Origin: an uncultured Prolixibacteraceae bacterium
GTDB lineage: Bacteria > Bacteroidota > Bacteroidia > Bacteroidales > FEN-979
Direction of reading: 5' to 3'
DNA length: 58,945 bases
Assembly (NCBI GenBank): GCA_964449285.1
Contig: CAYUZX010000013.1
Span: 1-58,945 of the forward strand
Below are positions 1-58,945 of this stretch, one piece after another. Made by a program: the position numbers and the translations under genes. The notes under the pieces are model-generated. The model saw only the letters and a list, made by a program, of their open reading frames with translations, was not told where the DNA came from and did not search any database. Within the stretch, counting starts at the first letter, position 1, and each line of letters opens with the position of its first letter.

Positions 1-63
1 CGTCTTACGTCTTACGTCTTACGTCTTACGTCTTACGTCTTACGTCTTACGTCCCTCGTCCCT
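1..63 (-). repeat. Heptamer tandem array: (CGTCTTA)x7 then (CGTCCCT)x2 on the + strand; cut by the window start
   Basis: Read directly; on the minus strand it begins inside the TAG stop (62-64) of the cyclodeaminase gene. Confidence 0.95.
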
Positions 64-1039
64 ACAGGTCAATCTCTTTCCCTACTCCCATTTCTTTTGC
101 TTTATCGTATACCAGCTTTGCGGTAGCGGCATCCTGGATCGCTAATCCGTTGGATTTGAATAGGGTAATCTCATCCTTTGATAATCTGCCAGGTAATTTT
201 CCGATAATGATTTCACCTAATTCGGCATAGAAATGGTGCTCGGTGATAGCGCCTTCCTGCAGCGGGATCATGATATCCCCTGCTTCTTTAAAACAGGCTT
301 CCCTGCTGTCGCCTATAAACTTTGACCGTTTAACAATTTCCGTATCGAGTTCCCTGGCGTTGGGTGTATGGCTTCCTATACCATTGATATGGGTTCCAGG
401 TTTTACCAGTGATCCGTCAAACAGTGGAGTGGGAGAGGAGGTTGCCGTGATGATGATATCTGTCTCAAGAGCCTCTCGGACAGTGCGGGATACAAGGACT
501 TCCATGCCCAGCTTTTTGCTCATCTCAGAAGCAAACTTTGTCGCTGTAACAACATCCTTGTCAAAAACAAATGCTTTGTTCAATGTTCGGGCTACTGTCA
601 CGGCCCAGAGCTGTGTTTTCGCCTGTACTCCGGCGCCGAAAACTCCCGCTGTGAGTTCGTGACCGTCATTCGCGAGGTATTTCGTTGCCACACCGCTGGC
701 CGCACCTGTACGAATTGCAGTCAGGTACCCACCGTCCATGATGCAGATCACTTCGCCTGTTTCAGGATTCTGCAATAATACCTTACCAATGGTGGTTGGG
801 AGGTTGAATCTGATTGGATTATCTTTGTATATAGCCACCACTTTACAGGCAAGGGCTTTCATCTCCTTGAGATAAGCAGGCATATAAAGAGAGAGACCGT
901 CCGGCGACTTGATAGGAATTCTCAACGGCAGATCGGCCGTGCCTTTCACCAATTCAACAAATGCCTTTTCCACTACCTCCATGCAATCTTCCATGGAGAG
1001 TACTTGAATAACATCCTCACGTGTTAAAATAAGAGCCAT
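62..1039 (-). CDS. Ornithine cyclodeaminase / mu-crystallin family protein (alanine dehydrogenase-like)
   Basis: LTAIRTGAASGVAT, GVFGAGVQA Rossmann motif, FKSNGLAIQD C-terminal motif; 325 aa. Confidence 0.9.
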   Translation of the reverse strand: MALILTREDVIQVLSMEDCMEVVEKAFVELVKGTADLPLRIPIKSPDGLSLYMPAYLKEMKALACKVVAIYKDNPIRFNLPTTIGKVLLQNPETGEVICIMDGGYLTAIRTGAASGVATKYLANDGHELTAGVFGAGVQAKTQLWAVTVARTLNKAFVFDKDVVTATKFASEMSKKLGMEVLVSRTVREALETDIIITATSSPTPLFDGSLVKPGTHINGIGSHTPNARELDTEIVKRSKFIGDSREACFKEAGDIMIPLQEGAITEHHFYAELGEIIIGKLPGRLSKDEITLFKSNGLAIQDAATAKLVYDKAKEMGVGKEIDL

Positions 1040-1130
1040 TTTGAATATTTTTGGAGTTTTGACAAAGATGCAGACTTTTTTTTATATTTGTTTATCTTTT
1101 CACAGATTAAATGACTAAACCCTCAACCGA

Positions 1131-1901
1131 ATGGAATACGAAATTTTAAAACTGGACGTAGATCATGGTATTGCTACGATTACCATCAATCGTCCGCAGG
1201 TACTCAACGCTCTGAATTCGCACTTTTTCGTTGAGATGAATCATGTCCTGAATGTGTTGGATGCAGATGAATCGATTAAAGCTGTGATCCTTACCGGTGT
1301 TGACAAAGCATTCGTTGCAGGTGCAGATATTGCTGAGATGTCGGATATGGACTATAACCATGCCAGAAGCTTTTCACTGACAGGGCAGGATACGTTTCAG
1401 CGGATAGAGAACTTTCGCACCCCTGTAATCGCTGCTGTAAATGGTTTTGCACTCGGAGGAGGCTGCGAACTGGCCATGGCATGTGATTTTCGCGTTGCCA
1501 GCAGCAAAGCAAAATTCAGCCAGCCTGAAGTGAGCCTCGGATTGATCCCCGGCTATGCAGGCACCCAACGTCTGTCACGCATTGCCGGGTTATCCAACGC
1601 CTTATATATGATTGTTTCGGGCGATATGATCACAGCAGACGATGCGTTACGGATGGGCCTGGTGCAGAAAGTGGCGGAGCCTGAGGAGTTGCTTGCCGAA
1701 GCCAAAGCTCTGGCTGGCCGCATTGCAACGAAAGGAGCTAAAGCGGTAAAGAAAGCCAAAGAGGTGATCCGGAAGGGAATTCACATGGACTTTGAAGAGG
1801 CCTGTCGTTACGAAGCCGAGGAATTCGCATCACTTTTCGGTAACGGTGAATCCCGTGAGGGAATGAAAGCATTCATAGAAAAACGTAAACCAAACTGGTA
1901 A
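1131..1901 (+). CDS. Enoyl-CoA hydratase (crotonase)
   Basis: AFVAGADI, VIAAVNGFALGGGCELAMACD, PEVSLGLIPGYAGTQRL. Confidence 0.93.
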   Translation: MEYEILKLDVDHGIATITINRPQVLNALNSHFFVEMNHVLNVLDADESIKAVILTGVDKAFVAGADIAEMSDMDYNHARSFSLTGQDTFQRIENFRTPVIAAVNGFALGGGCELAMACDFRVASSKAKFSQPEVSLGLIPGYAGTQRLSRIAGLSNALYMIVSGDMITADDALRMGLVQKVAEPEELLAEAKALAGRIATKGAKAVKKAKEVIRKGIHMDFEEACRYEAEEFASLFGNGESREGMKAFIEKRKPNW

Positions 1902-1988
1902 GGGACGAGGGACGAGGGACGAAGGACGAGGGACGAAGGACGAAGGACGATTTCCCCACCTCATCACCCCATGACCCTATCACTTCAA
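1901..1988 (+). repeat. Composite array: 7x A(G/A)GGACG (1901-1949), then 4 degenerate CACCYCAT-like octamers (1957-1988)
   Basis: Read directly; starts on the last base of the TAA stop of the crotonase gene. Confidence 0.92.
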
Positions 1989-2029
1989 GACAATCAAATA
2001 GTAATCAACTAATAACAAATTCGTAATTT

Positions 2030-3367
2030 ATGAACTACACAGAAAGATTATCCAATGTCGCCGTGCTTGGAGCCGCTGGAAAAATGGGCAGCGGAATCCT
2101 GTTGCTTACAGCTTTGGAGATGGTTGATCTCAGCCTGAAACCCGAAAACAAAGGAAAGGTATTTGTGATCAACGCCATTGATGTATCCAGCGAAGCTCTG
2201 GTTGGTTTGATGCGATACATCAGGGTACAGGCACTTAAAGCTGCAGAGAAAAAAACAGTTCAACTCAGGACAGCTTATGCCGACCGGGCAGACTTGATCG
2301 ATAACGAAGAGATCATCATGCAATATGTTGACGACGTAATGGTGACGATCCGTCCATCTATAAACCTGGAAGTTGCATACAACTCTACATTGATCTTTGA
2401 AGCGATCAAGGAAGACCCGGAACTTAAAGTGAAACTTTTGTCTCAGCTGGACAAGAACAACCCCAATAAACCTTGGTATTTCACTAACACATCTTCCATC
2501 CCAATCACTCAGCTTGATGAAAAAGCAGGACTGGGCGGGAGAATCATCGGATTCCATTTTTACAATCCCCCGGCTGTTCAGAAGCTGGTTGAGGTGATCA
2601 AGAGTGCATATACGCTTCCCGAAGTGGAGGAGTTTGCCCTCCAATATGCTAAAAGCCTTCGTAAGGTTGTTGTTCCTTCTGCCGATTTCGCAGGTTTTGT
2701 GGGGAATGGTCATTTTATGAGGGATGCATTGCATGGGATTGGTGAAGCTGAGAAATTTACTAAAGATGTTTCCCTTCCTGAAGCGATCTATATGATAAAC
2801 AAAGTGAGCCAGGATTATCTCATTCGACCCATGGGTATTTTCCAGTTGATCGATTATGTAGGAGTGGATGTTTGTCAATACATTATGAGTGTTATGAATC
2901 CATTCCTGAAGGATGAAGATCTCCATAGCGACTTTCTCGACAGGTTAATTGAGCAACGTGTATTGGGAGGCCAGTTTTCTGATGGATCACAGAAGGATGG
3001 AATCCTGAAATATGAGAAGGGAAGACCGATTGGTGTATACAATCCTGATATCGGGGAGTACGTTATGATTGCAGATTTTCAGGCTTCATGTGATGCAAAA
3101 CTCGGAGCAATGCCTGGTTCCATGCAACCATGGAAGAGCATTGCCTTTTCCGGCCGGAAAGATGAAATGCTGACTGCGATCTTTAATGAAATCAAGACGA
3201 TGGATACGCTTGGTGCCAGACTTTCAAAAGATTATGCCAAACGCTCCAAAGAGATCGGGTTACAACTAGTAGCCGACAACGTGGCTTTTACTGAGAAAGA
3301 TGTCAACACGGTGCTGTTAACCGGCTTCTTTCATGCATATGGACCTATCAATAATTACCTGGACTAA
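2030..3367 (+). CDS. 3-hydroxyacyl-CoA dehydrogenase family protein
   Basis: VLGAAGKMGSG NAD-binding motif, FEAIKEDPELK, TNTSSIP, GFHFYNPP, GFVGN, PMGIFQLIDYVGVDV. Confidence 0.88.
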   Translation: MNYTERLSNVAVLGAAGKMGSGILLLTALEMVDLSLKPENKGKVFVINAIDVSSEALVGLMRYIRVQALKAAEKKTVQLRTAYADRADLIDNEEIIMQYVDDVMVTIRPSINLEVAYNSTLIFEAIKEDPELKVKLLSQLDKNNPNKPWYFTNTSSIPITQLDEKAGLGGRIIGFHFYNPPAVQKLVEVIKSAYTLPEVEEFALQYAKSLRKVVVPSADFAGFVGNGHFMRDALHGIGEAEKFTKDVSLPEAIYMINKVSQDYLIRPMGIFQLIDYVGVDVCQYIMSVMNPFLKDEDLHSDFLDRLIEQRVLGGQFSDGSQKDGILKYEKGRPIGVYNPDIGEYVMIADFQASCDAKLGAMPGSMQPWKSIAFSGRKDEMLTAIFNEIKTMDTLGARLSKDYAKRSKEIGLQLVADNVAFTEKDVNTVLLTGFFHAYGPINNYLD

Positions 3368-3385
3368 AAACACGGAGGACATAAG

Positions 3386-4627
3386 ATGAAATTACGTAAA
3401 AAAGTATATATGGTTGCCGGTTATAACACCATCTCATTGGGGACAGGCCGGAAGGAGTTTAACCCGAAGAAGCAGCGTCCTGGACTTGAAGAGTATATGA
3501 AGGAGGCAGGCCAGGCCGTCCTGAAAAAAATTGGCGGGGCCAAGAATGTAGATGAATCAGTTGTTGGCAACTTCATCGCGGCCCGTTTCAACCGGCAGGG
3601 AAACCTGGCAGCATTTATGCCTTACATTGATCCCGGATTACGGTACAAACCTGCAGTGCGGGTTGAGGGTGCCTGTGGCTCAGGAGCGTTGGCTCTGGTG
3701 ACAGGGATCAAATCGTTATTGGCTGAAACTGCTGATGTTGTTCTGGTGCTTGGTGTAGAGGTGCAAAATACCGTTAAGGCAATCTATGGCGCCGATATTC
3801 TGGCAGCTGCAGGATGGGCAAAAGAGCGCAAAGAAGGGCATGCCTATTACTTCCCTGGCAAGTTTAGCGATCGGGCTAAAGCTTACCAGGAGAGGTTTGG
3901 AAAAGAAAAGCCTAGGGAAGCCATGGCTCAGTGGTATGTGAATGCGATTGAGAATGCCAGGCTTTGTCCAACCGCTCAAGAGTATCATAATTCTTCCGAT
4001 GAATTGCAGTCTTGCGGAATGATGAATCCAAACCCCCGGGGCTTTGTTGATAGCTTGAACGTATACGATTGTTCTAAGGTTTCCGATGGAGCTTCTGCTA
4101 TTGCTGTCGTCTCTGAAGAGGGACTGAAACGGATCGGGATACCGAAAAGTGAAGCTGTAGAAATTATTGGAATTGGTCAGGCTGAAGATGATCTCACAAA
4201 GCCTCCAGATGACCCAACGATCCTTGCCACCACTCGCGAAGCTGTCAGAAAAGCACTGGAATCGGCTGGAATCACGAAGGAACAACTGGGGACTGTGGAG
4301 TGCCACGACTGTTTTACCATTGCCGGGATTCTGGCTGTAGAAGCCATCGGTTTCGCCCCGCACGGTGGCGGAGCTGAATTTGTACTCCAGGGAAATACCA
4401 AGCGGACAGGGAAAATCCCGTTTAACACTACCGGCGGACTGGTAGGTTGGGGACACCCGACCGGAGCTACCGGTGTACATCAGGCAATCACAATCTGGGA
4501 ACAACTTACCGGGAGAGCAGGGGATTCACAGATTCCGATCACTGCTGAGCGGCCTTACGGATTAACAATCAATATGGGGGGAGACGATAAATCCCTTGTC
4601 TCTATCGTCTACAAAAGGGCTGAATGA
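3386..4627 (+). CDS. 3-ketoacyl-CoA thiolase, SCP2-type
   Basis: VEGACGSG (catalytic Cys), ECHDCF, GHPTGATG; C-terminal NMGG in place of CxG. Confidence 0.88.
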   Translation: MKLRKKVYMVAGYNTISLGTGRKEFNPKKQRPGLEEYMKEAGQAVLKKIGGAKNVDESVVGNFIAARFNRQGNLAAFMPYIDPGLRYKPAVRVEGACGSGALALVTGIKSLLAETADVVLVLGVEVQNTVKAIYGADILAAAGWAKERKEGHAYYFPGKFSDRAKAYQERFGKEKPREAMAQWYVNAIENARLCPTAQEYHNSSDELQSCGMMNPNPRGFVDSLNVYDCSKVSDGASAIAVVSEEGLKRIGIPKSEAVEIIGIGQAEDDLTKPPDDPTILATTREAVRKALESAGITKEQLGTVECHDCFTIAGILAVEAIGFAPHGGGAEFVLQGNTKRTGKIPFNTTGGLVGWGHPTGATGVHQAITIWEQLTGRAGDSQIPITAERPYGLTINMGGDDKSLVSIVYKRAE

Positions 4628-5571
4628 ACCGGATTACCAATCTGTTTGACATCAGATATCCGGTGATACAAGCCGGTATGATTTGGTGTAGTGGTTGGAG
4701 ATTGGCCTCAGCTGTAAGCAATGCTGGCGGCCTGGGTCTGATTGGTTCGGGCTCCATGCCTCCCGATCTTTTGCGCGACCAGATCAGAAAATGCAAGCAA
4801 GCTACCCACAACCCTTTTGGTGTCAATGTTCCCCTTCTTTATGAGAGGAATGACGAGAAATTCAGGATCCTTGAGGAAGAGGGAGTGAACATCGTATTCA
4901 CGTCTGCAGGTAATCCTTCAATATGGACAAAACATTTGAAGGAGAAAGGTTTCATAGTTGTGCATGTTATTGCAAATGTTAAATTTGCCTTGAAATGCCA
5001 GAATGCAGGAGTGGATGCCATTGTAGCCGAAGGTTTTGAAGCTGGCGGTCATAATGGCAAAGAGGAGACTACGACGATGGTATTAATCCCGCAGATCAGA
5101 GCAGCTATAGATATCCCTTTGATTGCTGCTGGTGGCATTGCATCGGGGAGAGCCATGCTGGCTTCCTTTGCGCTGGGCGCCGAAGGAGTCCAGATTGGCA
5201 GTCGTTTTGTGGCAACACCTGAGTCTTCGGCGCACCCTGCTTTCAAGCAGATGATCCTGGGGGCTGTAGATGGGGATACAATGCTTGCATTGAAAGGAAT
5301 CGGATCGGTCAGACTGTTGAAGAATAAATTCTACCAGGAAGTGCGCCAACTGGAGGATGCCGGGGCTTCTTCCGGAGAACTGGCCAACCTGTTAGGGAAA
5401 GGCCGGGCAAAAAAAGGGATGCTGGATGGAGACCTTGACGAAGGGGAACTCGAGATTGGGCAGGTAGCCGGATTGATACGGGAACTGAAGCCAGCAGGGG
5501 AAATTGTTGAAGAGATCATGATGGAATTCATGGATGCACAAAAAGAGCTGACTAACCATTACTTTAAATAA
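4624..5571 (+). CDS. Nitronate monooxygenase / FabK-like FMN oxidoreductase
   Basis: YPVIQAGM, EGFEAGGHNG, PLIAAGGIASG, GAEGVQIGSRF. Confidence 0.85.
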   Translation: MNRITNLFDIRYPVIQAGMIWCSGWRLASAVSNAGGLGLIGSGSMPPDLLRDQIRKCKQATHNPFGVNVPLLYERNDEKFRILEEEGVNIVFTSAGNPSIWTKHLKEKGFIVVHVIANVKFALKCQNAGVDAIVAEGFEAGGHNGKEETTTMVLIPQIRAAIDIPLIAAGGIASGRAMLASFALGAEGVQIGSRFVATPESSAHPAFKQMILGAVDGDTMLALKGIGSVRLLKNKFYQEVRQLEDAGASSGELANLLGKGRAKKGMLDGDLDEGELEIGQVAGLIRELKPAGEIVEEIMMEFMDAQKELTNHYFK

Positions 5572-5579
5572 AGTGATCG

Positions 5580-6725
5580 ATGCTGAACTTTGACTTTACA
5601 GAAGAGCAACTGATGATTCGTCAAGCTGCCCGTGACTTTGCCGAACGGGAACTACTCCCTGATATACTGGAACGCGACGAGAAAGGCATTTTCCCAACCC
5701 GCCAGATAAAGCTGCTGGGGGAACTTGGATTTTTTGGCTTAATGGTCGATCCTAAATATCATGGAGTGGGAATGGATACCATTGCATATATCCTGGCGAT
5801 AGAAGAGATCTCAAAAATTGACGCTTCCGTCGCAGTAGTGATGTCGGTACACAACTCCTTAATAACTAATCCGATAGAGCAGTTTGGCTCCGAAGAGCAG
5901 AAAGAAAAATACCTTCCGACGCTGGCAAAAGGAGAGAGACTGGGTGCTTTTTTGCTCTCTGAACCGGAGGCAGGTTCCGATGCCACAATGCAACGAACGC
6001 AAGCCATTGACAGGGGCGATCATTACCTGGTAAATGGTACAAAGAACTGGATCTCCAACGCAAAGAGTGCTGATATTTACATATTGATTGCTCAAACAGA
6101 GCCGGATAAGAAAAACAAAGGAATCAACGCCTTAATTGTTGAAAAGGACACACCTGGAATCACATTGGGTCCTCATGAGAATAAGATGGGAATGCGCAGT
6201 TCCGATACCCATTCGGTGATGTTCACAGATGTAAAAGTACCAAAAGAGAACCGCATTGGTGAGAATGGGTCTGGATTTAAAATTGCTATGAAAATTCTTA
6301 ACTCGGGACGAATCGGGATTGCTTCACAGGCCCTGGGTATTGCCATGGGAGCCTTTGATCGAGCTGTACAGTATTCCAGAGAGAGGAAAGCCTTCGGCAC
6401 AGTGATAGGCAACCACCAGTCTATCGCATTCAAACTTTCTGATATGGCAGTCAAGATTGAAACTGCTCAATTGTTGTTGCTCAAGGCCGGTTGGTTGAAA
6501 GATAAGCATAAACCATATACGGTTGCTGCAGCAATGGCAAAACAATATTGTGCGGATATAGCGATGGAAGTTACAACTGAAGCTGTACAGATCCACGGCG
6601 GATACGGATACGTCAAGGAGTATCATGTTGAGAGGCTGATGAGGGAGGCCAAGCTCACCCAGATTTATGAAGGGACTTCGGAGATTCAAAAGATTATTAT
6701 TTCCAGGGCGATACTCAATGAATGA
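5580..6725 (+). CDS. Acyl-CoA dehydrogenase (short/branched-chain type)
   Basis: LSEPEAGSDA, NGTKNWISN, KMGMRSSDT, QIHGGYGY, QIYEGTSEIQ. Confidence 0.95.
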   Translation: MLNFDFTEEQLMIRQAARDFAERELLPDILERDEKGIFPTRQIKLLGELGFFGLMVDPKYHGVGMDTIAYILAIEEISKIDASVAVVMSVHNSLITNPIEQFGSEEQKEKYLPTLAKGERLGAFLLSEPEAGSDATMQRTQAIDRGDHYLVNGTKNWISNAKSADIYILIAQTEPDKKNKGINALIVEKDTPGITLGPHENKMGMRSSDTHSVMFTDVKVPKENRIGENGSGFKIAMKILNSGRIGIASQALGIAMGAFDRAVQYSRERKAFGTVIGNHQSIAFKLSDMAVKIETAQLLLLKAGWLKDKHKPYTVAAAMAKQYCADIAMEVTTEAVQIHGGYGYVKEYHVERLMREAKLTQIYEGTSEIQKIIISRAILNE

Positions 6726-6754
6726 GATACAATTTCTATTATAAAATTACCATT

Positions 6755-8338
6755 ATGAAAAAGCACCTCATCCTGTTGTTACTTCTGTTTCCGTTTTTCT
6801 TAACCTATTCCCAAACCCTGAATCTTGACTCCGGTCTTGTTGCCTATTATCCGATGAATGGAAAAGGAACGGATATCAGCAGCAATAAAAAACACGGACC
6901 GGTACACACGGGAAAAGCAGTGTCCGACCGCAAAGGACATTCACAATCGGCTATCCAGTTTACAGCAGGAAAAGGAATGTTTAAACGGGGATTGTGGTCG
7001 CCAATCGACATTAACCCATCGAATTATCCCACATTGACCATAACTGCCTGGATAAAAACAGATAAAACATATGGTCATATAAACCTGATAACAAATGGCG
7101 ACAAGGAGTACTGTCGTGGATTGGTGACGGACAAAAATGACGGAGAATACCACTGGTCGGCAAATTGTGGTAGTGATGATATTTTATATGGCCCACTTGT
7201 AACGACAGAGTGGGTCTTTATGGCAGTTCTTTATGACCAGCCTAATGAAGCAGTTCGCCTGATTGTAAATAATCAGGTCTATGCCGGCCGTGGGAGAATG
7301 GGTAAAGGAGCTGACGCATTGACAATTGGGAACTTTGAAGGGATCATTGACGATGTCAGGATTTATGACCGCTTGCTGACTATTCCTGAACTGGAAGAGT
7401 TATTTGAAGGGGCTATCAATGTTGATATGGATGAATTTGCCATCAAAGAGCGTGTCGACTTTAAGAAAAAGCGGGAAGAAGAAAAACTCACGGAACTCAG
7501 GGAAAACCTGGTTAGGCGTACGTATAAATCAAAATTCCGGATCTATGAAGAGGCTGAAAGTTCCAATGTTAAGGCATACCTGGAGGAGGGCGACACAATC
7601 ACCATCATCGAAATGGGTGATGATTGGGCAACGGTGCAGTATAAAGATGAGAAGACTGGTTTTACCAGCATTTCCTCACTTCATGAGAATACCTATCCTG
7701 CAGATGGATCTGGGCTGACATTTACTCTAAAATACACATTACGTAATCTATTTAAATTTACATCTTTAAGGTCCTGGATCATCGTTATCGTTTGTGCTAT
7801 CTTGCTATTTTTTACTTTCCGATATTTCTACAAAATTGAATATTTTTTCTGGCGTTTTGGAGACCATGAACAGGGGACCATGGGAGCAAGTCGTTCTGAC
7901 TCAGATGCCTATAAAAGGCCTTTTTTGAATCGATTTTTTACATACTACCGTTTCAGATGGTGGCCTCTTACAATCGGAATCATTGGAGCTCTTGCTATGT
8001 TAGTTGCTGGTATATGGGATGGGACAGAGATGGAGTGGTATTTCTCAGAGGGGATCAACATCCTTCCCTTTGGATTCGACCGCCCCATTCATTGGTTTCT
8101 TTATACGGTGACACTTGTCATACTATTAATGACTTTCGTGACTGTTGTGGAGAGTTTTGTGGTTGGTGGATGGAAAGGCGGGATTATGAGGGTTATATTC
8201 ATGGCGATTGTCAATTTATTGGCATTCCTTGTCTTCTTTTATCTCTTCCTCGTTTTTATCATCATTGGTGCCATCATTTTTGGCATTGCTTTTTTCACGG
8301 GAGCGTTTAGCAGGGATACTTACTATTACACTAACTAA
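6755..8338 (+). CDS. Membrane protein: signal peptide, LamG-like domain, probable SH3b domain, several C-terminal TM helices
   Basis: Start placed at MKKHLILLLL; GLVAYYPMNG...FEGIIDDVRIYDRLLT (LamG_3-like); GDTITIIEMGDDWATVQYKDEKTGF (SH3b-like); about 5 hydrophobic segments. Confidence 0.75.
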   Translation: MKKHLILLLLLFPFFLTYSQTLNLDSGLVAYYPMNGKGTDISSNKKHGPVHTGKAVSDRKGHSQSAIQFTAGKGMFKRGLWSPIDINPSNYPTLTITAWIKTDKTYGHINLITNGDKEYCRGLVTDKNDGEYHWSANCGSDDILYGPLVTTEWVFMAVLYDQPNEAVRLIVNNQVYAGRGRMGKGADALTIGNFEGIIDDVRIYDRLLTIPELEELFEGAINVDMDEFAIKERVDFKKKREEEKLTELRENLVRRTYKSKFRIYEEAESSNVKAYLEEGDTITIIEMGDDWATVQYKDEKTGFTSISSLHENTYPADGSGLTFTLKYTLRNLFKFTSLRSWIIVIVCAILLFFTFRYFYKIEYFFWRFGDHEQGTMGASRSDSDAYKRPFLNRFFTYYRFRWWPLTIGIIGALAMLVAGIWDGTEMEWYFSEGINILPFGFDRPIHWFLYTVTLVILLMTFVTVVESFVVGGWKGGIMRVIFMAIVNLLAFLVFFYLFLVFIIIGAIIFGIAFFTGAFSRDTYYYTN

Positions 8339-8351
8339 AGAGAGAACAGGT

Positions 8352-10889
8352 ATGGCTGGCAATCAGTATTATGTCACAAAGGAATTTCCTGAGAAGCGGA
8401 TAAGTAAGATCTGGGACAAGGGGTCAAATATAAGTACCATAGCAGCAAGTGGCGGCCAGTGGGTTGTTGCCGCGGATGATTCAAGTCGCTATACAGGCCA
8501 GCGTTGGGCCACACGGGAAGATTTTCCTGCTGAGTCGATCAAAGAGGGTTGGGATGAGCTCTATGATATTACATCAATCGGATATGGAGGTGATGGCCGT
8601 TGGTTTATTATTATGTCACAAAACAGTGGGTTTACTGATCAGCGATGGAATACACGGAATGAATTCCCTGAAAAGGAGATAAAACAGGGGTACAAAGATG
8701 GGTTTTATATCACTGAGATTGCTTTTGGTAATGATCTTTGGGTGGTAGTGCTATCAAAACGGACTGACTATACCCACCAAATTTACGGACTGTATAATGA
8801 AGTGCCGGGCGATATGATCAAAGAGTATTGGGACAAAGGATATGCAATTACCTCCTTGTCTCCAGGCAGGGGGAAATGGGCACTGGTAATGACGAAAACG
8901 GCCCTTATTGAAAACCAGTTTTATGTCTATAATTCAATCATGCCTGTGGATGATATTAACGGAAAGGAGCGTGAAGGATATAAGATAAGCAATTTGTATT
9001 TTGGGAACGGAACATGGATGGTGGTGATGAACATTTGTACGGATCAGTCAAATGAGAACCTTATCGAGGGTGCTATGGATGAGCCTGTTGAAAATAATCT
9101 GCCACTTGCTCAGCCATCTTCCTCGGGTCCGGAGAAAAACAAAACTGAAGGAGAAGAGGGAGAACCTGAAACACTTGAGGATATCCTGGAAGAGTTGAAT
9201 CAGTTGGTTGGGCTGAAGGAGATTAAACAGGAGATCGAAAGTCTGATGGGCCTGATCAGAATCGAGAAAATTCGCCGTGAGCGAGGCATGAGCCCTAACC
9301 CACAAGCACTCCATTGGGTTTTTTCAGGACCGCCCGGAACTGGCAAAACGACGGTTGCCCGTTTGATTGGACGTATCTATAAAGCATTAGGGTTGTTGAA
9401 AAAAGGACATCTCGTCGAAGTCGACAGATCGGGGCTGGTTGCTGAATTTATCGGACAAACAGCAAAAAACACTGATAAGGTAGTTCAGTCTGCTCTTGAT
9501 GGTGTTCTGTTTATTGATGAAGCCTATAGCTTGATTCCTGAAGATGCAGGTCGTGATTTTGGGACAGAGGCAGTAGAAACCCTCTTGAAACGAATGGACG
9601 ATTTTCGTGACCGGTTGGTTGTCATCGTCGCCGGATATACAGATGAGATGCACCGCTTTATTAATAGCAATCCAGGATTACAGTCACGATTTGTGCAAAC
9701 ATTTCAATTTCCCGATTATAATCCCGATGAACTCTTAAAAATATTCAATCTGATTGCTGCTTCAAAAAAGACAACTCTCCTAGATGATGCTGCTGAAAAG
9801 ATGAATCGATATTTTGCTTACATCTATAAATCCAGGACAAAATCGTTTGGGAATGGCAGGAAGGTGAGGAACGTGTTTGAAGAGATGATCCGGCGCCAGG
9901 CTGTCAGGCTTGGCAGACTGAAAAAGATATCCGATAAAGACCTGATGACATTCACACTCGAAGATGTTGAGAAAACTGTTGAGGATGAGTTTGTTGACGA
10001 AAAGATCGAATCTGTTGAGGAAATCCTTGCTGAATTGAATTTGCTGGTTGGCATGGAGGAGATTAAATCGGATGTTAAAACCCTTATTAACTTCATTAAA
10101 GTTGAAAAGATCAAGGCCGAAAAAGGGATGAAGAGTGAACCCATCACGCTTCACAGTGTATTTTATGGCCCTCCTGGTACTGGAAAAACAACTGTTGCAA
10201 GGTTGATGGGCCGGATTTTTAAGTCTCTTGGGATTCTCCCAACTGGTCATGTAATTGAGGTGGGCAGAGCCGACCTGGTTGGGGAGTATATTGGCCATAC
10301 GGCTCCAAAAGTAGAGAAAGTGGTAGATTCCGCCATGCATGGCATCCTTTTCATTGATGAAGCCTATATGCTGAAACCTAAAGGTAGTGGAAATGATTTC
10401 GGACAAGAGGCACTGGACACTATTTTAAAAAGGATGGAGGATGATCGTGATAAACTGGTTGTAATCATGGCGGGATATCCGGATGAAATGAAGTATTTGA
10501 TCCAATCAAATCCAGGGTTAGAATCCCGCTTTAACCGGTATTTTTATTTCAGCGATTTTAAACCAGACGAACTTTTCCAGATCTTCCTTAGATTTTGCGG
10601 AAAACATGAGATTAAACTGGAAGATGAAGCTGATAAACAGATAAGGAACTATTTGACGGATAAATTCCAACATCGTGACAGGTCATTTGGAAACGGAAGG
10701 ATGGTGAGGAATTTTTATGAAAAGCTGGTACAGGCCCAATCAGATCGCATTGCAAACTCAACCGAAGAGATTACTTCCGAGATGCTAACTACTTTTACGG
10801 CCGAGGATGTTTCGAAGGTGATCAATGGTTCTGACAGAGGTAACCCAAACACTGCAGGATCCAATCGGTCGGGGCAGGGGAGTGCCTGA
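8352..10889 (+). CDS. Double AAA+ ATPase (CbbX/SpoVK/EccA clade) with an N-terminal five-repeat domain
   Basis: Two GPPGTGKTT Walker A, two LFIDEAY Walker B, NPGLxSRF and FGNGR motifs; start moved to ATG 8352 (MAGNQ), just after the upstream stop. Confidence 0.9.
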   Translation: MAGNQYYVTKEFPEKRISKIWDKGSNISTIAASGGQWVVAADDSSRYTGQRWATREDFPAESIKEGWDELYDITSIGYGGDGRWFIIMSQNSGFTDQRWNTRNEFPEKEIKQGYKDGFYITEIAFGNDLWVVVLSKRTDYTHQIYGLYNEVPGDMIKEYWDKGYAITSLSPGRGKWALVMTKTALIENQFYVYNSIMPVDDINGKEREGYKISNLYFGNGTWMVVMNICTDQSNENLIEGAMDEPVENNLPLAQPSSSGPEKNKTEGEEGEPETLEDILEELNQLVGLKEIKQEIESLMGLIRIEKIRRERGMSPNPQALHWVFSGPPGTGKTTVARLIGRIYKALGLLKKGHLVEVDRSGLVAEFIGQTAKNTDKVVQSALDGVLFIDEAYSLIPEDAGRDFGTEAVETLLKRMDDFRDRLVVIVAGYTDEMHRFINSNPGLQSRFVQTFQFPDYNPDELLKIFNLIAASKKTTLLDDAAEKMNRYFAYIYKSRTKSFGNGRKVRNVFEEMIRRQAVRLGRLKKISDKDLMTFTLEDVEKTVEDEFVDEKIESVEEILAELNLLVGMEEIKSDVKTLINFIKVEKIKAEKGMKSEPITLHSVFYGPPGTGKTTVARLMGRIFKSLGILPTGHVIEVGRADLVGEYIGHTAPKVEKVVDSAMHGILFIDEAYMLKPKGSGNDFGQEALDTILKRMEDDRDKLVVIMAGYPDEMKYLIQSNPGLESRFNRYFYFSDFKPDELFQIFLRFCGKHEIKLEDEADKQIRNYLTDKFQHRDRSFGNGRMVRNFYEKLVQAQSDRIANSTEEITSEMLTTFTAEDVSKVINGSDRGNPNTAGSNRSGQGSA

Positions 10890-10897
10890 TTTATTAA

Positions 10898-10905
10898 TAT
10901 CTTTG
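10898..10905 (+). promoter_or_regulatory. Putative Bacteroidota -7 promoter element TATCTTTG
   Basis: Matches TAnnTTTG, 17 nt upstream of the response-regulator ATG. Confidence 0.55.
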
Positions 10906-10922
10906 CTAAAGAAATACCAGAG

Positions 10923-11333
10923 ATGATTAGAGGAGATATCAATTGGCAGGGAAGATATATTCTGATTGTTGAAGATGATCAGATTTGCTTCAGCTATCTG
11001 GATGTACTTCTTAAGCCAACAAAAGTTACTATTTTCCATGCCTTGGAAGGACAACAGGCAGTCAACCTCTGCAACGCCCATCCAGAAATAGAAATTGTAT
11101 TGATGGATGTCAGGCTGCCTGGAATGAATGGACTGGATGCCACCCGGGCGATCACTTCTATTAGGCATGACCTGCCTGTCATCGCACAAACTGCTTATGC
11201 TTCAGAGGACGACCAACAAGCAGCCTACTCTGCTGGTTGCTGGGATTTCATTGCCAAACCAATTCCGGCGAATGACATGATCCTAATGATTAAGAAGTAT
11301 CTTGAGAGAGAGAATGATGAGAAGCCAAATTAA
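10923..11333 (+). CDS. Single-domain response regulator (CheY-like receiver)
   Basis: ILIVEDD, VLMDVRLPGMNG, AQTAYA, FIAKP. Confidence 0.92.
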   Translation: MIRGDINWQGRYILIVEDDQICFSYLDVLLKPTKVTIFHALEGQQAVNLCNAHPEIEIVLMDVRLPGMNGLDATRAITSIRHDLPVIAQTAYASEDDQQAAYSAGCWDFIAKPIPANDMILMIKKYLERENDEKPN

Positions 11334-11363
11334 AACGTACCTCTAACGTATAGCTTCGAACTG

Positions 11364-11438
11364 TGGGATGTACTGGATTCGAACCAGTGACCCCCGCCCT
11401 GTCAAGGCGATGCTCTAAACCAACTGAGCTAACATCCC
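11364..11438 (-). tRNA. tRNA-Val(GAC)
   Basis: Reverse complement GGGATGTTAGCTCAGTTGGTTTAGAGC...TTGACAG...GGTTCGAATCC...ACATCCCA folds as a cloverleaf. Confidence 0.95.
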
Positions 11439-11449
11439 GAAAACGGTTG

Positions 11450-11457
11450 CAAAAGTA
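11450..11457 (-). promoter_or_regulatory. Putative -7 element TACTTTTG for tRNA-Val
   Basis: TAnnTTTG 11 nt upstream of the tRNA 5' end. Confidence 0.65.
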
Positions 11458-11470
11458 GAAAACTTTTAAG

Positions 11471-11559
11471 GAAAATCGAAATTAGAAATTAGAAATTCCA
11501 CTCTCACCCGATCCCTCAATCCTCTATCCTGGTCCCTCATACCTCATCCTTCGTCCCTG
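11471..11559. repeat. Two heptamer arrays: 4x GAAATTA-like (11471-11498) and 7x GAGGGAC/GAGGAT-like on the minus strand (11511-11559)
   Basis: Read directly; the second array encodes the last codons and TGA stop of the flavin reductase gene. Confidence 0.8.
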
Positions 11560-12047
11560 AAAACGCCAACGATTTCTCCATAGTAAACTATGTGAAAATC
11601 CCTTGTTGGATAATATTGTTCAATGATGGCAGGGTCAAGTGTTGACGGGTCGAGCCGGTGTTTGTGTATGATGCGGCATTCATAATGGATTGTTGACTCC
11701 TGGATGTAAAATGCTGTGGTGCTCTCACCCTTGGTCATGTTGAATCCACAGGCTTCCGCTTTATTCACGTCCTGTCCTGAACGGGTTCCGCAAAGCATAA
11801 TTTCTTCTTTGTATTTATCAGAGAGTATGTTGACCGTGAATGCCTGACTATCTTCCATTAACCCGAACGTATACCGGGTAGGTCTTACAAGCACCTGAAC
11901 AACAGGGCGGCTCCAAATATACCCAAGTGTCCCCCAGCCTATCGTCATCGGGTTTGGTGGCACTCCAGCAACTAGAAGGATACCATCGCCCCGCATTTTC
12001 TCCATCGTCTCCTCAAATGCTTCGAATGTTCCTATCTCTATTCGCAT
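11544..12047 (-). CDS. Flavin reductase-like family protein
   Basis: NPMTIGWG, VRPTRYTF, FTVN, CGTRSG, YECRI, HIVYYGEI. Confidence 0.88.
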   Translation of the reverse strand: MRIEIGTFEAFEETMEKMRGDGILLVAGVPPNPMTIGWGTLGYIWSRPVVQVLVRPTRYTFGLMEDSQAFTVNILSDKYKEEIMLCGTRSGQDVNKAEACGFNMTKGESTTAFYIQESTIHYECRIIHKHRLDPSTLDPAIIEQYYPTRDFHIVYYGEIVGVFRDEG

Positions 12048-12088
12048 AATTTTCTACTTTTGTTGATTAACGTTTAAATGATCCAGGT

Positions 12089-14341
12089 ATGCTAACAAAG
12101 GTAGAGAAAATAATGCTCATCTCCCTGTTTGCTTGTTTTTCGGCAGCAGGATTTTCACAGGTTGAATATCAGAAGATTACACTCGAGGATGTAATTCAAC
12201 GGAGGACATTCTCATCGAGAGGCGTGTATGGCATGCAACCTCTCAAGGATGGCCGTCACTTTAGTCAGGTCAAAAATGATAGCCTCAATGTCTATGATTA
12301 CGCTACAGGAGATTATATTAGTACGATTGTCGCCTCCACAGATTTGATCCCGAAAGGTGATTCTACACCTGTCCCAATCTCCAGCTACGAGTTTAGTGAG
12401 AATGAAAAGAGGATCCTCTTTACGGACGAGGAGGAAGCAATCTACCGTCACTCTACTAAAGCATACTATTATATATACGATATTGAGACCAGAAAGTTGA
12501 TCCCGTTATCGACAGGCGAGAAACAACGGTTAGCTACACTTTCCCCGGATGGGAATAAAGTAGCATTTGTTCGCGACAACAACATCTTTATCAGGGATCT
12601 TGAATCCGGTTTCTGGAATTCCAGCCAGGAGGGGGGGCAGGATGGTGATAGCAACCGTGATCCAGTATTCACTAGCGAGATGCAAATCACATCTGATGGA
12701 CAGTTTAACGAGATCATCAATGGAGCTACGGATTGGGTATATGAAGAGGAGTTTGGTTTTACCAAAGCGTTTTTCTGGGCACCCGACAGTAAAAAGATTG
12801 CCTACTATCGCTTTGACGAGAAACAGGTAAAAGAATATAAGCTGGAATATTACGGGGAAGTCTATCCTGAGATTTATACATACAAATACCCCAAGGCTGG
12901 GGAGGATAACTCGCTGATTGAGATAAAAATTTACAATCTTGAAACAGGCGAGACGGTTCCGGTCGAAATTGGAGAAGATACAGATATTTATATTCCCAGG
13001 ATCAAATGGACAACGAACCCCAACTCCCTTGCCTTGTATCGGATGAACCGCCACCAGAATAAACTGGAGCTCATACTGGCAAATGCGGGTAATGGTTCAT
13101 CAACGGTGATCCTGGCCGAAAACAATCCATGGTATATTGACATCACCGACGACTGGACATTTCTGAAAGATGGCAATTCGGTTCTCCTGACCAGCGAAAA
13201 GGACGGATATAATCACATTTATCTGTATGACCTGAATGGAAATCTTATCAGGCAACTTACTTCAGGTAACTGGGAAGTGACAGCATTATATGGCGTGGAT
13301 GAAGCGCATGGCCTTGTCTATTTTCAGTCGGACCAATCATCTCCCCTGAACCGGGATGTGAACGTAGTTAGCATGGATGGGAAGGGCTATCGGACTCTCT
13401 CCGGGAAAGATGGTTACGCCAGGGCTCAGTTCAATGCTGATTATACATACTATGTAAATAACTGGTCCGATATCAATACGCCTCCGGTAATTACTTTAAA
13501 CAAAGCTGATGGGGAAGAAGTACGGATTCTTCAGGATAATGAAATACTTCTGGGCCGGATGAAGGAGTACGATTTTTCAAAAGTGGATTTTTTCACTTTC
13601 AGGACTGAAGACGGCCTGGATCTTAACGGTTGGATGTTGAAACCACCCGATTTTGATCCGATGAAACGATATCCGGTACTATTTACGATTTATGGTGGCC
13701 CTGGCTCCCAGACTGTTGCAAATCGCTGGGGAGCCGCCAGTGCATGGAACCAGCTGATGGCACAGCATGGAATCATTGTGGTCTCTGTCGACAACAGGGG
13801 GACAGGTGCCCGTGGCCAGGAGTTCAAGAAATGCACCTATCTCGAGCTCGGAAAATTTGAAACACTTGATCAGATAGAGGCTGCTAAGTATCTTGGAGCC
13901 TTGCCCTATGTAGATAAAGACCGGATTGGCATGTGGGGTTGGAGCTTTGGGGGTTACCTCACACTTTCTTGCCTGACAAAGGGAGCTGATTATTTCAGCA
14001 TGGGTGTCGCTGTTGCGCCCGTGACGAACTGGAAATACTATGATAATATTTATACAGAGAAGTTCATGCGTACCCCCGGGGAGAATGAAAAAGGATACGA
14101 GGACAACTCTCCTGTTAATCACGCAGAGAAGTTGAAAGGGAAGATTCTGATCATTCATGGGATGGCCGACGACAATGTCCATGCCCAGAACACGTATGAT
14201 ATGATCACTGCTTTGGTTGCATCAAACAAACAGTTTGATCTTCAGGTATACCCAAATAGCAACCACGGCATCTATTCCGGGAAAAATACTTCCTGGCACA
14301 ACTACAGCAGGATGACAGCGTTTATTCTGGAAAATCTTTAA
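12089..14341 (+). CDS. dpp4: Dipeptidyl peptidase IV (S9B family), secreted
   Basis: Signal peptide, DWVYEEE, YPKAG, GWSFGG nucleophile, DDNVH, NHGI. Confidence 0.93.
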   Translation: MLTKVEKIMLISLFACFSAAGFSQVEYQKITLEDVIQRRTFSSRGVYGMQPLKDGRHFSQVKNDSLNVYDYATGDYISTIVASTDLIPKGDSTPVPISSYEFSENEKRILFTDEEEAIYRHSTKAYYYIYDIETRKLIPLSTGEKQRLATLSPDGNKVAFVRDNNIFIRDLESGFWNSSQEGGQDGDSNRDPVFTSEMQITSDGQFNEIINGATDWVYEEEFGFTKAFFWAPDSKKIAYYRFDEKQVKEYKLEYYGEVYPEIYTYKYPKAGEDNSLIEIKIYNLETGETVPVEIGEDTDIYIPRIKWTTNPNSLALYRMNRHQNKLELILANAGNGSSTVILAENNPWYIDITDDWTFLKDGNSVLLTSEKDGYNHIYLYDLNGNLIRQLTSGNWEVTALYGVDEAHGLVYFQSDQSSPLNRDVNVVSMDGKGYRTLSGKDGYARAQFNADYTYYVNNWSDINTPPVITLNKADGEEVRILQDNEILLGRMKEYDFSKVDFFTFRTEDGLDLNGWMLKPPDFDPMKRYPVLFTIYGGPGSQTVANRWGAASAWNQLMAQHGIIVVSVDNRGTGARGQEFKKCTYLELGKFETLDQIEAAKYLGALPYVDKDRIGMWGWSFGGYLTLSCLTKGADYFSMGVAVAPVTNWKYYDNIYTEKFMRTPGENEKGYEDNSPVNHAEKLKGKILIIHGMADDNVHAQNTYDMITALVASNKQFDLQVYPNSNHGIYSGKNTSWHNYSRMTAFILENL

Positions 14342-14380
14342 TCGATGATGGAAGGTTGATCCCAGGTTCTGGATGTATGT

Positions 14381-14408
14381 TATTTTATATTTTACATTTT
14401 GCATTTTA
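14381..14408 (+). repeat. 4x (T/C)ATTTT(A/G) heptamer array
   Basis: tatttta tatttta cattttg catttta. Confidence 0.6.
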
Positions 14409-14420
14409 ATTTTTATCTGG

Positions 14421-14428
14421 TATCTTTG
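14421..14428 (+). promoter_or_regulatory. Putative -7 element TATCTTTG of the rpsU operon
   Basis: TAnnTTTG with TTTG (14398-14401) 19 nt upstream. Confidence 0.7.
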
Positions 14429-14481
14429 CAGCCCTTTTTAAGAATAATTTGTTCATAAAACAAGAAAGAGAGAGTTCAAGC

Positions 14482-14673
14482 ATGATTGTAGTACCTGTTA
14501 AAGAAGGCGAAAACATCGACCGGGCACTGAAGAAGCTGAAACGTAAATTTGAGAAAACAGGCGTCGTGAGAGAGGTACGTGAACGCCAGAAGTTCACCAA
14601 ACCATCTATCAAGCGCAGGGAAGAGATTCAGAAAGCTGTATATATCCAGAAGCTTCAGCAGGAACAGAGTTAA
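14482..14673 (+). CDS. rpsU: 30S ribosomal protein bS21
   Basis: MIVVPVKEGENIDRALKKLKRKFEKTGV...FTKPS. Confidence 0.97.
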   Translation: MIVVPVKEGENIDRALKKLKRKFEKTGVVREVRERQKFTKPSIKRREEIQKAVYIQKLQQEQS

Positions 14674-14775
14674 AAGGCGATTTTGTAAGAAGAAATTTTG
14701 ACCCGGGCAAATATCTTTGTATATTTATCCGGTGAATGGGCAAGCCCGTCAACGTTTCTTCTTATTTTTTTGACT

Positions 14776-15654
14776 GTGGTGAAGGAGATGTTTATTGAAT
14801 ATATCAGGTATGAGAAGCGATACTCGCCTCATACAGTCACAGCCTACCAGAATGATCTCTCACAATTTTTCGATTTTCTAGAAAACCAGTATGATCTCCA
14901 CAATATTGACGGGATAGATCATACTATAATCAGGTCATGGCTTGTCTTCCTGATGGAGCAAGGAATAAGTGAGCGGAGTGTGAATCGTAAAATGACCACG
15001 TTGAAATCCTTTTACAGGTACCTGATCAAAACAGGTAAAGCAGATGTCAATCCAATGAACCGGCTCGCTGCAATGAAAACAAGAAAACGGTTACCTGTTT
15101 ATGTGGAGCAGGATCGGATTGATCTTATGTTCGACCAACTCGATTATGGTGATGGATACCCTGCGAGCAGGAACAGACTTATTCTTGATTTGTTTTATTC
15201 AACGGGCATGAGGTTGTCGGAACTGGTTAATCTTCGCGACTTTGATGTGGACCTGCAACATGCCAGTTTGAAAGTTCTTGGTAAACGTAATAAAGAACGG
15301 ATTATCCCGTTTGGATCAACATTAGGGGAGTTGTTGAAGCAGTATATGGATATGAAGAGGTCATTATTTCCTGGCCAAACCTGGCTCATTCTGACTGACG
15401 GGGGTGCACAAATTTATCCAAAGATGGTCTACCGGATCGTTCACCAGGCGCTGGCCCAGGTTTCAACACTCACCAGGAAAAGTCCGCACGTGCTCAGGCA
15501 TACCTTTGCAACCCATCTGTTAAATAATGGAGCTGAATTAAATGCTGTAAAAGAATTACTTGGGCACAGCAGTCTTGCAGCCACACAAATCTATACCCAT
15601 AATGAAATTGAGAAATTAAAACGTATATATCAACAAGCTCATCCAAAAGCTTAA
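14776..15654 (+). CDS. xerC: Tyrosine recombinase XerC/XerD family (start uncertain: GTG 14776 or ATG 14788)
   Basis: TGMRLSEL, GKRNKER, HVLRHTFATHLL, LLGHS, TQIYTH; rpsU-xer-hpf context typical of Bacteroidota. Confidence 0.85.
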   Translation: MVKEMFIEYIRYEKRYSPHTVTAYQNDLSQFFDFLENQYDLHNIDGIDHTIIRSWLVFLMEQGISERSVNRKMTTLKSFYRYLIKTGKADVNPMNRLAAMKTRKRLPVYVEQDRIDLMFDQLDYGDGYPASRNRLILDLFYSTGMRLSELVNLRDFDVDLQHASLKVLGKRNKERIIPFGSTLGELLKQYMDMKRSLFPGQTWLILTDGGAQIYPKMVYRIVHQALAQVSTLTRKSPHVLRHTFATHLLNNGAELNAVKELLGHSSLAATQIYTHNEIEKLKRIYQQAHPKA

Positions 15655-15660
15655 TTTAAT

Positions 15661-15669
15661 AAGGAGGTG
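15661..15669 (+). promoter_or_regulatory. Strong Shine-Dalgarno sequence AAGGAGGTG upstream of hpf
   Basis: 9-nt complement of the canonical anti-SD immediately before ATG 15672. Confidence 0.65.
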
Positions 15670-15671
15670 TT

Positions 15672-15971
15672 ATGAATATGATTATTAGCTCTGTACATTT
15701 TAAAGCCGATAAAAAACTGGAAACATATGTGAAAGAGAAGCTTGATAAACTACCATCTATCTTTGACGGTGTTATCGGTGCAGAAGTTAAATTGAAGTTG
15801 GATAACAATGACGTTCCTGAAAATAAAATTGCAGAGATAAGATTGATGGTTAAAGGGAATGACTTGTTTGTTGTCAAAGAGGCAAAAACATTTGAAGAGG
15901 CAACTTCTATGGCCCTGGATGTCCTCCGCAGGCAGTTAAGAAAGTACAAAGAGAAGCAACGGGGCAAATAA
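15672..15971 (+). CDS. hpf: Ribosome hibernation promoting factor (HPF/RaiA)
   Basis: SVHFKADKKLETYVKEKLDKL, ENKIAEIRL, TFEEA...LRRQLRKYKEK. Confidence 0.92.
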   Translation: MNMIISSVHFKADKKLETYVKEKLDKLPSIFDGVIGAEVKLKLDNNDVPENKIAEIRLMVKGNDLFVVKEAKTFEEATSMALDVLRRQLRKYKEKQRGK

Positions 15972-15996
15972 TAATCACTAAATTTTCAGAAAACTC

Positions 15997-16027
15997 TTTG
16001 ATAATTTTCTAATTCTTTATACTTTTG
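15997..16027 (+). promoter_or_regulatory. Bacteroidota promoter (-33 TTTG, 19-bp spacer, -7 TACTTTTG) for the tRNA-tuf operon
   Basis: TTTG at 15997-16000 and TACTTTTG at 16020-16027. Confidence 0.75.
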
Positions 16028-16080
16028 CAGTCCTTTTTCGTGAAGGACTGTTTTTATATATATTGTGAGCGGGCAAAATT

Positions 16081-16153
16081 GCCGATGTAGCTCAGCTGGT
16101 AGAGCAGCTGATTTGTAATCAGCTGGTCGGCGGTTCGAGTCCGTCCATCGGCT
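16081..16153 (+). tRNA. tRNA-Thr(TGT)
   Basis: GCCGATG acceptor stem, CTGAT-TTGTAAT-CAG anticodon arm, GGTTCGAGTCC. Confidence 0.96.
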
Positions 16154-16174
16154 CATTTAGGGGCTAGGCAGGCC

Positions 16175-16210
16175 TCCTGTAGAGACGAGGCATGACTCAT
16201 CTCTACAGGA
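16175..16210. repeat. GTAG-type REP-like palindrome
   Basis: TCCT-GTAGAGACGAGGCATGACTCATCTCTAC-AGGA hairpin. Confidence 0.8.
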
Positions 16211-16216
16211 AAATCC

Positions 16217-16301
16217 GGGGAGATACCAGAGCGGTCAAATGGGGCAGACTGTAAATCTGTTGGCTAAGCCTTCGGAGGTTCGAATCCTCCTCTCCCCACC
16301 A
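16217..16301 (+). tRNA. tRNA-Tyr(GTA), CCA encoded
   Basis: GGGGAGA/TCTCCCC acceptor stem, CTGTAAA loop, long variable arm, GGTTCGAATCC. Confidence 0.96.
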
Positions 16302-16307
16302 CTACAG

Positions 16308-16371
16308 TAGCGAAATAGCGAAATAGTGAAATAGCGAAATTTCGCTACCTCACATTTTCACTACCTCACTG
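16308..16371. repeat. Octamer array 4x TAGYGAAA followed directly by 4 inverted degenerate units
   Basis: tagcgaaa tagcgaaa tagtgaaa tagcgaaa | tttcgcta cctcacat tttcacta cctcactg. Confidence 0.85.
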
Positions 16372-16379
16372 CTTAGTTT

Positions 16380-16452
16380 GCGGAAGTAGCTCATTTGGTA
16401 GAGCGGAAGCCTTCCAAGCTTCAGGTGGCGGGTTCGAGCCCCGTCTTCCGCT
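16380..16452 (+). tRNA. tRNA-Gly(TCC)
   Basis: GCGGAAG/CTTCCGC acceptor stem, GAAGC-CTTCCAA-GCTTC anticodon arm. Confidence 0.95.
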
Positions 16453-16515
16453 CAAACCTAGGCTTTAAGCCGGGCTTTTACTTGACCCCGGATTTCGTCC
16501 TGGGATTGAGAAAAA

Positions 16516-16587
16516 GCCTTTGTAGCTCAGGGGTAGAGCGTTTCCTTGGTAAGGAAGAGGTCAAGAGTTCAATTCTCTTCAAAGGCT
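16516..16587 (+). tRNA. tRNA-Thr(GGT)
   Basis: GCCTTTG/CAAAGGC acceptor stem, TTGGTAA loop, GTTCAATTC. Confidence 0.95.
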
Positions 16588-16637
16588 CAATAAACTTGCA
16601 ATTAATCAAAAATCACGTAATTAAACTTTAATTCAAA

Positions 16638-17825
16638 ATGGCAAAAGAAAAATTCGAACGTTCAAAACCACACGTCAATGTTGGAACAATCGGACACATT
16701 GACCATGGTAAAACCACCCTTACAGCTGCTATCACTCTTGTACTGGCAGATAAAGGTCTTTCAGCTTTCCGGTCGTTTGACTCGATTGACAATGCTCCTG
16801 AGGAAAAAGAAAGAGGTATTACTATTAATACTGCACACATTGAGTATTCAACAGCGAACCGTCACTATGCACACGTTGACTGTCCGGGACACGCCGACTA
16901 TATCAAAAATATGGTCACCGGTGCCGCTCAGATGGACGGTGCAATCCTGGTAGTTGCTGCAACAGATGGCCCGATGCCTCAAACCAATGAGCACATCCTC
17001 CTTGCACGTCAGGTTGGTGTTCCACGTATGGTGGTTTTTATGAATAAATGCGACAGTGTTGACGATCCCGAACTCCTCGACCTTGTAGAGATGGAAATTC
17101 GCGACCGGTTAACCTTCTACGGTTTCGATGGCGAAGCAACCCCGATCATCCGTGGATCTGCATTGGGTGGGCTCAACAAGGAGCCGAACTGGGTCGAAAA
17201 GATCATGGAACTGATGGATGCCGTTGATTCATATATCCCATTACCTCCCCGTGATATAGATAAGCCATTCCTGATGCCGGTTGAGGATGTATTCTCAATC
17301 ACAGGTCGTGGTACCGTTGCTACCGGAAGAATCGAAACCGGTATTATCCTCACAGGTGACCCTGTAGAGATCATCGGTATGGGTGCAGAGAAAATGAAAT
17401 CAGTTGTAACCGGTGTGGAGATGTTCCGCAAGATTCTCGATAGAGGGGAAGCTGGTGACAATGCAGGTCTGCTACTTCGTGGGATCGACAAAGATGAGAT
17501 CCGTCGCGGTATGGTTATCGCAAAACCCGGATCAATCACTCCGCACAAACATATCAAAGCTGAGGTTTATATTTTGAAGAAAGAAGAAGGTGGACGTCAT
17601 ACGCCATTCCATAATAAATACCGTCCTCAGTTCTATTTCAGAACTACCGACGTAACGGGTGAGATTGTACTTCCCGAAGGTGTTGAGATGGTAATGCCTG
17701 GCGATAACCTGAGTATAGAAGTAAATCTGATCTCTGAGATCGCCATGAGCAAAGGTCTTCGTTTCGCTATCCGCGAAGGTGGACGTACTGTTGGTGCCGG
17801 TCAGGTTACAGAGATCTTAGACTGA
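16638..17825 (+). CDS. tuf: Elongation factor Tu
   Basis: [37 protein letters not shown]. Confidence 0.99.
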
Positions 17826-17855
17826 TCAACCAGTTGAATTAAAGATTAATTGCAC

Positions 17856-17928
17856 ACGGGTGTAGCTCAATTGGTAGAGTGGCGGTCTCCAAAACCGTAG
17901 GCTGTGGGTTCGACTCCTACCACCCGTG
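17856..17928 (+). tRNA. tRNA-Trp(CCA)
   Basis: ACGGGTG/CACCCGT acceptor stem, CTCCAAA loop; canonical tuf-trnW-secE order. Confidence 0.96.
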
Positions 17929-17944
17929 CAAAATATTTAGATAA

Positions 17945-18142
17945 ATGGCTAAGTTTAAATTGGTTACCTACGTTAAAGAGAGCTATGATGAGCTGGTCCA
18001 TAAAGCTTCCTGGCCAACATGGCCTGAGTTGCAAAGTAGCGCAATCGTTGTATCTGTGGCATCGCTTATCATTGCCCTGGTTGTTTTTGCTATGGACGAA
18101 GTCTTCCGAAATGTTCTGATGCAGTTCTACAAACTTTTCTAG
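17945..18142 (+). CDS. secE: Preprotein translocase subunit SecE
   Basis: ESYDELVHKASWPTW plus one TM helix; lies before nusG. Confidence 0.95.
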   Translation: MAKFKLVTYVKESYDELVHKASWPTWPELQSSAIVVSVASLIIALVVFAMDEVFRNVLMQFYKLF

Positions 18143-18208
18143 CCATACTCGGAAGGTTTATCTAAGATTATACAGGATTCTACACGTCGATACAATTGCA
18201 CCGAAGGC

Positions 18209-18751
18209 ATGAGTGAACAGGATAAAAAGTGGTACGTTGTCAGAGCTATTAGTGGGAATGAGAAGAAGGTCAAGCAATACCTCGAAAGCGAGATTGCTAA
18301 TCATAATCTTCAGGATTATATCACGCAGATTCTGATCCCCACAGAGAAGGTTTACATGATCCGTAACGGGAAAAAGGTTAGCAAAGAGCGAAACTATTTC
18401 CCCGGTTACGTACTCATTGAAGCCAATCTTGTTGGCGAAGTTCCCCATATCATCCGAAATGTTCCCGGAGTTCTTGGGTTCCTTGGAGCAAAAGGGGCAG
18501 CTCATCCTCTACGGCCTTCGGAAGTGAAACGGTTGCTTGGAAAATTTGATGAGTTGTCGGAGCAGGGTGAAGAGGTCAACATTCCTTTTATCGTTGGCGA
18601 GACAGTCACCGTTGTGGATGGCCCATTTAACAGTTTCAGTGGTGTAATTGAAGAGATTAATGAAGAGAAGAAAAAACTGAAAGTGATGGTCAAGATCTTT
18701 GGACGGAAAACCCCGCTCGAACTTGGCTTCATGCAGGTACAAAAGGAGTAG
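18209..18751 (+). CDS. nusG: Transcription termination/antitermination factor NusG
   Basis: [20 protein letters not shown] motif [18 protein letters not shown]. Confidence 0.97.
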
Positions 18752-18805
18752 AGGCGCTATTTATGGCGACTCATGAAAGTAAAGACGAGGCATGCCCCGT
18801 CACAC
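18748..18805. repeat. Two degenerate GTAG-type REP-like palindromes (18748-18774, 18779-18805)
   Basis: GTAGAGGCGCTATTTATGGCGACTCAT and GTAAAGACGAGGCATGCCCCGTCACAC; the second closely matches the copy at 16179. Confidence 0.7.
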
Positions 18806-18821
18806 CAATAAAAATAAACAA

Positions 18822-19259
18822 ATGGCAAAAGAAGTATCTGGATTAATTAAGTTGCAGATCAAAGGTGGCTCTGCTAATCCATCTCCACCGGTAGGTCCCG
18901 CGCTGGGAGCCAAGGGGGTGAATATCATGGAGTTCTGCAAGCAGTTTAATGCCCGTACCCAAGATAAAGGTGGGAAAATCATTCCCGTTATCATTACTGT
19001 TTACAGGGATAAGTCATTCGATTTCATAATCAAGACACCTCCTGTTGCGGTTCAACTCATGGAAGCCGTGAAACTGCAGAAAGGCTCAGCAGAACCAAAC
19101 CGCGTTAAGGTAGGATCCATCTCCTGGAACCAAGTAAAGCAGATTGCTGAAGATAAGATGATTGACCTCAATGCCTTTACCGTTGAATCAGCTATGAGGA
19201 TGGTTGCCGGTACAGCACGCAGCATGGGCATCACCGTATCAGGAACCGCCCCTTTTTAA
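18822..19259 (+). CDS. rplK: 50S ribosomal protein uL11
   Basis: [29 protein letters not shown]; start at MAKEV. Confidence 0.98.
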
Positions 19260-19262
19260 ATT

Positions 19263-19309
19263 GTAGAGCCGCAATTAATTGCGGCTGTGCGCAATAATAG
19301 CGTCTCTGC
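19263..19309. repeat. GTAG-type REP-like palindrome plus a half copy
   Basis: GTAGAGCCGCAATTAATTGCGGCTGTGC then GCAATAATAGCGTCTCTGC. Confidence 0.7.
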
Positions 19310-19338
19310 CTATAAATTAAAAAAATAAATTACCACAT

Positions 19339-20034
19339 ATGACCAAGTTGACAAAGAAGAGAAAAGCAGCTTTTGAGAAATACGACCGCGAGGCTGTTTA
19401 CTCACTAACTGATGCAATAGGAATTGTCAAAGACATTACCGAAACGAAATTTGATTCCTCCGTTGATATAGACATCCGCCTGGGTGTAGATCCCCGTAAG
19501 GCAAACCAAATGGTTCGTGGTACCGTGACGCTTCCTCACGGAACCGGGAAAACTATCCGGGTACTGGTGTTGTGCACACCCGACAAAGAAGAAGAGGCCA
19601 TGTTGGCCGGCGCTGACTATGTTGGGCTGGATGATTACGTTGCTAAGATCAAGGGTGGCTGGACAGATATTGACGTTGTCATTACCATGCCCAGCGTTAT
19701 GGCCAAAGTGGGTGCCCTCGGAAAGATCCTGGGTCCCCGCGGATTGATGCCAAACCCGAAAACCGGAACAGTCACCATGGACGTCGGGAAAGCCGTCGAG
19801 GATGTGAAAGCCGGTAAAATTGATTTTAAAGTCGACAAATTTGGCATCATCCATGCTTCAGTTGCAAAGGTTTCATTTGAACCTGATAAAATTGAAGAGA
19901 ACGCCAAGGAACTTATCCAGACAGTAGTCAAATTGAAGCCTGCTTCCGCTAAAGGGACTTATGTGAAAAGCATTTACATATCAAGTACCATGAGCCCCGG
20001 GGTGCAAGTAGAACCCAAATCTGTTACGGCTTAA
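19339..20034 (+). CDS. rplA: 50S ribosomal protein uL1
   Basis: [37 protein letters not shown]. Confidence 0.98.
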
Positions 20035-20147
20035 TTTTTCAGTAACCTGAACATCAATCATGAAATATCCAAAGCAAAATGCCAATGCATACCAAATATA
20101 ATCGTTTTGGATATTCCATATGACCATTGAAATCAAATTATTAACAC

Positions 20148-20669
20148 ATGAAAAAAGAAGAAAAAAATCAGTTAATCGAATCAATGGTTGAGAAGCTGAA
20201 TGAGGCCAATATTTTCTACCTTACCGATATCTCAGAGCTAAATGTGGAAACTTCTGGCAGACTACGGCGGCTATGCTTCAAACGCAATGTCAAGCTGCAG
20301 ATGATCAAGAATACACTCCTCAGGAAAGCAATGGAGAAAAGCGGAAAGGAATTTGAACCTTTTTACAGTATCCTTAACGGCTCAACCTCGATCATGTTTT
20401 CAGATGTCGCTAACGACCCTGCATTACTGATCCAGGAGTTCCGGAAGAAGTCCCCAAAACCCATCCTGAAAGGTGCATGGGTGGAAGAGACTGCATACCT
20501 TGGAGACGATCAGCTGAACACACTGGCTAGCATCAAGTCGAAGAATGAACTGGTGGCAGACTTGATTGCTCTCTTGCAATCACCTGCTAAAAATGTCATC
20601 TCGGCATTGCAATCTGGTGGAGCAAATCTCTCGGGCATCGTGAAAACATTATCCGAAAGACCCGAATAA
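20148..20669 (+). CDS. rplJ: 50S ribosomal protein uL10
   Basis: LRRLCF, KNTLLRKA, LLQSPAKNVISALQSGG; operon position. Confidence 0.97.
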   Translation: MKKEEKNQLIESMVEKLNEANIFYLTDISELNVETSGRLRRLCFKRNVKLQMIKNTLLRKAMEKSGKEFEPFYSILNGSTSIMFSDVANDPALLIQEFRKKSPKPILKGAWVEETAYLGDDQLNTLASIKSKNELVADLIALLQSPAKNVISALQSGGANLSGIVKTLSERPE

Positions 20670-20735
20670 TCATTGAGTTAAACAACAAGAATTATAAACC
20701 GTCCGGAATGACCGGAAACCAAAACAACAATTGAA

Positions 20736-21110
20736 ATGGCAGACTTAAAAGCTTTTGCTGAACAGTTAGTTAATTTGACCGTCAAAGAGGTCAATGAATT
20801 GGCAGCAATCCTGAAAGATGAATATGGTATCGAACCCGCAGCTGCTGCTGTAGCTGTTGCTGCACCTGTTGCTGCTGAAGCTGCTGAAGCTGAAGAACAG
20901 AGCTCGTTTGACGTAGTTCTGAAGCACCCGGGACAAGCCAAACTGGCTGTCGTGAAACTGGTAAAGGAATTGACCAGCTTGGGTCTCAAAGAGGCTAAAG
21001 AACTAGTAGATGCTGCACCAAAGGCAATCAAGGAAGGTGTATCAAAAGATGAAGCACAGGCATTGATGAACCAACTAACGGAGGCAGGTGCAGAGGTTGA
21101 AATTAAGTAG
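20736..21110 (+). CDS. rplL: 50S ribosomal protein bL12
   Basis: [10 protein letters not shown], Ala-rich hinge, [20 protein letters not shown]. Confidence 0.98.
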
Positions 21111-21133
21111 ACTATACTTTCTCATTCCTAAAT

Positions 21134-21178
21134 AGTTATAGACTTTCCCAAAAAAGGGGAAAGTCTATAACTTGTTTA
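21134..21178 (+). terminator. Hairpin terminator/attenuator between rplL and rpoB
   Basis: AGTTATAGACTTTCCC / GGGAAAGTCTATAACT 16-bp perfect stem followed by TGTTTA. Confidence 0.75.
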
Positions 21179-21241
21179 TATTGAAAGTTAAATTAGTTTC
21201 TTAACCTGTCCCGCCAGGGCGGGACGCAAACCCCAAAGACC

Positions 21242-24200
21242 TTGGCTCCAAACAAAACGCAAAAAATCAGTTTCGCAGCTGCTAAGATTCAGGCTGAATA
21301 TCCCGATTTTCTTGATGTTCAGATACAATCCTTTAAGGATTTCTTCCAGCTCGAAACCAATCCTGAAAACCGGATCAATGAAGGTCTTTTTAAGGTATTC
21401 GCGGAAAATTTCCCGATATCTGATGCCCGGAATAACTTTGTTCTGGAATTCCAAGACTATTACATCGATCCCCCAAGATATTCCATTGAGGAGTGTATCG
21501 AACGTGGATTGACCTATAGCGTCCCGCTAAAGGCCAAACTGAAGCTCTATTGTACCGATCCTGAGCACGAAGACTTTGAGACCATTATCCAGGATGTTTA
21601 CCTGGGCATGATCCCATATATGACCCCTAGAGGTACCTTTGTCATCAATGGTGCCGAACGGGTGATCGTATCGCAGCTTCACCGCTCTCCAGGCGTCTTT
21701 TTCAGCACAAGCTATCATGCCAATGGCGTCCAGCTGTACTCGGCCCGAATTATCCCTTTCAAAGGATCCTGGATTGAGTTCACAACGGATATCAATAATG
21801 TGATGTACGCATATATCGACCGGAAAAAGAAATTGCCGGTCACCACATTGTTACGTGCTATCGGATATGAAACGGATAAAGATATCCTTGAGATCTTCAA
21901 CCTGGCTCATGAAGTGAAAGTGAGTAAAGCCACCCTCAAAAAAGCTGTTGGCTCCAAACTTGCAGCCCGTGTTGTAAGAACCTGGATCGAAGATTTCGTT
22001 GATGAAGATACCGGTGAGGTGGTTTCGATTGAGCGGACAGAAGTGATTATCGAACGTGAGACCATCCTGGAAAACGAACACGTTGATATGATTGTGGATG
22101 CAGGAATCAAAACAATCCTGATCCATACTACCGACTCGCTTACTACCGACTACTCCATTATCTTTAATACGCTACAGAAAGATCCGGCAAACTCAGAAAA
22201 AGAGGCTGTCGAATTTATATACAGGCAACTTCGTAACGCTGAACCCCCTGATGAAGAGACTGCAAGAGGGATTATCGAGAAACTCTTTTTCTCTGATAAA
22301 CGCTATGACCTGGGAGATGTTGGAAGATACCGGATCAACCGGAAACTGAACATGAATACTCCCACGGAGACGAAGGTGCTCACTAAGGAAGATATTATCT
22401 CTATCATCAAGTACCTGATTGAACTGGTGAACTCCAAAGCGGAGATCGACGATATCGACCACCTCAGTAACCGCCGTGTACGTACGGTGGGAGAGCAGCT
22501 CTACAACCAGTTCGGTGTTGGTCTTTCAAGAATGGCCCGGACGATCCGCGAACGAATGAATGTTCGGGATAACGAGGTCTTTACTCCTACCGACCTTATC
22601 AATGCGAAAACGTTGTCTTCTGTGATCAATACATTCTTCGGCACTAACCAGTTGTCGCAGTTCATGGACCAGACAAACCCACTTGCTGAGTTAACCCATA
22701 AGCGACGGATTTCGGCTCTGGGACCAGGAGGTCTCTCCCGCGAGCGTGCAGGGTTTGAAGTACGCGACGTTCACTATACCCACTACGGCCGGCTCTGTAC
22801 TATCGAAACACCGGAAGGTCCGAACATCGGTCTTATCTCATCACTCTGTGTCTACGCTAAGATAGACCGGCTTGGATTCATTGAGACTCCTTACCGGAAG
22901 GTTATTGAAGGGAGGGTTTCTCTTGATGATGATCCAATCTATCTGACTGCAGAAGAGGAGGAGAACAAGATCATAGCCCAGGCAAATACAGCTATCGACG
23001 AGAAGGGATTTTTACATGAGGAGCGGGTGAAAGTTCGTTACCTGGCTGATTATCCTATTATTGATCGGACGAAAGTAGACCTTATCGATGTTGCACCAAA
23101 TCAGATAGCATCCATTGCTGCATCCCTTATCCCATTCCTTGAACACGATGACGCCAACCGTGCACTGATGGGATCCAATATGATGCGCCAGGCAGTTCCA
23201 TTACTCAATCCGGAAGTAGCCCTTGTAGGCACAGGGATTGAAGGAATGGTGGCTACCGACTCACGGGTACTTATCAATGCTGAAGGCGACGGTGTGGTGG
23301 AGAGTGTTGATGCTAACGAGATTGTAATCAAATATAGCCGCGATGAAAAGGAGCGGATGGTAAGTTTTGATGACGATTATAAAAGCTACCGGCTTACCAA
23401 GTTTGCACGGACTAACCAGAATACCTGTATCAACCTTCGACCTATCGTCAGGCAAGGTGATAAAGTTACCAAAGGGATGGTGCTCTGCGAAGGATACGCT
23501 ACCCAGGATGGAGAACTGGCGCTCGGCAGAAATTTGATGGTAGCCTTCATGCCATGGAAAGGATACAATTTTGAAGATGCGATCGTGATCTCGGAAAAGG
23601 TGGTGAAAGAGGATATCTTTACCTCTATCCACATCGAGGAGTTTACTCTGGAAGTCCGTGATACAAAGCGCGGGGTGGAAGAACTCACCAACGATATTCC
23701 GAATGTCAGCGCCGAAGCTACCAAAGACCTGGATGAAAACGGGCTGATCAGGATTGGCGCCGAAGTGAACGAAGGAGATATCCTTATCGGAAAGATCACT
23801 CCAAAAGGTGAGAGCGATCCCACACCTGAGGAGAAGCTTTTAAGGGCTATCTTCGGCGACAAAGCGGGTGACGTGAAGGATGCTTCACTCAAAGCGCCTC
23901 CATCAATGAAAGGTGTTGTGATTGAGAAGAAGCTCTTCTCAAGAGTCATCAAGGACAGAAAAGCGAAGGTAAAAGAGAAAGAAGACCTTAAGAAGATTGA
24001 TGACGAGTTCCACAGAGAAGAGGCCAAACTAAAGACCAAGCTAATTGACAAACTGGGAATTCTGGTCAATGGAAAGATCTCTCAGGGAGTCTACAATAAT
24101 TTCAAAACCGAGATCATTCCGAAAGGAACCAAGTTCACGGTAAAGACCCTTTCAGATGTTGATTACAATACGGTTAATCCGAATAAATGGACAACTGATA

Positions 24201-25048
24201 AGGATAAGAACGAGATGGTCAAAGTGTTGATCAACAATTTTATTATCAAACATAAAGAGTTGCTTGGCAAATACAACCGGATCAAATTTACATCCATGGT
24301 AGGCGATGATCTCCCTGCCGGTATTGTGCAGATGGCTAAGGTATATATCGCCAAGAAGAGAAAGCTCAAAGTAGGGGATAAGATGGCAGGCCGTCACGGT
24401 AACAAAGGTATTGTTGCGAGGATTGTCAGGGAAGAGGATATGCCCTTCCTGGAAGATGGTACACCTGTGGATGTTGTCCTCAATCCACTTGGGGTGCCAT
24501 CACGGATGAATCTCGGGCAGATCTATGAAACCATCCTGGGTTGGGCCGGAAAGAAACTCGACATGAGGTTCACTTCGCCAATTTTCAACGGAGCCACCCA
24601 AGACCAGATCAACGCATACCTGCGTCAGGCAGGCCTTCCCGAAAACGGGAAAGTCTATCTCTATGATGGCCTCAGCGGTGATCGGTTCGATCAGCCAACC
24701 ACAGTTGGTTATATCTATATCATGAAGTTACACCACATGGTGGATGACAAAATGCACGCCCGTTCAATCGGGCCATACTCCTTGATCACCCAGCAACCTC
24801 TGGGCGGGAAAGCCCAGTTCGGAGGCCAGCGTTTTGGTGAGATGGAGGTATGGGCACTTGAGGCTTTTGGCGCTGCCAACATCCTCCTGGAGATCCAGAC
24901 AGTGAAATCCGACGATGTTATCGGCCGGGCAAAGGCATATGAAGCTATCGTTAAAGGCGATAATATGCCTATATCGGGAATCCCCGAATCCTTTAATGTA
25001 CTGATTCACGAGTTACGTGGCCTTGGATTAAACGTCACCTTCGATTAG
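21242..25048 (+). CDS. rpoB: RNA polymerase beta subunit (TTG start)
   Basis: [55 protein letters not shown]. Confidence 0.99.
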
Positions 25049-25097
25049 TGTATCAGGTAAGTTAACAATTTGTTTATAATCGTCAATCAACAACTAT

Positions 25098-28000
25098 ATG
25101 GCTTATAGAAAAGACGGACCAGTCACCAGCGGTTTTTCAAGTATTACCGTCAGCCTTTCATCTCCGGAAAAGATTCTGGAACTGTCAAGTGGTGAGGTGC
25201 TGAAGCCCGAAACCATCAACTACCGGACATATAAACCCGAGCGCGATGGTTTGTTCTGCGAACGGATCTTCGGCCCGGTGAAAGATTGGGAATGTCATTG
25301 CGGTAAATATAAGAGAATCAGGTATAAAGGTATCGTTTGCGATCGATGTGGTGTCGAAGTCACTGAGAAGAAGGTTCGTCGCGAACGGATGGGGCATATT
25401 CAACTGGTTGTTCCTGTTGCCCATATCTGGTTTTTTCGCTCTCTGCCTAATAAGATCGGCTCACTGCTTGGATTACCAACCAAAAAGCTTGAATCGATCA
25501 TCTATTACGAAAAATATGTAGTCATCAATCCGGGAATTCTTAAGGAAGAGGGAATCAGCTACCTCGATTTTCTTTCTGAAGAGGAGTATTTTGACATCCT
25601 CGACAAACTTCCCCAGGATAACCAGCATCTGGATGACTCAGATCCCAATAAGTTCATCGCTAAGATGGGAGCTGAAGCTCTCTGTGATTTACTTGCAAGA
25701 CTTGATCTCGACAAAGAGTCGTTTGATCTTCGGCACAAAGCAAATACAGAAACTTCTCAGCAACGTAAAGCGGAAGCTCTGAAACGTTTACAAGTCTTTG
25801 AAGCTTTCCGAGATGCACAAAAAAGGCTGGAGAATCGTCCTGAATGGATGATCGTGAAAGTCGTACCGGTGATACCGCCTGAATTGAGGCCCCTTGTGCC
25901 GCTAGATGGCGGCCGCTTTGCTACCTCCGACCTGAACGATCTTTATCGCCGGGTAATCATCCGGAACAACCGTTTGAAACGGTTGATTGAAATTAAAGCT
26001 CCTGACGTAATCCTCCGTAACGAAAAACGGATGCTTCAGGAAGCTGTTGATTCATTGCTGGATAACTCCCGCAAGGCAAGTGCTGTGAAAACTGAATCGA
26101 ACCGTGCTCTCAAGTCCCTAAGCGATAGTTTGAAAGGGAAACAGGGTCGGTTTCGTCAGAACCTTCTCGGGAAACGTGTCGATTACTCAGGCCGTTCGGT
26201 CATTGTGGTTGGCCCCGAATTGAAGCTGAACGAATGTGGTCTGCCCAAAGATATGGCTTCTGAGCTTTTTAAGCCATTCATTATCCGGAAAATGCTGGAG
26301 CGAGGAATTGTTAAAACTGTGAAGTCTGCCAAGAAGATTGTCGACCGGAAAGATCCAGTTGTCTGGGATATCCTGGAGAACATCTTGAAAGGGCATCCGG
26401 TACTACTGAATAGGGCTCCCACACTTCACCGGTTAGGGATTCAATCCTTCCAGCCCAAGCTGATCGAGGGAAAAGCAATTCAGCTTCACCCGCTTGTTTG
26501 TACTGCTTTTAATGCCGACTTTGACGGCGACCAGATGGCGGTGCATGTTCCATTGGGAAATGCGGCTGTATTGGAGGCACAGTTGCTGATGCTTGCCTCA
26601 CACAACATTTTAAATCCTGCCAACGGTGCACCTATCTCTGTACCATCACAGGATATGGTTCTGGGCCTCTATTATATGACCAAGGCCCGCGTTAGTAGCA
26701 AGAACGACGTCATACTGGGAGAAGGAATGACATTCTATTCACCCGAAGAGGTTATCATTGCTTATAATGAAAAACGTGCCGACCTGCATGCTGTGATAAA
26801 GGTAAGGATCAACACCTTTGAAGATGACAAACCTGTTAGCAGGGTCATAGAGACAACTGTTGGCAGGATTCTCTTTAATCAGGTGGTCCCCCAGAAGTAT
26901 GGGTATATTAACCAGCTGCTTACAAAGAAAGCTCTACGTGATATCATTGGTTCAATTCTAAAGAAGACAGGAACCGCCAGTACAGCAAAGTTCCTCGACG
27001 ATATAAAAGACCTCGGGTTTACGATGGCATTCAGGGGCGGGTTGTCCTTCAACCTCGATGATGTGATTGTCCCCGAGATCAAAGAGAGCTTGATCGAAGA
27101 TGCCATGGCTGAGGTAGATGAGGTTGTAGGGAATTACAACATGGGCTTCATTACCAATAATGAACGTTATAACCAGATTATCGACATCTGGACACATACC
27201 AATTCCAAACTGACCATCACCTTGATGAACCAGCTTTCAAATGATAAACAGGGACTGAACCCCGTTTACATGATGCTCGATTCCGGGGCACGAGGTTCTA
27301 AAGAGCAGATCCGTCAGTTATGCGGCATGCGTGGACTGATGGCGAAACCTCAGAAGTCTGGTGCTTCGGGAGGAGAAATCATTGAGAACCCGATTCTCTC
27401 AAACTTCAAGGAGGGCCTCTCGGTACTCGAGTATTTTATCTCCACACACGGTGCGCGTAAAGGTTTGGCCGACACCGCGTTAAAAACGGCTGACGCTGGT
27501 TATCTGACCCGTCGCCTGGTAGATGTCGCCCAGGATGTGATAATCTCTGAACAGGACTGCGGAACGCTGAGAGGATTGACCATCACAGTACTTAAAAAGC
27601 AGGAGGAGGTTGTTGAATCGTTGTACGACCGGATCCTTGGCCGTGTGACACTTCATGATGTCTATCATCCGCAAACGGGTGATCTGATCATCGAGGCGGG
27701 AGAAGAGATTACTGAAGAAGTGGCCAGGGTGATTGAAGACTCTCCGATTGAGGGTGTTGAGATCAGATCTGTATTGACCTGCGAATCGAAGAAGGGTGTT
27801 TGCACTAAATGTTACGGACGAAACCTGGCAAACGGACGCCTGGTAGAGAAAGGAGAAGCTGTTGGCGTTATTGCTGCACAGTCGATCGGTGAGCCTGGGA
27901 CACAGCTTACACTTCGTACATTCCACGTAGGTGGTGTGGCTGGTGTCAACATTACCAGCGCTTCCAGGATCCAGGCAAAATATGATGGAATCCTGGAGAT

Positions 28001-29384
28001 TGAGGAGCTTCGTTCGCTCCCATTTACTCCTGATAAAGGTCAACCCTATGAAATTGTGATTGGCCGTTCAGCTGAGATGAGAATCGTTGATAAAATAACT
28101 CGTATCGCTCTAACCTCCGCACACATTCCATATGGCGCTCGCCTTTTTTATAAAAATGGTGCTGAGGTGAAGAAAGAGACCTTGATCAGTGAATGGGATC
28201 CCTATAATGCGCTTATTCTTTCAGAAGTTCCTGGAAAAGTCAGCTTTGAAAGCATTATCGAAAATGTGACGTACCGGGTTGAATCTGATGATCAAACTGG
28301 CTTCAATGAAAAGGTGATCATCGAATCACGTCAGAAAGCAAAGAATCCTGCTATTAATATCCTGGATGCCAAAGGTGAGATCATGAAGACGTATGACCTT
28401 CCTGTAGGATCACATATCATGATTGAAGACAATTCCAAGATCAAAGGCGGCACTATTCTGGTGAAGATCCCTAGAGCTGTTGGAAAAGCTGGTGACATCA
28501 CGGGTGGTCTTCCGCGTGTGACTGAGCTTTTCGAAGCCAGGAACCCATCGGATCCTGCCATCGTTTCTGAAATTGACGGAGTTGTCTCGTTTGCCAAGAA
28601 GCTCAAGAGGGGAAACCGTGAAGTAATCATCACTTCAAAGACCGGGGAAGAGAAACACTATCTCGTACCTACCTCAAAACAGATCCTTGCACAGGAGAAC
28701 GACTATGTGAAGGCAGGAACGCCGTTATCGGATGGAGCCATGACACCCAGTGACATTTTGGCTATCAAAGGACCGATGAAGGTGCAGGAGTATATCGTGA
28801 ATGAGATCCAGGAGGTCTACCGTTTGCAGGGTGTGAAGATTAACGACAAGCATTTTGAGACCATTGTCCGCCAGATGATGCGGAAGGTGGATGTGGAAGA
28901 TCCTGGCGACAGTCGGTTTCTTGAAGGTGAGCTTGTCAATAAGATCGACTTCCAGGATGAGAATGACTGGATTTATGGCAAGAAAGTAGTTGAAGATCCA
29001 GGAAATTCTGAAACGTTTAAGCCTGGACAGATCATTAGTGCCCGGAAGTTGAGGGATGAGATTTCCCACCTGAAACGAAAAGATATGAAGTTGGTTGAAG
29101 CACGGGATGCGAAACCAGCCACTGCACGCCAGGTGTTACAGGGTATCACCCGCGCGTCACTCCAAACTAAGAGTTGGATCTCGGCAGCTTCTTTCCAGGA
29201 GACTACAAAGGTGCTCACTCAAGCCGCAATCAATGCACGGCAGGATGGACTAGCCGGACTGAAGGAGAATGTGATCGTTGGTCACCTGATTCCGGCAGGT
29301 ACAGGACTTCCTGAGTATGAAAATCTCATCGTTGGCAGTAAAGAGGAGTATGAAAATCTTCTCGCTTCTAAACAAGAGGATTAA
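25098..29384 (+). CDS. rpoC: RNA polymerase beta' subunit
   Basis: CERIFGP zinc finger, [12 protein letters not shown] active site, SAASFQETT. Confidence 0.99.
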
Positions 29385-29395
29385 AAATTATCAAG

Positions 29396-29707
29396 ATGCA
29401 AGAAAAAACAAACCCGCAACAACAGCTCAATATTGAGCTAACAGATGAGGTTGGTGAAGGAATCTATTCGAACCTTGCCATCATCACACACTCTCCATCC
29501 GAATTTATTGTGGATTTCGTGAAGATGATGCCTGGAATTCCGAAAGCAAAAGTGAAATCGAGGATTATCCTTACACCTCAACATGCAAAACGGCTATACA
29601 AAGCGCTCAAAGAAAACATCGGTAAGTACGAGTCGATGCATGGCGAGATAAAAGATGTTGGAGGGGAGATGCCATTCAACATGGGAGTCCCCACGGCCCA
29701 GGCATAA
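29396..29707 (+). CDS. DUF3467 family protein
   Basis: GIYSNLAIITHSPSEFIVDF, SRIILTPQHAKRL; usual neighbour of rpoC in Bacteroidota. Confidence 0.85.
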   Translation: MQEKTNPQQQLNIELTDEVGEGIYSNLAIITHSPSEFIVDFVKMMPGIPKAKVKSRIILTPQHAKRLYKALKENIGKYESMHGEIKDVGGEMPFNMGVPTAQA

Positions 29708-29726
29708 AGCATTTTCAATTGACAAT

Positions 29727-29764
29727 AAAAGTAGGGGCAATTCATGAATTGTCCCTACTTTTTT
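29727..29764 (+). terminator. GTAG-type palindrome with flanking A/T tracts; likely intrinsic terminator of the rpoBC operon
   Basis: AAAA-GTAGGGGCAATTCATGAATTGTCCCTAC-TTTTTT. Confidence 0.75.
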
Positions 29765-29817
29765 ATGTCTGTTCGATTCTCATTACTTTTTTTTATACTT
29801 TCGTTCGGTTGATTTAT

Positions 29818-30609
29818 ATGGACCAGATCAAAAATATCGTCATCCTGGGAACAGGAAATGTGGCTACACATCTCTCTAAAGCGCTTAGCGCAAAAGGTTT
29901 CACTATCATCCAGCTTTTCAACCGGACAGAGGAACCTGGCAAGAGGTTGGCCCGGTTGCTAGGTGCCAGCTATACCGGGTCAATACAGCAGATCGAACCA
30001 GATGCCGACCTCTATATCCTGGCTCTAAGTGATAATGCCCTCCCTGAAATAGCTTCTCATCTTAGGATTCATAAAGGGATTGTGGTCCATACTTCCGGAT
30101 CTGTCGGATTAGATGTATTGAAGCATACCTCCAGGTATACCGGGGTGTTATACCCCTTGCAAACATTTCGTGAAGGAAAACAGATTTCATTCGATCGTAT
30201 ACCGATTTGTGTGGAAGCAAATCTCCCCTCAGTAGAGAAGAGGCTGCTTGAACTGGCTGAGCAGCTTACTACAAACGTTCAGGTCATCAACTCCGGGCAA
30301 CGAAACATTCTCCATCTGACTGCTGTTTTTGCCAGCAATTTCACTAACTACCTCTATACAATTGCGCAAGACCTCCTGCTTCAATACGATATTCCGTTTG
30401 AGTTGCTCAAACCGCTGATCAAACAAACTGCAGCCAATGTCAAACATTCAGATCTATTCTCACTCCAAACCGGTCCTGCCATCAGAGAAGATACGGCAAT
30501 CATAAAAAAACATCTGGAACTACTTGAAAATCAGAAAGCATATAAGGACATCTATGACTTGATCAGTAAACAAATCATTCAACATAAATACAGACATGGC
30601 AAACTATAA
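29818..30609 (+). CDS. Rossmann-fold / DUF2520 domain oxidoreductase
   Basis: ILGTGNVA, VHTSGS, GVLYPLQTF, QTGPAIRED; start at MDQIK. Confidence 0.85.
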   Translation: MDQIKNIVILGTGNVATHLSKALSAKGFTIIQLFNRTEEPGKRLARLLGASYTGSIQQIEPDADLYILALSDNALPEIASHLRIHKGIVVHTSGSVGLDVLKHTSRYTGVLYPLQTFREGKQISFDRIPICVEANLPSVEKRLLELAEQLTTNVQVINSGQRNILHLTAVFASNFTNYLYTIAQDLLLQYDIPFELLKPLIKQTAANVKHSDLFSLQTGPAIREDTAIIKKHLELLENQKAYKDIYDLISKQIIQHKYRHGKL

Positions 30610-31117
30610 GGCACAGCTCAAAAAGATCACCACATTTGTCTTTGATTACGATGGCGTGCTTACTGAAGGGACCATCATCATGACAGAACATGGAGAGGCC
30701 CTCCGGATCTCCAACATCAAAGACGGTTACGCTATGCAACTCGCGATAAAAAAAGGGTACCGTATTGCCATCATCTCCGGCGCCATATCTAAGTCAATGG
30801 CTCACAGGCTGGAAGCTCTGCGAATCACAGACGTATTCCTGGGAATTGGAAACAAACTTGAAACCTTTCATACCTATCTGAAAGATAACGCAATCACACC
30901 ATCCGAAGTCCTCTTTATGGGGGATGACATTCCCGATTATCAAATCATGAAGGAGGTGGGCATGCCTACCTGTCCGACTGATGCAGCGGAAGAGATCAAA
31001 GAGCTGGCTTCCTATATCAGCCATCTGCCTGGAGGAAAAGGGTGTGTTCGTGATGTGATTGAACAGGTAATGAAGATTCAGGGTAAATGGATGAACGATG
31101 ACGCTTTTACATGGTAA
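30596..31117 (+). CDS. kdsC: KDO 8-phosphate phosphatase (HAD family)
   Basis: FDYDGVLT, KDGYA, MGDDIPD, GGKGCVRDVIE. Confidence 0.85.
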   Translation: MANYKAQLKKITTFVFDYDGVLTEGTIIMTEHGEALRISNIKDGYAMQLAIKKGYRIAIISGAISKSMAHRLEALRITDVFLGIGNKLETFHTYLKDNAITPSEVLFMGDDIPDYQIMKEVGMPTCPTDAAEEIKELASYISHLPGGKGCVRDVIEQVMKIQGKWMNDDAFTW

Positions 31118-32081
31118 CAAACTGACGATCTGGGAACGGATCAAAGGTGTAGCCCGGTTTATCAGGCTTCCAAACCTGATAATCATAGTGTTGATTGAGT
31201 TTTTGCTCCGTTATGGGGTCCTTAAACCGATCCTATTCAATGGCCAAACGGAATCCATGACCGGATTGCCTGATTTCGTTATCTTCGTAATAGTTACCCT
31301 GTTACTGGCAGTTGGAGGATATGTTATCAACGACTACTTCGACCAGAAAATAGACCGGGTTAACCGCCCTGATCAACTTGTGGTTTCTCGTATAGTTGCT
31401 CCCCGGACAGCAATGAAGATCCACATCTTGGTGAATACAATTGCTGTCATCCTTGGGTTTTATCTTGCTTACAGGATTCAATCAATCTGGTTTGGACTTC
31501 TTTTCCCCTGCGGGGCACTATTCTTCTGGTTCTATTCGGCCCGGTGGAAACAGTTGCTCATATGGAAAAATCTGATTGTTGCATTTATCTCTGCTTCACT
31601 GATCATGTTGGTACTTTTGTTTGAATTTTTCCATCTACGCTTATACCCAGACTATTTTTCCTCAGTTATCGGCATGCTAAATGGTATCTTCTGGATATTT
31701 TTTGCTTACGCCGTCTTTGCTTTCCTGGTAAGCCTATTCCGGGAGATCGTTAAAGATATTGAAGATCTGAAAGGTGATGAACAATTTGGAACCAGGTCCC
31801 TGCCCTCAGTGATCGGTATTGGGTGGTCAAAAATGGTCGTCGTCGGCCTGGTTCTAATTACCATGGGATTGTTGGCATATATACAATTTGTGATATACCT
31901 TTTTGGACTGGAGAAATTGTTTTGGTACTTCATAATCACGGTACAACTGCCTTCTCTCTGCATGATTATTTCCGTTCTAAAGGCAAAAAAAAGAGAGGAT
32001 TTCCGATTCGCCAGTGGTCTGGCAAAGCTGATCATGTTTACAGGAATTTTATCATTGCTGGTATTATATTTAACTTGTTGA
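31098..32081 (+). CDS. UbiA-family prenyltransferase (DGGGP synthase-like)
   Basis: INDYFDQKIDRVNRP, REIVKDIEDLKGD; multiple TM helices. Confidence 0.85.
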   Translation: MTLLHGNKLTIWERIKGVARFIRLPNLIIIVLIEFLLRYGVLKPILFNGQTESMTGLPDFVIFVIVTLLLAVGGYVINDYFDQKIDRVNRPDQLVVSRIVAPRTAMKIHILVNTIAVILGFYLAYRIQSIWFGLLFPCGALFFWFYSARWKQLLIWKNLIVAFISASLIMLVLLFEFFHLRLYPDYFSSVIGMLNGIFWIFFAYAVFAFLVSLFREIVKDIEDLKGDEQFGTRSLPSVIGIGWSKMVVVGLVLITMGLLAYIQFVIYLFGLEKLFWYFIITVQLPSLCMIISVLKAKKREDFRFASGLAKLIMFTGILSLLVLYLTC

Positions 32082-32082
32082 T

Positions 32083-32682
32083 ATGATAAACAAGAGATTA
32101 CAGGATTTCAAAATTGTTCTGGCATCTCAGTCTTCCCGCAGGCAATATCTACTGAAGGAACTGGGATTCGATTTTGAGATCATCTCAACGGATGTTCAGG
32201 AGGATTATCCCGATACACTGACACCGGAAGAGATCGCTACATTTCTTGCCGAGAAAAAAGCCGAGAGCTTTGACAGCTCGAGGATGGATGAGAAGATGAT
32301 CATCATTTCTGCTGATACCATTGTTGCTCTTGAGGGAGAGATCCTGGGGAAACCACGGAATTACGAGGAGGCCTACACGATACTGAAGAAATTATCGGGG
32401 AAACAGCATGACGTGATCACCGGTGTATGCATCAAATCACGGAATAAAAAAACGCTCTTCCATGTCACCTCCAGGGTTTATTTCAAGGAGCTCTGCGATG
32501 AAGAGATTGAATACTACATCAACAACTTCAGGCCTTACGACAAAGCAGGAGGGTATGGCATACAGGAATGGATTGGGTACATCGGGATATCGAAACTCGA
32601 AGGATCTTTTTTCAATGTGATGGGGCTTCCGGTGAAGGAGGTGTATGAAGAACTCCTAAAAAATTATTCCTACCTTTGCTGA
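32083..32682 (+). CDS. maf: Maf-family nucleoside triphosphate pyrophosphatase
   Basis: LASQSSRRQYLL, SADTIV, LGKP, DKAGGYGIQ, NVMGLP. Confidence 0.93.
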   Translation: MINKRLQDFKIVLASQSSRRQYLLKELGFDFEIISTDVQEDYPDTLTPEEIATFLAEKKAESFDSSRMDEKMIIISADTIVALEGEILGKPRNYEEAYTILKKLSGKQHDVITGVCIKSRNKKTLFHVTSRVYFKELCDEEIEYYINNFRPYDKAGGYGIQEWIGYIGISKLEGSFFNVMGLPVKEVYEELLKNYSYLC

Positions 32683-32699
32683 GTAAGATCAGCATTGAG

Positions 32700-33473
32700 A
32701 TGCAGGACAAACCCCTGATTTTAGTTACGAATGACGATGGCATAACCGCTCCTGGTTTGCGTGCCCTCATTGAGGTGGTGAAGCCGCTTGGCGATGTGGT
32801 TGTTGTAGCGCCTGATAAGCCTCAATCGGGCACTTCGCATGCTGTCACCATGAACCATCCACTGCGTCTGAAGCGGATTCACCATAATAAGGGAATTGAG
32901 GAATATAGCTGTAACGGAACCCCGGCCGATTGCATCAAACTGGCTTATAAAATTGTTCTTAAACGGAGACCCGACTTGCTTGTTTCTGGGATCAACCATG
33001 GCTCGAACTCTTCCATCAACATCATCTATTCGGGTACGATGGCTGCTGTGTTTGAAGGGGCGATGGCAGGTGTTCCTTCCATCGGGTTTTCACTGTTGCA
33101 GTATGAGTCGGATGCCGATTTTACTGCTGCCAGAATCTATGCTGACCGGATAATCCAGACAGTCATGGCGAACAAATTACCGGAGGGTATTTGTCTGAAT
33201 GTCAACATCCCTGAAGTTCCAGCAAACGAAATCAAGGGAATCCGGATCTGCAGGCAGGCTGGTGGAACCTGGCTTGAAGATTTCGATATACGCGAGGATC
33301 CGAAAGGAGAGAGCTACTATTGGCTTAAGGGTGTCTTTGCCCGGATTGGCGATGGTGAAGATACAGATGAACATGCTCTGGAACACAACTTTGTCTCCAT
33401 TGTTCCGGTTAATTTTGATTTTACCGATTATCCCGCAATAGAAACGTTGAAGAGATGGGATTTTTCCTCTTGA
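32700..33473 (+). CDS. surE: 5'/3'-nucleotidase SurE
   Basis: ILVTNDDG, GTPADC, VSGINHGSN, YSGTMAA. Confidence 0.95.
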   Translation: MQDKPLILVTNDDGITAPGLRALIEVVKPLGDVVVVAPDKPQSGTSHAVTMNHPLRLKRIHHNKGIEEYSCNGTPADCIKLAYKIVLKRRPDLLVSGINHGSNSSINIIYSGTMAAVFEGAMAGVPSIGFSLLQYESDADFTAARIYADRIIQTVMANKLPEGICLNVNIPEVPANEIKGIRICRQAGGTWLEDFDIREDPKGESYYWLKGVFARIGDGEDTDEHALEHNFVSIVPVNFDFTDYPAIETLKRWDFSS

Positions 33474-33480
33474 TTAGCTT

Positions 33481-34599
33481 ATGAACTATTACATCATCGC
33501 CGGGGAAGCATCTGGCGACCTGCATGGGTCGAACCTGATGCATGCCTTGAAGGAGCGCGACTCATCTGCCTCCTTCCGTTGCTGGGGAGGGGATCTTATG
33601 CTTCAGGCCGGTGGAGAACTTGTGAAGCATTACCGCGACCTGGCATTTATGGGTTTTTGGGAAGTACTGGTCCATCTGAAAACGATCATCAGGAACCTTC
33701 GCTTCTGCGAAAAGGATATTGTGACTTCAAAGCCCGATGTACTGATCCTGATCGACTATCCAGGATTCAACTTGCGGATGGCCAGATTCGCAAAACGGAA
33801 CGGAATCAAGGTCTTTTACTATATCTCTCCACAGCTGTGGGCCTGGAAAAGTTCACGGGTGAAGATCATCCAACAGTGTGTTGACCGGATGTTTGTGATT
33901 CTGCCTTTTGAGCAGGATTTCTACCGTAAGTATGACTATGCTGTTGATTTTGTTGGACATCCGCTCCTGGATGTCATCTCTCCTAACGGCGTACACAGCG
34001 ACAGAAACCACTTTCTGAAACAGAATCAGATCGCGGATAAGCCTATTATTGCTCTGCTTCCGGGAAGCCGGCAGCAGGAGATTCGGACCATGCTAAAACG
34101 GATGATTGAGGTGGTTCCCTCATTTGAAGCATACCAGTTTGTAGTGGCAGGAGCGCCTTCGATTGACCCGGGTCTTTATAAATCTGTTATCGGAAATGCT
34201 TTCATATCAGTAGTTTATAACCAAACTTACGACTTGCTGAGCCATGCCGACGCAGCCCTTATTACTTCTGGAACGGCTACCCTCGAAGCTGCCCTACTTG
34301 GGACCCCTGAAGTGGTTTGCTACCGTGGCAGTGCACTTTCTTTCTGGATTGCCCGCCGAATCGTTCATGTCCCGTTTATCTCACTGGTTAACCTGATCAT
34401 GGAGAGAGAGTTAGTAAAGGAGCTTGTCCAGCATTTACTTACTCAGGAGAATCTCATTCAAGAGCTGAAACGATTGTTTGATCCCCTTATCCGGGAAAAA
34501 ATGAAGCGGGAATTTGACGAACTTGCTCTGAACCTGGGAGGTAGTGGTGCTTCAGCCAGAACTGCCTCGCTAATGATACAATATTTAGAGGATAAATAA
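33481..34599 (+). CDS. lpxB: Lipid A disaccharide synthase
   Basis: IAGEASGDLHG, IDYPGFNL, SPQLWAW, VGHPL, LPGSRQQE, SGTATLE. Confidence 0.96.
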   Translation: MNYYIIAGEASGDLHGSNLMHALKERDSSASFRCWGGDLMLQAGGELVKHYRDLAFMGFWEVLVHLKTIIRNLRFCEKDIVTSKPDVLILIDYPGFNLRMARFAKRNGIKVFYYISPQLWAWKSSRVKIIQQCVDRMFVILPFEQDFYRKYDYAVDFVGHPLLDVISPNGVHSDRNHFLKQNQIADKPIIALLPGSRQQEIRTMLKRMIEVVPSFEAYQFVVAGAPSIDPGLYKSVIGNAFISVVYNQTYDLLSHADAALITSGTATLEAALLGTPEVVCYRGSALSFWIARRIVHVPFISLVNLIMERELVKELVQHLLTQENLIQELKRLFDPLIREKMKREFDELALNLGGSGASARTASLMIQYLEDK

Positions 34600-34625
34600 G
34601 TTAAACTATACAAAATTTAAGGCTA

Positions 34626-35576
34626 ATGAAGATTACATCTACGTTCAGGATTGGAATTCTGACACTTTTTTTCGGGTTTGTTTTTATATCATTCACGCAG
34701 GCCCAACAGACCATCGGAGTCGGACAGAATAAAAAGGAAAACCAGGACCAACGGGTGAAGGCGATTGGCATTGACTCTGTGCCTGCAACTATATTTCCTC
34801 CCAGGAAAGAGTTGACCGAAGCTGAAAAGGAGGCCCAGCGCCTATTTAATGAGGGTTCGAGGAAGGGTAAATCAGGGGAATATAATGAGGCTATTAAGGA
34901 CCTATCCCAGTCTCTTTCCCTGGTTGAGAATGGAAACACCTATCTGAAACGGGGCTTTGCTTATCTCGTAACGGGACAGTTTCCCCTCGCCCTCAAAGAT
35001 TTCACAGAAACACTGAGGATTACCCCAGGAAATAGAGAGGCACTATTTGGAAGAGGAGTGGCACGCTTTGAAATGAAAGACTACACTGAAGCTGAAGTTG
35101 ATTTGAAACAGTACATTGAATTGGTGAACATTAACCCTAAAGCCTTCGACTATATGGCGGCGCTCTGTTTCATGCGGAAGGATTTTCAGTGTGCTTTGCA
35201 AAACTATTCAGATGTCATCCGGTGTGACTCTCTCTACCCAGGTGGATATGCTAACAGGGCGATGATCAAGCACTATCTCCTCGACTATAAAGGGGCTCTC
35301 GAGGATTATAATATAGCTATCAAACAGAATCCCAACGATAAAAAGATCTATAACAACCGGGCAGCAGCCAAGATGCTCCTGAAGGATTATACTGCTGCCC
35401 TGGAGGATTTCAACAAAGCGATCGAGCTGGATCCACTCTATGCGGATGCATACAATAATAGGGGGCGGGTACGCCATTACCTGGGTGATGTCGAGGGCGC
35501 TTGTTCCGACTGGCAAAAAGCGCTCTCGTTCGGCATTGAGGCATCACGCGACCTGATCATCAAAAATTGCAAGTAG
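34626..35576 (+). CDS. Secreted tetratricopeptide repeat protein
   Basis: Signal peptide, ~7 TPR units (e.g. ALEDFNKAIELDP..AYNNRG), ends ACSDWQKA...CK. Confidence 0.88.
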   Translation: MKITSTFRIGILTLFFGFVFISFTQAQQTIGVGQNKKENQDQRVKAIGIDSVPATIFPPRKELTEAEKEAQRLFNEGSRKGKSGEYNEAIKDLSQSLSLVENGNTYLKRGFAYLVTGQFPLALKDFTETLRITPGNREALFGRGVARFEMKDYTEAEVDLKQYIELVNINPKAFDYMAALCFMRKDFQCALQNYSDVIRCDSLYPGGYANRAMIKHYLLDYKGALEDYNIAIKQNPNDKKIYNNRAAAKMLLKDYTAALEDFNKAIELDPLYADAYNNRGRVRHYLGDVEGACSDWQKALSFGIEASRDLIIKNCK

Positions 35577-35605
35577 TAGCCCGTTTTTATCTGAACACTA
35601 CTCCC

Positions 35606-36520
35606 ATGCGATTAAAAGTACTGGTTGGACTCCTTGTCATCAGCCTACCGTTGTTTGCCCAACAAACACAAAAAGAGTTAGTTACAAGTGGAATCACCAA
35701 GGCCAAACTGGGAGACTACCAGGCCGCAATAGTTGATTTCAATGCAGCTATCCGAATGGATAGCACAGAAGGAGAGCCTTATTACAACCGGGGAATCGTA
35801 AAAAGTGAGTTAAAAGATTACAAGGGAGCGATTGCCGACTTCAGCATTGTTATAGCACTGTCACCCTCTTATCCTGATCCCTGGTACAACCGGGGTGTGG
35901 CAAAGGATTATTTGCAGGATTATGCCGGGGCGATCATCGATTATACAAAAGCAATATCGCTCAAAGCAGATTATCCTGAGGCGTTTCACAACCGGGGGCT
36001 GGCGTTGTTCGACCTGGGTCAGTTTGATGAAGCAATCCAGGATTTTTCAAGAGCACTTATCTATTCACCCGGATTTGCAGAGGCTTATTATAACCGGGGT
36101 CTCGCCCGATTTAACAAAGGACAGTTCTCGGAAGCTATCAGTGATTTTAATAAGGCGATCGATCTGGATCCCAATCCACCTGAATATTTTTCCAGCCGGG
36201 GAGCAGCCAAAGCATCCAGGGGTGAATACCAGGAGGCTATCATTGACCTGAACGAAGCGATCTTCAAACAACCTTCCGATATCAATCCACGGTTGAATAA
36301 AGCTCTTGCATTCATGTACCTGAAGCAGTATCGTGAGGCAGAAGTTGTCTATAACGAAATTATTGACCTTGATCCGGTTAATCTTGAAGCCTTCACCAAG
36401 CGAGGAGTTGCCAGGCAGAAGCAGGATGACCTTACTGGAGCCTGTGATGACTGGAATGCTGCTCTCTACCTGGGTTCTGACAAAGTCAGTGCATACATCG
36501 AAAAATTTTGTGGCCACTGA
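35606..36520 (+). CDS. Secreted tetratricopeptide repeat protein
   Basis: Signal peptide MRLKVLVGLL, repeated YxNRG...DFxxAI, ends ACDDWNAA...CGH. Confidence 0.88.
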   Translation: MRLKVLVGLLVISLPLFAQQTQKELVTSGITKAKLGDYQAAIVDFNAAIRMDSTEGEPYYNRGIVKSELKDYKGAIADFSIVIALSPSYPDPWYNRGVAKDYLQDYAGAIIDYTKAISLKADYPEAFHNRGLALFDLGQFDEAIQDFSRALIYSPGFAEAYYNRGLARFNKGQFSEAISDFNKAIDLDPNPPEYFSSRGAAKASRGEYQEAIIDLNEAIFKQPSDINPRLNKALAFMYLKQYREAEVVYNEIIDLDPVNLEAFTKRGVARQKQDDLTGACDDWNAALYLGSDKVSAYIEKFCGH

Positions 36521-36577
36521 GGTATTACCTTTTCTCTCTTTTCCTGATTAATTGGATAGAAGAAAAGTACGGTGCCG

Positions 36578-38824
36578 ATGAATCCATGGAAACCCTTTCC
36601 ATTGATCCGATTGCTAATCCCATTTCTGGGCGGGGTGGTCTATGCCCTGAAGGAGGCTGGCTGGCAGCCGGAAGAGCGCTGGTTGATAGGAGTTATAGGA
36701 TTTCTTACTACTGGTTTACTGCTCTTTACGTTATTAGGCAAATTACCTTTCAGCCTTCGATGGATCCCTGGTACGACAACCTGCTTGCTTATGCTTTGTT
36801 TGGGAGTGTTAACAGTCCAAAGCAACAGTCCAAAGTTAGTTGGCAGTGAGCAGTGGGTAGTGGGCAGTGAGCAGTTGGCAGTTGGCAGTTCCGATTTTCG
36901 AATTTTTCCCGCTGAAATTGCCGAGCCCCCACGCCATACACCCAAAACAGTGAAGCTGATCGTTAGTAGGTACAACCTCGACACGAATGCAAACGCACTT
37001 ATCCGGGAAGGAAAAGCATTACTGTTTCTCGAAAAGGATACAAACTCACAGGCTCTTCAATATGGCGACTGGATTCTTGTCTCAACCTTGCTGAAACCCG
37101 TGAAGAACGAATCCAACCCCTATGGTTTCGACCCAGCAGGATATTACGGAAGGAAAGGAGTGTTCAGTCAGGGCTGGGTAGGATCAGCTGACTGGAAACT
37201 TGCCGGAATACCTGAACACAGTTCAATCAGAGGTCTGGCATTTGCTTCTCGTGACCGGTTATTGAAGATTTTGCGGGAAAATTCCATAAAAGGGGAGGAG
37301 TTTGCAGTAGCTTCTGCCATCTTACTGGGTTATACCGGTGAGATTGGGCAGGATTTGAGAAGAGGGTTCGCTGCCAGTGGAGCTATGCATATCCTGGCCG
37401 TCTCGGGAATGCATGTGGGGATCATTTTTCTTTTCCTGGAGACCATCTTTACCTTTCTCAATCGCAGGAGGCATGGGCCAACGGTCAAAGCGGTTCTGAT
37501 GATCCTGATGATATGGTGTTACGCGATGGTCACAGGATTATCTCCACCGGTATTCCGGGCAGGCTTGATGCTCAGTCTGGTGATCCTTGGCAGAACGTTC
37601 AAACGGAAACCCGACTCACTGAATGTGGTTGGAGGATCAATGTTTGTCATACTCCTGCTGGACCCAACACTGATTCTCCATCTTGGATTTCAGTTTTCTT
37701 ACCTGGCTGTTTTCGGGATCCTGTTTCTCTATAGGCCCATTGTTGACCTGATCCCTGCTACGGGATGGGCGCCCTCCCGGCTGTGGGGCCTGGTTGCAGT
37801 TTCCATCGCTGCACAAATCGCTACGTTTCCTATCGCGCTCTATGCCTTTCATCAGTTTCCTAACTACTTTATTCTGACCAACATAATTGTACTCCCCTTG
37901 GCCAGCCTGCTGATTTACAGTGGCATCGGGGTACTTGCCCTGAGTCCCGTTCCATTTCTTTCCGCATTTCTTGCGAAGGGACTCTCGTTCATCGCAGGCT
38001 TAATAAATTCTACAATCCGTTTTATCGAAGCGTTACCAGGCTCCACATTCACAGGTCTTTACCCATCGCTCCCGGATGTCCTGATGCTTTACTTTGGAAT
38101 TGTATCAATATGTTGTTTTCTTTTTTTCCGGCGAGCTGTTTGGGCTTACATGTTTTTCATCCTTATCATCTTCTGGTCCTTAACCGGGATCTACAAGGAT
38201 TACATGCGTACCAATCGCAGCATGGTTGTTGTGTTTCAAATAAAGGGAGCTTCTCAGTACGTTTTTGTGGAAGGCCGAAGCGCCGTATGTGTCAAGGATT
38301 ACCAGGCAGCCTGCCAGGAACAATATGCCTTGGAGGTACTTTCTACGTTCATGTCGGCCGAAGGGATTACTACTGCACAAACGACCTATCTGACAGACAG
38401 ACACGCTCATGTTGCAGATGATTTTCGTGAGTTTGGTTCTCTTGCCCGGAAAGGGAACTTGCTGCAGTTTTCCAATAAGCGAATTGCAATCATCTCATCC
38501 GAACTCCCGTTCGCACTTTCAGACACCCTGGAGGTCGATCTTGTGATTGTTCGGAAGAACCCGGATATACATATGGAAACAGTAGTTCGACTTCTCAGGC
38601 CTGAACAAATTGTTATCGACCCAACCAACTCGTGGTACAATGCCCGGAAGTGGAAAGAACAATCAGAAGTGTTGGGTATTCTATGCTATAGTGTTGCGGA
38701 GGATGGGGCGTATGTGCTGGATGTCAGGAGACTGGGATGTCGGATACCGGATAAAAAAAACGCCCCTTTTAAGGGGCACTTTTTGCGGTCTGGACGAGAC
38801 TCGAACTCGCGACCTCCGCCGTGA
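36578..38824 (+). CDS. comEC: ComEC/Rec2 competence protein
   Basis: NPYGFD (DUF4131-like), GAMHILAVSGMHVG, VFRAGLM, GFQFSYLAV; many TM helices; 3' end overlaps tRNA-Asp. Confidence 0.88.
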   Translation: MNPWKPFPLIRLLIPFLGGVVYALKEAGWQPEERWLIGVIGFLTTGLLLFTLLGKLPFSLRWIPGTTTCLLMLCLGVLTVQSNSPKLVGSEQWVVGSEQLAVGSSDFRIFPAEIAEPPRHTPKTVKLIVSRYNLDTNANALIREGKALLFLEKDTNSQALQYGDWILVSTLLKPVKNESNPYGFDPAGYYGRKGVFSQGWVGSADWKLAGIPEHSSIRGLAFASRDRLLKILRENSIKGEEFAVASAILLGYTGEIGQDLRRGFAASGAMHILAVSGMHVGIIFLFLETIFTFLNRRRHGPTVKAVLMILMIWCYAMVTGLSPPVFRAGLMLSLVILGRTFKRKPDSLNVVGGSMFVILLLDPTLILHLGFQFSYLAVFGILFLYRPIVDLIPATGWAPSRLWGLVAVSIAAQIATFPIALYAFHQFPNYFILTNIIVLPLASLLIYSGIGVLALSPVPFLSAFLAKGLSFIAGLINSTIRFIEALPGSTFTGLYPSLPDVLMLYFGIVSICCFLFFRRAVWAYMFFILIIFWSLTGIYKDYMRTNRSMVVVFQIKGASQYVFVEGRSAVCVKDYQAACQEQYALEVLSTFMSAEGITTAQTTYLTDRHAHVADDFREFGSLARKGNLLQFSNKRIAIISSELPFALSDTLEVDLVIVRKNPDIHMETVVRLLRPEQIVIDPTNSWYNARKWKEQSEVLGILCYSVAEDGAYVLDVRRLGCRIPDKKNAPFKGHFLRSGRDSNSRPPP
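36811..36889 (+). repeat. 12-bp direct duplication plus 7x nnGCAGT heptamer array, in frame inside comEC
   Basis: AACAGTCCAAAG at 36811 and 36824; tggcagt gagcagt gggtagt gggcagt gagcagt tggcagt tggcagt at 36841-36889. Confidence 0.9.
38753..38784 (-). terminator. Intrinsic terminator downstream of tRNA-Asp (potentially bidirectional)
   Basis: A8-CGCCCCTT-TT-AAGGGGCAC-T5. Confidence 0.75.
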
Positions 38825-38859
38825 CAGGGCGGCATTCTAACCAACTGAACTACCAGACC
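38786..38859 (-). tRNA. tRNA-Asp(GTC)
   Basis: Reverse complement GGTCTGGTAGTTCAGTTGGTTAGAAT...CTGTCAC...GTTCGAGTC...CCAGACCG; TAAATTTG promoter element at 38873-38880. Confidence 0.96.
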
Positions 38860-38988
38860 GGAATTAGAGGTGCAAATTTAATTCTTTTTTATTAATTTAC
38901 AATAAACTTTTCAAGGATACCCTCCTTAACAACATCGGCATCATTGTTATCCCATTCCTGGGTGCATTGGTGTGAGGGATTTGTTCTG

Positions 38989-40581
38989 CTAATTGGATTT
39001 CGGAAGGGTAAATTTAAACTGGCTCCCCTTACCAACAGTACTTGTCGCCCAGATCTTGCCATTATTCAGTTCGATGAACTCCCTGCAAAGGAGCAATCCC
39101 AGACCGGTACCGCGTTCTCCGTCGGTTCCTCCTGTTTTGAAAGATTTGTCGAGCTGGAAAAGCTTCTGAAGATTTTCAGGTTGAATTCCAACACCATTAT
39201 CTGCGATCACCACTTCAATGTGATGATCTGCCGGAACTGCTGATATTCGAACTTCACCTCCATTATTTGTGAACTTGATGGCATTGGATAACAAGTTTCT
39301 GATCACTGTGGTTATCATGTTCTCATCACAAAAGGTTAGAGTCCCGAAATGGATACCGGAAAAGAGTTTGATGTTTTTCTTTTCCGATTGCGGTTTCAGA
39401 GAGGTAAGACTATTATTGACAATGGTACTCAGATCCACACTTTCCGGGTTGGGCTTTGAACGGCCGGTTTGAATTCTAGACCATTCCAGCAGGTTCTCAA
39501 GTAGTTTAAATGTACTTACAGAGGCATCATGGATGTTGCGGATCATCGCCTTTTTCTCAGTTTCGTCGAAGGTGTCAAATTCGGTATGAAGAAGTTCAGA
39601 GAATCCGATTATAGCATTGAATGGGCCCCTAAGATCATGGGCAATGATAGAGAAGAATTTATCTTTTGAAACATTGGATTCCTGTAGGTTGCCTTCAGAA
39701 ATTCTTAACGACTCTTCCGATTGTCGCCTATAGATTGAAAGGGATATCTGGGAACAGACAAACTCCATAATATCAAGATGATGCTTCGTGAATGGTTCGT
39801 CGTTGTTCCAGCACTCAAGAGAGATAATTCCTGTCACCTCAGTCCCGACAAAGAGCGGAGCTCCAGCCCAGAATTTGGGAATGGTCTTTTGAGTATCAAT
39901 AGTGCCAGGCTCCTGGAGCTTCCTGATATCAACATTTGTTAACAGAGCAGGTTTCTTTATTTTAAAAAGCCATCCGGCGAGGGTCCCTTCAATATCAATC
40001 CTGGTTACTGAAATCTTTCCATCTTTTACATGGAACAGGTCATTCTGTTTGGTTCTTGGATTGTGGAGAATGATTTTCAGGCTGGTAGTGTCGAGGATTT
40101 TACTGAGTTCGTTTCGGATATCGAGGATGAGCTTATTCAAGCTGGTAGAGTTGTTGAACGATTGAAAGATGGTGAAACTGATATTTTTAAGATGTTCTTC
40201 CTCCTTTCTTTCAGTGATATCCTTAACAAAAGCCACCAGTAACTCTGTTCCTCCATAATTCAGAAAGTTGATCGTCACCTCTGTGGGGATTACCATCCCG
40301 CGTTGCGTCACCTGAAATGATTCAATGGTGACCACCTCTTGGGCGCGAATTCGTTCCCAGAACTTCCGGATCTTCTCTTTGTTGAAGTTGGGATCGATCG
40401 CATGGGCGTCCATTCGCAGCAACTGCTCTTTTGAATATCCCAGTTTTTGACAGGCCGAATTGTTGGCATATAGAATCTTACCCTCTTTTCCGATCATATA
40501 AATCCCTTCTGCAGCATGATCAACCATGAATTCAATCAGCCGGATTTTGTTTTCGGGCAGTTTGGGTTCGGGAGTTTCCAT
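38989..40581 (-). CDS. Cytoplasmic PAS-GAF sensor histidine kinase
   Basis: PAS (ANNSACQKLGYS...KDITERK), GAF-like segment, IIAHDLRGP H-box, NLLSNAIKF, DNGVG, GTGLGL. Confidence 0.92.
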   Translation of the reverse strand: METPEPKLPENKIRLIEFMVDHAAEGIYMIGKEGKILYANNSACQKLGYSKEQLLRMDAHAIDPNFNKEKIRKFWERIRAQEVVTIESFQVTQRGMVIPTEVTINFLNYGGTELLVAFVKDITERKEEEHLKNISFTIFQSFNNSTSLNKLILDIRNELSKILDTTSLKIILHNPRTKQNDLFHVKDGKISVTRIDIEGTLAGWLFKIKKPALLTNVDIRKLQEPGTIDTQKTIPKFWAGAPLFVGTEVTGIISLECWNNDEPFTKHHLDIMEFVCSQISLSIYRRQSEESLRISEGNLQESNVSKDKFFSIIAHDLRGPFNAIIGFSELLHTEFDTFDETEKKAMIRNIHDASVSTFKLLENLLEWSRIQTGRSKPNPESVDLSTIVNNSLTSLKPQSEKKNIKLFSGIHFGTLTFCDENMITTVIRNLLSNAIKFTNNGGEVRISAVPADHHIEVVIADNGVGIQPENLQKLFQLDKSFKTGGTDGERGTGLGLLLCREFIELNNGKIWATSTVGKGSQFKFTLPKSN

Positions 40582-40590
40582 AAAATGATA

Positions 40591-42132
40591 CTACTTCGCG
40601 AAACTGATGGCTCTTGTCTCCCTGATAACAGTGATTTTAATCTGTCCGGGATAGGTCATCTCATTCTGAATTTTTTTTGAAAGATCAAAAGCCAGTTGAT
40701 CTGCTTCTGCATCTGAAATTTTGTCAGCTCCTACGATGACACGAAGTTCACGACCAGCTTGGATGGCGTAAGTTTTTACAACTCCCTGATAGCTTAGTGC
40801 CATTTCTTCCAGGTGTTTCAGCCGTTCAATGTAAGCATCCACCACTTCACGACGGGCACCCGGCCTTGCTCCAGAGATTGCATCACAAACCTGGATGATA
40901 GGCGAAATCAAATTGTCCATCTCAACCTCGTCGTGGTGCGCACCGATGGCGTTGATGATTTCAGGCTTCTCTTTGAACTTCTCTGCCAGGTTCATCCCGA
41001 GGACAGCATGTGGGAGTTCAGGCTCATTGTCGGGGACCTTCCCAATGTCGTGGAGCAGGCCGGCCCGTTTTGCCATTTTTGGGTTCAACCCAAGTTCAGC
41101 AGCCATAGTAGCACTAAGCTTTGCAACCTCGATGGAGTGTTGCAGAAGGTTTTGTCCATATGATGATCGGTATTTCATGCGGCCGATCATCCGGATCAAC
41201 TCATGATGGAGGTTATGAATCCCCAGGTCGATACAAACCCGTTTCCCATTTTCAATGATCTCCTGTTCAATCTGTTTTCTCGTTTTAGCAACCACCTCTT
41301 CAATCCGTGCAGGGTGGATCCTGCCATCGGTAACTAGTTTATGGAGCGACTGGCGGGCAATTTCCCTGCGAACTGGATCAAATCCCGAGAGGATGATCGC
41401 ATCCGGCGAATCATCGATGATGATCTCAATGCCGGTCAAGGATTCGAGAGCCCTGATATTTCGCCCTTCGCGACCGATGATCCGGCCTTTGATCTCTTCA
41501 TTTTCGATATTGAAGACGGCAACAGTATTCTCAATAGCATGTTCACTCGCAGTGCGTTGGATAGTTTCAATAATGATCTTCTTGGCTTCGCTGTTGGCTG
41601 TCAGACGCGCCTCATCAACAATGTCTTTGACATGCATCAATGCTTCTGATTTTGCCTCCTCCTTGAGGGTCTCAATCAGCTGATCCTTAGCCTCGGATGC
41701 CGATAGATTGGAAATCGACTGGAGCTTTTCAATTTGTTGTGAGATGGTTTTTTCGAGATCTGTCTGTTTTTTGTTGACGATCTCGAGCTGATTCATGAGG
41801 TTCTGCTTGATCGCACTATGCTCTTTTTGTTTTTTGGAGAACTCTTCAATTCGTTGATTCAGTGCGACCTCTTTCTGTTTATACCTATTTTCACTTTTAG
41901 AGAGTTCGTCATTCTTTTCGTTGATATATTTTTCATGCTCCGATTTTAACTGAAGGAACTTCTCTTTGGCCTGAAGTATCTTCTCCTTTTTGATTACTTC
42001 GGCTTTGTCCATGGCCTCTTTGAGGAGGGAATCACGTTTTCTTTCCAGTGCTCTGTTCAGGATTGTCCCCGTGATCAGCCCGCCAACGATGATGCCAGCC
42101 ACTCCCACTATAACGAATATCATTATTTCCAT
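40591..42132 (-). CDS. rny: Ribonuclease Y
   Basis: N-terminal TM helix, coiled coil, KH domain ([13 protein letters not shown]), HD domain (GLLHDIGK), [12 protein letters not shown]. Confidence 0.96.
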
Positions 42133-42182
42133 AGCTGTTCAAGTTTTATTGATTTATGACTGTTGAGGGAAGTTGAAAAAAA

Positions 42183-42413
42183 ACCCGCACTATCCCATGA
42201 GGTATTGATAAACCTCGAATCGACACGAATAGGGCTGCCAGTTATTTCGAACTTCCACCGTCCCGGCGTACCGGAATCCTCTCTGTAAGGGAAAATCCCG
42301 GCGAGCCGGAATCTTCCCTTAGCAGAGAGTAAAAGAGGCCTGTCCTACGTGACTATGAGCGTTGCCCTAATGTTTGTAATGTTAGGTTTACAAACTGCTG
42401 GAATAATGCGGGT
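42183..42413 (-). ncRNA. ssrS: Probable 6S RNA (6S-Flavo-like), long form
   Basis: Lies between zapA and rny; ends pair (ACCCGCA/TGCGGGT), with inner pairs AAACCT/AGGTTT and TAGGGC/GCCCTA; T-run follows on the minus strand. Confidence 0.75.
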
Positions 42414-42443
42414 AAATCGTCGGTTTTCAAAGAACGAAAAGGC

Positions 42444-42740
42444 TTATCCTGTCAGGTATTCTGTTAAAAGTTTGTCGATCTTAGCTAGCTTCTCTTCCTG
42501 GTCCTGGCCCTGCGTATGCTCTGAGAGCATATGTTCGTCCTGCAAATAGTTGGTCGCATATTCAAGAGCCACCATGGCTAGTAAATCCTGTTTGTCTTTG
42601 TATGCATAACTGCCTGAATAATCTTTCATCCGTCGTTCTATCAATTCTGCTGCCTGTTTGAACAACACTTCGTGTTTATTCGCGATTACCAGTTTATACG
42701 ATCTGTCAGCAATCTTTACTGAAATAGTCAACTCGCTCAT
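42444..42740 (-). CDS. zapA: Cell division protein ZapA
   Basis: ISVKIADRSYKL, YAYKDKQDLLAMVAL. Confidence 0.9.
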   Translation of the reverse strand: MSELTISVKIADRSYKLVIANKHEVLFKQAAELIERRMKDYSGSYAYKDKQDLLAMVALEYATNYLQDEHMLSEHTQGQDQEEKLAKIDKLLTEYLTG

Positions 42741-42759
42741 CAGCTATACACCACTATAT

Positions 42760-43047
42760 TCACCTGTTCAAGAGTCCTATACATTTATCGATTTCCCGCA
42801 AAAGTTCATTGATTACAACTTTCGCTTCAACTGTCCCTTCTTTAATTTCAACGTTTTTTGTTGTTTTTAATAGGTTTATCTTTTGCTCTAATTCTTCGAT
42901 GGTTTGGTTTTGTCTCTGGTTTATCTGGTTTTGTTTATGAATCCCTTGCCTGAATTTCTCATTCTCCTTTTGCAGTATCAGCAACTGCTCAATCAGCTTA
43001 TGAACTTTGTAATCTATGCCTGAAACAAGCGTTTCAACATCTGCCAT
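42760..43047 (-). CDS. Coiled-coil protein upstream of zapA (ZapB-like)
   Basis: Coiled coil ending INELLREIDKCIGLLN; start at MADVE. Confidence 0.75.
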   Translation of the reverse strand: MADVETLVSGIDYKVHKLIEQLLILQKENEKFRQGIHKQNQINQRQNQTIEELEQKINLLKTTKNVEIKEGTVEAKVVINELLREIDKCIGLLNR

Positions 43048-43190
43048 GGCTGAAATTCCCCCACGTTGGTATTGCAAATATACTTGTTTGATTGACTGAA
43101 TGCAAATTCATTTTTTCGATTTTTTTTCTGATGAGATATAACCTTTTGAGGTGAAACCCGATTAAGGGGTATAAATCCAGGTTTAATCCA

Positions 43191-44459
43191 ATGATAACCG
43201 AAGAATTTTTACACTATTTGTGGCGATTCAGGCTACTCCAGGCACCTCTTTATTGTGTTTCAGGAGAGCCTGTGATGGTCGTTCATCCGGGAGAATACAA
43301 CCGTAACAGTGGCCCTGATTTTATCAATGCGCGGATTCAGATTGGAGGAACATTGTGGGCGGGAAATGTAGAGATTCATCTGCGTGCGGCCGACTGGTTT
43401 CGTCATGGACATCAGGCAGATCCTGCATATCACAATGTGATACTTCACGTGGTTGACACCTTCGACAGGGAGGTTATTGGTGCAGGTAATCAGCCAATTC
43501 CTTGCCTGGAGGTCAGTGCAAACTATCCGGCTACCCTCATAGCGACTTATAAGGATATCCTGTCGGCAAAGCAATGGATTCCCTGTCAGAACATGTTGGA
43601 AGAGGTTGACCCCTCTATATTCAGGTTATGGGCTCCTGCGCTGGCTATTGAAAGGATTACCATCAGGATTAAATCACTCAGAACATGGCTGAATCATTCG
43701 AAAAACCGGTGGGATGAACTGGCGTATCAGGTACTTGCAAGCGCTATGGGAAATATGATCAATGCCCAACCCTTTGAGCTCCTTGCAAGATCAACTCCTC
43801 TCAGTATCCTAATGCGCCATCGGGACCAGGTTCCCATCCTCGAGGCTCTTTTGTTTGGACAGGCGGGTTTGCTGGACCTATCGTACAAGGAGAGTTACCC
43901 TGTTGAACTTCTCCGGACGTACCTTTTTTACAAGGATAAATATTCCCTGAAACCGCTAGAAAGGGGAACGTGGAAATTCCTCAGGTTAAGGCCTGTCAGT
44001 TTCCCAACCATCCGAATCAGTCAACTCGCTGATATCATTCATCAGCGCGAGGGTTTTCAGGAGAGTCTACAGGAGGATGTACAGGTAGCTGGCTGGATTG
44101 AAATACTCAAGGCAACAGCTAGCGCCTACTGGGATTCTCATTACACCTTCGAACGGGAGTCAGCTTGTCAAGTCAAAAGGCTCGGGACGAATACCATTCA
44201 TCTGCTTCTCATCAATGGTATCGCACCACTGCTTTTTTTATATGGGACGGAGAAAAACCTGACTCATTATTCGGAAAGGACAATCTCCCTGCTTGAAGAG
44301 ATCCCCGGAGAAAAAAACGCCCAAACCACTACCTGGTCCAAACTCGGTATGCCAACCGATAATGCCATCTATACGCAGGCGCTTAAACAGCTTAAGCGTG
44401 CTTATTGTGACGAAAAACGATGCCTGGAATGCAGAATTGGAGCGAGGCTGCTGAGATGA
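43191..44459 (+). CDS. DUF2851 family protein
   Basis: EEFLHYLW, GPDFINA, WAGNVEIH, HGHQADPAYHNVILHVV, LRPVSFPTIR, C-terminal CxxxxCxxCxIG. Confidence 0.88.
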   Translation: MITEEFLHYLWRFRLLQAPLYCVSGEPVMVVHPGEYNRNSGPDFINARIQIGGTLWAGNVEIHLRAADWFRHGHQADPAYHNVILHVVDTFDREVIGAGNQPIPCLEVSANYPATLIATYKDILSAKQWIPCQNMLEEVDPSIFRLWAPALAIERITIRIKSLRTWLNHSKNRWDELAYQVLASAMGNMINAQPFELLARSTPLSILMRHRDQVPILEALLFGQAGLLDLSYKESYPVELLRTYLFYKDKYSLKPLERGTWKFLRLRPVSFPTIRISQLADIIHQREGFQESLQEDVQVAGWIEILKATASAYWDSHYTFERESACQVKRLGTNTIHLLLINGIAPLLFLYGTEKNLTHYSERTISLLEEIPGEKNAQTTTWSKLGMPTDNAIYTQALKQLKRAYCDEKRCLECRIGARLLR

Positions 44460-45118
44460 TGAAACCAACACAGATCATAAAACATTACCTCTCCTTCAGC
44501 AGAGGAGAACAGAGGGGGATCATTATCCTTGTGCTCATTGTTCTATTGATCAATGTCTTCAGGATATATATCCCGAATGTAAGGCGGTTAAAGCCGGTTG
44601 ATTTCTCAGCATTTAGAATTGAATTAGAGAGATTCCAGGGGCAGCCATCTTCACAGTTTACCGATCCCGCCAAACGTTCCGATTCAACAGAATCGAACAA
44701 GAGTTGTCAGAATATCTCATTCATCATTGAGTTGAATCGTGCTGATACACTGGACCTTCAACGACTCAGGGGGATTGGGCCCTCTTTCGCACGCAGGATC
44801 ACCGGTTACAGGAAGAGACTCGGAGGATTTATATCTACCGACCAGCTTATGGAGGTATATGGGATGGATTCGGCCCGGTATCTGGGGATCAGGAAGTACC
44901 TGAGGGTTGATGCTTCAATCATCCAACCGATGAACCTAAATACCATATCTTTCAAAAAATTAATTGCTCACCCTTACATGACTTATGAACTGGCAAAGGA
45001 AATTGCGCTTTATAGGAAGAGGCATAAAGGAATCGGGAATCTGGAAGAGTTGAATGGGTTGAAAAACTACGATAGTGTCACTTTCAGCAGATTGAGGTCT
45101 TACATAAGCGTCAAATGA
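44456..45118 (+). CDS. ComEA-like helix-hairpin-helix protein
   Basis: N-terminal TM helix; ELNRADTLDLQRLRGIGPSFARRI, LGGF, second HhH LNTISFKKL. Confidence 0.85.
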   Translation: MMKPTQIIKHYLSFSRGEQRGIIILVLIVLLINVFRIYIPNVRRLKPVDFSAFRIELERFQGQPSSQFTDPAKRSDSTESNKSCQNISFIIELNRADTLDLQRLRGIGPSFARRITGYRKRLGGFISTDQLMEVYGMDSARYLGIRKYLRVDASIIQPMNLNTISFKKLIAHPYMTYELAKEIALYRKRHKGIGNLEELNGLKNYDSVTFSRLRSYISVK

Positions 45119-45212
45119 CCAAGAAACAAATTCCAAATAACAAATAAATTACAATGAATGAAACTTAATGACCAAATCACAAACATCAAATTTCAAATAA
45201 ATATCAATGACA
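45114..45212 (+). repeat. Degenerate heptamer array (AATGACC/AAATTCC/AAATAAC-like), left arm
   Basis: aatgacc aagaaac aaattcc aaataac aaat aaattac ... aatgacc aaatcac aaacatc aaatttc aaat aaatatc aatgaca. Confidence 0.8.
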
Positions 45213-45575
45213 GAAAACTCAAATACCAAACGTGTCTTTGACTTGGAAGAGAGAACTTTAAAGTTTGCTTTGCGAGTAAGACTTTTCATTAAGAAATTAC
45301 CTGGTACAACAGCTAATATTGAAGATGGTAAGCAGTTAATCAGAGCATCGGGTTCTGTTGGTGCGAATTCTATTGAGGCAAATGAATCTCTTAGTAAAAA
45401 GGACTTCCTCTATAGAATAAAAGTTTGTCTCAAGGAGTCAAAGGAGAGTGCTTATTTTCTGAGACTGATAAAAGAGACTAATTCAGACCAATTTGAAAAG
45501 GAAGCGGCGGAGCTGCTAAATGAAGCAAACGATCTAAAGAAGATATTCTCTTCTATTGTAAAAAAATCGCAATAG
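45207..45575 (+). CDS. Four-helix bundle protein (23S rRNA IVS protein / Avd-like, TIGR02436-like)
   Basis: DLEERTLKFA, KQLIRASGSVGANSIEANESLSKKDF, KESKESAYFLRL, EANDLKKIFSSI. Confidence 0.9.
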   Translation: MTENSNTKRVFDLEERTLKFALRVRLFIKKLPGTTANIEDGKQLIRASGSVGANSIEANESLSKKDFLYRIKVCLKESKESAYFLRLIKETNSDQFEKEAAELLNEANDLKKIFSSIVKKSQ

Positions 45576-45586
45576 CCTATTTGATT

Positions 45587-45628
45587 ATTGGAATTTATTT
45601 GTTATTTGGTAATTGGTCATTGGAATTT
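45587..45628 (-). repeat. Inverted heptamer array, right arm
   Basis: Reverse complement aaattcc aatgacc aattacc aaataac aaat aaattcc aat; 45592-45609 is the exact reverse complement of 45133-45150. Confidence 0.85.
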
Positions 45629-46326
45629 CTATAATGGTAACTTATTTCAGGCGGTATTGGTGGTTTGGGAGCCTTGGGATCATCCGGATGATAACCGGAG
45701 TATGGGTCTTCATTGTCGTCGTCATCCTCATCTTCCCAGTCATAGCGGGGCCGCTGGGGGCCGACTTTGCGGAAATAAATTGCGAGGATTGTTCCGGCAA
45801 GCAAACCCATCAGGTGTCCTTCCCAGGAGATTCGCTCCTTTGGAAAGAATTGTGGGAAGACTCCCCAGATAAGTCCACCATAAAGAAAGGCGACCAGGAG
45901 AGTAATAGCCATGAGTTTGATCTCCCTTCGGATGATACCGCTGGTGAACAAAAAAGCCGCCAGTCCATATACTACTCCGCTGGCGCCGATATGTAACGAT
46001 CCCTGAGCGCCGAGGAACCAGACCCACAGACCGGATATGACATAGATCAAAATCAGTACTTTCCATGCAATTTCCCTGTAGGAATAGAAGAGAAATGCTG
46101 CCAGAAGGAATAGTGGGATCGAGTTGGCAAACAGGTGGTTCCACCCTGCGTGAATAAATGGCATGGTGAAAATTCCGTAGATCCCTTTCCATTGCATGGG
46201 GTATAACCCATATTCGGCAAAAGAGATGTCCAGAATAACCTCCAATGCCTTCACAAACCAGATTATCAGGACGAAGATCGTTGGGAAAAAAAGGCTTCGT
46301 ATCAGTTTATTTCGTTCTGGGTCCAT
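45595..46326 (-). CDS. Rhomboid family intramembrane serine protease
   Basis: PFIHAGWNHLFAN, HIGASGVVYG, SWEGHLMG. Confidence 0.92.
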   Translation of the reverse strand: MDPERNKLIRSLFFPTIFVLIIWFVKALEVILDISFAEYGLYPMQWKGIYGIFTMPFIHAGWNHLFANSIPLFLLAAFLFYSYREIAWKVLILIYVISGLWVWFLGAQGSLHIGASGVVYGLAAFLFTSGIIRREIKLMAITLLVAFLYGGLIWGVFPQFFPKERISWEGHLMGLLAGTILAIYFRKVGPQRPRYDWEDEDDDDNEDPYSGYHPDDPKAPKPPIPPEISYHYRNSNDQLPNNK

Positions 46327-46451
46327 GCTTGCAATATTTCCCGGTTTTGGCAGTTAAAAGTAGTGAAAAAGGTGGAACCCGGAGGGGTTTCTTAAAAAAT
46401 CCTACCTTTGGGCACCGTAATAATGCAGTGTCAAAATTAATAATATATACC

Positions 46452-48059
46452 ATGAAAACCACGTCGGACCTGCCATATAGAATAACCATTCAACTATTCC
46501 TACTGTTATTGTTTCCACTGTTTCTCACAGCTCAGAATTCAACCCCCAATGAAGGCCTTAGAAAGTTACAGGTTGCTTTGCAGATCATCGATTTTGCCTA
46601 TGTAGATTCTGTGCATGAGGATAAACTGGTTGAGACTGCAATCGTGGAGATGCTCAAAGATCTTGATCCCCATTCGATCTACATTCCAAAAGAGGAACTG
46701 CAGCGGGCCAACGAACCATTGCAAGGTAATTTTGAAGGAATCGGGGTTCAGTTTGAGATACTCAAGGATACAATTGTCGTCGTACATCCACTTACGGGAG
46801 GTCCTTCCGAAAAACTCGGAATCAGCTCAGGAGATAAGATCGTTAAAATTGACGGAGAGGATGTAGTTGGGAAACATGTGAATAATCAGTTCGTTCTTGA
46901 TCATCTTCGCGGGAAAAAAGGAACAAAAGTCAACGTGTCAATCTACCGTAAAGGGAGAAAAGGCTTGCTCGAGTACGTCATTATACGAGACAAGATACCC
47001 ATAAACAGTATTGATGCAGTGTATATGATCGCCCCCGAAATTGGGTACATCAACCTTAACCGGTTCTCTCTTACCACAACCCAGGAGTTCCAGGATGCTG
47101 TTAAACTTCTGAAGGGTGAAGGGATGAAGAGACTGATCCTGGACCTGAGAAACAATGCCGGAGGGTATATGGCACCTGCGATTGAACTCTCCGACGAATT
47201 CCTCGGATTGGGGAAAATCATTGTTTATACTGAAGGGATGAGGAGCCAGAGAGAGAATTTCTACTCTACCTTCAGGGGTAATTTTGAAAATGGGAAGCTG
47301 GTGATTATGATCAATGAAAACAGTGCATCCTCCAGTGAGATTGTTGCCGGTGCCATTCAGGACTGGGACCGTGGGTTGATTGTGGGTCGGCGTTCGTTCG
47401 GCAAGGGTTTGGTTCAGCGGCCTTTCAACCTGCCCGACACGTCCCAGATCAGGTTAACCACAGCCAGATATCATACACCTTCAGGCCGTTATATTCAGAA
47501 ACCATATAAGAATGGAGTTGAAGAGTATTACAAGGATTTTGCCAGGCGCTATAGCAGGGGAGAACTGGTTCATGCTGACAGTATCAAACTTCCGGATTCA
47601 CTTAAATACCAAACTGCAAATGGCCGGACTGTCTATGGTGGCGGCGGAATCATGCCCGATGTCTTTATTCCCTGGGATTCTACTTTCCTGACTGATTATT
47701 ATATTGATGTGCGGCGGAATAATATCGTCAACCCACTTGTGAGCGAATATGTTGACAAAAACCGGCAGGAACTACTGAAAGAATTTCCGGATTTCGCATC
47801 CTATAAAACCAATTTTGAAATTGGGGAGCCATTGATGGAACTCTTCTTTAATGCTACTGAAGAAGCTGATATGGAGAAGAATGAAGAACAATTCACGACT
47901 TCTGAGCCCTTGATCAAAGCACAGATCAAAGGGTTGATTGCCCAAAAACTTTACAACATCACTTCCTTCTATATCATTGCCAATGAGATGGATCCCGAAG
48001 TGATACGGGCAGTGGAGATCATTCAGGATAATAGCCTTTTCGAGGGATTATCGAATTGA
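46452..48059 (+). CDS. S41 family carboxy-terminal processing protease
   Basis: LDPHS, PDZ domain (GIGVQF, GDKIVKID), LDLRNNAGG, SASSSEIVAGAIQD, SFGKGLVQ; start at MKTTS after TACCTTTG. Confidence 0.93.
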   Translation: MKTTSDLPYRITIQLFLLLLFPLFLTAQNSTPNEGLRKLQVALQIIDFAYVDSVHEDKLVETAIVEMLKDLDPHSIYIPKEELQRANEPLQGNFEGIGVQFEILKDTIVVVHPLTGGPSEKLGISSGDKIVKIDGEDVVGKHVNNQFVLDHLRGKKGTKVNVSIYRKGRKGLLEYVIIRDKIPINSIDAVYMIAPEIGYINLNRFSLTTTQEFQDAVKLLKGEGMKRLILDLRNNAGGYMAPAIELSDEFLGLGKIIVYTEGMRSQRENFYSTFRGNFENGKLVIMINENSASSSEIVAGAIQDWDRGLIVGRRSFGKGLVQRPFNLPDTSQIRLTTARYHTPSGRYIQKPYKNGVEEYYKDFARRYSRGELVHADSIKLPDSLKYQTANGRTVYGGGGIMPDVFIPWDSTFLTDYYIDVRRNNIVNPLVSEYVDKNRQELLKEFPDFASYKTNFEIGEPLMELFFNATEEADMEKNEEQFTTSEPLIKAQIKGLIAQKLYNITSFYIIANEMDPEVIRAVEIIQDNSLFEGLSN

Positions 48060-49348
48060 TGCAATTCCCACACATCCATGTAGCTCTGCCAGTGATGGAT
48101 GAACCCGAATGGCTTCCGGTCATTCTCAGTTTGATTGAACAACAAACCTACAGGCATTTCTCTGTTGTGGTCTGTGTCAATCAGCCGGAGGCGTGGTGGG
48201 TCGACCCCTCACGGTTATCAGCTTGTAAAAATAATACCCAAAGCCTCTCCCTTCTTGAGAATGTCTCAGGTTTTCCGGTGGAGGTGATTGACAGGAGCTC
48301 AAGGGGTGCAGGCTGGATCGGGAAGAGACATGGTGTAGGTTGGGCCAGGAAAACCGTAATGGATCAAATTTCCCGTAAAGCCGAGCCAGACGATATTATC
48401 CTTAGCCTGGATGCCGACACGCTCTTTTCCGAATGCTATTTCGAATCTGTGGCTGAAGCCATGTCGACACATCCTCATGCGACTGCGTTATCGATTCCAT
48501 ATTATCATCATTTGCCTGATGATCAGGATGCTGCGCGCGCAATCCTGAGATATGAGATCTATATGCGATACTATCTCTTAAACCTGTGGAGAATCAAGAG
48601 TCCATATGCATTCACTGCACTTGGATCGGCAATGGCCTTTCCTGTATGGGCTTACCGCAAGGTTCGGGGGATGACGCCGAAACTCAGCGGGGAGGATTTC
48701 TATTTTCTGCAGAAGCTCCGAAAAGCAGGAAAGCTGATCAACTGGAACCGGGAGAAAGTCTTTCCTGCAGCCAGATTCTCGTCGCGTGTTTTTTTTGGAA
48801 CCGGCCCGGCCATGATCCGTGGTTCCGGTGGTGACTGGGGAAGTTACCCGGTCTATTCCTACAGGTTGTTTGATGAGATCGGAGAGAGTTATAGCTTTTT
48901 CAAGGAGATGTACATACGGACCCTTGAAACCCCTGTTACCAGGATCCTTCAGGAGCAAACAGGGGAAGAAGACCCCTTCGCGACGCTACGTAGAAATTCC
49001 AGAGAGATGCATCAATTTATCAGGGCTTGTCATGAAAAATTCGATGGGTTACGGATCTTGCAATATTTGAAAAAGAGGCATCAGGAGGAGGGAGGCCAGG
49101 ATGAGGAGAATCTGGTTGATTGGCTGAAAACTTTCTATCCGGAAGAGTTGATTTCCTTGATGTTGGATTCTGGAAATACGGAACCCGAAACCCGAACCGG
49201 AGCGAACCGGAGCTCGGCGAAGCCAAACGCGAATGGCGGTCAAAAGAAGTTCTCTTTTACTGATAGCAGCCTGGAGGAGATCGACCAGGTAAGAAATTTC
49301 CTCGTAGTTGAAGAGGATCGGGTCAGAAAGGAGAATCCGCTGTTTTGA
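48059..49348 (+). CDS. GT-A fold glycosyltransferase (GT2-like)
   Basis: ALPVMDE, GVGWARK, SLDADT, GEDFYFLQKL, FGTG. Confidence 0.75.
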   Translation: MQFPHIHVALPVMDEPEWLPVILSLIEQQTYRHFSVVVCVNQPEAWWVDPSRLSACKNNTQSLSLLENVSGFPVEVIDRSSRGAGWIGKRHGVGWARKTVMDQISRKAEPDDIILSLDADTLFSECYFESVAEAMSTHPHATALSIPYYHHLPDDQDAARAILRYEIYMRYYLLNLWRIKSPYAFTALGSAMAFPVWAYRKVRGMTPKLSGEDFYFLQKLRKAGKLINWNREKVFPAARFSSRVFFGTGPAMIRGSGGDWGSYPVYSYRLFDEIGESYSFFKEMYIRTLETPVTRILQEQTGEEDPFATLRRNSREMHQFIRACHEKFDGLRILQYLKKRHQEEGGQDEENLVDWLKTFYPEELISLMLDSGNTEPETRTGANRSSAKPNANGGQKKFSFTDSSLEEIDQVRNFLVVEEDRVRKENPLF

Positions 49349-49368
49349 AACGGGTTTAAGGATGGTTA

Positions 49369-50559
49369 TCAGTTCAATACCTGGGTCACCAGGGTTGCAG
49401 CCTCCTGAAGGGTGATGGCAGAATGAACACGCAGCCCCGACTCATCTATCAGTTTCTTTCCTTCTTCGGCATTCGTGCCCTGAAGTCTTACGATGATTGG
49501 AACGGGGATATCTCCGATGTTGTGATAGGCGTCAACTACCCCCTGAGCTACCCGGTCGCAACGAACAATACCGCCGAAAATATTGAGCAGAATCGCTTTT
49601 ACGTTGGGATCTTTCAGGATGATACGGAACCCCTCTTCCACACGCTTGGCATTTGCACTCCCTCCAACGTCAAGGAAGTTTGCCGGCTCGCCTCCAGAGA
49701 TTTTGATGATATCCATGGTCGCCATGGCCAGTCCAGCTCCATTAACCATGCAACCCACGTTTCCGTCCAGTTTAACATAGTTGAGGTCGAACGCCGTGGC
49801 TTCCACCTCAATGGGATCTTCTTCATCGAAATCACGCATGGAGACGATGTCGGGATGACGGAACAACGCATTGTTGTCGATAGTCAGTTTAGCATCGGCG
49901 GCCAGAATTTTATTGTCTGAAGTTTTGAAAACCGGGTTGATTTCAACGAGTGAAGCATCGGAGTTGACATACGTATTGTAGACTGCCTTAACAAATTTGA
50001 TCATGTTTTTATATGCCTCTCCGGATAGTCCCAGGTTGAAGGCCACCTTCCTGGACTGAAACTGCTGCAAACCGATGATCGGATCGATCTCTTCTGTAAA
50101 GATCAATGCGGGTGTCTCTTCAGCAACCTTTTCAATATCCATTCCGCCCCTTGGGGAGTACATCAGAATGATGTGGCCTTTCTGCCGGTTAAGAAGCACA
50201 CTGAAGTAAATCTCGGCGGGTTCAGTCGGACCCGGATAAAAGATATTTTGTTCAACGTATATCTTTCTGACTTTCTTGCCTTTAGCACTGGTTTGAGGAG
50301 TAACCAGGTTCATTCCAATAATCTGGTCGGCATAGAATCGTACCTCATCCAGTGTTTTAGCGACTTTTACACCGCCGCCTTTTCCACGCCCTCCGGCATG
50401 TACCTGAGCCTTGATCACCCATTTGTCGGATCCAGTGGAGTTCTGGATGACCTCCGCTGCTTTAACTGCTTCAGATGAAGTGTTAGCAAGAATTCCTTCC
50501 GGAACCGGTACTCCGTTTTTGCGGAGAAGCATCTTGCTCTGGTATTCGTGTAGATTCAT
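49369..50559 (-). CDS. sucC: Succinyl-CoA ligase (ADP-forming) beta subunit
   Basis: [50 protein letters not shown]. Confidence 0.97.
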
Positions 50560-50651
50560 ATGTATATCTGTCTTTTGCGAGACTTCAAAAGTACTAACTA
50601 GCAACCGAATTTCAAAATAACATTAGTAACTTTGCCGTTTATCGGAGGAAA

Positions 50652-51305
50652 ATGATCATTGCAAGGGATATACATAAATCTTTTGGTTCGCTGGAAGTGT
50701 TGAAGGGGATCAGCCTCGAAGTTAAAAAGGGAGAGATCATCTCCATTGTTGGTGCATCCGGTGCAGGGAAGTCCACCCTGCTTCATATTCTCGGAACGCT
50801 TGATAAAGCTGATTCTGGAGAGGTTCAGGTCGGTGACTTCCCATTGCAGAAGATGAATGAGAAGAGGCGATCCGATTTTCGGAACCGTCAGATTGGATTT
50901 GTATTCCAGTTTCATCATCTACTACCGGAATTTACCGCTTTGGAAAATATTTGCATCCCGGCGTTCATTGCAAATCACTCAAAGCAGGATGCAAAAAACA
51001 GGGCCCGGAAACTTCTCGCATTCATGAAGCTTGAAGAGCGTGCCGATCATAAACCATCGGAACTGTCGGGAGGTGAACAGCAACGGGTTGCAGTTGCCCG
51101 GGCATTGATCAACAACCCAGGCGTAATCCTTGCAGATGAACCATCCGGGAATTTAGATTCGGCTTCCGCCGTTGATCTTCATAAACTTTTCTTTGAACTG
51201 AGGGACCATTTTGATCAAACCTATGTGATTGTTACACACAATCAGGAATTGGCAGATATGGCCGACCGAAAACTTACAATCAGGGATGGGGTTATCGTTT
51301 ATTGA
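50652..51305 (+). CDS. lolD: ABC transporter ATP-binding protein, LolD-like
   Basis: [41 protein letters not shown]. Confidence 0.8.
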
Positions 51306-51346
51306 TCTTCCGTAAAATTAATTTCCAGAATCAGCGTTTAAAAGTT

Positions 51347-54300
51347 ATGAATAGAAGTTTACGGAAGAGATCCAGCTACCTTGTTTTACTCATCCTTTTT
51401 GTCGCTTCTCTGGCTGTTGCATACGAATTGTTCCTCCCCGTCTTCCCGGTGCATTTGCAACATACTTCTCCCCCGGATACAACCTACTCCTCACAAACAC
51501 CATCCTTTGACTCTACTTACCAGAAGATGCTGGCTTCAATCACCGAGTTGTTTAATCAGCAACGCTATGAAGAGTGCATGGTTGTGCTGAAGAAAGCAAA
51601 AGCTCTGAAGCCGGATGTCCCTTCTATTCAGGAACGAATCATTCGCGTGGAAGGGTTGATCGCCCAGCAGAAAAAAACACAGGAAGAGTACAGTCGGCTG
51701 ATCTCCATGGCGGATGCGTATTTCGTGAAAAAGGATTACCTCAATGCCAAGGCCTCCTACCAGATGGCTATCGATACCAAACCCGATGATGTCTTTGCAC
51801 GGGAGAAGATGAATCAAACCATGGAACTCCTTCGCTCCAATAAGGCGCAAAATATCCTCTATGATGTTAACATAGCCAGCGCTGATAAATTGTTCGCTTC
51901 AGAGGATTACGATAAAGCGAAGAGTCAATATGAGAATGCCAGCAAGATTCTCCCGGGCGAGGCTTATCCCAAAGAGAAGATCAACGCCATCATCAAGATT
52001 CTGGTGGATCAGCAGGTGAGAGAAGAACTTTACCAGCAGGCAATTACTAATGCCGACAATTTCTACACTTCGAAGAGCTATCAGCGGGCATTACTTGAGT
52101 ACCAAAAAGCACTTCAGCAGAAAGCTGCAGAACCCTATCCCCAGGAGCGGATCAATGAGCTAACGAAGATTTTGGCCGATTTGGCTGCAATGGAGGAAGC
52201 GTATAAAGATGCAATTACTCGTGCCGATCAGCTTTTTGCAGAAACCCGCTATCCTGATGCACGGAGTGGATACGAGGAGGCGCTGGTACTGAAACCGAAG
52301 GAGGTTTATCCTGCGCAGAGGATCAGTGAGATAGACGGGATCCTTGCCCGGATTGCTAAAAATAATGCCGATTTCGAAAAATTCGTCAACCTGGCCGACA
52401 GCTTTTATATAGATAAGAATTTCATCCGGGCACGCCAGAACTATCAGCTGGCATTGCAGATCAAACCCAACGAATCCTATCCTAAAGCAATGCTTTCTAA
52501 AACCACCGCAGGAGTTGGCGAACAAAAGGCCAATGAGATGGCGATGGAGGAGGCATACAATTTGGCCATCGCAAATGCCGACAGGTTGTTTGCCGAACAA
52601 GCATTCCCGGAGGCCAAAGCGGAATATGAGAATGCTCTGGCTGTCAAGCCGGACGAAGCTTATCCACAGCAGAAGATTTCGGAGATCGGGACTCTTTTGG
52701 CAGCGGCACTCGCCCGACAGCAGGAACTGGATGCCCAATACACCCTTATGGTGGAGAATGCCGCCCGGGAGGAGAAGCTTGAATCCGATTACAATACTGC
52801 CATTATCAAAGGAGACAGTTTGCTTGAGTTGAACGCTTATCTGCCTGCCAAAGGAGCCTACCAGGCTGCCCTCTCACTGAAACCTGCCGAATTGTATCCG
52901 GCATCGAAAATCACCGATATTGATGCTATACTTGAAGAATATGCCAGGATGCAAACGCTGAATCAACAATACGAGGAAGCCATAACCAAAGCGGATCAGT
53001 TTTTTACGAACCATACCTGGGAGCAGGCAAAAACCACTTATCAGCAGGCACAGAAATTAAAACCGGAAGAGCTTTACCCCGCTCAACAACTCGTCATTAT
53101 CGGGGAAAAACTAAATGAGATTGCATGGCTTCGGGCTCAGGATCAGGCTTACCAGGAGAAGATCGTTGCTGCAGAGAAATTTTTTACAGCAAATGCATAT
53201 GACTCGGCCAGGGTTACATTCACTGTGGCACAAACACTAAAACCGACAGAATCGTTGCCCGGAGTTCGAATTTCACAAATTGACAGCATCCTCTTGGCCA
53301 TCGTAAACCAAAAGGCACTGGATGAAGAGTATGCCGCGTTAATTGCTTCGTCAGACAAATTGATCGCGAAAAAGGAGTATTATACTGCAAAAGAGGGATA
53401 CAATCAGGCGTTGTTATTGAAACCCACGGAAAGCTATCCTGCGGCAAAGGTGGCTGAAATTGAGGGCATTTTAGCTGAGAATGAGCGAATAGTTGCCTTT
53501 GAGGCTAAGTATTCACAGGCCATTATAAACGGCGACAGCTTGCTGTCGGCCGATTTGTTCACAGATGCCAGGAGTGAATTTGAAATGGCTTCCGGTCTGA
53601 AGCCGGGAGAGCTATACCCAAAAACAAAACTGGCTGAGATTGATGCAGCATTACAGGATGTTGCGAGGCAACAGTTATTGGATAAGCGCTATCAGGAAGA
53701 GGTTGGGACAGGTGACAGGTTGTTTGCAGATAAGTCGTGGGATCCGGCTATTGCTGCATACCAGAGTGCACAAGTGTTGAAACCTTCGGAAAAATATCCC
53801 GGCCAGAAGCTTCGGCAAATCGATTCGATCAAACAGGAGATAGCACGTCAGCTTCAGATTGACAAAGATTATAATTCCATGATTACTCATGCTGATCAAC
53901 TCTTTAGCACGCGATCCTTTGATTCAGCGCGAGTGGAGTATACTCAAGCAGGGAATCTTCGGCCTCAAAAAAGTTACTGGCAAGAGCAAATCGCGGAGAT
54001 CGATCGCATACAAGTCGAAATTAAGCGAGTGAATGATGAGTACCAGGCAGCTATCACCAGCGCCGACCTTTTTCTTGCGGAAAAACGGTTTGAAGATGCC
54101 CGGGATGCATTTCAGAATGCTTCATTGATAAAAACAACAGAGAGCTACCCCAGGGAGAAGATCAAAGAGATAAACAATATCCTGGCTGAGATTCAAGGAC
54201 GTAGACAGACGTTCGATAAACTTGTAATCAATGGCGATCAGCTATTTTCTGTAAAAGAGTATTTCAAAGCAAGAGAAAATTTCCAGCAAGCGCTTGACTT

Positions 54301-54889
54301 ATTTCCCGACGAGGAGCATCCAAAGGAGCAGTTACGCCTGTCCAATGTTAAGATCGACAGCATTTACCGTGCTAATAAAGCTGATTACGACAAAGCAGTG
54401 GGAGAGGGGAATGGATTTTTCAATACCTATGAATACGATAAGGCTATTGATGCCTTTACCCGAGCTGTCGCGTTTTTGCCTAATGAGGATTACCCCCGCC
54501 AGATGATTGCCAAGATCCGAAAAACAATTTCTGAAAACGCAATCGCAGATGTCCTGAATACGACAATTCTCATTAAAGCAGGGGAGGAGCAAAAGTTCCC
54601 GTTTGTTCCGGTGAACATTGCTTCAAGGCGTAACAATTTCATCTACCTGAAAGTGAAAAATTTATCTGACAACAGTTTCAATATCCTGATGCGTTATGGG
54701 AATGGGGATCAGACTAGCGGGGGACTGGCCATTCGCAATATCACTCCAGATGGAGAGGTAAACGAACGTCTAATCAGCGTGAAAGACCAGGATCCATGGT
54801 ATCGGGAAGATAACAATTGGATCAGTTTATATCCACAGGGAGGAGATGTTGAGGTGTCATTTATCCAGGTCTCCAGGGCAATCAAATAA
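51347..54889 (+). CDS. Large membrane-anchored helical-repeat (TPR-like) protein with a C-terminal beta-rich domain
   Basis: N-terminal hydrophobic anchor; ~17 repeats of 57-61 aa, YxxAIxxADxxF...YxxAxxLKPxExYP. Confidence 0.8.
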   Translation: MNRSLRKRSSYLVLLILFVASLAVAYELFLPVFPVHLQHTSPPDTTYSSQTPSFDSTYQKMLASITELFNQQRYEECMVVLKKAKALKPDVPSIQERIIRVEGLIAQQKKTQEEYSRLISMADAYFVKKDYLNAKASYQMAIDTKPDDVFAREKMNQTMELLRSNKAQNILYDVNIASADKLFASEDYDKAKSQYENASKILPGEAYPKEKINAIIKILVDQQVREELYQQAITNADNFYTSKSYQRALLEYQKALQQKAAEPYPQERINELTKILADLAAMEEAYKDAITRADQLFAETRYPDARSGYEEALVLKPKEVYPAQRISEIDGILARIAKNNADFEKFVNLADSFYIDKNFIRARQNYQLALQIKPNESYPKAMLSKTTAGVGEQKANEMAMEEAYNLAIANADRLFAEQAFPEAKAEYENALAVKPDEAYPQQKISEIGTLLAAALARQQELDAQYTLMVENAAREEKLESDYNTAIIKGDSLLELNAYLPAKGAYQAALSLKPAELYPASKITDIDAILEEYARMQTLNQQYEEAITKADQFFTNHTWEQAKTTYQQAQKLKPEELYPAQQLVIIGEKLNEIAWLRAQDQAYQEKIVAAEKFFTANAYDSARVTFTVAQTLKPTESLPGVRISQIDSILLAIVNQKALDEEYAALIASSDKLIAKKEYYTAKEGYNQALLLKPTESYPAAKVAEIEGILAENERIVAFEAKYSQAIINGDSLLSADLFTDARSEFEMASGLKPGELYPKTKLAEIDAALQDVARQQLLDKRYQEEVGTGDRLFADKSWDPAIAAYQSAQVLKPSEKYPGQKLRQIDSIKQEIARQLQIDKDYNSMITHADQLFSTRSFDSARVEYTQAGNLRPQKSYWQEQIAEIDRIQVEIKRVNDEYQAAITSADLFLAEKRFEDARDAFQNASLIKTTESYPREKIKEINNILAEIQGRRQTFDKLVINGDQLFSVKEYFKARENFQQALDLFPDEEHPKEQLRLSNVKIDSIYRANKADYDKAVGEGNGFFNTYEYDKAIDAFTRAVAFLPNEDYPRQMIAKIRKTISENAIADVLNTTILIKAGEEQKFPFVPVNIASRRNNFIYLKVKNLSDNSFNILMRYGNGDQTSGGLAIRNITPDGEVNERLISVKDQDPWYREDNNWISLYPQGGDVEVSFIQVSRAIK

Positions 54890-56966
54890 CGTCACATTGC
54901 ATAGCCTGAGCCATTACATTCACAATAATTGATTTTGTAAATGGTTTGGCGATATAGTGTGAGCATCCAGCACTCATAATCTTGTCACGGTCTTCCGCCA
55001 TTGTATATCCTGTAATTGCAATGATCGGCGTGTTTTGATAAGATTTCTGACTACGTAATTCACGAACGATCTGCAATCCATTCATCCCTATTCCCAGGTT
55101 TATATCCAGTAATACTGCTTTGTATTGTTTGTTTTCAGCCATTTTCAATGCGGTGGTACGATCAGAGGCCCTGTCTATCCGGTATTTCGATTTCAAGAAG
55201 AGTTTCACAATTTCAGCATTGTCTTCATTGTCCTCAACAACTAGCACAACGGGAAGTTCCTGAAGCGAAGGTGTTTCCTGAACCGGGAGTACTTGTGATT
55301 CTTGGGATTGGGACATTGCCTTGTCAGTGGGTTTGCTGCCGGCTGATAAAACAGACAACCAGACTGTAAAGGTAGAGCCAAGACCTACCTTGCTTTCGAT
55401 GGTTATCTTACCTCCCATCAATTGGATCATTTTATTAGAAAGGGTCAGTCCCAGGCCAGTTCCTTCATAACGACGGTCATATCCTTCGCTGGCCTGACGG
55501 AATTCCTGAAAGATTTGTTCAAAGGATTCAGAATCGATTCCTATTCCAGTATCTTTAAATCGGATCAATGCCCAATTCTCCCCATCACTTTTCTTAAGTG
55601 TGGTTTCAACGGTTATACCTCCTGCAATGGTAAATTTGAAAGCATTGTCGATCAGGTTCTGAAACACCAGTTTGAGCAGATTCTCGTCGCCCCAAGCTTT
55701 GTGCCGAGTATCAATCTCAGTCATCAGGTATAATCCTTTTTCGCTTGCCTGGGGTTGAAATGGCGATAAAACTGACGACAACACCTCATGCAAATCCACC
55801 TCCTTGAATAGAATCTTTGACCGGGTGGTCTCCATGTCAGCTAGCTCAAGGATTGCTTGCAGTGTGTTCATCAGTCGTTTCCCCGAACCAAGAATCTTTT
55901 TGCTGTAGAACAATGTCTCAGGATCCTTAGAATCGTTCAGTAGTAGCTCGGAAAATCCCAGGATCGAGTTCATAGGGGTCCGAAGTTCATGACTCATATT
56001 AGCCAGTAACGAAGTTTTAAGACGATCCGACTCTTCGGCACGCTTTCTAGCTTCCTCCAGATCTTTCAAAATTCTCTTTTGTTCCGTCACGTCTATCATC
56101 ATTCCAGCAATTTCTCCCTCTTCCAGGTAGGCATTGATCATACAGTTTCTCAGATTACCCTTATTGGAGACGAGTGTTAGCTCAAAGTCCCGTAATTTGG
56201 TCTTTTGTCGAATTTGATCAATCATCCTTTTACGGTCCTGCCTTGAATGGTATAACTGTACCGTGTTTATCTGAAGCAGATCATTTACGGAATCAAATTC
56301 CAGGATGGTAGCAATGGCAGGATTTCCAAAAAGGAATGTTCCATCGGGTTTTGATCTGAAAATTCCGATCAGGGCATTGTCTAGAATATTCTGGTAACGT
56401 TTTTCTGATAAAGAAAGTTCAATCTCAGCTCTGCTCCTTTCCAATGCTTCAAATTTCGCTGAAACGAGATCTGCCAGGGAGGCGGCGAACTCTTTCTCCT
56501 CGAGCGACCAGGTATGGATTTTATCAAGATACTCAAAGCAGAGCACCCCTGAGAGCTTACCTTCTATCCAAATAGGAACATCCAGGAGCGATTTAATGTT
56601 GAGGGGATTCAAGTAGCCAATTGTGAATTCGGATGTTCTGGGATCGTTCACTCCATCTGAAGCATCAATGAACCTGGAGGTCTCAAGGGCATTTATATAC
56701 GTTGGATAAAGGTTGCATTTAAGCTCGATGCGGGAAGCATGATCTGATGATGACCTGATATAAATATCCTTGCATATCAACCTGGAACTATCCTTTGACA
56801 ATGACCATATACTTGCTCTATCGGCGTTTAAAACCGGCGAAGCTATTTCCGTGATTGATTCCCATGTTCGATTGAAATTGGGATCATATAGCCTGGAGAT
56901 TTCAAGCAATGTTTTTTGCCTTTCAATTGCTTCAAAAGCTTCAGCCGACATCCGGGTTTTATTCAT
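54882..56966 (-). CDS. Hybrid sensor histidine kinase (GAF-PAS-HisKA-HATPase-receiver)
   Basis: SLLDVPI (GAF), ANMSHELRTPMN, NLIDNAFKFT, DTGIG, GTGLGL, VEDNEDN, LLDINL, IAKP. Confidence 0.93.
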   Translation of the reverse strand: MNKTRMSAEAFEAIERQKTLLEISRLYDPNFNRTWESITEIASPVLNADRASIWSLSKDSSRLICKDIYIRSSSDHASRIELKCNLYPTYINALETSRFIDASDGVNDPRTSEFTIGYLNPLNIKSLLDVPIWIEGKLSGVLCFEYLDKIHTWSLEEKEFAASLADLVSAKFEALERSRAEIELSLSEKRYQNILDNALIGIFRSKPDGTFLFGNPAIATILEFDSVNDLLQINTVQLYHSRQDRKRMIDQIRQKTKLRDFELTLVSNKGNLRNCMINAYLEEGEIAGMMIDVTEQKRILKDLEEARKRAEESDRLKTSLLANMSHELRTPMNSILGFSELLLNDSKDPETLFYSKKILGSGKRLMNTLQAILELADMETTRSKILFKEVDLHEVLSSVLSPFQPQASEKGLYLMTEIDTRHKAWGDENLLKLVFQNLIDNAFKFTIAGGITVETTLKKSDGENWALIRFKDTGIGIDSESFEQIFQEFRQASEGYDRRYEGTGLGLTLSNKMIQLMGGKITIESKVGLGSTFTVWLSVLSAGSKPTDKAMSQSQESQVLPVQETPSLQELPVVLVVEDNEDNAEIVKLFLKSKYRIDRASDRTTALKMAENKQYKAVLLDINLGIGMNGLQIVRELRSQKSYQNTPIIAITGYTMAEDRDKIMSAGCSHYIAKPFTKSIIVNVMAQAMQCDVI

Positions 56967-57011
56967 ACATCGTTATTAAGTAAAAAAAACCGCCATGAAA
57001 ATATAAAAAAA

Positions 57012-58367
57012 TCACAACCCACCACCCTCACCATCCCCACCACCCTCATCACTCCTCAACACGATCAGCGTTACCTCTGCCCAAATCCCCACTCGTCCGG
57101 TATATCCAATCGTTCCTGCACCGCGGTTTACGTAGAGATATTGTGTGGTTCCATTCTCCCATTTTTTTTGATATAAACCGGCCCACTCAGGATAGAGATA
57201 CTGGACGAAACTCCACTGCCACTGGCTGGTTTCAATTCCCACCTGGCCACCATGAGTATGCCCGGAGAATGTGAGATCGATATCGGGATATGATTTACTT
57301 ACGATGCTGTCCCAGTGTGTTGGATCATGAGATAGCAAGAGTTTCGTCAAGATGGTTTCGGTGCCAGCTAGTGCTTTTGGCATGTCGGCAAGTCGTTGGA
57401 ACCTACCTATAACTCCCCAGTTTTCTACGCCTATTATTGCAAGGCTATCACCGTTCAAGACCAGTACGTCGTGTTCGTTTTTTAACAATTTCCATCCCAT
57501 TTCATCATAAAATCTATCGAGGTCCAGCATATTTTGCTTTTTTGCTTCTGAAGAGGTCCATGTCATGTAGGCTCCGTAGTCGTGGTTCCCCAGAATTGCA
57601 TAGACGCCATATTTTGAATCGATTTTTCTCAATATATCCTGAAATGGCCATGCTTCCATGGTTGAGTAGTTACACAGGTCTCCTGTAAAAAAGAGAAGAT
57701 CGGGATGGAGTTTGTTGATTAACTCAACGAGTTCTTCAAGTTTGGATTTTCGGTTCCAACTTCCAAGATGTAGATCTGAGATTTGCACGATCCGCAAACC
57801 ATCAAATGAACGTGGAAGTTTCTCGAGTGTGATCTCACTTTTCCTCACCTTAAAGTGATGCTCCCAAATTACCATGCCGGCCAGCATCAGAATAAAAAGA
57901 AGTGAACCTAGAAACCATCCTGCCAGAAAGAGCTTCCGGGGTTTCCGATTCCACAGTTTGAAACGAGGAGAGAGCTTTGCCAGGATCAGTAAGACTCCCT
58001 GATATAGAAGGGTGGCAAAAAGAAAGATTATGGGAAGGATTCTTGTAGCATAAGCGATGAAGACAACGCTTGTCAGGTATGTTTTTATAAAACGGGGCCA
58101 GAAATAGTAAGTGCTGAAGAAGCCATAGGTGACTCCTGCAATCACCAATCCAAAGGGCATCCAAAAGAGGATTCCAAGGAGGTATCTATAGACCGGTTTC
58201 AGCGATCGGATCTCTTGCCAGGTGATTACCCACAAGAAGGCATCCAGGAAGAGAAAGATAAGAAAATAGTTGAGGGCTCCGGTATTTTTCGGAAAGACCT
58301 GTTTTAGTATCCAAACCAGAAGGATTGAGACTGTGATAAACAGGACTCCCCGGAGTAGCCTTTTCAT
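57012..58367 (-). CDS. Membrane-anchored metallophosphoesterase (YkuE/LpxG-like)
   Basis: SDLHLG, TGD, LGNHDY, SHDP, SGHTHGGQ; N-terminal TM helices. Confidence 0.9.
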   Translation of the reverse strand: MKRLLRGVLFITVSILLVWILKQVFPKNTGALNYFLIFLFLDAFLWVITWQEIRSLKPVYRYLLGILFWMPFGLVIAGVTYGFFSTYYFWPRFIKTYLTSVVFIAYATRILPIIFLFATLLYQGVLLILAKLSPRFKLWNRKPRKLFLAGWFLGSLLFILMLAGMVIWEHHFKVRKSEITLEKLPRSFDGLRIVQISDLHLGSWNRKSKLEELVELINKLHPDLLFFTGDLCNYSTMEAWPFQDILRKIDSKYGVYAILGNHDYGAYMTWTSSEAKKQNMLDLDRFYDEMGWKLLKNEHDVLVLNGDSLAIIGVENWGVIGRFQRLADMPKALAGTETILTKLLLSHDPTHWDSIVSKSYPDIDLTFSGHTHGGQVGIETSQWQWSFVQYLYPEWAGLYQKKWENGTTQYLYVNRGAGTIGYTGRVGIWAEVTLIVLRSDEGGGDGEGGGL

Positions 58368-58945
58368 CGGGTTTTCACATAATTGATGAGTCCTTTTGCC
58401 TGAAAGATCTCCATCAGCTTGGAGGGCAATGGCGCAAATCTGAACTCTTTCCCAGCAATCCTGACGATACCCTGTTCAAAATCGATATTCACCGGGTCAC
58501 CCTGTTTAAAGGCATCAACAGCTTCAGGAAGGAGAATGATTGGCAACCCCTGGTTGACAGAGGAACGGTAGAATATCCGGTTTACTGATTTGCAGATCAC
58601 GGCCTTGACACCTGCGCGGGAAAGTCCGACAGCAGGATGTTCCCGGGAACTGCCGCACCCGAAGTTTGCTCCGGCCATGATGATATCTCCTGGTTTAACG
58701 CGCTCGGTAAAGCTGTCATCGAATCCTTTGAACAGATAAGGCAGGATTTTATCCGGTTCTGAACTTTGGACGTTGTAAGTCAGGTTTCCGGCAAACATCT
58801 GGTCAGTATTGAGATTATCCACATCGGCATAGTTCCAGGTGTGCGAGTTGTATCTGTCATCTCCTTCACGGATGTCGACAGTGGCACTTTGAGGGATGTG
58901 AAACGGGTAAACATCATTATGCGGTTTCACCCGCGGATCGGTGAT
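58364..58945 (-). CDS. Aconitase-family swivel domain (LeuD/HacB-like), 5'-partial; apparently the C-terminus of a fused large+small subunit protein
   Basis: DNLNTDQ, GANFGCGSSREH, RIFYRSSVNQGLP; frame stays open to the window edge, reading ITDPR-VKPH. Confidence 0.85.
   Translation of the reverse strand: MTDPRVKPHNDVYPFHIPQSATVDIREGDDRYNSHTWNYADVDNLNTDQMFAGNLTYNVQSSEPDKILPYLFKGFDDSFTERVKPGDIIMAGANFGCGSSREHPAVGLSRAGVKAVICKSVNRIFYRSSVNQGLPIILLPEAVDAFKQGDPVNIDFEQGIVRIAGKEFRFAPLPSKLMEIFQAKGLINYVKTR

Follow-up and report, generated by a model that had tools for sequence, protein, structure and literature searches.

Inverted arrays of 7- or 8-nt repeats flank genes for Avd-like four-helix-bundle proteins in a Prolixibacteraceae genome and in many phyla

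Introduction

The closest known system to the locus studied here is the 23S rRNA IVS with an S23p ORF, found in Leptospira, Coxiella, Xanthomonas, and Brucella. It consists of an S23p/PF05635 ORF placed in a loop and of terminal inverted repeats that form a stem of ∼28-30 bp. As described in the accessible text of PMC4990558, rRNA IVSs sit in helix loops, and in the IVS of Coxiella RNase III cleaves a stem of 28 bp, and the S23p ORF is preceded by tandem heptamers whose copy number differs among strains; Xcc0516 is cited in the same text as a homopentamer. The distribution of IVSs is sporadic in the accessible accounts, suggesting horizontal transfer. The present element comes from a window (the whole stretch of DNA that was analyzed) of 58,945 nucleotides from an uncultured Prolixibacteraceae bacterium. 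It shares the plan of an IVS but lies between protein-coding genes (comEA-like and rhomboid-like), with no rRNA gene there, one gene-free hairpin of the window occupies a tRNA spacer, and the arms are themselves tandem arrays of 7-8-nt units.

Typing methods have relied for decades on dispersed heptamer repeats (STRR, long simple sequence repeats), whose origin is a puzzle. Described examples include the STRR of filamentous cyanobacteria, long simple sequence repeats, GGGNATC of Xanthomonas and Nostoc, and TAACTGA of Beggiatoaceae. According to the accessible portions of PMC4679880 and PMC4692102, heptamers are the commonest class of long simple sequence repeats in many genomes, they cluster close to the stop codons of genes in Xanthomonas and Nostoc, and a role in translation or through G-quadruplexes has been suggested for them. 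The arrays described here resemble these repeats in their period-7 excess, in having many units but few copies, in their position near stops, and in a copy number that varies among relatives, so that the comparison with heptamer STRR-type repeats drawn in an earlier note on the window was apt. On the other hand, they do not match STRR in the strict sense, the host being no filamentous cyanobacterium and the units differing from the named STRR families, and some of them lie in frame within essential genes. Moreover, the reports on heptamer repeats, in their accessible portions, tie no gene family to the repeats, whereas here matched inverted arms enclose TIGR02436 genes.

Stand-alone relatives of Avd (TIGR02436/PF05635) are a very common family of bacterial "hypothetical" proteins, for which we know of no function. 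Avd itself, a component of diversity-generating retroelements (DGR), binds nucleic acid. As far as the accessible text of PMC10053308 goes, PF05635 proteins are related to Avd, the two forming a homologous family of small four-helix-bundle (4HB) proteins that assemble into pentamers. In the literature that we searched, which lies outside subscription journals and supplements, nothing beyond the Coxiella IVS (PMC4990558) links the 4HB family to flanking tandem arrays, and the identifier TIGR02436 was not found.

Results

Short tandem arrays in the window

The earlier note listed about ten arrays with 7-9-bp units, and these are real. Tandem Repeats Finder (TRF) reports rows with a score of at least 30 at 10 of the 11 intervals concerned, the exception being a weak, degenerate repeat (38718-38754) toward the 3' end of a ComEC-like ORF (36572..38824). 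At the contig start, 1..63 contains 7.6 copies of CGTCTTA (1-53, 100% matches) followed by two of CGTCCCT, and overlaps the stop of an ornithine-cyclodeaminase-like ORF (62..1039, minus strand). The array at 1901..1988 begins on the stop codon of an enoyl-CoA hydratase-like ORF (1131..1901) with 7.1 copies of AGGGACG/AAGGACG (1901-1950) and continues as a C-rich period-8 array (1957-1983). Similarly, 11471..11562 combines 2.9 copies of GAAATTA with a C-rich period-7/21 array (TRF rows 11478-11497 and 11512-11562) and overlaps the stop of a flavin-reductase-like ORF (11544..12047, minus strand). A C-rich array of TRF period 9 (57012..57057, minus strand; row 57018-57045) encodes the C-terminal tail and stop of a metallophosphoesterase-like ORF (57012..58367, minus strand).

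Two arrays lie in frame within genes, as had been proposed. The first, 7.4 copies of GCAGTGG-type heptamers (36838..36889, plus strand), encodes residues ∼90-106 of the ComEC-like ORF, within its DUF4131 match, and the second (49173..49213, plus strand; TRF 49182-49213) consists of short arrays, 2.1 copies of AACCCGA and 2.1 of CGAACCGGAG, in a GT2-like ORF (48056..49348). Two local inverted pairs are also present. One is an empty hairpin (16308..16371) in the spacer between tRNA-Tyr (16217-16301) and tRNA-Gly (16380-16453), in which 4.1 copies of TAGCGAAA (16308-16340) are followed directly by an imperfect inverted copy; the other (45114-45206 and 45576-45628) encloses a 4HB ORF. A CRISPR array, with repeats of 20-40 nt and unique spacers, was considered and rejected for these repeats, whose units are 7-8 nt and contiguous.

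The note had also placed the arrays at gene ends. This is true for six ORFs whose stops are overlapped, i.e. the four named above, 44420..45118, and the rhomboid-like ORF 45595..46326 (minus strand), but not for the AT-rich heptamers at 14381-14408 (4.7 copies of ATTTTAC; 14381..14413, TRF row 14382-14413), which start 40 nt 3' of a DPP-IV-like ORF (12089..14341). Genome-wide, 122 arrays overlap a stop codon and 100 of these are G-rich on the sense strand. The stop-codon bias, which had been singled out as a special feature, is largely automatic because a heptamer array offers all three frames within 21 nt. Outside the stop-overlapping class, no strand bias relative to transcription was found (57 versus 65 arrays in co-directional spacers, 71 versus 62 deep within ORFs).

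A genome-wide excess of period-7 and period-8 arrays

The genome from which the window originates spans 3.3 Mb, is 95% complete, and has 284 contig ends. The genome-wide tandem-repeat search that had been suggested returned 702 period-7 rows, 520 of them with at least 3 copies, and 294 period-8 rows (152 with at least 3 copies). In a 3rd-order Markov shuffle of the same genome, the corresponding numbers are 67 (6) and 100 (2), which confirms that the 7-8-bp arrays are real and hugely above chance. They are intergenic, across stop codons, or in frame within housekeeping genes such as those for CysS and FGAR-AT, with 141 arrays deep within long ORFs. Their copy number shows a plateau at 3-5 with no sharp peak. 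More than 130 distinct heptamer units occur, among which a few related unit families predominate.

Most array islands consist of one array (449 of 569), and no fixed grammar was apparent across them, which led us to reject a composite mobile element with a fixed island grammar. An inverted partner within 150 bp is present for 30 of 637 arrays (control, 5), i.e. ∼95% are solo, and a hairpin (MITE-like) nature was rejected for the majority. Rickettsia palindromic elements and REPINs/MITEs likewise are short structured repeats tolerated within genes as surface peptides, with gene-free hairpin derivatives. The present arrays differ from them in having no full-length consensus, in mostly lacking an inverted partner, and in that no cognate transposase was found.

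The 4HB cassette between comEA-like and rhomboid-like genes

The 4HB gene of the window (45207..45575, plus strand) encodes a 122-aa protein that scores above the curated cut-offs of both TIGR02436 (69.2 bits, cut-off 24) and PF05635 (43.5 bits, cut-off 33.8), and matches PDB entry 2RLD, which contains 5 chains, with E = 2.5e-12. Its left arm (45114..45206, plus strand) consists of degenerate A-rich heptamers of CAAATAA type (TRF row 45125-45147) and extends from the stop of the comEA-like gene up to where the 4HB gene starts. In its right arm (45576..45628, plus strand; TRF row 45606-45627), which overlaps the rhomboid-like stop, the left-arm heptamers recur reverse-complemented. RNA folding pairs the two arms in both the minimum-free-energy and the centroid fold (z = -2.8). 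Among the Logan contigs of RNA libraries, one covers 45450-45655, and such contigs overall cover 45450-46284, although they may be DNA carry-over.

The 4HB gene had been described as lone, which holds only within the window. The genome has nine TIGR02436 matches and a tenth copy, a truncated remnant, that also has arms. As assessed by eye, six of the nine genes lie within inverted arrays, one has an upstream array at a contig end, one has only a downstream hairpin, and one (C47) has none. Six 4HB ORFs, including that of the window in 6th place, rank 6, 7, 11, 11, 14, and 16 among 2388 ORFs by the inverted-repeat score of their flanks; in this genome ordinary genes too are flanked by inverted pairs of common units. 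Identity among the paralogues is low (19-32%), so that nothing points to a recent transposition, and no transposase or recombinase tied to the 4HB element was found. Nine 4HB loci gave no Rfam match at E values up to 1, and the phage collection held no relative of the 4HB protein. A conserved leader 5' of several 4HB genes was rejected as a 4HB-specific feature; it also precedes other genes, including the ComEC-like gene of the window, and we read it as a general expression signal.

Inverted arrays flank 4HB genes in relatives, across phyla, and on plasmids

The earlier note had linked the arrays to the Avd-like gene, a link that is borne out well beyond the window. In relatives, an upstream array was seen by eye at 23 of 23 4HB regions, with an inverted array downstream in all 14 that have a readable flank. 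For the subfamily of the window, 11 of 16 loci from metagenome relatives have arms exceeding the 95th percentile of permutations, the A-rich unit type recurs in unrelated metagenomes, and the left arm abuts the start codon. In a wider set of 80 4HB loci from 17 named phyla, retrieved with a single consensus-like relative as the query, a tandem repeat lies within 250 bp of the 4HB gene in 68 loci, 12 having no array at the threshold used. An upstream array is present in 54 loci, a downstream one in 51, and both in 39. Arrays number 2.75 per kb close to the 4HB gene versus 0.15 per kb further off, an 18-fold enrichment beside TIGR02436-type genes of the kind that the note had asked about, and 117 of 139 arrays fall within 330 bp of a 4HB-like region. 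Upstream arrays have a median of 4.4 copies, downstream arrays one of 4.3. Within a locus, the upstream unit is the reverse complement of the downstream unit, whereas units vary between loci. Arrays and 4HB genes therefore belong together, in many phyla.

The repeat period follows the protein. On the protein tree, a switch between periods 7 and 8 needs 5 changes, compared with an average of 22 and a minimum of 15 in 200 shuffles, a figure in which kinship overstates independence. This supports co-inheritance of the period with the 4HB protein lineage. Across 20 genomes, the density of arrays more than 1 kb from 4HB genes correlates with the number of 4HB genes per Mb (Spearman 0.62; these genomes are kin, which again overstates independence), in line with the correlation that had been anticipated. 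In genomes without 4HB genes arms are rare, with 0-0.5 arrays per 10 kb.

On plasmids, 9 of 10 4HB loci have flanking heptamer or octamer arrays (7 of these 9 are cyanobacterial, as are 8 of the 10 overall). The Pseudanabaena arrays are direct rather than inverted, and the Calothrix locus has none. Among the cyanobacterial plasmids, we found the arrangements cas6|4HB|cas4 and cmr2|4HB|cmr3. The 4HB family is listed in a CRISPR-association screen, according to the accessible text of PMC10910872, and insertion between cas/cmr operon genes may be the reason for this listing.

Filled, arm-only, and empty sites

Comparison of orthologous loci, also suggested earlier, revealed filled, empty, and absent states. 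The comEA|rhomboid site is filled in the genome of the window (G000) and in G004; it has arm remnants in G002, G009, and G001, with a gene-free hairpin in G002, and no arrays in G007, G003, G013, and G015. Conversely, at three sites where relatives carry a cassette, G000 has a 3-unit array, an empty hairpin, or a solo array instead. At the first of these, the gene is present in three members of the genus and in another genus (G013), and the gene-free 3-unit array of G000 is therefore most simply explained by loss. The tRNA-Tyr|tRNA-Gly spacer of relatives has hairpins made of other units, or none. Gene-free pairs also include the empty array hairpin at C70 and an array adjoining an inverted array in an Ignavibacteriaceae locus (L105).

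Orphan arrays had been interpreted as scars or binding sites. Some arrays and hairpins indeed occupy the very places at which relatives carry the gene, as scars would, but the interpretation leaves most arrays unexplained, since ∼95% are solo and many of these lie in frame in essential genes, where no gene cassette can have been.

Discussion

We consider it probable that the window contains local members of one element type together with their debris, the intact element being an IVS-like cassette placed between ordinary genes. The core cassette begins with an array some 30-35 nt long, made of ∼4-5 units of 7 or 8 nt; a short leader follows, then a TIGR02436/PF05635 gene of ∼120 aa and, just past the stop codon, the array in reverse complement. 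The arms would be part of the cassette and be inherited with the gene, also across phyla, while their units drift and are homogenized by slippage such that both arms stay complementary. Where the gene is lost, hairpins of arms alone or single arrays would be left. The arms may pair in read-through transcripts into a ∼30-bp stem cleavable by RNase III, as reported for IVSs, and cleavage would remove the cassette from host transcripts as a loop. The putatively pentameric 4HB protein would recognize the periodic arms. Within the genus, arrays built from these families of units would have multiplied to ∼640 copies, including in-frame inserts in linkers of housekeeping proteins, and solo arrays may descend from arms through loss, slippage, and some seeding process. 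The origin of the solo arrays (∼95%) is only partly explained in this way: a gene cassette cannot have occupied the places of the 141 arrays deep in long ORFs, for which it is no direct explanation.

Alternatively, array hairpins might arise independently, e.g. as terminators or processing sites, and the 4HB ORF might be a homing cargo that enters their loops, with rRNA helices 25 and 45 as the precedent; the target would then be the arms themselves. Empty hairpins at conserved sites are in keeping with this, i.e. that of C70 and those of the tRNA-Tyr|tRNA-Gly spacer, whose units differ by species, as are the gene-free form in G002, the L105 pair, and the location of rRNA IVSs in helix loops (PMC4990558, accessible text). 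Local targets would, however, hardly explain why period and unit class track the protein tree across host phyla, or why the subfamily of the window keeps its A-rich unit type even in unrelated metagenomes. Considering also the rarity of arms in genomes that have no 4HB genes and the apparent loss at the first site, we regard this explanation as unlikely.

It is similarly improbable that the arrays reflect plain simple-sequence-repeat biology, in which slippage-prone replication or repair favors 7-8-nt units, as has been suggested for the heptamer repeats of many prokaryotes, and 4HB genes just happen to be located in intergenic DNA rich in repeats, with no tie between arrays and protein. The abundance of heptamers in many genomes and their position near stops in Xanthomonas and Nostoc (PMC4679880 and PMC4692102, accessible portions) agree with such a view, as do the prevalence of solo arrays, the lack of orientation bias outside the stop-overlapping class, and the turnover of array islands within one loop of CysS among species. 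It leaves unexplained the matched inverted pair around 4HB genes, the enrichment beside them in the 80 loci, the co-inheritance of period and protein clade, and the dominance of a few related unit families. It also does not account for the units common to solo arrays and resident arms (40 of 661 solo arrays have exactly the unit of a resident arm, versus 5.1 for letter-shuffled units), which speak for the cassette reading.

We give still less credence to the possibility that all arrays, solo ones included, are cis RNA or DNA sites for the 4HB oligomer or another factor (acting in translation, termination, or through G-quadruplexes), a cassette's own arms serving autoregulation. Arms of ∼4.4 units would suit a family that forms pentamers (2RLD, and Xcc0516 as cited in the accessible text of PMC4990558), the left arm abuts the start codon in the subfamily of the window, and translational and G-quadruplex roles have been proposed elsewhere (PMC4679880 and PMC4692102, accessible portions). 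On the other hand, solo arrays show no strand preference, the heptamer units (>130) far outnumber the ∼10 paralogues, and many arrays are within coding sequence. Finally, a degenerate or unusual DGR, in which the Avd-like protein and a reverse transcriptase write the repeats, is suggested only by the relationship between PF05635 and Avd (PMC10053308, accessible text) and, barring a reverse transcriptase in the 5% missing from the assembly, is refuted in this genome by the absence of RVT_1 (PF00078) matches from the whole 95%-complete assembly, by the lack of any template/variable repeat pair, and by a genomic setting in which 4HB cassettes occur singly between unrelated genes.

Returning to the IVS-like cassette, it accounts for 4HB genes between the genes of conserved operons, such as the cas and cmr arrangements above. 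A more far-reaching version, which we put forward tentatively and find possible but doubtful, is that protein and repeats work as a pair: 4HB pentamers, together with the 7/8-nt arrays beside them, would mark a widespread type of small selfish cassette that is so far undescribed, the rRNA IVS being one special case of it. The ring-shaped protein would read the arms, each subunit taking about one unit, and would thereby control the cassette or propagate it, and decayed or escaped arms might seed heptamer populations, including cyanobacterial STRR-type repeats and in-frame inserts in essential genes. The function of the 4HB family and the origin of heptamer repeats, two old puzzles, may thus be one. 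If gene and repeats are one cassette, both become open to simple binding, RNA-processing, and mobility assays.

Several minor observations were made. In X21 and X10, one contig each has arm-like sequence joined over 83 other letters and not over the 439-nt interior; since the matching sides are only 22 nt, these contigs may derive from another organism or locus. The window also carries unsplit rpoB and rpoC ORFs (21242..25048 and 25098..29384) and DUF2851, features that point to a Bacteroidota-like host. Arrays disrupt assemblies, with 42 of the 284 contig ends of this genome falling inside them. Lastly, housekeeping proteins gain lineage-specific peptides from in-frame arrays.

Heptamer and octamer arrays in the window and its genome

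The earlier note had reported short tandem arrays at a series of intervals in the window, and Tandem Repeats Finder called 10 of these 11, the exception being 38718-38754, where the repeat is too degenerate for an array to be called. The clearest arrays are CGTCTTA (7.6 copies, 1-53), AGGGACG (7.1 copies, 1901-1950), TAGCGAAA (4.1 copies, 16308-16340), and a GCAGTGG-type heptamer (7.4 copies, 36838-36889). Their shared period proved real when tandem repeats were counted throughout the genome to which the window belongs (G000; 3.3 Mb, 142 contigs, the window being contig C13), because the counts far exceed those in a third-order Markov shuffle. Period 7 gave 702 rows vs 67 in the shuffle (520 vs 6 with three or more copies) and period 8 gave 294 vs 100 (152 vs 2). 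Units vary widely (137 canonical heptamers genome-wide), but a few related families predominate, namely AATTACG (50), ATCCGGC (41), AACTGCC (38), and ACGTCTC (34). The octamer of 16308-16340 is found again at many places in related genomes with 97-100% identity. The assembly breaks at arrays, 42 of the 284 contig ends falling within one. The window also encodes a DUF2851 protein and, in its tRNA-tuf-rpl cluster, unsplit ORFs of 1268 and 1428 aa, which we read as rpoB and rpoC. Together with a weak rhombosortase-model match (see below), these features make a Bacteroidota-like genome likely.

Inverted arrays flank four-helix-bundle genes

The ORF at 45207..45575 (+) encodes a four-helix-bundle (4HB) protein that matches TIGR02436 and PF05635, both above cut-offs, and PDB 2RLD. 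This gene had been described as lone, which it is not: there are nine matches in the genome, together with one truncated remnant with arms (contig C88, 2914-3153). The paralogues are only 19-32% identical and therefore old. A diversity-generating retroelement was rejected, since no reverse transcriptase is found in the G000 genome.

As judged by eye, inverted arrays (arms) enclose six of the nine genes; the remaining three have an upstream array at a contig end, a downstream hairpin only, and no array, respectively. The arms of the window gene (45114-45206 and 45576-45628) pair in an RNA fold of 45105-45645. When every testable ORF (n = 2388) was scored by its best flank-to-flank inverted match, six 4HB ORFs ranked 6, 7, 11, 11, 14, and 16. 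Ordinary genes with common units at their flanks also score high, and inverted flanks are therefore enriched at 4HB genes, not exclusive to them. The strongest flanking inverted repeats of G000, at C78:1006-2301 and C11:3690-3902 (scores 49 and 38), do not belong to 4HB genes; the two ORFs may be an insertion sequence and a further small cassette.

Inspection by eye of ten related genomes revealed an upstream array at 23/23 4HB regions and an inverted downstream array at 14/14 readable flanks, with a unit particular to each locus. In metagenomes, members of the window's 4HB subfamily (46-84% identity) have A-rich CAAATAA-type arms, often adjoining the ATG, and the inverted-arm match exceeds the permuted 95th percentile in 11 of 16 loci, one duplicate and loci with short flanks having been left out.

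Several 4HB genes are preceded at 20-40 nt by a conserved motif consisting of ATAACCTTTT, 7-8 nt, TTTTCCGATTAAT, and then a G-rich/A-rich stretch. The motif is not confined to 4HB genes but also precedes unrelated ones, among them the ComEC-like ORF of the window, and probably serves this lineage as a general promoter or leader signal. Its sites include 36528-36552 in the window and C4:66774, C11:4064, C21:19056, C21:22416, and C28:6042 elsewhere in G000.

The association extends across phyla and to plasmids

The link between arrays and 4HB genes put forward in the earlier note is real, and its reach is far wider than the window shows. In 80 loci from 17 named phyla, obtained with a consensus-like relative as query against a single genome of each species, 68 have a tandem repeat (period at least 5, copy number 2.8 or more) no further than 250 bp from the 4HB gene, with periods 7 (79 rows) and 8 (49 rows) predominating. 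Arrays lie upstream in 54 loci, downstream in 51, and on both sides in 39. The upstream array ends a median of 37 nt before the ATG and the downstream array starts a median of 11 nt after the stop, with median sizes of 4.4 and 4.3 copies (32 and 31 nt), respectively. Array density is 2.75/kb within 250 bp of the gene vs 0.15/kb elsewhere in the same loci, and 117 of 139 arrays fall within 330 bp of a 4HB-like region. Units differ among loci, but within a locus the upstream unit is the reverse complement of the downstream one. The inverted-match score has a median of 17.5 vs 9 for permuted pairs, and exceeds the permuted 99th percentile in 20 of 77 testable loci (three with short flanks were left out).

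On a tree of the 80 proteins, period 7 vs 8 requires 5 changes (200 shuffles: mean 22, minimum 15), unit class 26 (mean 37, minimum 31), and host phylum 27 (mean 34, minimum 32). Arms and gene therefore share their inheritance, across phyla too; this is co-inheritance and not proven co-evolution, because kin share labels.

Ten plasmid loci (eight cyanobacterial, one from Gemmatirosa, and one from Riemerella) include nine with heptamer or octamer arrays flanking the gene on one side or both; the Calothrix locus is the exception, lacking arrays, and the Pseudanabaena locus has its two arrays in direct, not inverted, orientation. Several plasmid genes sit inside operons (e.g. cas6|4HB|cas4, cmr2|4HB|cmr3). 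4HB genes accompanied by heptamer arrays lie within CRISPR-Cas operons on plasmids of Anabaena sp. 90, Pseudanabaena galeata, and Picosynechococcus sp. PCC 7003 (loci L236, L240, and L242), and the upstream array in Anabaena sp. 90 is ∼300 nt long.

Orthologous sites: filled, arm-only, or empty

The convergent comEA|rhomboid junction, whose rhomboid-like gene in the window has a weak, below cut-off match to the rhombosortase model, is conserved in the family. The site is filled in G000 and the related genome G004, where the ATG is directly 3' of the left arm; the two 4HB proteins are 72% identical. G002 has a gene-free hairpin built of arm sequences, G009 and G001 retain arm remnants, and in G007, G003, G013, and G015 the genes abut, with arrays absent. 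The G005 spacer (L042) carries a different, non-array palindromic element of ∼100 nt at the cassette position, and that of G010 (L049) has a run of N, possibly a scaffold gap, amid array-rich sequence. At a site where G002, G003, G007, and G013 (another genus) carry a cassette, G000 retains a three-unit array of the same family; at one filled in G008 it shows an empty two-unit hairpin built of the same unit, and at a third a solo array. At two further sites with a cassette in relatives, G000 has nothing. The proposal that orphan arrays are cassette scars thus stands for a few loci, but only 30 of 637 G000 arrays can be paired with an inverted partner at 150 bp or less (5 in the control).

The tRNA-Tyr|tRNA-Gly spacer carries array hairpins whose units differ by species, both arms changing together, and none in two species. 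In G002 (L191) a perfect GC-rich hairpin without tandem units replaces the array hairpin of its sisters.

Judged by their units, solo arrays are related to arms: 40 of 661 have the exact unit of a resident arm vs 5.1 for letter-shuffled units, and 207 vs 72 lie within one mismatch. No fixed grammar was found in array islands. Measured at distances of more than 1 kb from 4HB genes, array density rises with 4HB genes per Mb (Spearman 0.62, 20 related genomes), a trend that is only suggestive, given the small sample from each relative (about 20-40 kb) and the kinship among the genomes.

Array positions relative to genes

Using a crude gene model (2711 longest non-overlapping ORFs), the 637 merged arrays of G000 were classed as intergenic (219), overlapping a stop codon (122), a start (37; start calls are unreliable), or both (6), inside an ORF (252), and other (1). 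The stop-codon bias noted earlier is present but largely automatic, because a heptamer array shows all three frames within 21 nt, and any ORF entering an array whose unit contains TAA, TAG, or TGA therefore ends there. Stop-overlapping arrays are G-rich on the sense strand in 100 of 122 cases; orientation bias is absent from arrays in co-directional spacers (57 vs 65) and deep inside ORFs (71 vs 62). The weak repeat at 38718-38754 is directly followed by a terminator-like hairpin (38755-38790), next to tRNA-Asp (38785-38859, minus strand); the ComEC-like ORF as listed overruns into this tRNA, and its true stop may be earlier.

Among the intra-ORF arrays, 141 of 252 are remote from both ORF ends (300 nt or more from the start, 150 nt or more from the stop). 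According to translations and Pfam matches, these arrays are read in frame and form inserts in the linkers of housekeeping proteins. In cysteinyl-tRNA synthetase (CysS) the insert separates the catalytic domain from the DALR domain; others lie at two interdomain places in FGAR amidotransferase, in a Pol III alpha-family protein, and in a MutS-family protein. At the interdomain loop of CysS (G000 C15:8546-10126; orthologues L079-L103), the array-encoded insert peptides and their lengths vary among species of the genus, and in an alignment from 20 genomes the outgroups have a short loop there; the array islands are therefore lineage-specific insertions with turnover. The CysS gene of G007 is split across two contigs exactly at this loop.

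Relation to known elements

Among described elements, the rRNA intervening sequence (IVS) with an S23p ORF comes closest. In Coxiella, the IVS has a terminal stem of 28 bp that RNase III cuts and, upstream of the ORF, tandem heptamers whose number varies among strains (PMC4990558). Heptamer repeats as such are already known (PMC4679880, PMC4692102). In the openly searchable literature, nothing was found that ties the 4HB family as a whole to inverted tandem arrays at its flanks. We classify the element as an IVS-like cassette that lies outside rRNA and has tandem-repeat arms, together with gene-free derivatives. By analogy with the IVS, the arm stem might be processed by RNase III. The 4HB protein might recognize the repeats, and solo arrays could have originated from such cassettes. 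The entry "23S rRNA IVP" in a figure legend of a CRISPR-association screen (PMC10910872) may be explained by 4HB insertions in cas operons.

Follow-up and report, generated by a model that had tools for sequence, protein, structure and literature searches.

A four-helix-bundle gene enclosed by inverted heptamer arms between protein-coding genes of a Prolixibacteraceae bacterium

The genome of an uncultured Prolixibacteraceae bacterium encodes a small four-helix-bundle protein in the space between a ComEA-like gene and a convergent rhomboid-family gene, and its gene is enclosed by inverted arms built of heptamers. What kind of unit is this, and does it recur? The analysed stretch of 58,945 nucleotides (the window) was compared with the rest of its genome (G000), with genomes of the same genus and with others of the phylum. 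We give a probability of roughly 0.55 to the reading that the unit is one copy of a recurrent cassette, composed of a PF05635/TIGR02436 gene and arms of repeated words, laid out like the ORF-bearing intervening sequence (IVS) of 23S rRNA and located here between protein-coding genes. We found no description of such a cassette outside rRNA in the literature.

Layout of the cassette and its protein

The gene and its inverted arms are supported as a discrete cassette (Table 1). The 18-nt perfect inverted repeat CCAAATAACAAATAAATT was located by eye and by pattern search, on the plus strand in the left arm and on the minus strand in the right, and these are the only matches with up to 3 mismatches in the window (0.10 expected; 1/100 shuffles reached two). 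A repeat search of 44900-45900 extended the pair to 37-nt arms (45119-45155 and 45587-45623) with 84% complementarity, and also identified a doubling of the left arm as a 50-nt direct repeat. The inner duplicate has no counterpart in the G004 ortholog, where the arm is single copy. In 7-nt phase the left arm reads AATGACC AAGAAAC AAATTCC AAATAAC AAATAAA and onwards; thus, its units are degenerate heptamers rather than clean repeats, and TRF reports a period of 7 there at low threshold only. The perfect 18-bp repeat within heptamer-built arms that was described in the initial annotation was therefore recovered by eye, by pattern search and by repeat search. Its placing of codons inside the arms also stands: the TGA of the ComEA-like gene and the ATG of the ORF fall within the left arm, and the stop (45595-45597) and final 11 codons (RNSNDQLPNNK) of the rhomboid ORF within the right.

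Table 1. Features of the cassette and its neighbouring genes (positions in the window)
Feature	Position	Strand	Remarks
HHH_3/ComEA-like gene, upstream neighbour	44420..45118	+	TGA 45116-45118 within first left-arm unit; start codon putative
Left arm, outer copy	45111..45163	.	Degenerate heptamers; 18-nt core 45133-45150; pairs with right arm
Left arm, inner copy	45167..45216	.	Direct duplicate of 45114-45163 (76%); holds ATG (45207)
Four-helix-bundle gene, 122 aa	45207..45575	+	PF05635/TIGR02436 (S23p, Avd-like); purifying selection
Right arm	45578..45628	.	18-nt core 45592-45609; encodes rhomboid stop and last 11 codons (minus strand)
Rhomboid-family gene, convergent downstream neighbour	45595..46326	-	C-terminal tail runs into right arm

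The neighbouring genes encode DUF2851, ComEA-like, rhomboid and S41 protease proteins. No transposase was identified among them, nor a transposase or recombinase inside the cassette, and a search of the genome (95% complete) for an RVT_1 reverse transcriptase was negative, in agreement with the earlier remark that neither transposase nor reverse transcriptase is present. A RAYT-like gene occurs elsewhere in the genome, associated with different repeats. A repeat scan of 44900-45900 identified nothing of the kind of a template/variable repeat pair.

Folding computation places the arms as the closing helix on both strands (sense MFE -120.3 kcal/mol, z -3.1; antisense MFE -118.3 kcal/mol, z -3.45; 0/100 shuffles as stable in either case), as expected from the proposal that the ORF sits in the loop of a fold. 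A gene for RNase III is present in the genome. Mismatches between the arms of 31 cassettes comprise 32 of G:U type, 57 of A:C type and 83 transversions, and this lack of a G:U excess argues against selection on pairing in the sense-strand RNA. A promoter-like box lies between the left arm and the ATG in about 22/40 cassettes (it occurs 24 times in the genome, e.g., upstream of the DUF2851 gene), so the transcripts initiated by those cassettes themselves would lack the 5' arm. The window copy has no promoter box of its own. Seven terminator-like sites, candidates for intrinsic terminators, were identified in 44300-46500, none within the arms. The intervals 45390-45626 and 45450-45655 are each matched without differences by an RNA-library contig, but these strandless contigs are no proof of transcription; the ComEA-like gene has no coverage in the RNA runs, which is uninformative.

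The ORF scores 43.5 bits against PF05635 (cut-off 33.8) and 69.2 bits against TIGR02436 (cut-off 24). In a 20-member family alignment with the window protein as reference, E80 is invariant and Q43, S50 and N54 are each conserved in at least 90%; the window copy keeps all four. The S of its ANSIEA motif, which had suggested that this copy may be drifting, sits in a column that varies across the 20 members (Y, I, L, V), and comparison of the gene with its G004 ortholog gave pN 0.166 and pS 0.834. The suggestion of drift is therefore not upheld and, as judged from these sequence comparisons, the copy is old and under purifying selection. The profile of the family alignment matches 2rld_A (1.1e-38) and 2gsc_A (2.4e-25), both from entries with five chains, and a Xanthomonas family protein is called a toroidal homopentamer in PMC4990558. 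PF05635/TIGR02436 was found in 119/151 sampled genomes of the phylum, often in 5-19 copies, and this genome has 9 family matches among ~2850 called ORFs. To our knowledge, the rRNA intervening sequence is the sole textbook context of the family. Not all family genes are armed: one subfamily of 141-143 aa, which evolves slowly and is present alongside armed cassettes in the same genomes (G000 C47, G005 C15 and G017 C176), lacks arms.

Inverted arms and word arrays in this and other genomes

We computed a flank inverted-match score for 1079 ORFs of this genome, none longer than 250 aa (median 7.5, 99th percentile 14.6). The window gene ranks third with 22.0, and PF05635/TIGR02436 genes occupy ranks 2, 3, 5 and 8, that is, four of the best 8. 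Direct flank alignment was used instead of strict TRF pairing on an identical canonical word, which gave just 8 inverted pairs and missed most arms. Across six related genomes, 28/40 family loci have arm scores of at least 17, with a different word of 7-8 nt in each and about 3-7 word copies per arm; collecting the four-helix paralogs, as had been advised from the window alone, thus revealed inverted periodic flanks. Beyond the related genomes the survey was confined to the one phylum, and in this sample of 30 genomes 17/30 family loci score at least 14, compared with 1/59 shifted controls. A search for rRNA in 11 family loci, the window locus included, gave no match (in E-value mode, Rfam returned 3 weak matches of eukaryote or Rickettsia type, far below gathering scores).

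Inverted arrays flank ordinary genes too (rpe, aat, glutaredoxin, ECF sigma factor and atpG). An inverted partner lies within 1.2 kb of only 27 of the genome's 903 tandem arrays, and 5 of these 27 enclose a family gene. One inverted CATCCGG pair (C3:80207-80738) has cassette-sized spacing, yet no family gene inside. When the arm is read into the cassette, it is purine-rich in 29/31 and 16/19 cassettes and has G over C in 27/31 and 19/20. Gene-less inverted pairs lean alike in polarity (14 G-first, 6 C-first, 2 ties), and the arms of the window copy are A-rich, with C over G. For this polarity we considered that a C-rich exit arm might act as a Rho entry site masked by stem formation, or that both 3' ends of a break might undergo templated extension, an idea weakened by the lack of a reverse transcriptase.

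At low threshold, TRF returned 702 rows of period 7 for the genome, and its arrays of period 7 or 8 with three or more copies number 568, which group into 174 word families. Assemblies break at such arrays, and it is in these that many of the genome's contigs end. When array orientation was compared with that of neighbouring genes, crude ORF calling placed 266/568 arrays inside 'ORFs'. Of the AATGCAGG word, G000 has 18 arrays, just two of which are located at the gene. Counts of this word in 11 congeners are 65, 46, 39 and 35 where the gene is intact, 35 and 32 where it is a fragment, and 15, 6, 3, 1 and 0 in genomes lacking it; these are overlapping pattern windows that include the cassette's own arms, and the ranking is less clean for separate arrays. 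G005 has 0 AATGCAGG and 194 GGAAATTAG matches and holds the gene of the GGAAATTAG word. Three word-to-gene comparisons yielded one clear exception, G006 (87% complete; 33 GGAAATTAG matches, no gene found with the query used), and one partial exception, G001 (69% complete; 7 AATGCAGG arrays, no gene found). Genome-wide copies of a word appear to follow, as a tendency, the presence of the matching gene in the 11 congeners, which are draft assemblies prone to break at repeats and, being related, not independent samples. In 40 kb from each of 23 closed genomes of the phylum, there is a hint that array density tracks family copy number (Spearman 0.53, p 0.009; 0.526 once 3 arrays adjoining family genes are removed), from a small sample and with statistics that ignore kinship.

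The ComEA/rhomboid junction and the cassette as a unit

The gene occurs at this junction in 2/11 same-genus genomes and in 3/30 of the family and order loci examined. The junction genes of G000, G004 and G017 (another genus) form a clade (support 97/91) despite unrelated arms, those of the G017 ortholog being entirely different from the arms of the window copy. The arms were replaced between orthologs yet remain inverted. At the same junction, G002 has a perfect 23-bp arm-only hairpin and no gene, and G009 has kept the left-arm 18-mer but not the gene. The pattern at the junction is one of vertical inheritance and five or more losses rather than of insertion, and the gene here looks ancestral and repeatedly lost in relatives. 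The absence from relatives that had been looked for was thus found, in that most lack the gene, but a recent insertion is unsupported. Instead of a stably syntenic gene with unarmed paralogs, the outcome against which the initial annotation had set its reading, we found a gene present in 2/11 congeners whose paralogs have inverted periodic flanks.

Gene and arms were shown to duplicate, invert and delete as one DNA unit, leaving arm-only hairpins. In G004, two cassette copies 2.8 kb apart share 88.6% identity over 490 nt, and homology stops just outside the arms. The cassettes on G000 C2 and G005 C8 are flipped relative to conserved flanks. Neither the G004 C46 duplicate nor the C17 site shows an evident target-site duplication, the ends of the element being imprecisely defined. 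The arm sequence of the window copy was also shown to form a small family scattered through the genome, including four hairpins away from this site that lack the gene: in addition to the window copy (C13), nhmmer matched arm pairs on C91, C17, C6 and C42, none of which holds a gene, as well as 3 single arms. C91, C6 and the G004 cassette have an identical 21-nt core, and exact 19-mer cores occur only in the two gene-holding genomes (6 in G004 and 3 in G000; 0/22 matches in the other nine congeners).

Unit duplication, the in-place flip and the dispersed gene-less hairpins indirectly support mobility of this kind of cassette. The earlier proposal of a minimal mobile or excisable cassette is retained to this extent, but no recent insertion or excision is indicated at this site. 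The search for excised or circular forms came out negative: in the assembled contigs of 4 runs, a weak test because it covers contigs only, there was no empty-site, excised or circular form with the window's own flanks, and no contig skips the cassette between them. Two contig joints that do skip the cassette carry other flanks and correspond to arm-only hairpins elsewhere in the community.

Known systems, competing explanations and significance

The cassette resembles the rRNA IVS of Coxiella burnetii, Leptospira and others in that the same protein family is encoded in the loop of a stem with terminal inverted repeats (PMC4990558). That paper describes the 23S IVS of C. burnetii (helix 45), which is excised by RNase III, has a terminal stem of 28 bp and contains tandem heptamers of variable number adjoining an S23p ORF that is reported as decaying. 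Tandem heptamers adjoin the ORF in both (their number varies between strains in the IVS), and both are ~0.4-0.5 kb in length and lack a mobility enzyme. However, the window copy lies between protein-coding genes and overlaps the ends of both, rather than within an rRNA gene, its arms are themselves arrays of words, and a promoter-like box lies within the arms of most sister cassettes. The window gene is under purifying selection, whereas the Coxiella ORF is reported to decay (PMC4990558). RNase III cutting is reported for the Coxiella IVS and is putative for the cassette.

A MITE with an autonomous parent would likewise have terminal inverted repeats, one gene-bearing copy, several gene-less hairpins with the same ends and a location in intergenic spacers. 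Unlike a MITE, the cassette has no transposase or evident target-site duplication, its arms are fast-turnover tandem words, and what it carries encodes a 122-aa helical bundle in which no catalytic motif is known. Avd, a partner protein that binds nucleic acids, has a four-helix-bundle fold and a pentameric ring; fold and ring are presumably related to those of the present family, but a reverse transcriptase is absent beside the window gene and was not found in the genome. The STRR of cyanobacteria are tandem heptanucleotide repeats of the STRR/LSSR class. As with such repeats, the 568 period-7/8 arrays counted here are intergenic and in many word variants, and are abundant in some genomes. 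The TAACTGA repeats of Beggiatoaceae, Cyanobacteria and some Bacteroidetes are mostly direct and near start codons, whereas the cassette arrays are inverted pairs around a specific gene (PMC4679880). The terms S23, intervening and four-helix have 0 occurrences in the portion of the PMC4679880 text available.

Pairing of the arms is predicted both in single-stranded DNA and in transcripts, provided that these span the cassette from end to end. For the window copy, a transcript with both arms would come from read-through of the ComEA-like gene, as this copy lacks a promoter box of its own. The paired arms would form a stem of ~40 bp with interruptions, a possible substrate for RNase III as in rRNA intervening sequences, and the same stem at the DNA level would promote flips and loop deletions; we infer both the mobility and the RNase III processing of the cassette. 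The arms may be kept complementary by slippage and arm-to-arm templated repair, rather than by selection on individual base pairs of the RNA. Probably the protein is a sequence-specific partner of its own arm word, which would explain why copies of the word elsewhere tend to follow the matching gene.

One ring-shaped protein, TRAP, binds repeated triplets. By analogy, a family pentamer might bind tandem copies of its own 7-8-nt word as a regulator with a regulon, the arms being autoregulatory or insulating, the solitary arrays targets and mobility incidental, an account that we consider rather unlikely. It fits the 5 chains of the closest solved relatives (2rld, 2gsc) and the toroidal homopentamer of Xanthomonas (PMC4990558), the roughly 3-7 words per arm, the 18 AATGCAGG arrays of G000 with only 2 at the gene, and the tendency of word counts in 11 congeners to follow the matching gene (AATGCAGG, and GGAAATTAG in G005). 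Synonymous sites between congeners are saturated (pS about 0.8), so words common to non-orthologous loci need something that specifies the word, and the accessible text of PMC4679880 proposes a regulator for the TAACTGA heptamer repeats and makes no mention there of the PF05635 family. Yet G006 and G001, in neither of which the gene was found (87% and 69% complete), have 33 GGAAATTAG matches and 7 AATGCAGG arrays; the counts are overlapping windows that include the own arms and rank less cleanly as separate arrays; related genomes are not independent samples; and 174 word families face only 9 family genes in the genome. Unit duplication and flips are also left unexplained.

An account confined to local RNA structure, in which the stem of an ordinary gene stabilises, processes or terminates convergent transcripts and there is neither element nor mobility, would suit a junction gene that looks vertically inherited across two genera under purifying selection, arms that close the fold on both strands, and the arm-only hairpin of G002, which lies exactly at the expected terminator position between convergent genes. 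We regard it as improbable, given that the same arm core occurs at unrelated gene-less loci, that one cassette is duplicated as a unit and another flipped, that 0/7 terminator-like sites of 44300-46500 are in the arms, that arm mismatches have no G:U bias and that many cassettes have a promoter box inside their arms. Heptamer arrays are so abundant (568 of period 7/8 with three copies or more, belonging to 174 word families) that a small gene might occasionally be caught between two opposed ones by chance, and inverted arrays of common words do sometimes bracket housekeeping genes. Chance is nevertheless a very improbable source of ranks 2, 3, 5 and 8 among 1079 ORFs and of arms at 28/40 and 17/30 loci against 1/59 controls; moreover, the slow 141-143 aa subfamily of the same genomes has no arms, and the inversion was retained where arms were replaced between orthologs. 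It is hardly credible that the gene is a remnant or accessory gene (Avd) of a diversity-generating retroelement. The PF05635 family, which we take to belong to the same superfamily as the Avd accessory protein of these retroelements, is reportedly mentioned by name in the review PMC10053308, which counts for such an origin, but nine family copies occur in a genome in which no reverse transcriptase (RVT_1) was matched, and the neighbours are DUF2851, ComEA-like, rhomboid and S41 protease genes.

We thus return to the recurrent cassette of gene and word arms as the preferred reading. PF05635/TIGR02436 is a large orphan family with a known context limited to rRNA IVS. It is possible, and we suggest it only tentatively, that each family protein binds arrays of its own 7-8-nt word (as DNA or RNA), one word per pentamer subunit, and thereby controls, maintains or spreads its own arms and dozens of solitary arrays, in which case heptamer repeats (STRR and TAACTGA-type) and rRNA IVS would be two faces of one protein-repeat system. 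The link of word to gene across genomes makes binding to cognate versus non-cognate arrays directly testable. Should the rRNA insert be only one of the sites at which a general cassette has landed, the role of the protein, the existence of IVS and the origin of heptamer arrays would become one testable problem.

The cassette between the ComEA-like and rhomboid genes

A ComEA-like HHH_3 gene precedes the four-helix-bundle gene and a rhomboid gene converges on it from the other side (table below), with DUF2851 upstream and an S41 protease downstream as the outer neighbours in the gene annotation of the window. Its product scores 43.5 bits against PF05635 (cut-off 33.8) and 69.2 bits against TIGR02436 (cut-off 24), and two solved structures of five chains each, 2rld (1.1e-38) and 2gsc (2.4e-25), are hit by a profile in which it is included. 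The enclosing inverted repeat has an exact 18-nt core, with two matches in the whole window at up to 3 mismatches (0.10 expected), and extends to 37-nt arms of 84% complementarity; the left arm is doubled to give a direct repeat of 50 nt. Three genes run into the arms: the ComEA-like gene with its stop codon, the four-helix gene with its ATG, and the rhomboid gene with its last 11 codons and stop. The initial annotation had described the repeat, the arms and these overlaps correctly in every detail checked. Its suggestion that this copy is drifting did not hold: comparison with the ortholog of the congener G004 gives a pN of 0.166 and a pS, already saturated, of 0.834, residues conserved in the family are intact, and the Y-to-S change falls in a variable column of the family alignment.

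Features of the cassette region, tandem arrays of the window, and a gene-less hairpin elsewhere in the genome (G000)
Feature	Position	Strand	Basis
Four-helix ORF, 122 aa	45207-45575	+	sequence and ORF list
ComEA-like HHH_3 gene, upstream neighbour	44420-45118	+	ORF list
Rhomboid gene, convergent neighbour	45595-46326	-	ORF list
Tandem array CGTCTTA x7.6	1-53
Tandem array AGGGACG	1901-1950
Tandem arrays (TAGCGAAA)	11478-11497, 14382-14413, 16308-16340
Tandem array AGTGGGC	36838-36889
Gene-less hairpin of contig C17, with the apparent tRNA gene downstream of it	G000:C17:49799-49924 and 49995-50070 (L164 about 1000-1270)

Inverted flanks in the family and the array background

The genome assembly (G000) comprises 3.3 Mb in 142 contigs and is 95% complete. 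When its four-helix genes were checked for inverted periodic flanks, these were present by eye at seven of the nine TIGR02436 matches, as inverted runs of a short word (the 7-8-nt repeat unit of an arm) that differs at each copy. We scored 1079 ORFs of at most 250 aa by the best ungapped inverted match between their two 130-nt flanks (median 7.5, 99th percentile 14.6); the family holds ranks 2, 3, 5 and 8, with the window copy third at 22.0. With 200-nt flanks, 28 of 40 family loci drawn from six genomes within this bacterial family reach a score of 17 or more. The 12 misses include one due to a wrongly assigned start codon (L061) and three from a subfamily of 141-143 aa that evolves slowly, has no arms and serves as an internal negative control. 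At phylum level the family is present in 119 of 151 sampled genomes, and 30 loci from 30 of those 119 have a median flank score of 14.25, versus 8.0 for 59 shifted control intervals from the same loci. A threshold of 14 is reached by 17/30 loci and 1/59 controls, and a threshold of 17 by 9/30 and 0/59. The feature of the window is real and non-random, and its reading as a cassette of four-helix gene plus arms is well supported.

Members of the arm-less subfamily (G000:C47:19393-19713, L008; G005 C15, L074; G017 C176, L065) are joined by very short branches across two genera, with a dN/dS of 0.10 between G000 and G005. Unlike the cassette copies, this subfamily looks like a stable, housekeeping-type member.

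Short tandem arrays are abundant in this genome. TRF at a low threshold returns 702 rows of period 7. Arrays of period 7 or 8 and three or more copies number 568, one in every 6 kb or so, and fall into 174 word families, the largest being AATTACG (49), ATCCGGC (34), AACTGCC (34) and ACGTCTC (33). Array sequence forms the beginning or end of many contigs, as at the start of the window. Inverted arrays of common words also bracket some housekeeping genes (rpe, aat, a glutaredoxin, an ECF sigma factor and atpG), and this, with the general richness in arrays, bears on the control for the four-helix flanks. An inverted partner within 1.2 kb exists for only 27 of 903 arrays; five of these 27 enclose a four-helix family gene, and seven are hairpins with loops below 150 nt.

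Other repeat-flanked ORFs were also seen. The top flank score in the genome (38) belongs to a 70-aa ORF with no Pfam hit (G000:C11:3690-3902, L040) and reflects GC-rich palindromes (GGGGAGGG..CCCTCCCC type) that flank it on each side, a repeat class that differs from the heptamer arms. A 196-aa ORF (G000:C70:14547-15137; L041:301-891), likewise with no Pfam hit, carries an HFHFLV-type motif and has the palindrome CCTTCCAGGTTT..AAACCTGGAAGG on both sides; it is a putative REP-associated tyrosine transposase (RAYT) with its REP elements.

Junction history and cassettes as units

The order DUF2851, ComEA, rhomboid, S41 is kept throughout the bacterial family, and a four-helix gene occupies the ComEA/rhomboid junction in only three of 30 loci examined: G000, its congener G004 (72% protein identity) and G017 of another genus (about 40%), whose contig ends in the left arm. 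The three proteins form one clade (support 97/91) in a tree of 37 family proteins, despite which the G017 arms (AATTAGGTC words) are unrelated to those of G000 and G004. The latter two genomes fall in different subclades of the genus in a tree of three flanking genes. Arm remnants persist at junctions lacking the gene: in G002 a hairpin of 23 perfectly paired bp and a 28-nt loop, containing the same 18-mer; in G009 the left-arm 18-mer; and in G001 a shorter relic. In G007 and G003 the ComEA-like and rhomboid genes simply overlap. Between the G004 and G002 arms a double change is compensated on the opposite arm (CAAATGCCAA/TTGGCATTTG vs CAAAAACCAA/TTGGTTTTTG). The simplest reading is that the junction cassette is ancestral and that the genus has seen five or more losses of it; the window cassette is unlikely to have been inserted recently.

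At the junction of G005 (L011) lies an unrelated hairpin of ~110 nt (GCTGAAAATCAG.. / ..CTGAAAATAAAAGG), inside which is a CCCTAAAGGGAG palindrome; the site is a hot spot for hairpin elements of different kinds. In G010 (L018) a stretch reading N is surrounded by AT-rich periodic repeats and a second palindrome.

Elsewhere, cassettes behave as units. G004 has two copies 2.8 kb apart on one contig (88.6% identity over 490 nt), whose homology ends just beyond the arms, where another short inverted repeat lies (GTTACTATT ... AATAGTAAC). Orthologous cassettes on G000 C2 and G005 C8 have conserved flanks and opposite orientation, a difference that is an inversion between the arms. Family copy number ranges from 4 to 17 in six related genomes. 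Mobility of this kind of cassette is thus supported indirectly, by unit duplication and flip, though not recent mobility of the window copy.

Arms of the window type also occur alone. An nhmmer profile built on eight arms found pairs on contigs C91, C17, C6 and C42, all gene-less with loops of about 35-55 nt, and three single arms in G000; a 21-nt core is identical in C91, C6 and the G004 cassette. The C17 hairpin is absent from G005, one built from other words takes its place in G008, and the presence of the C17 hairpin may also vary in other congeners. By eye, it lies ~70 nt upstream of an apparent tRNA gene. One short metagenome contig carries both arms, 46 nt apart, in flanks other than those of the window. 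A 19-mer core, counted at up to 2 mismatches across 11 congeners (reversed-pattern control, 0-1 hits per genome), gives 21 hits in G004 (6 exact), 8 in G002, 6 in G000 (3 exact), 4 in G009, 3 each in G006 and G005, 1 each in G007, G001, G008 and G010, and 0 in G003. Exact cores occur only in G004 and G000, the two genomes with the matching gene.

RNA, protein and the choice of word

Among known elements, the ORF-bearing intervening sequence (IVS) of rRNA comes closest. That of Coxiella, described in PMC4990558, has a 28-bp stem, which RNase III cuts, and a variable number of tandem GACAGAT heptamers ahead of its ATG. The layout here is the same: positions 45105-45640 fold with the arms as closing stem on both strands (-120.3 / -118.3 kcal/mol, z -3.1 / -3.45), and an RNase III gene is present in G000. 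We term the cassette IVS-like rather than an IVS because it lies outside rRNA. It also resembles a parent element with MITE-like derivatives, although no transposase is visible and no target-site duplication is evident. A diversity-generating retroelement was rejected, as no reverse transcriptase was found in the 95% complete genome. Full-text searches returned papers on heptamer repeats and on IVS, none of which describes non-rRNA cassettes of PF05635/TIGR02436 or connects the family with genome-wide heptamer arrays, and the main text of PMC4679880 never mentions the family.

A purely RNA-level role is argued against by three observations. Arm mismatches in 31 cassettes (32 G:U-type, 57 A:C-type, 83 transversions) show no G:U excess. 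About 22 of 40 cassettes (e.g., L001, L002, L004, L007) have, by eye, a conserved box, TATAACCTTTTG .. TTTYC(N)GGATTAAT .. GGAAAA, between left arm and ATG. The TATAACCTTTTG part occurs 24 times in G000, e.g., at window 43138-43147, with the DUF2851 ATG 53 nt further on; it appears to be a general promoter element of ordinary type, presumably linked to the Bacteroidota -7 box. The GGATTAAT part has a T-run and an A-run at its sides and might act as an operator or as a 5'-UTR hairpin. In cassettes with the box, transcription would start inside the arms. The box is missing from the window copy and from both its orthologs, where the arm runs directly up to the ATG; expression of the window copy would need read-through from the ComEA-like gene, and the transcript would hold both arms. 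RNA-library contigs, which carry neither strand nor ends, cover the 3' half of the four-helix gene and the right arm. We infer both RNA processing of the cassette and word-specific binding by protein.

Arms also have a polarity, which is independent of gene orientation because of the symmetry. Read 5' to 3' into the cassette, they are purine-rich in 29/31 cases of the family sample and 16/19 of the phylum sample, and G exceeds C in 27/31 and 19/20. Among the 22 gene-less inverted pairs of G000 the tendency is the same (14 G-first, 6 C-first, 2 ties). The arms of the window copy are A-rich, with C exceeding G.

Words tend to accompany their genes. Counted as overlapping windows that include the cassette's own arms, in draft assemblies of related, non-independent genomes that are prone to losing these very regions, AATGCAGG (the arm word of the G000 C4 four-helix gene) gives 65, 46, 39 and 35 hits in G000, G008, G007 and G002, which have an intact ortholog (at least 73% identity), 35 and 32 in G006 and G004, which have only a gene fragment, and 15, 6, 3, 1 and 0 in G001, G010, G009, G003 and G005, where no gene was found. 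The ranking is less clean for separate arrays among the matches listed, with 7 in G001 (69% complete, gene not found). G000 has 18 such arrays, 16 of them away from the gene. For GGAAATTAG, hits number 194 in G005 and 23 in G002, the two genomes with a close ortholog, 15 in G004 with a gene fragment, and 0-10 in the remaining seven congeners; the exception is G006, with 33 hits and the gene not found. G005 is therefore not array-poor but uses another word, that of its own gene. Since synonymous sites are saturated and the same word recurs at non-orthologous loci in several species, something seems needed to specify it, and the obvious candidate for each word would be the matching four-helix protein.
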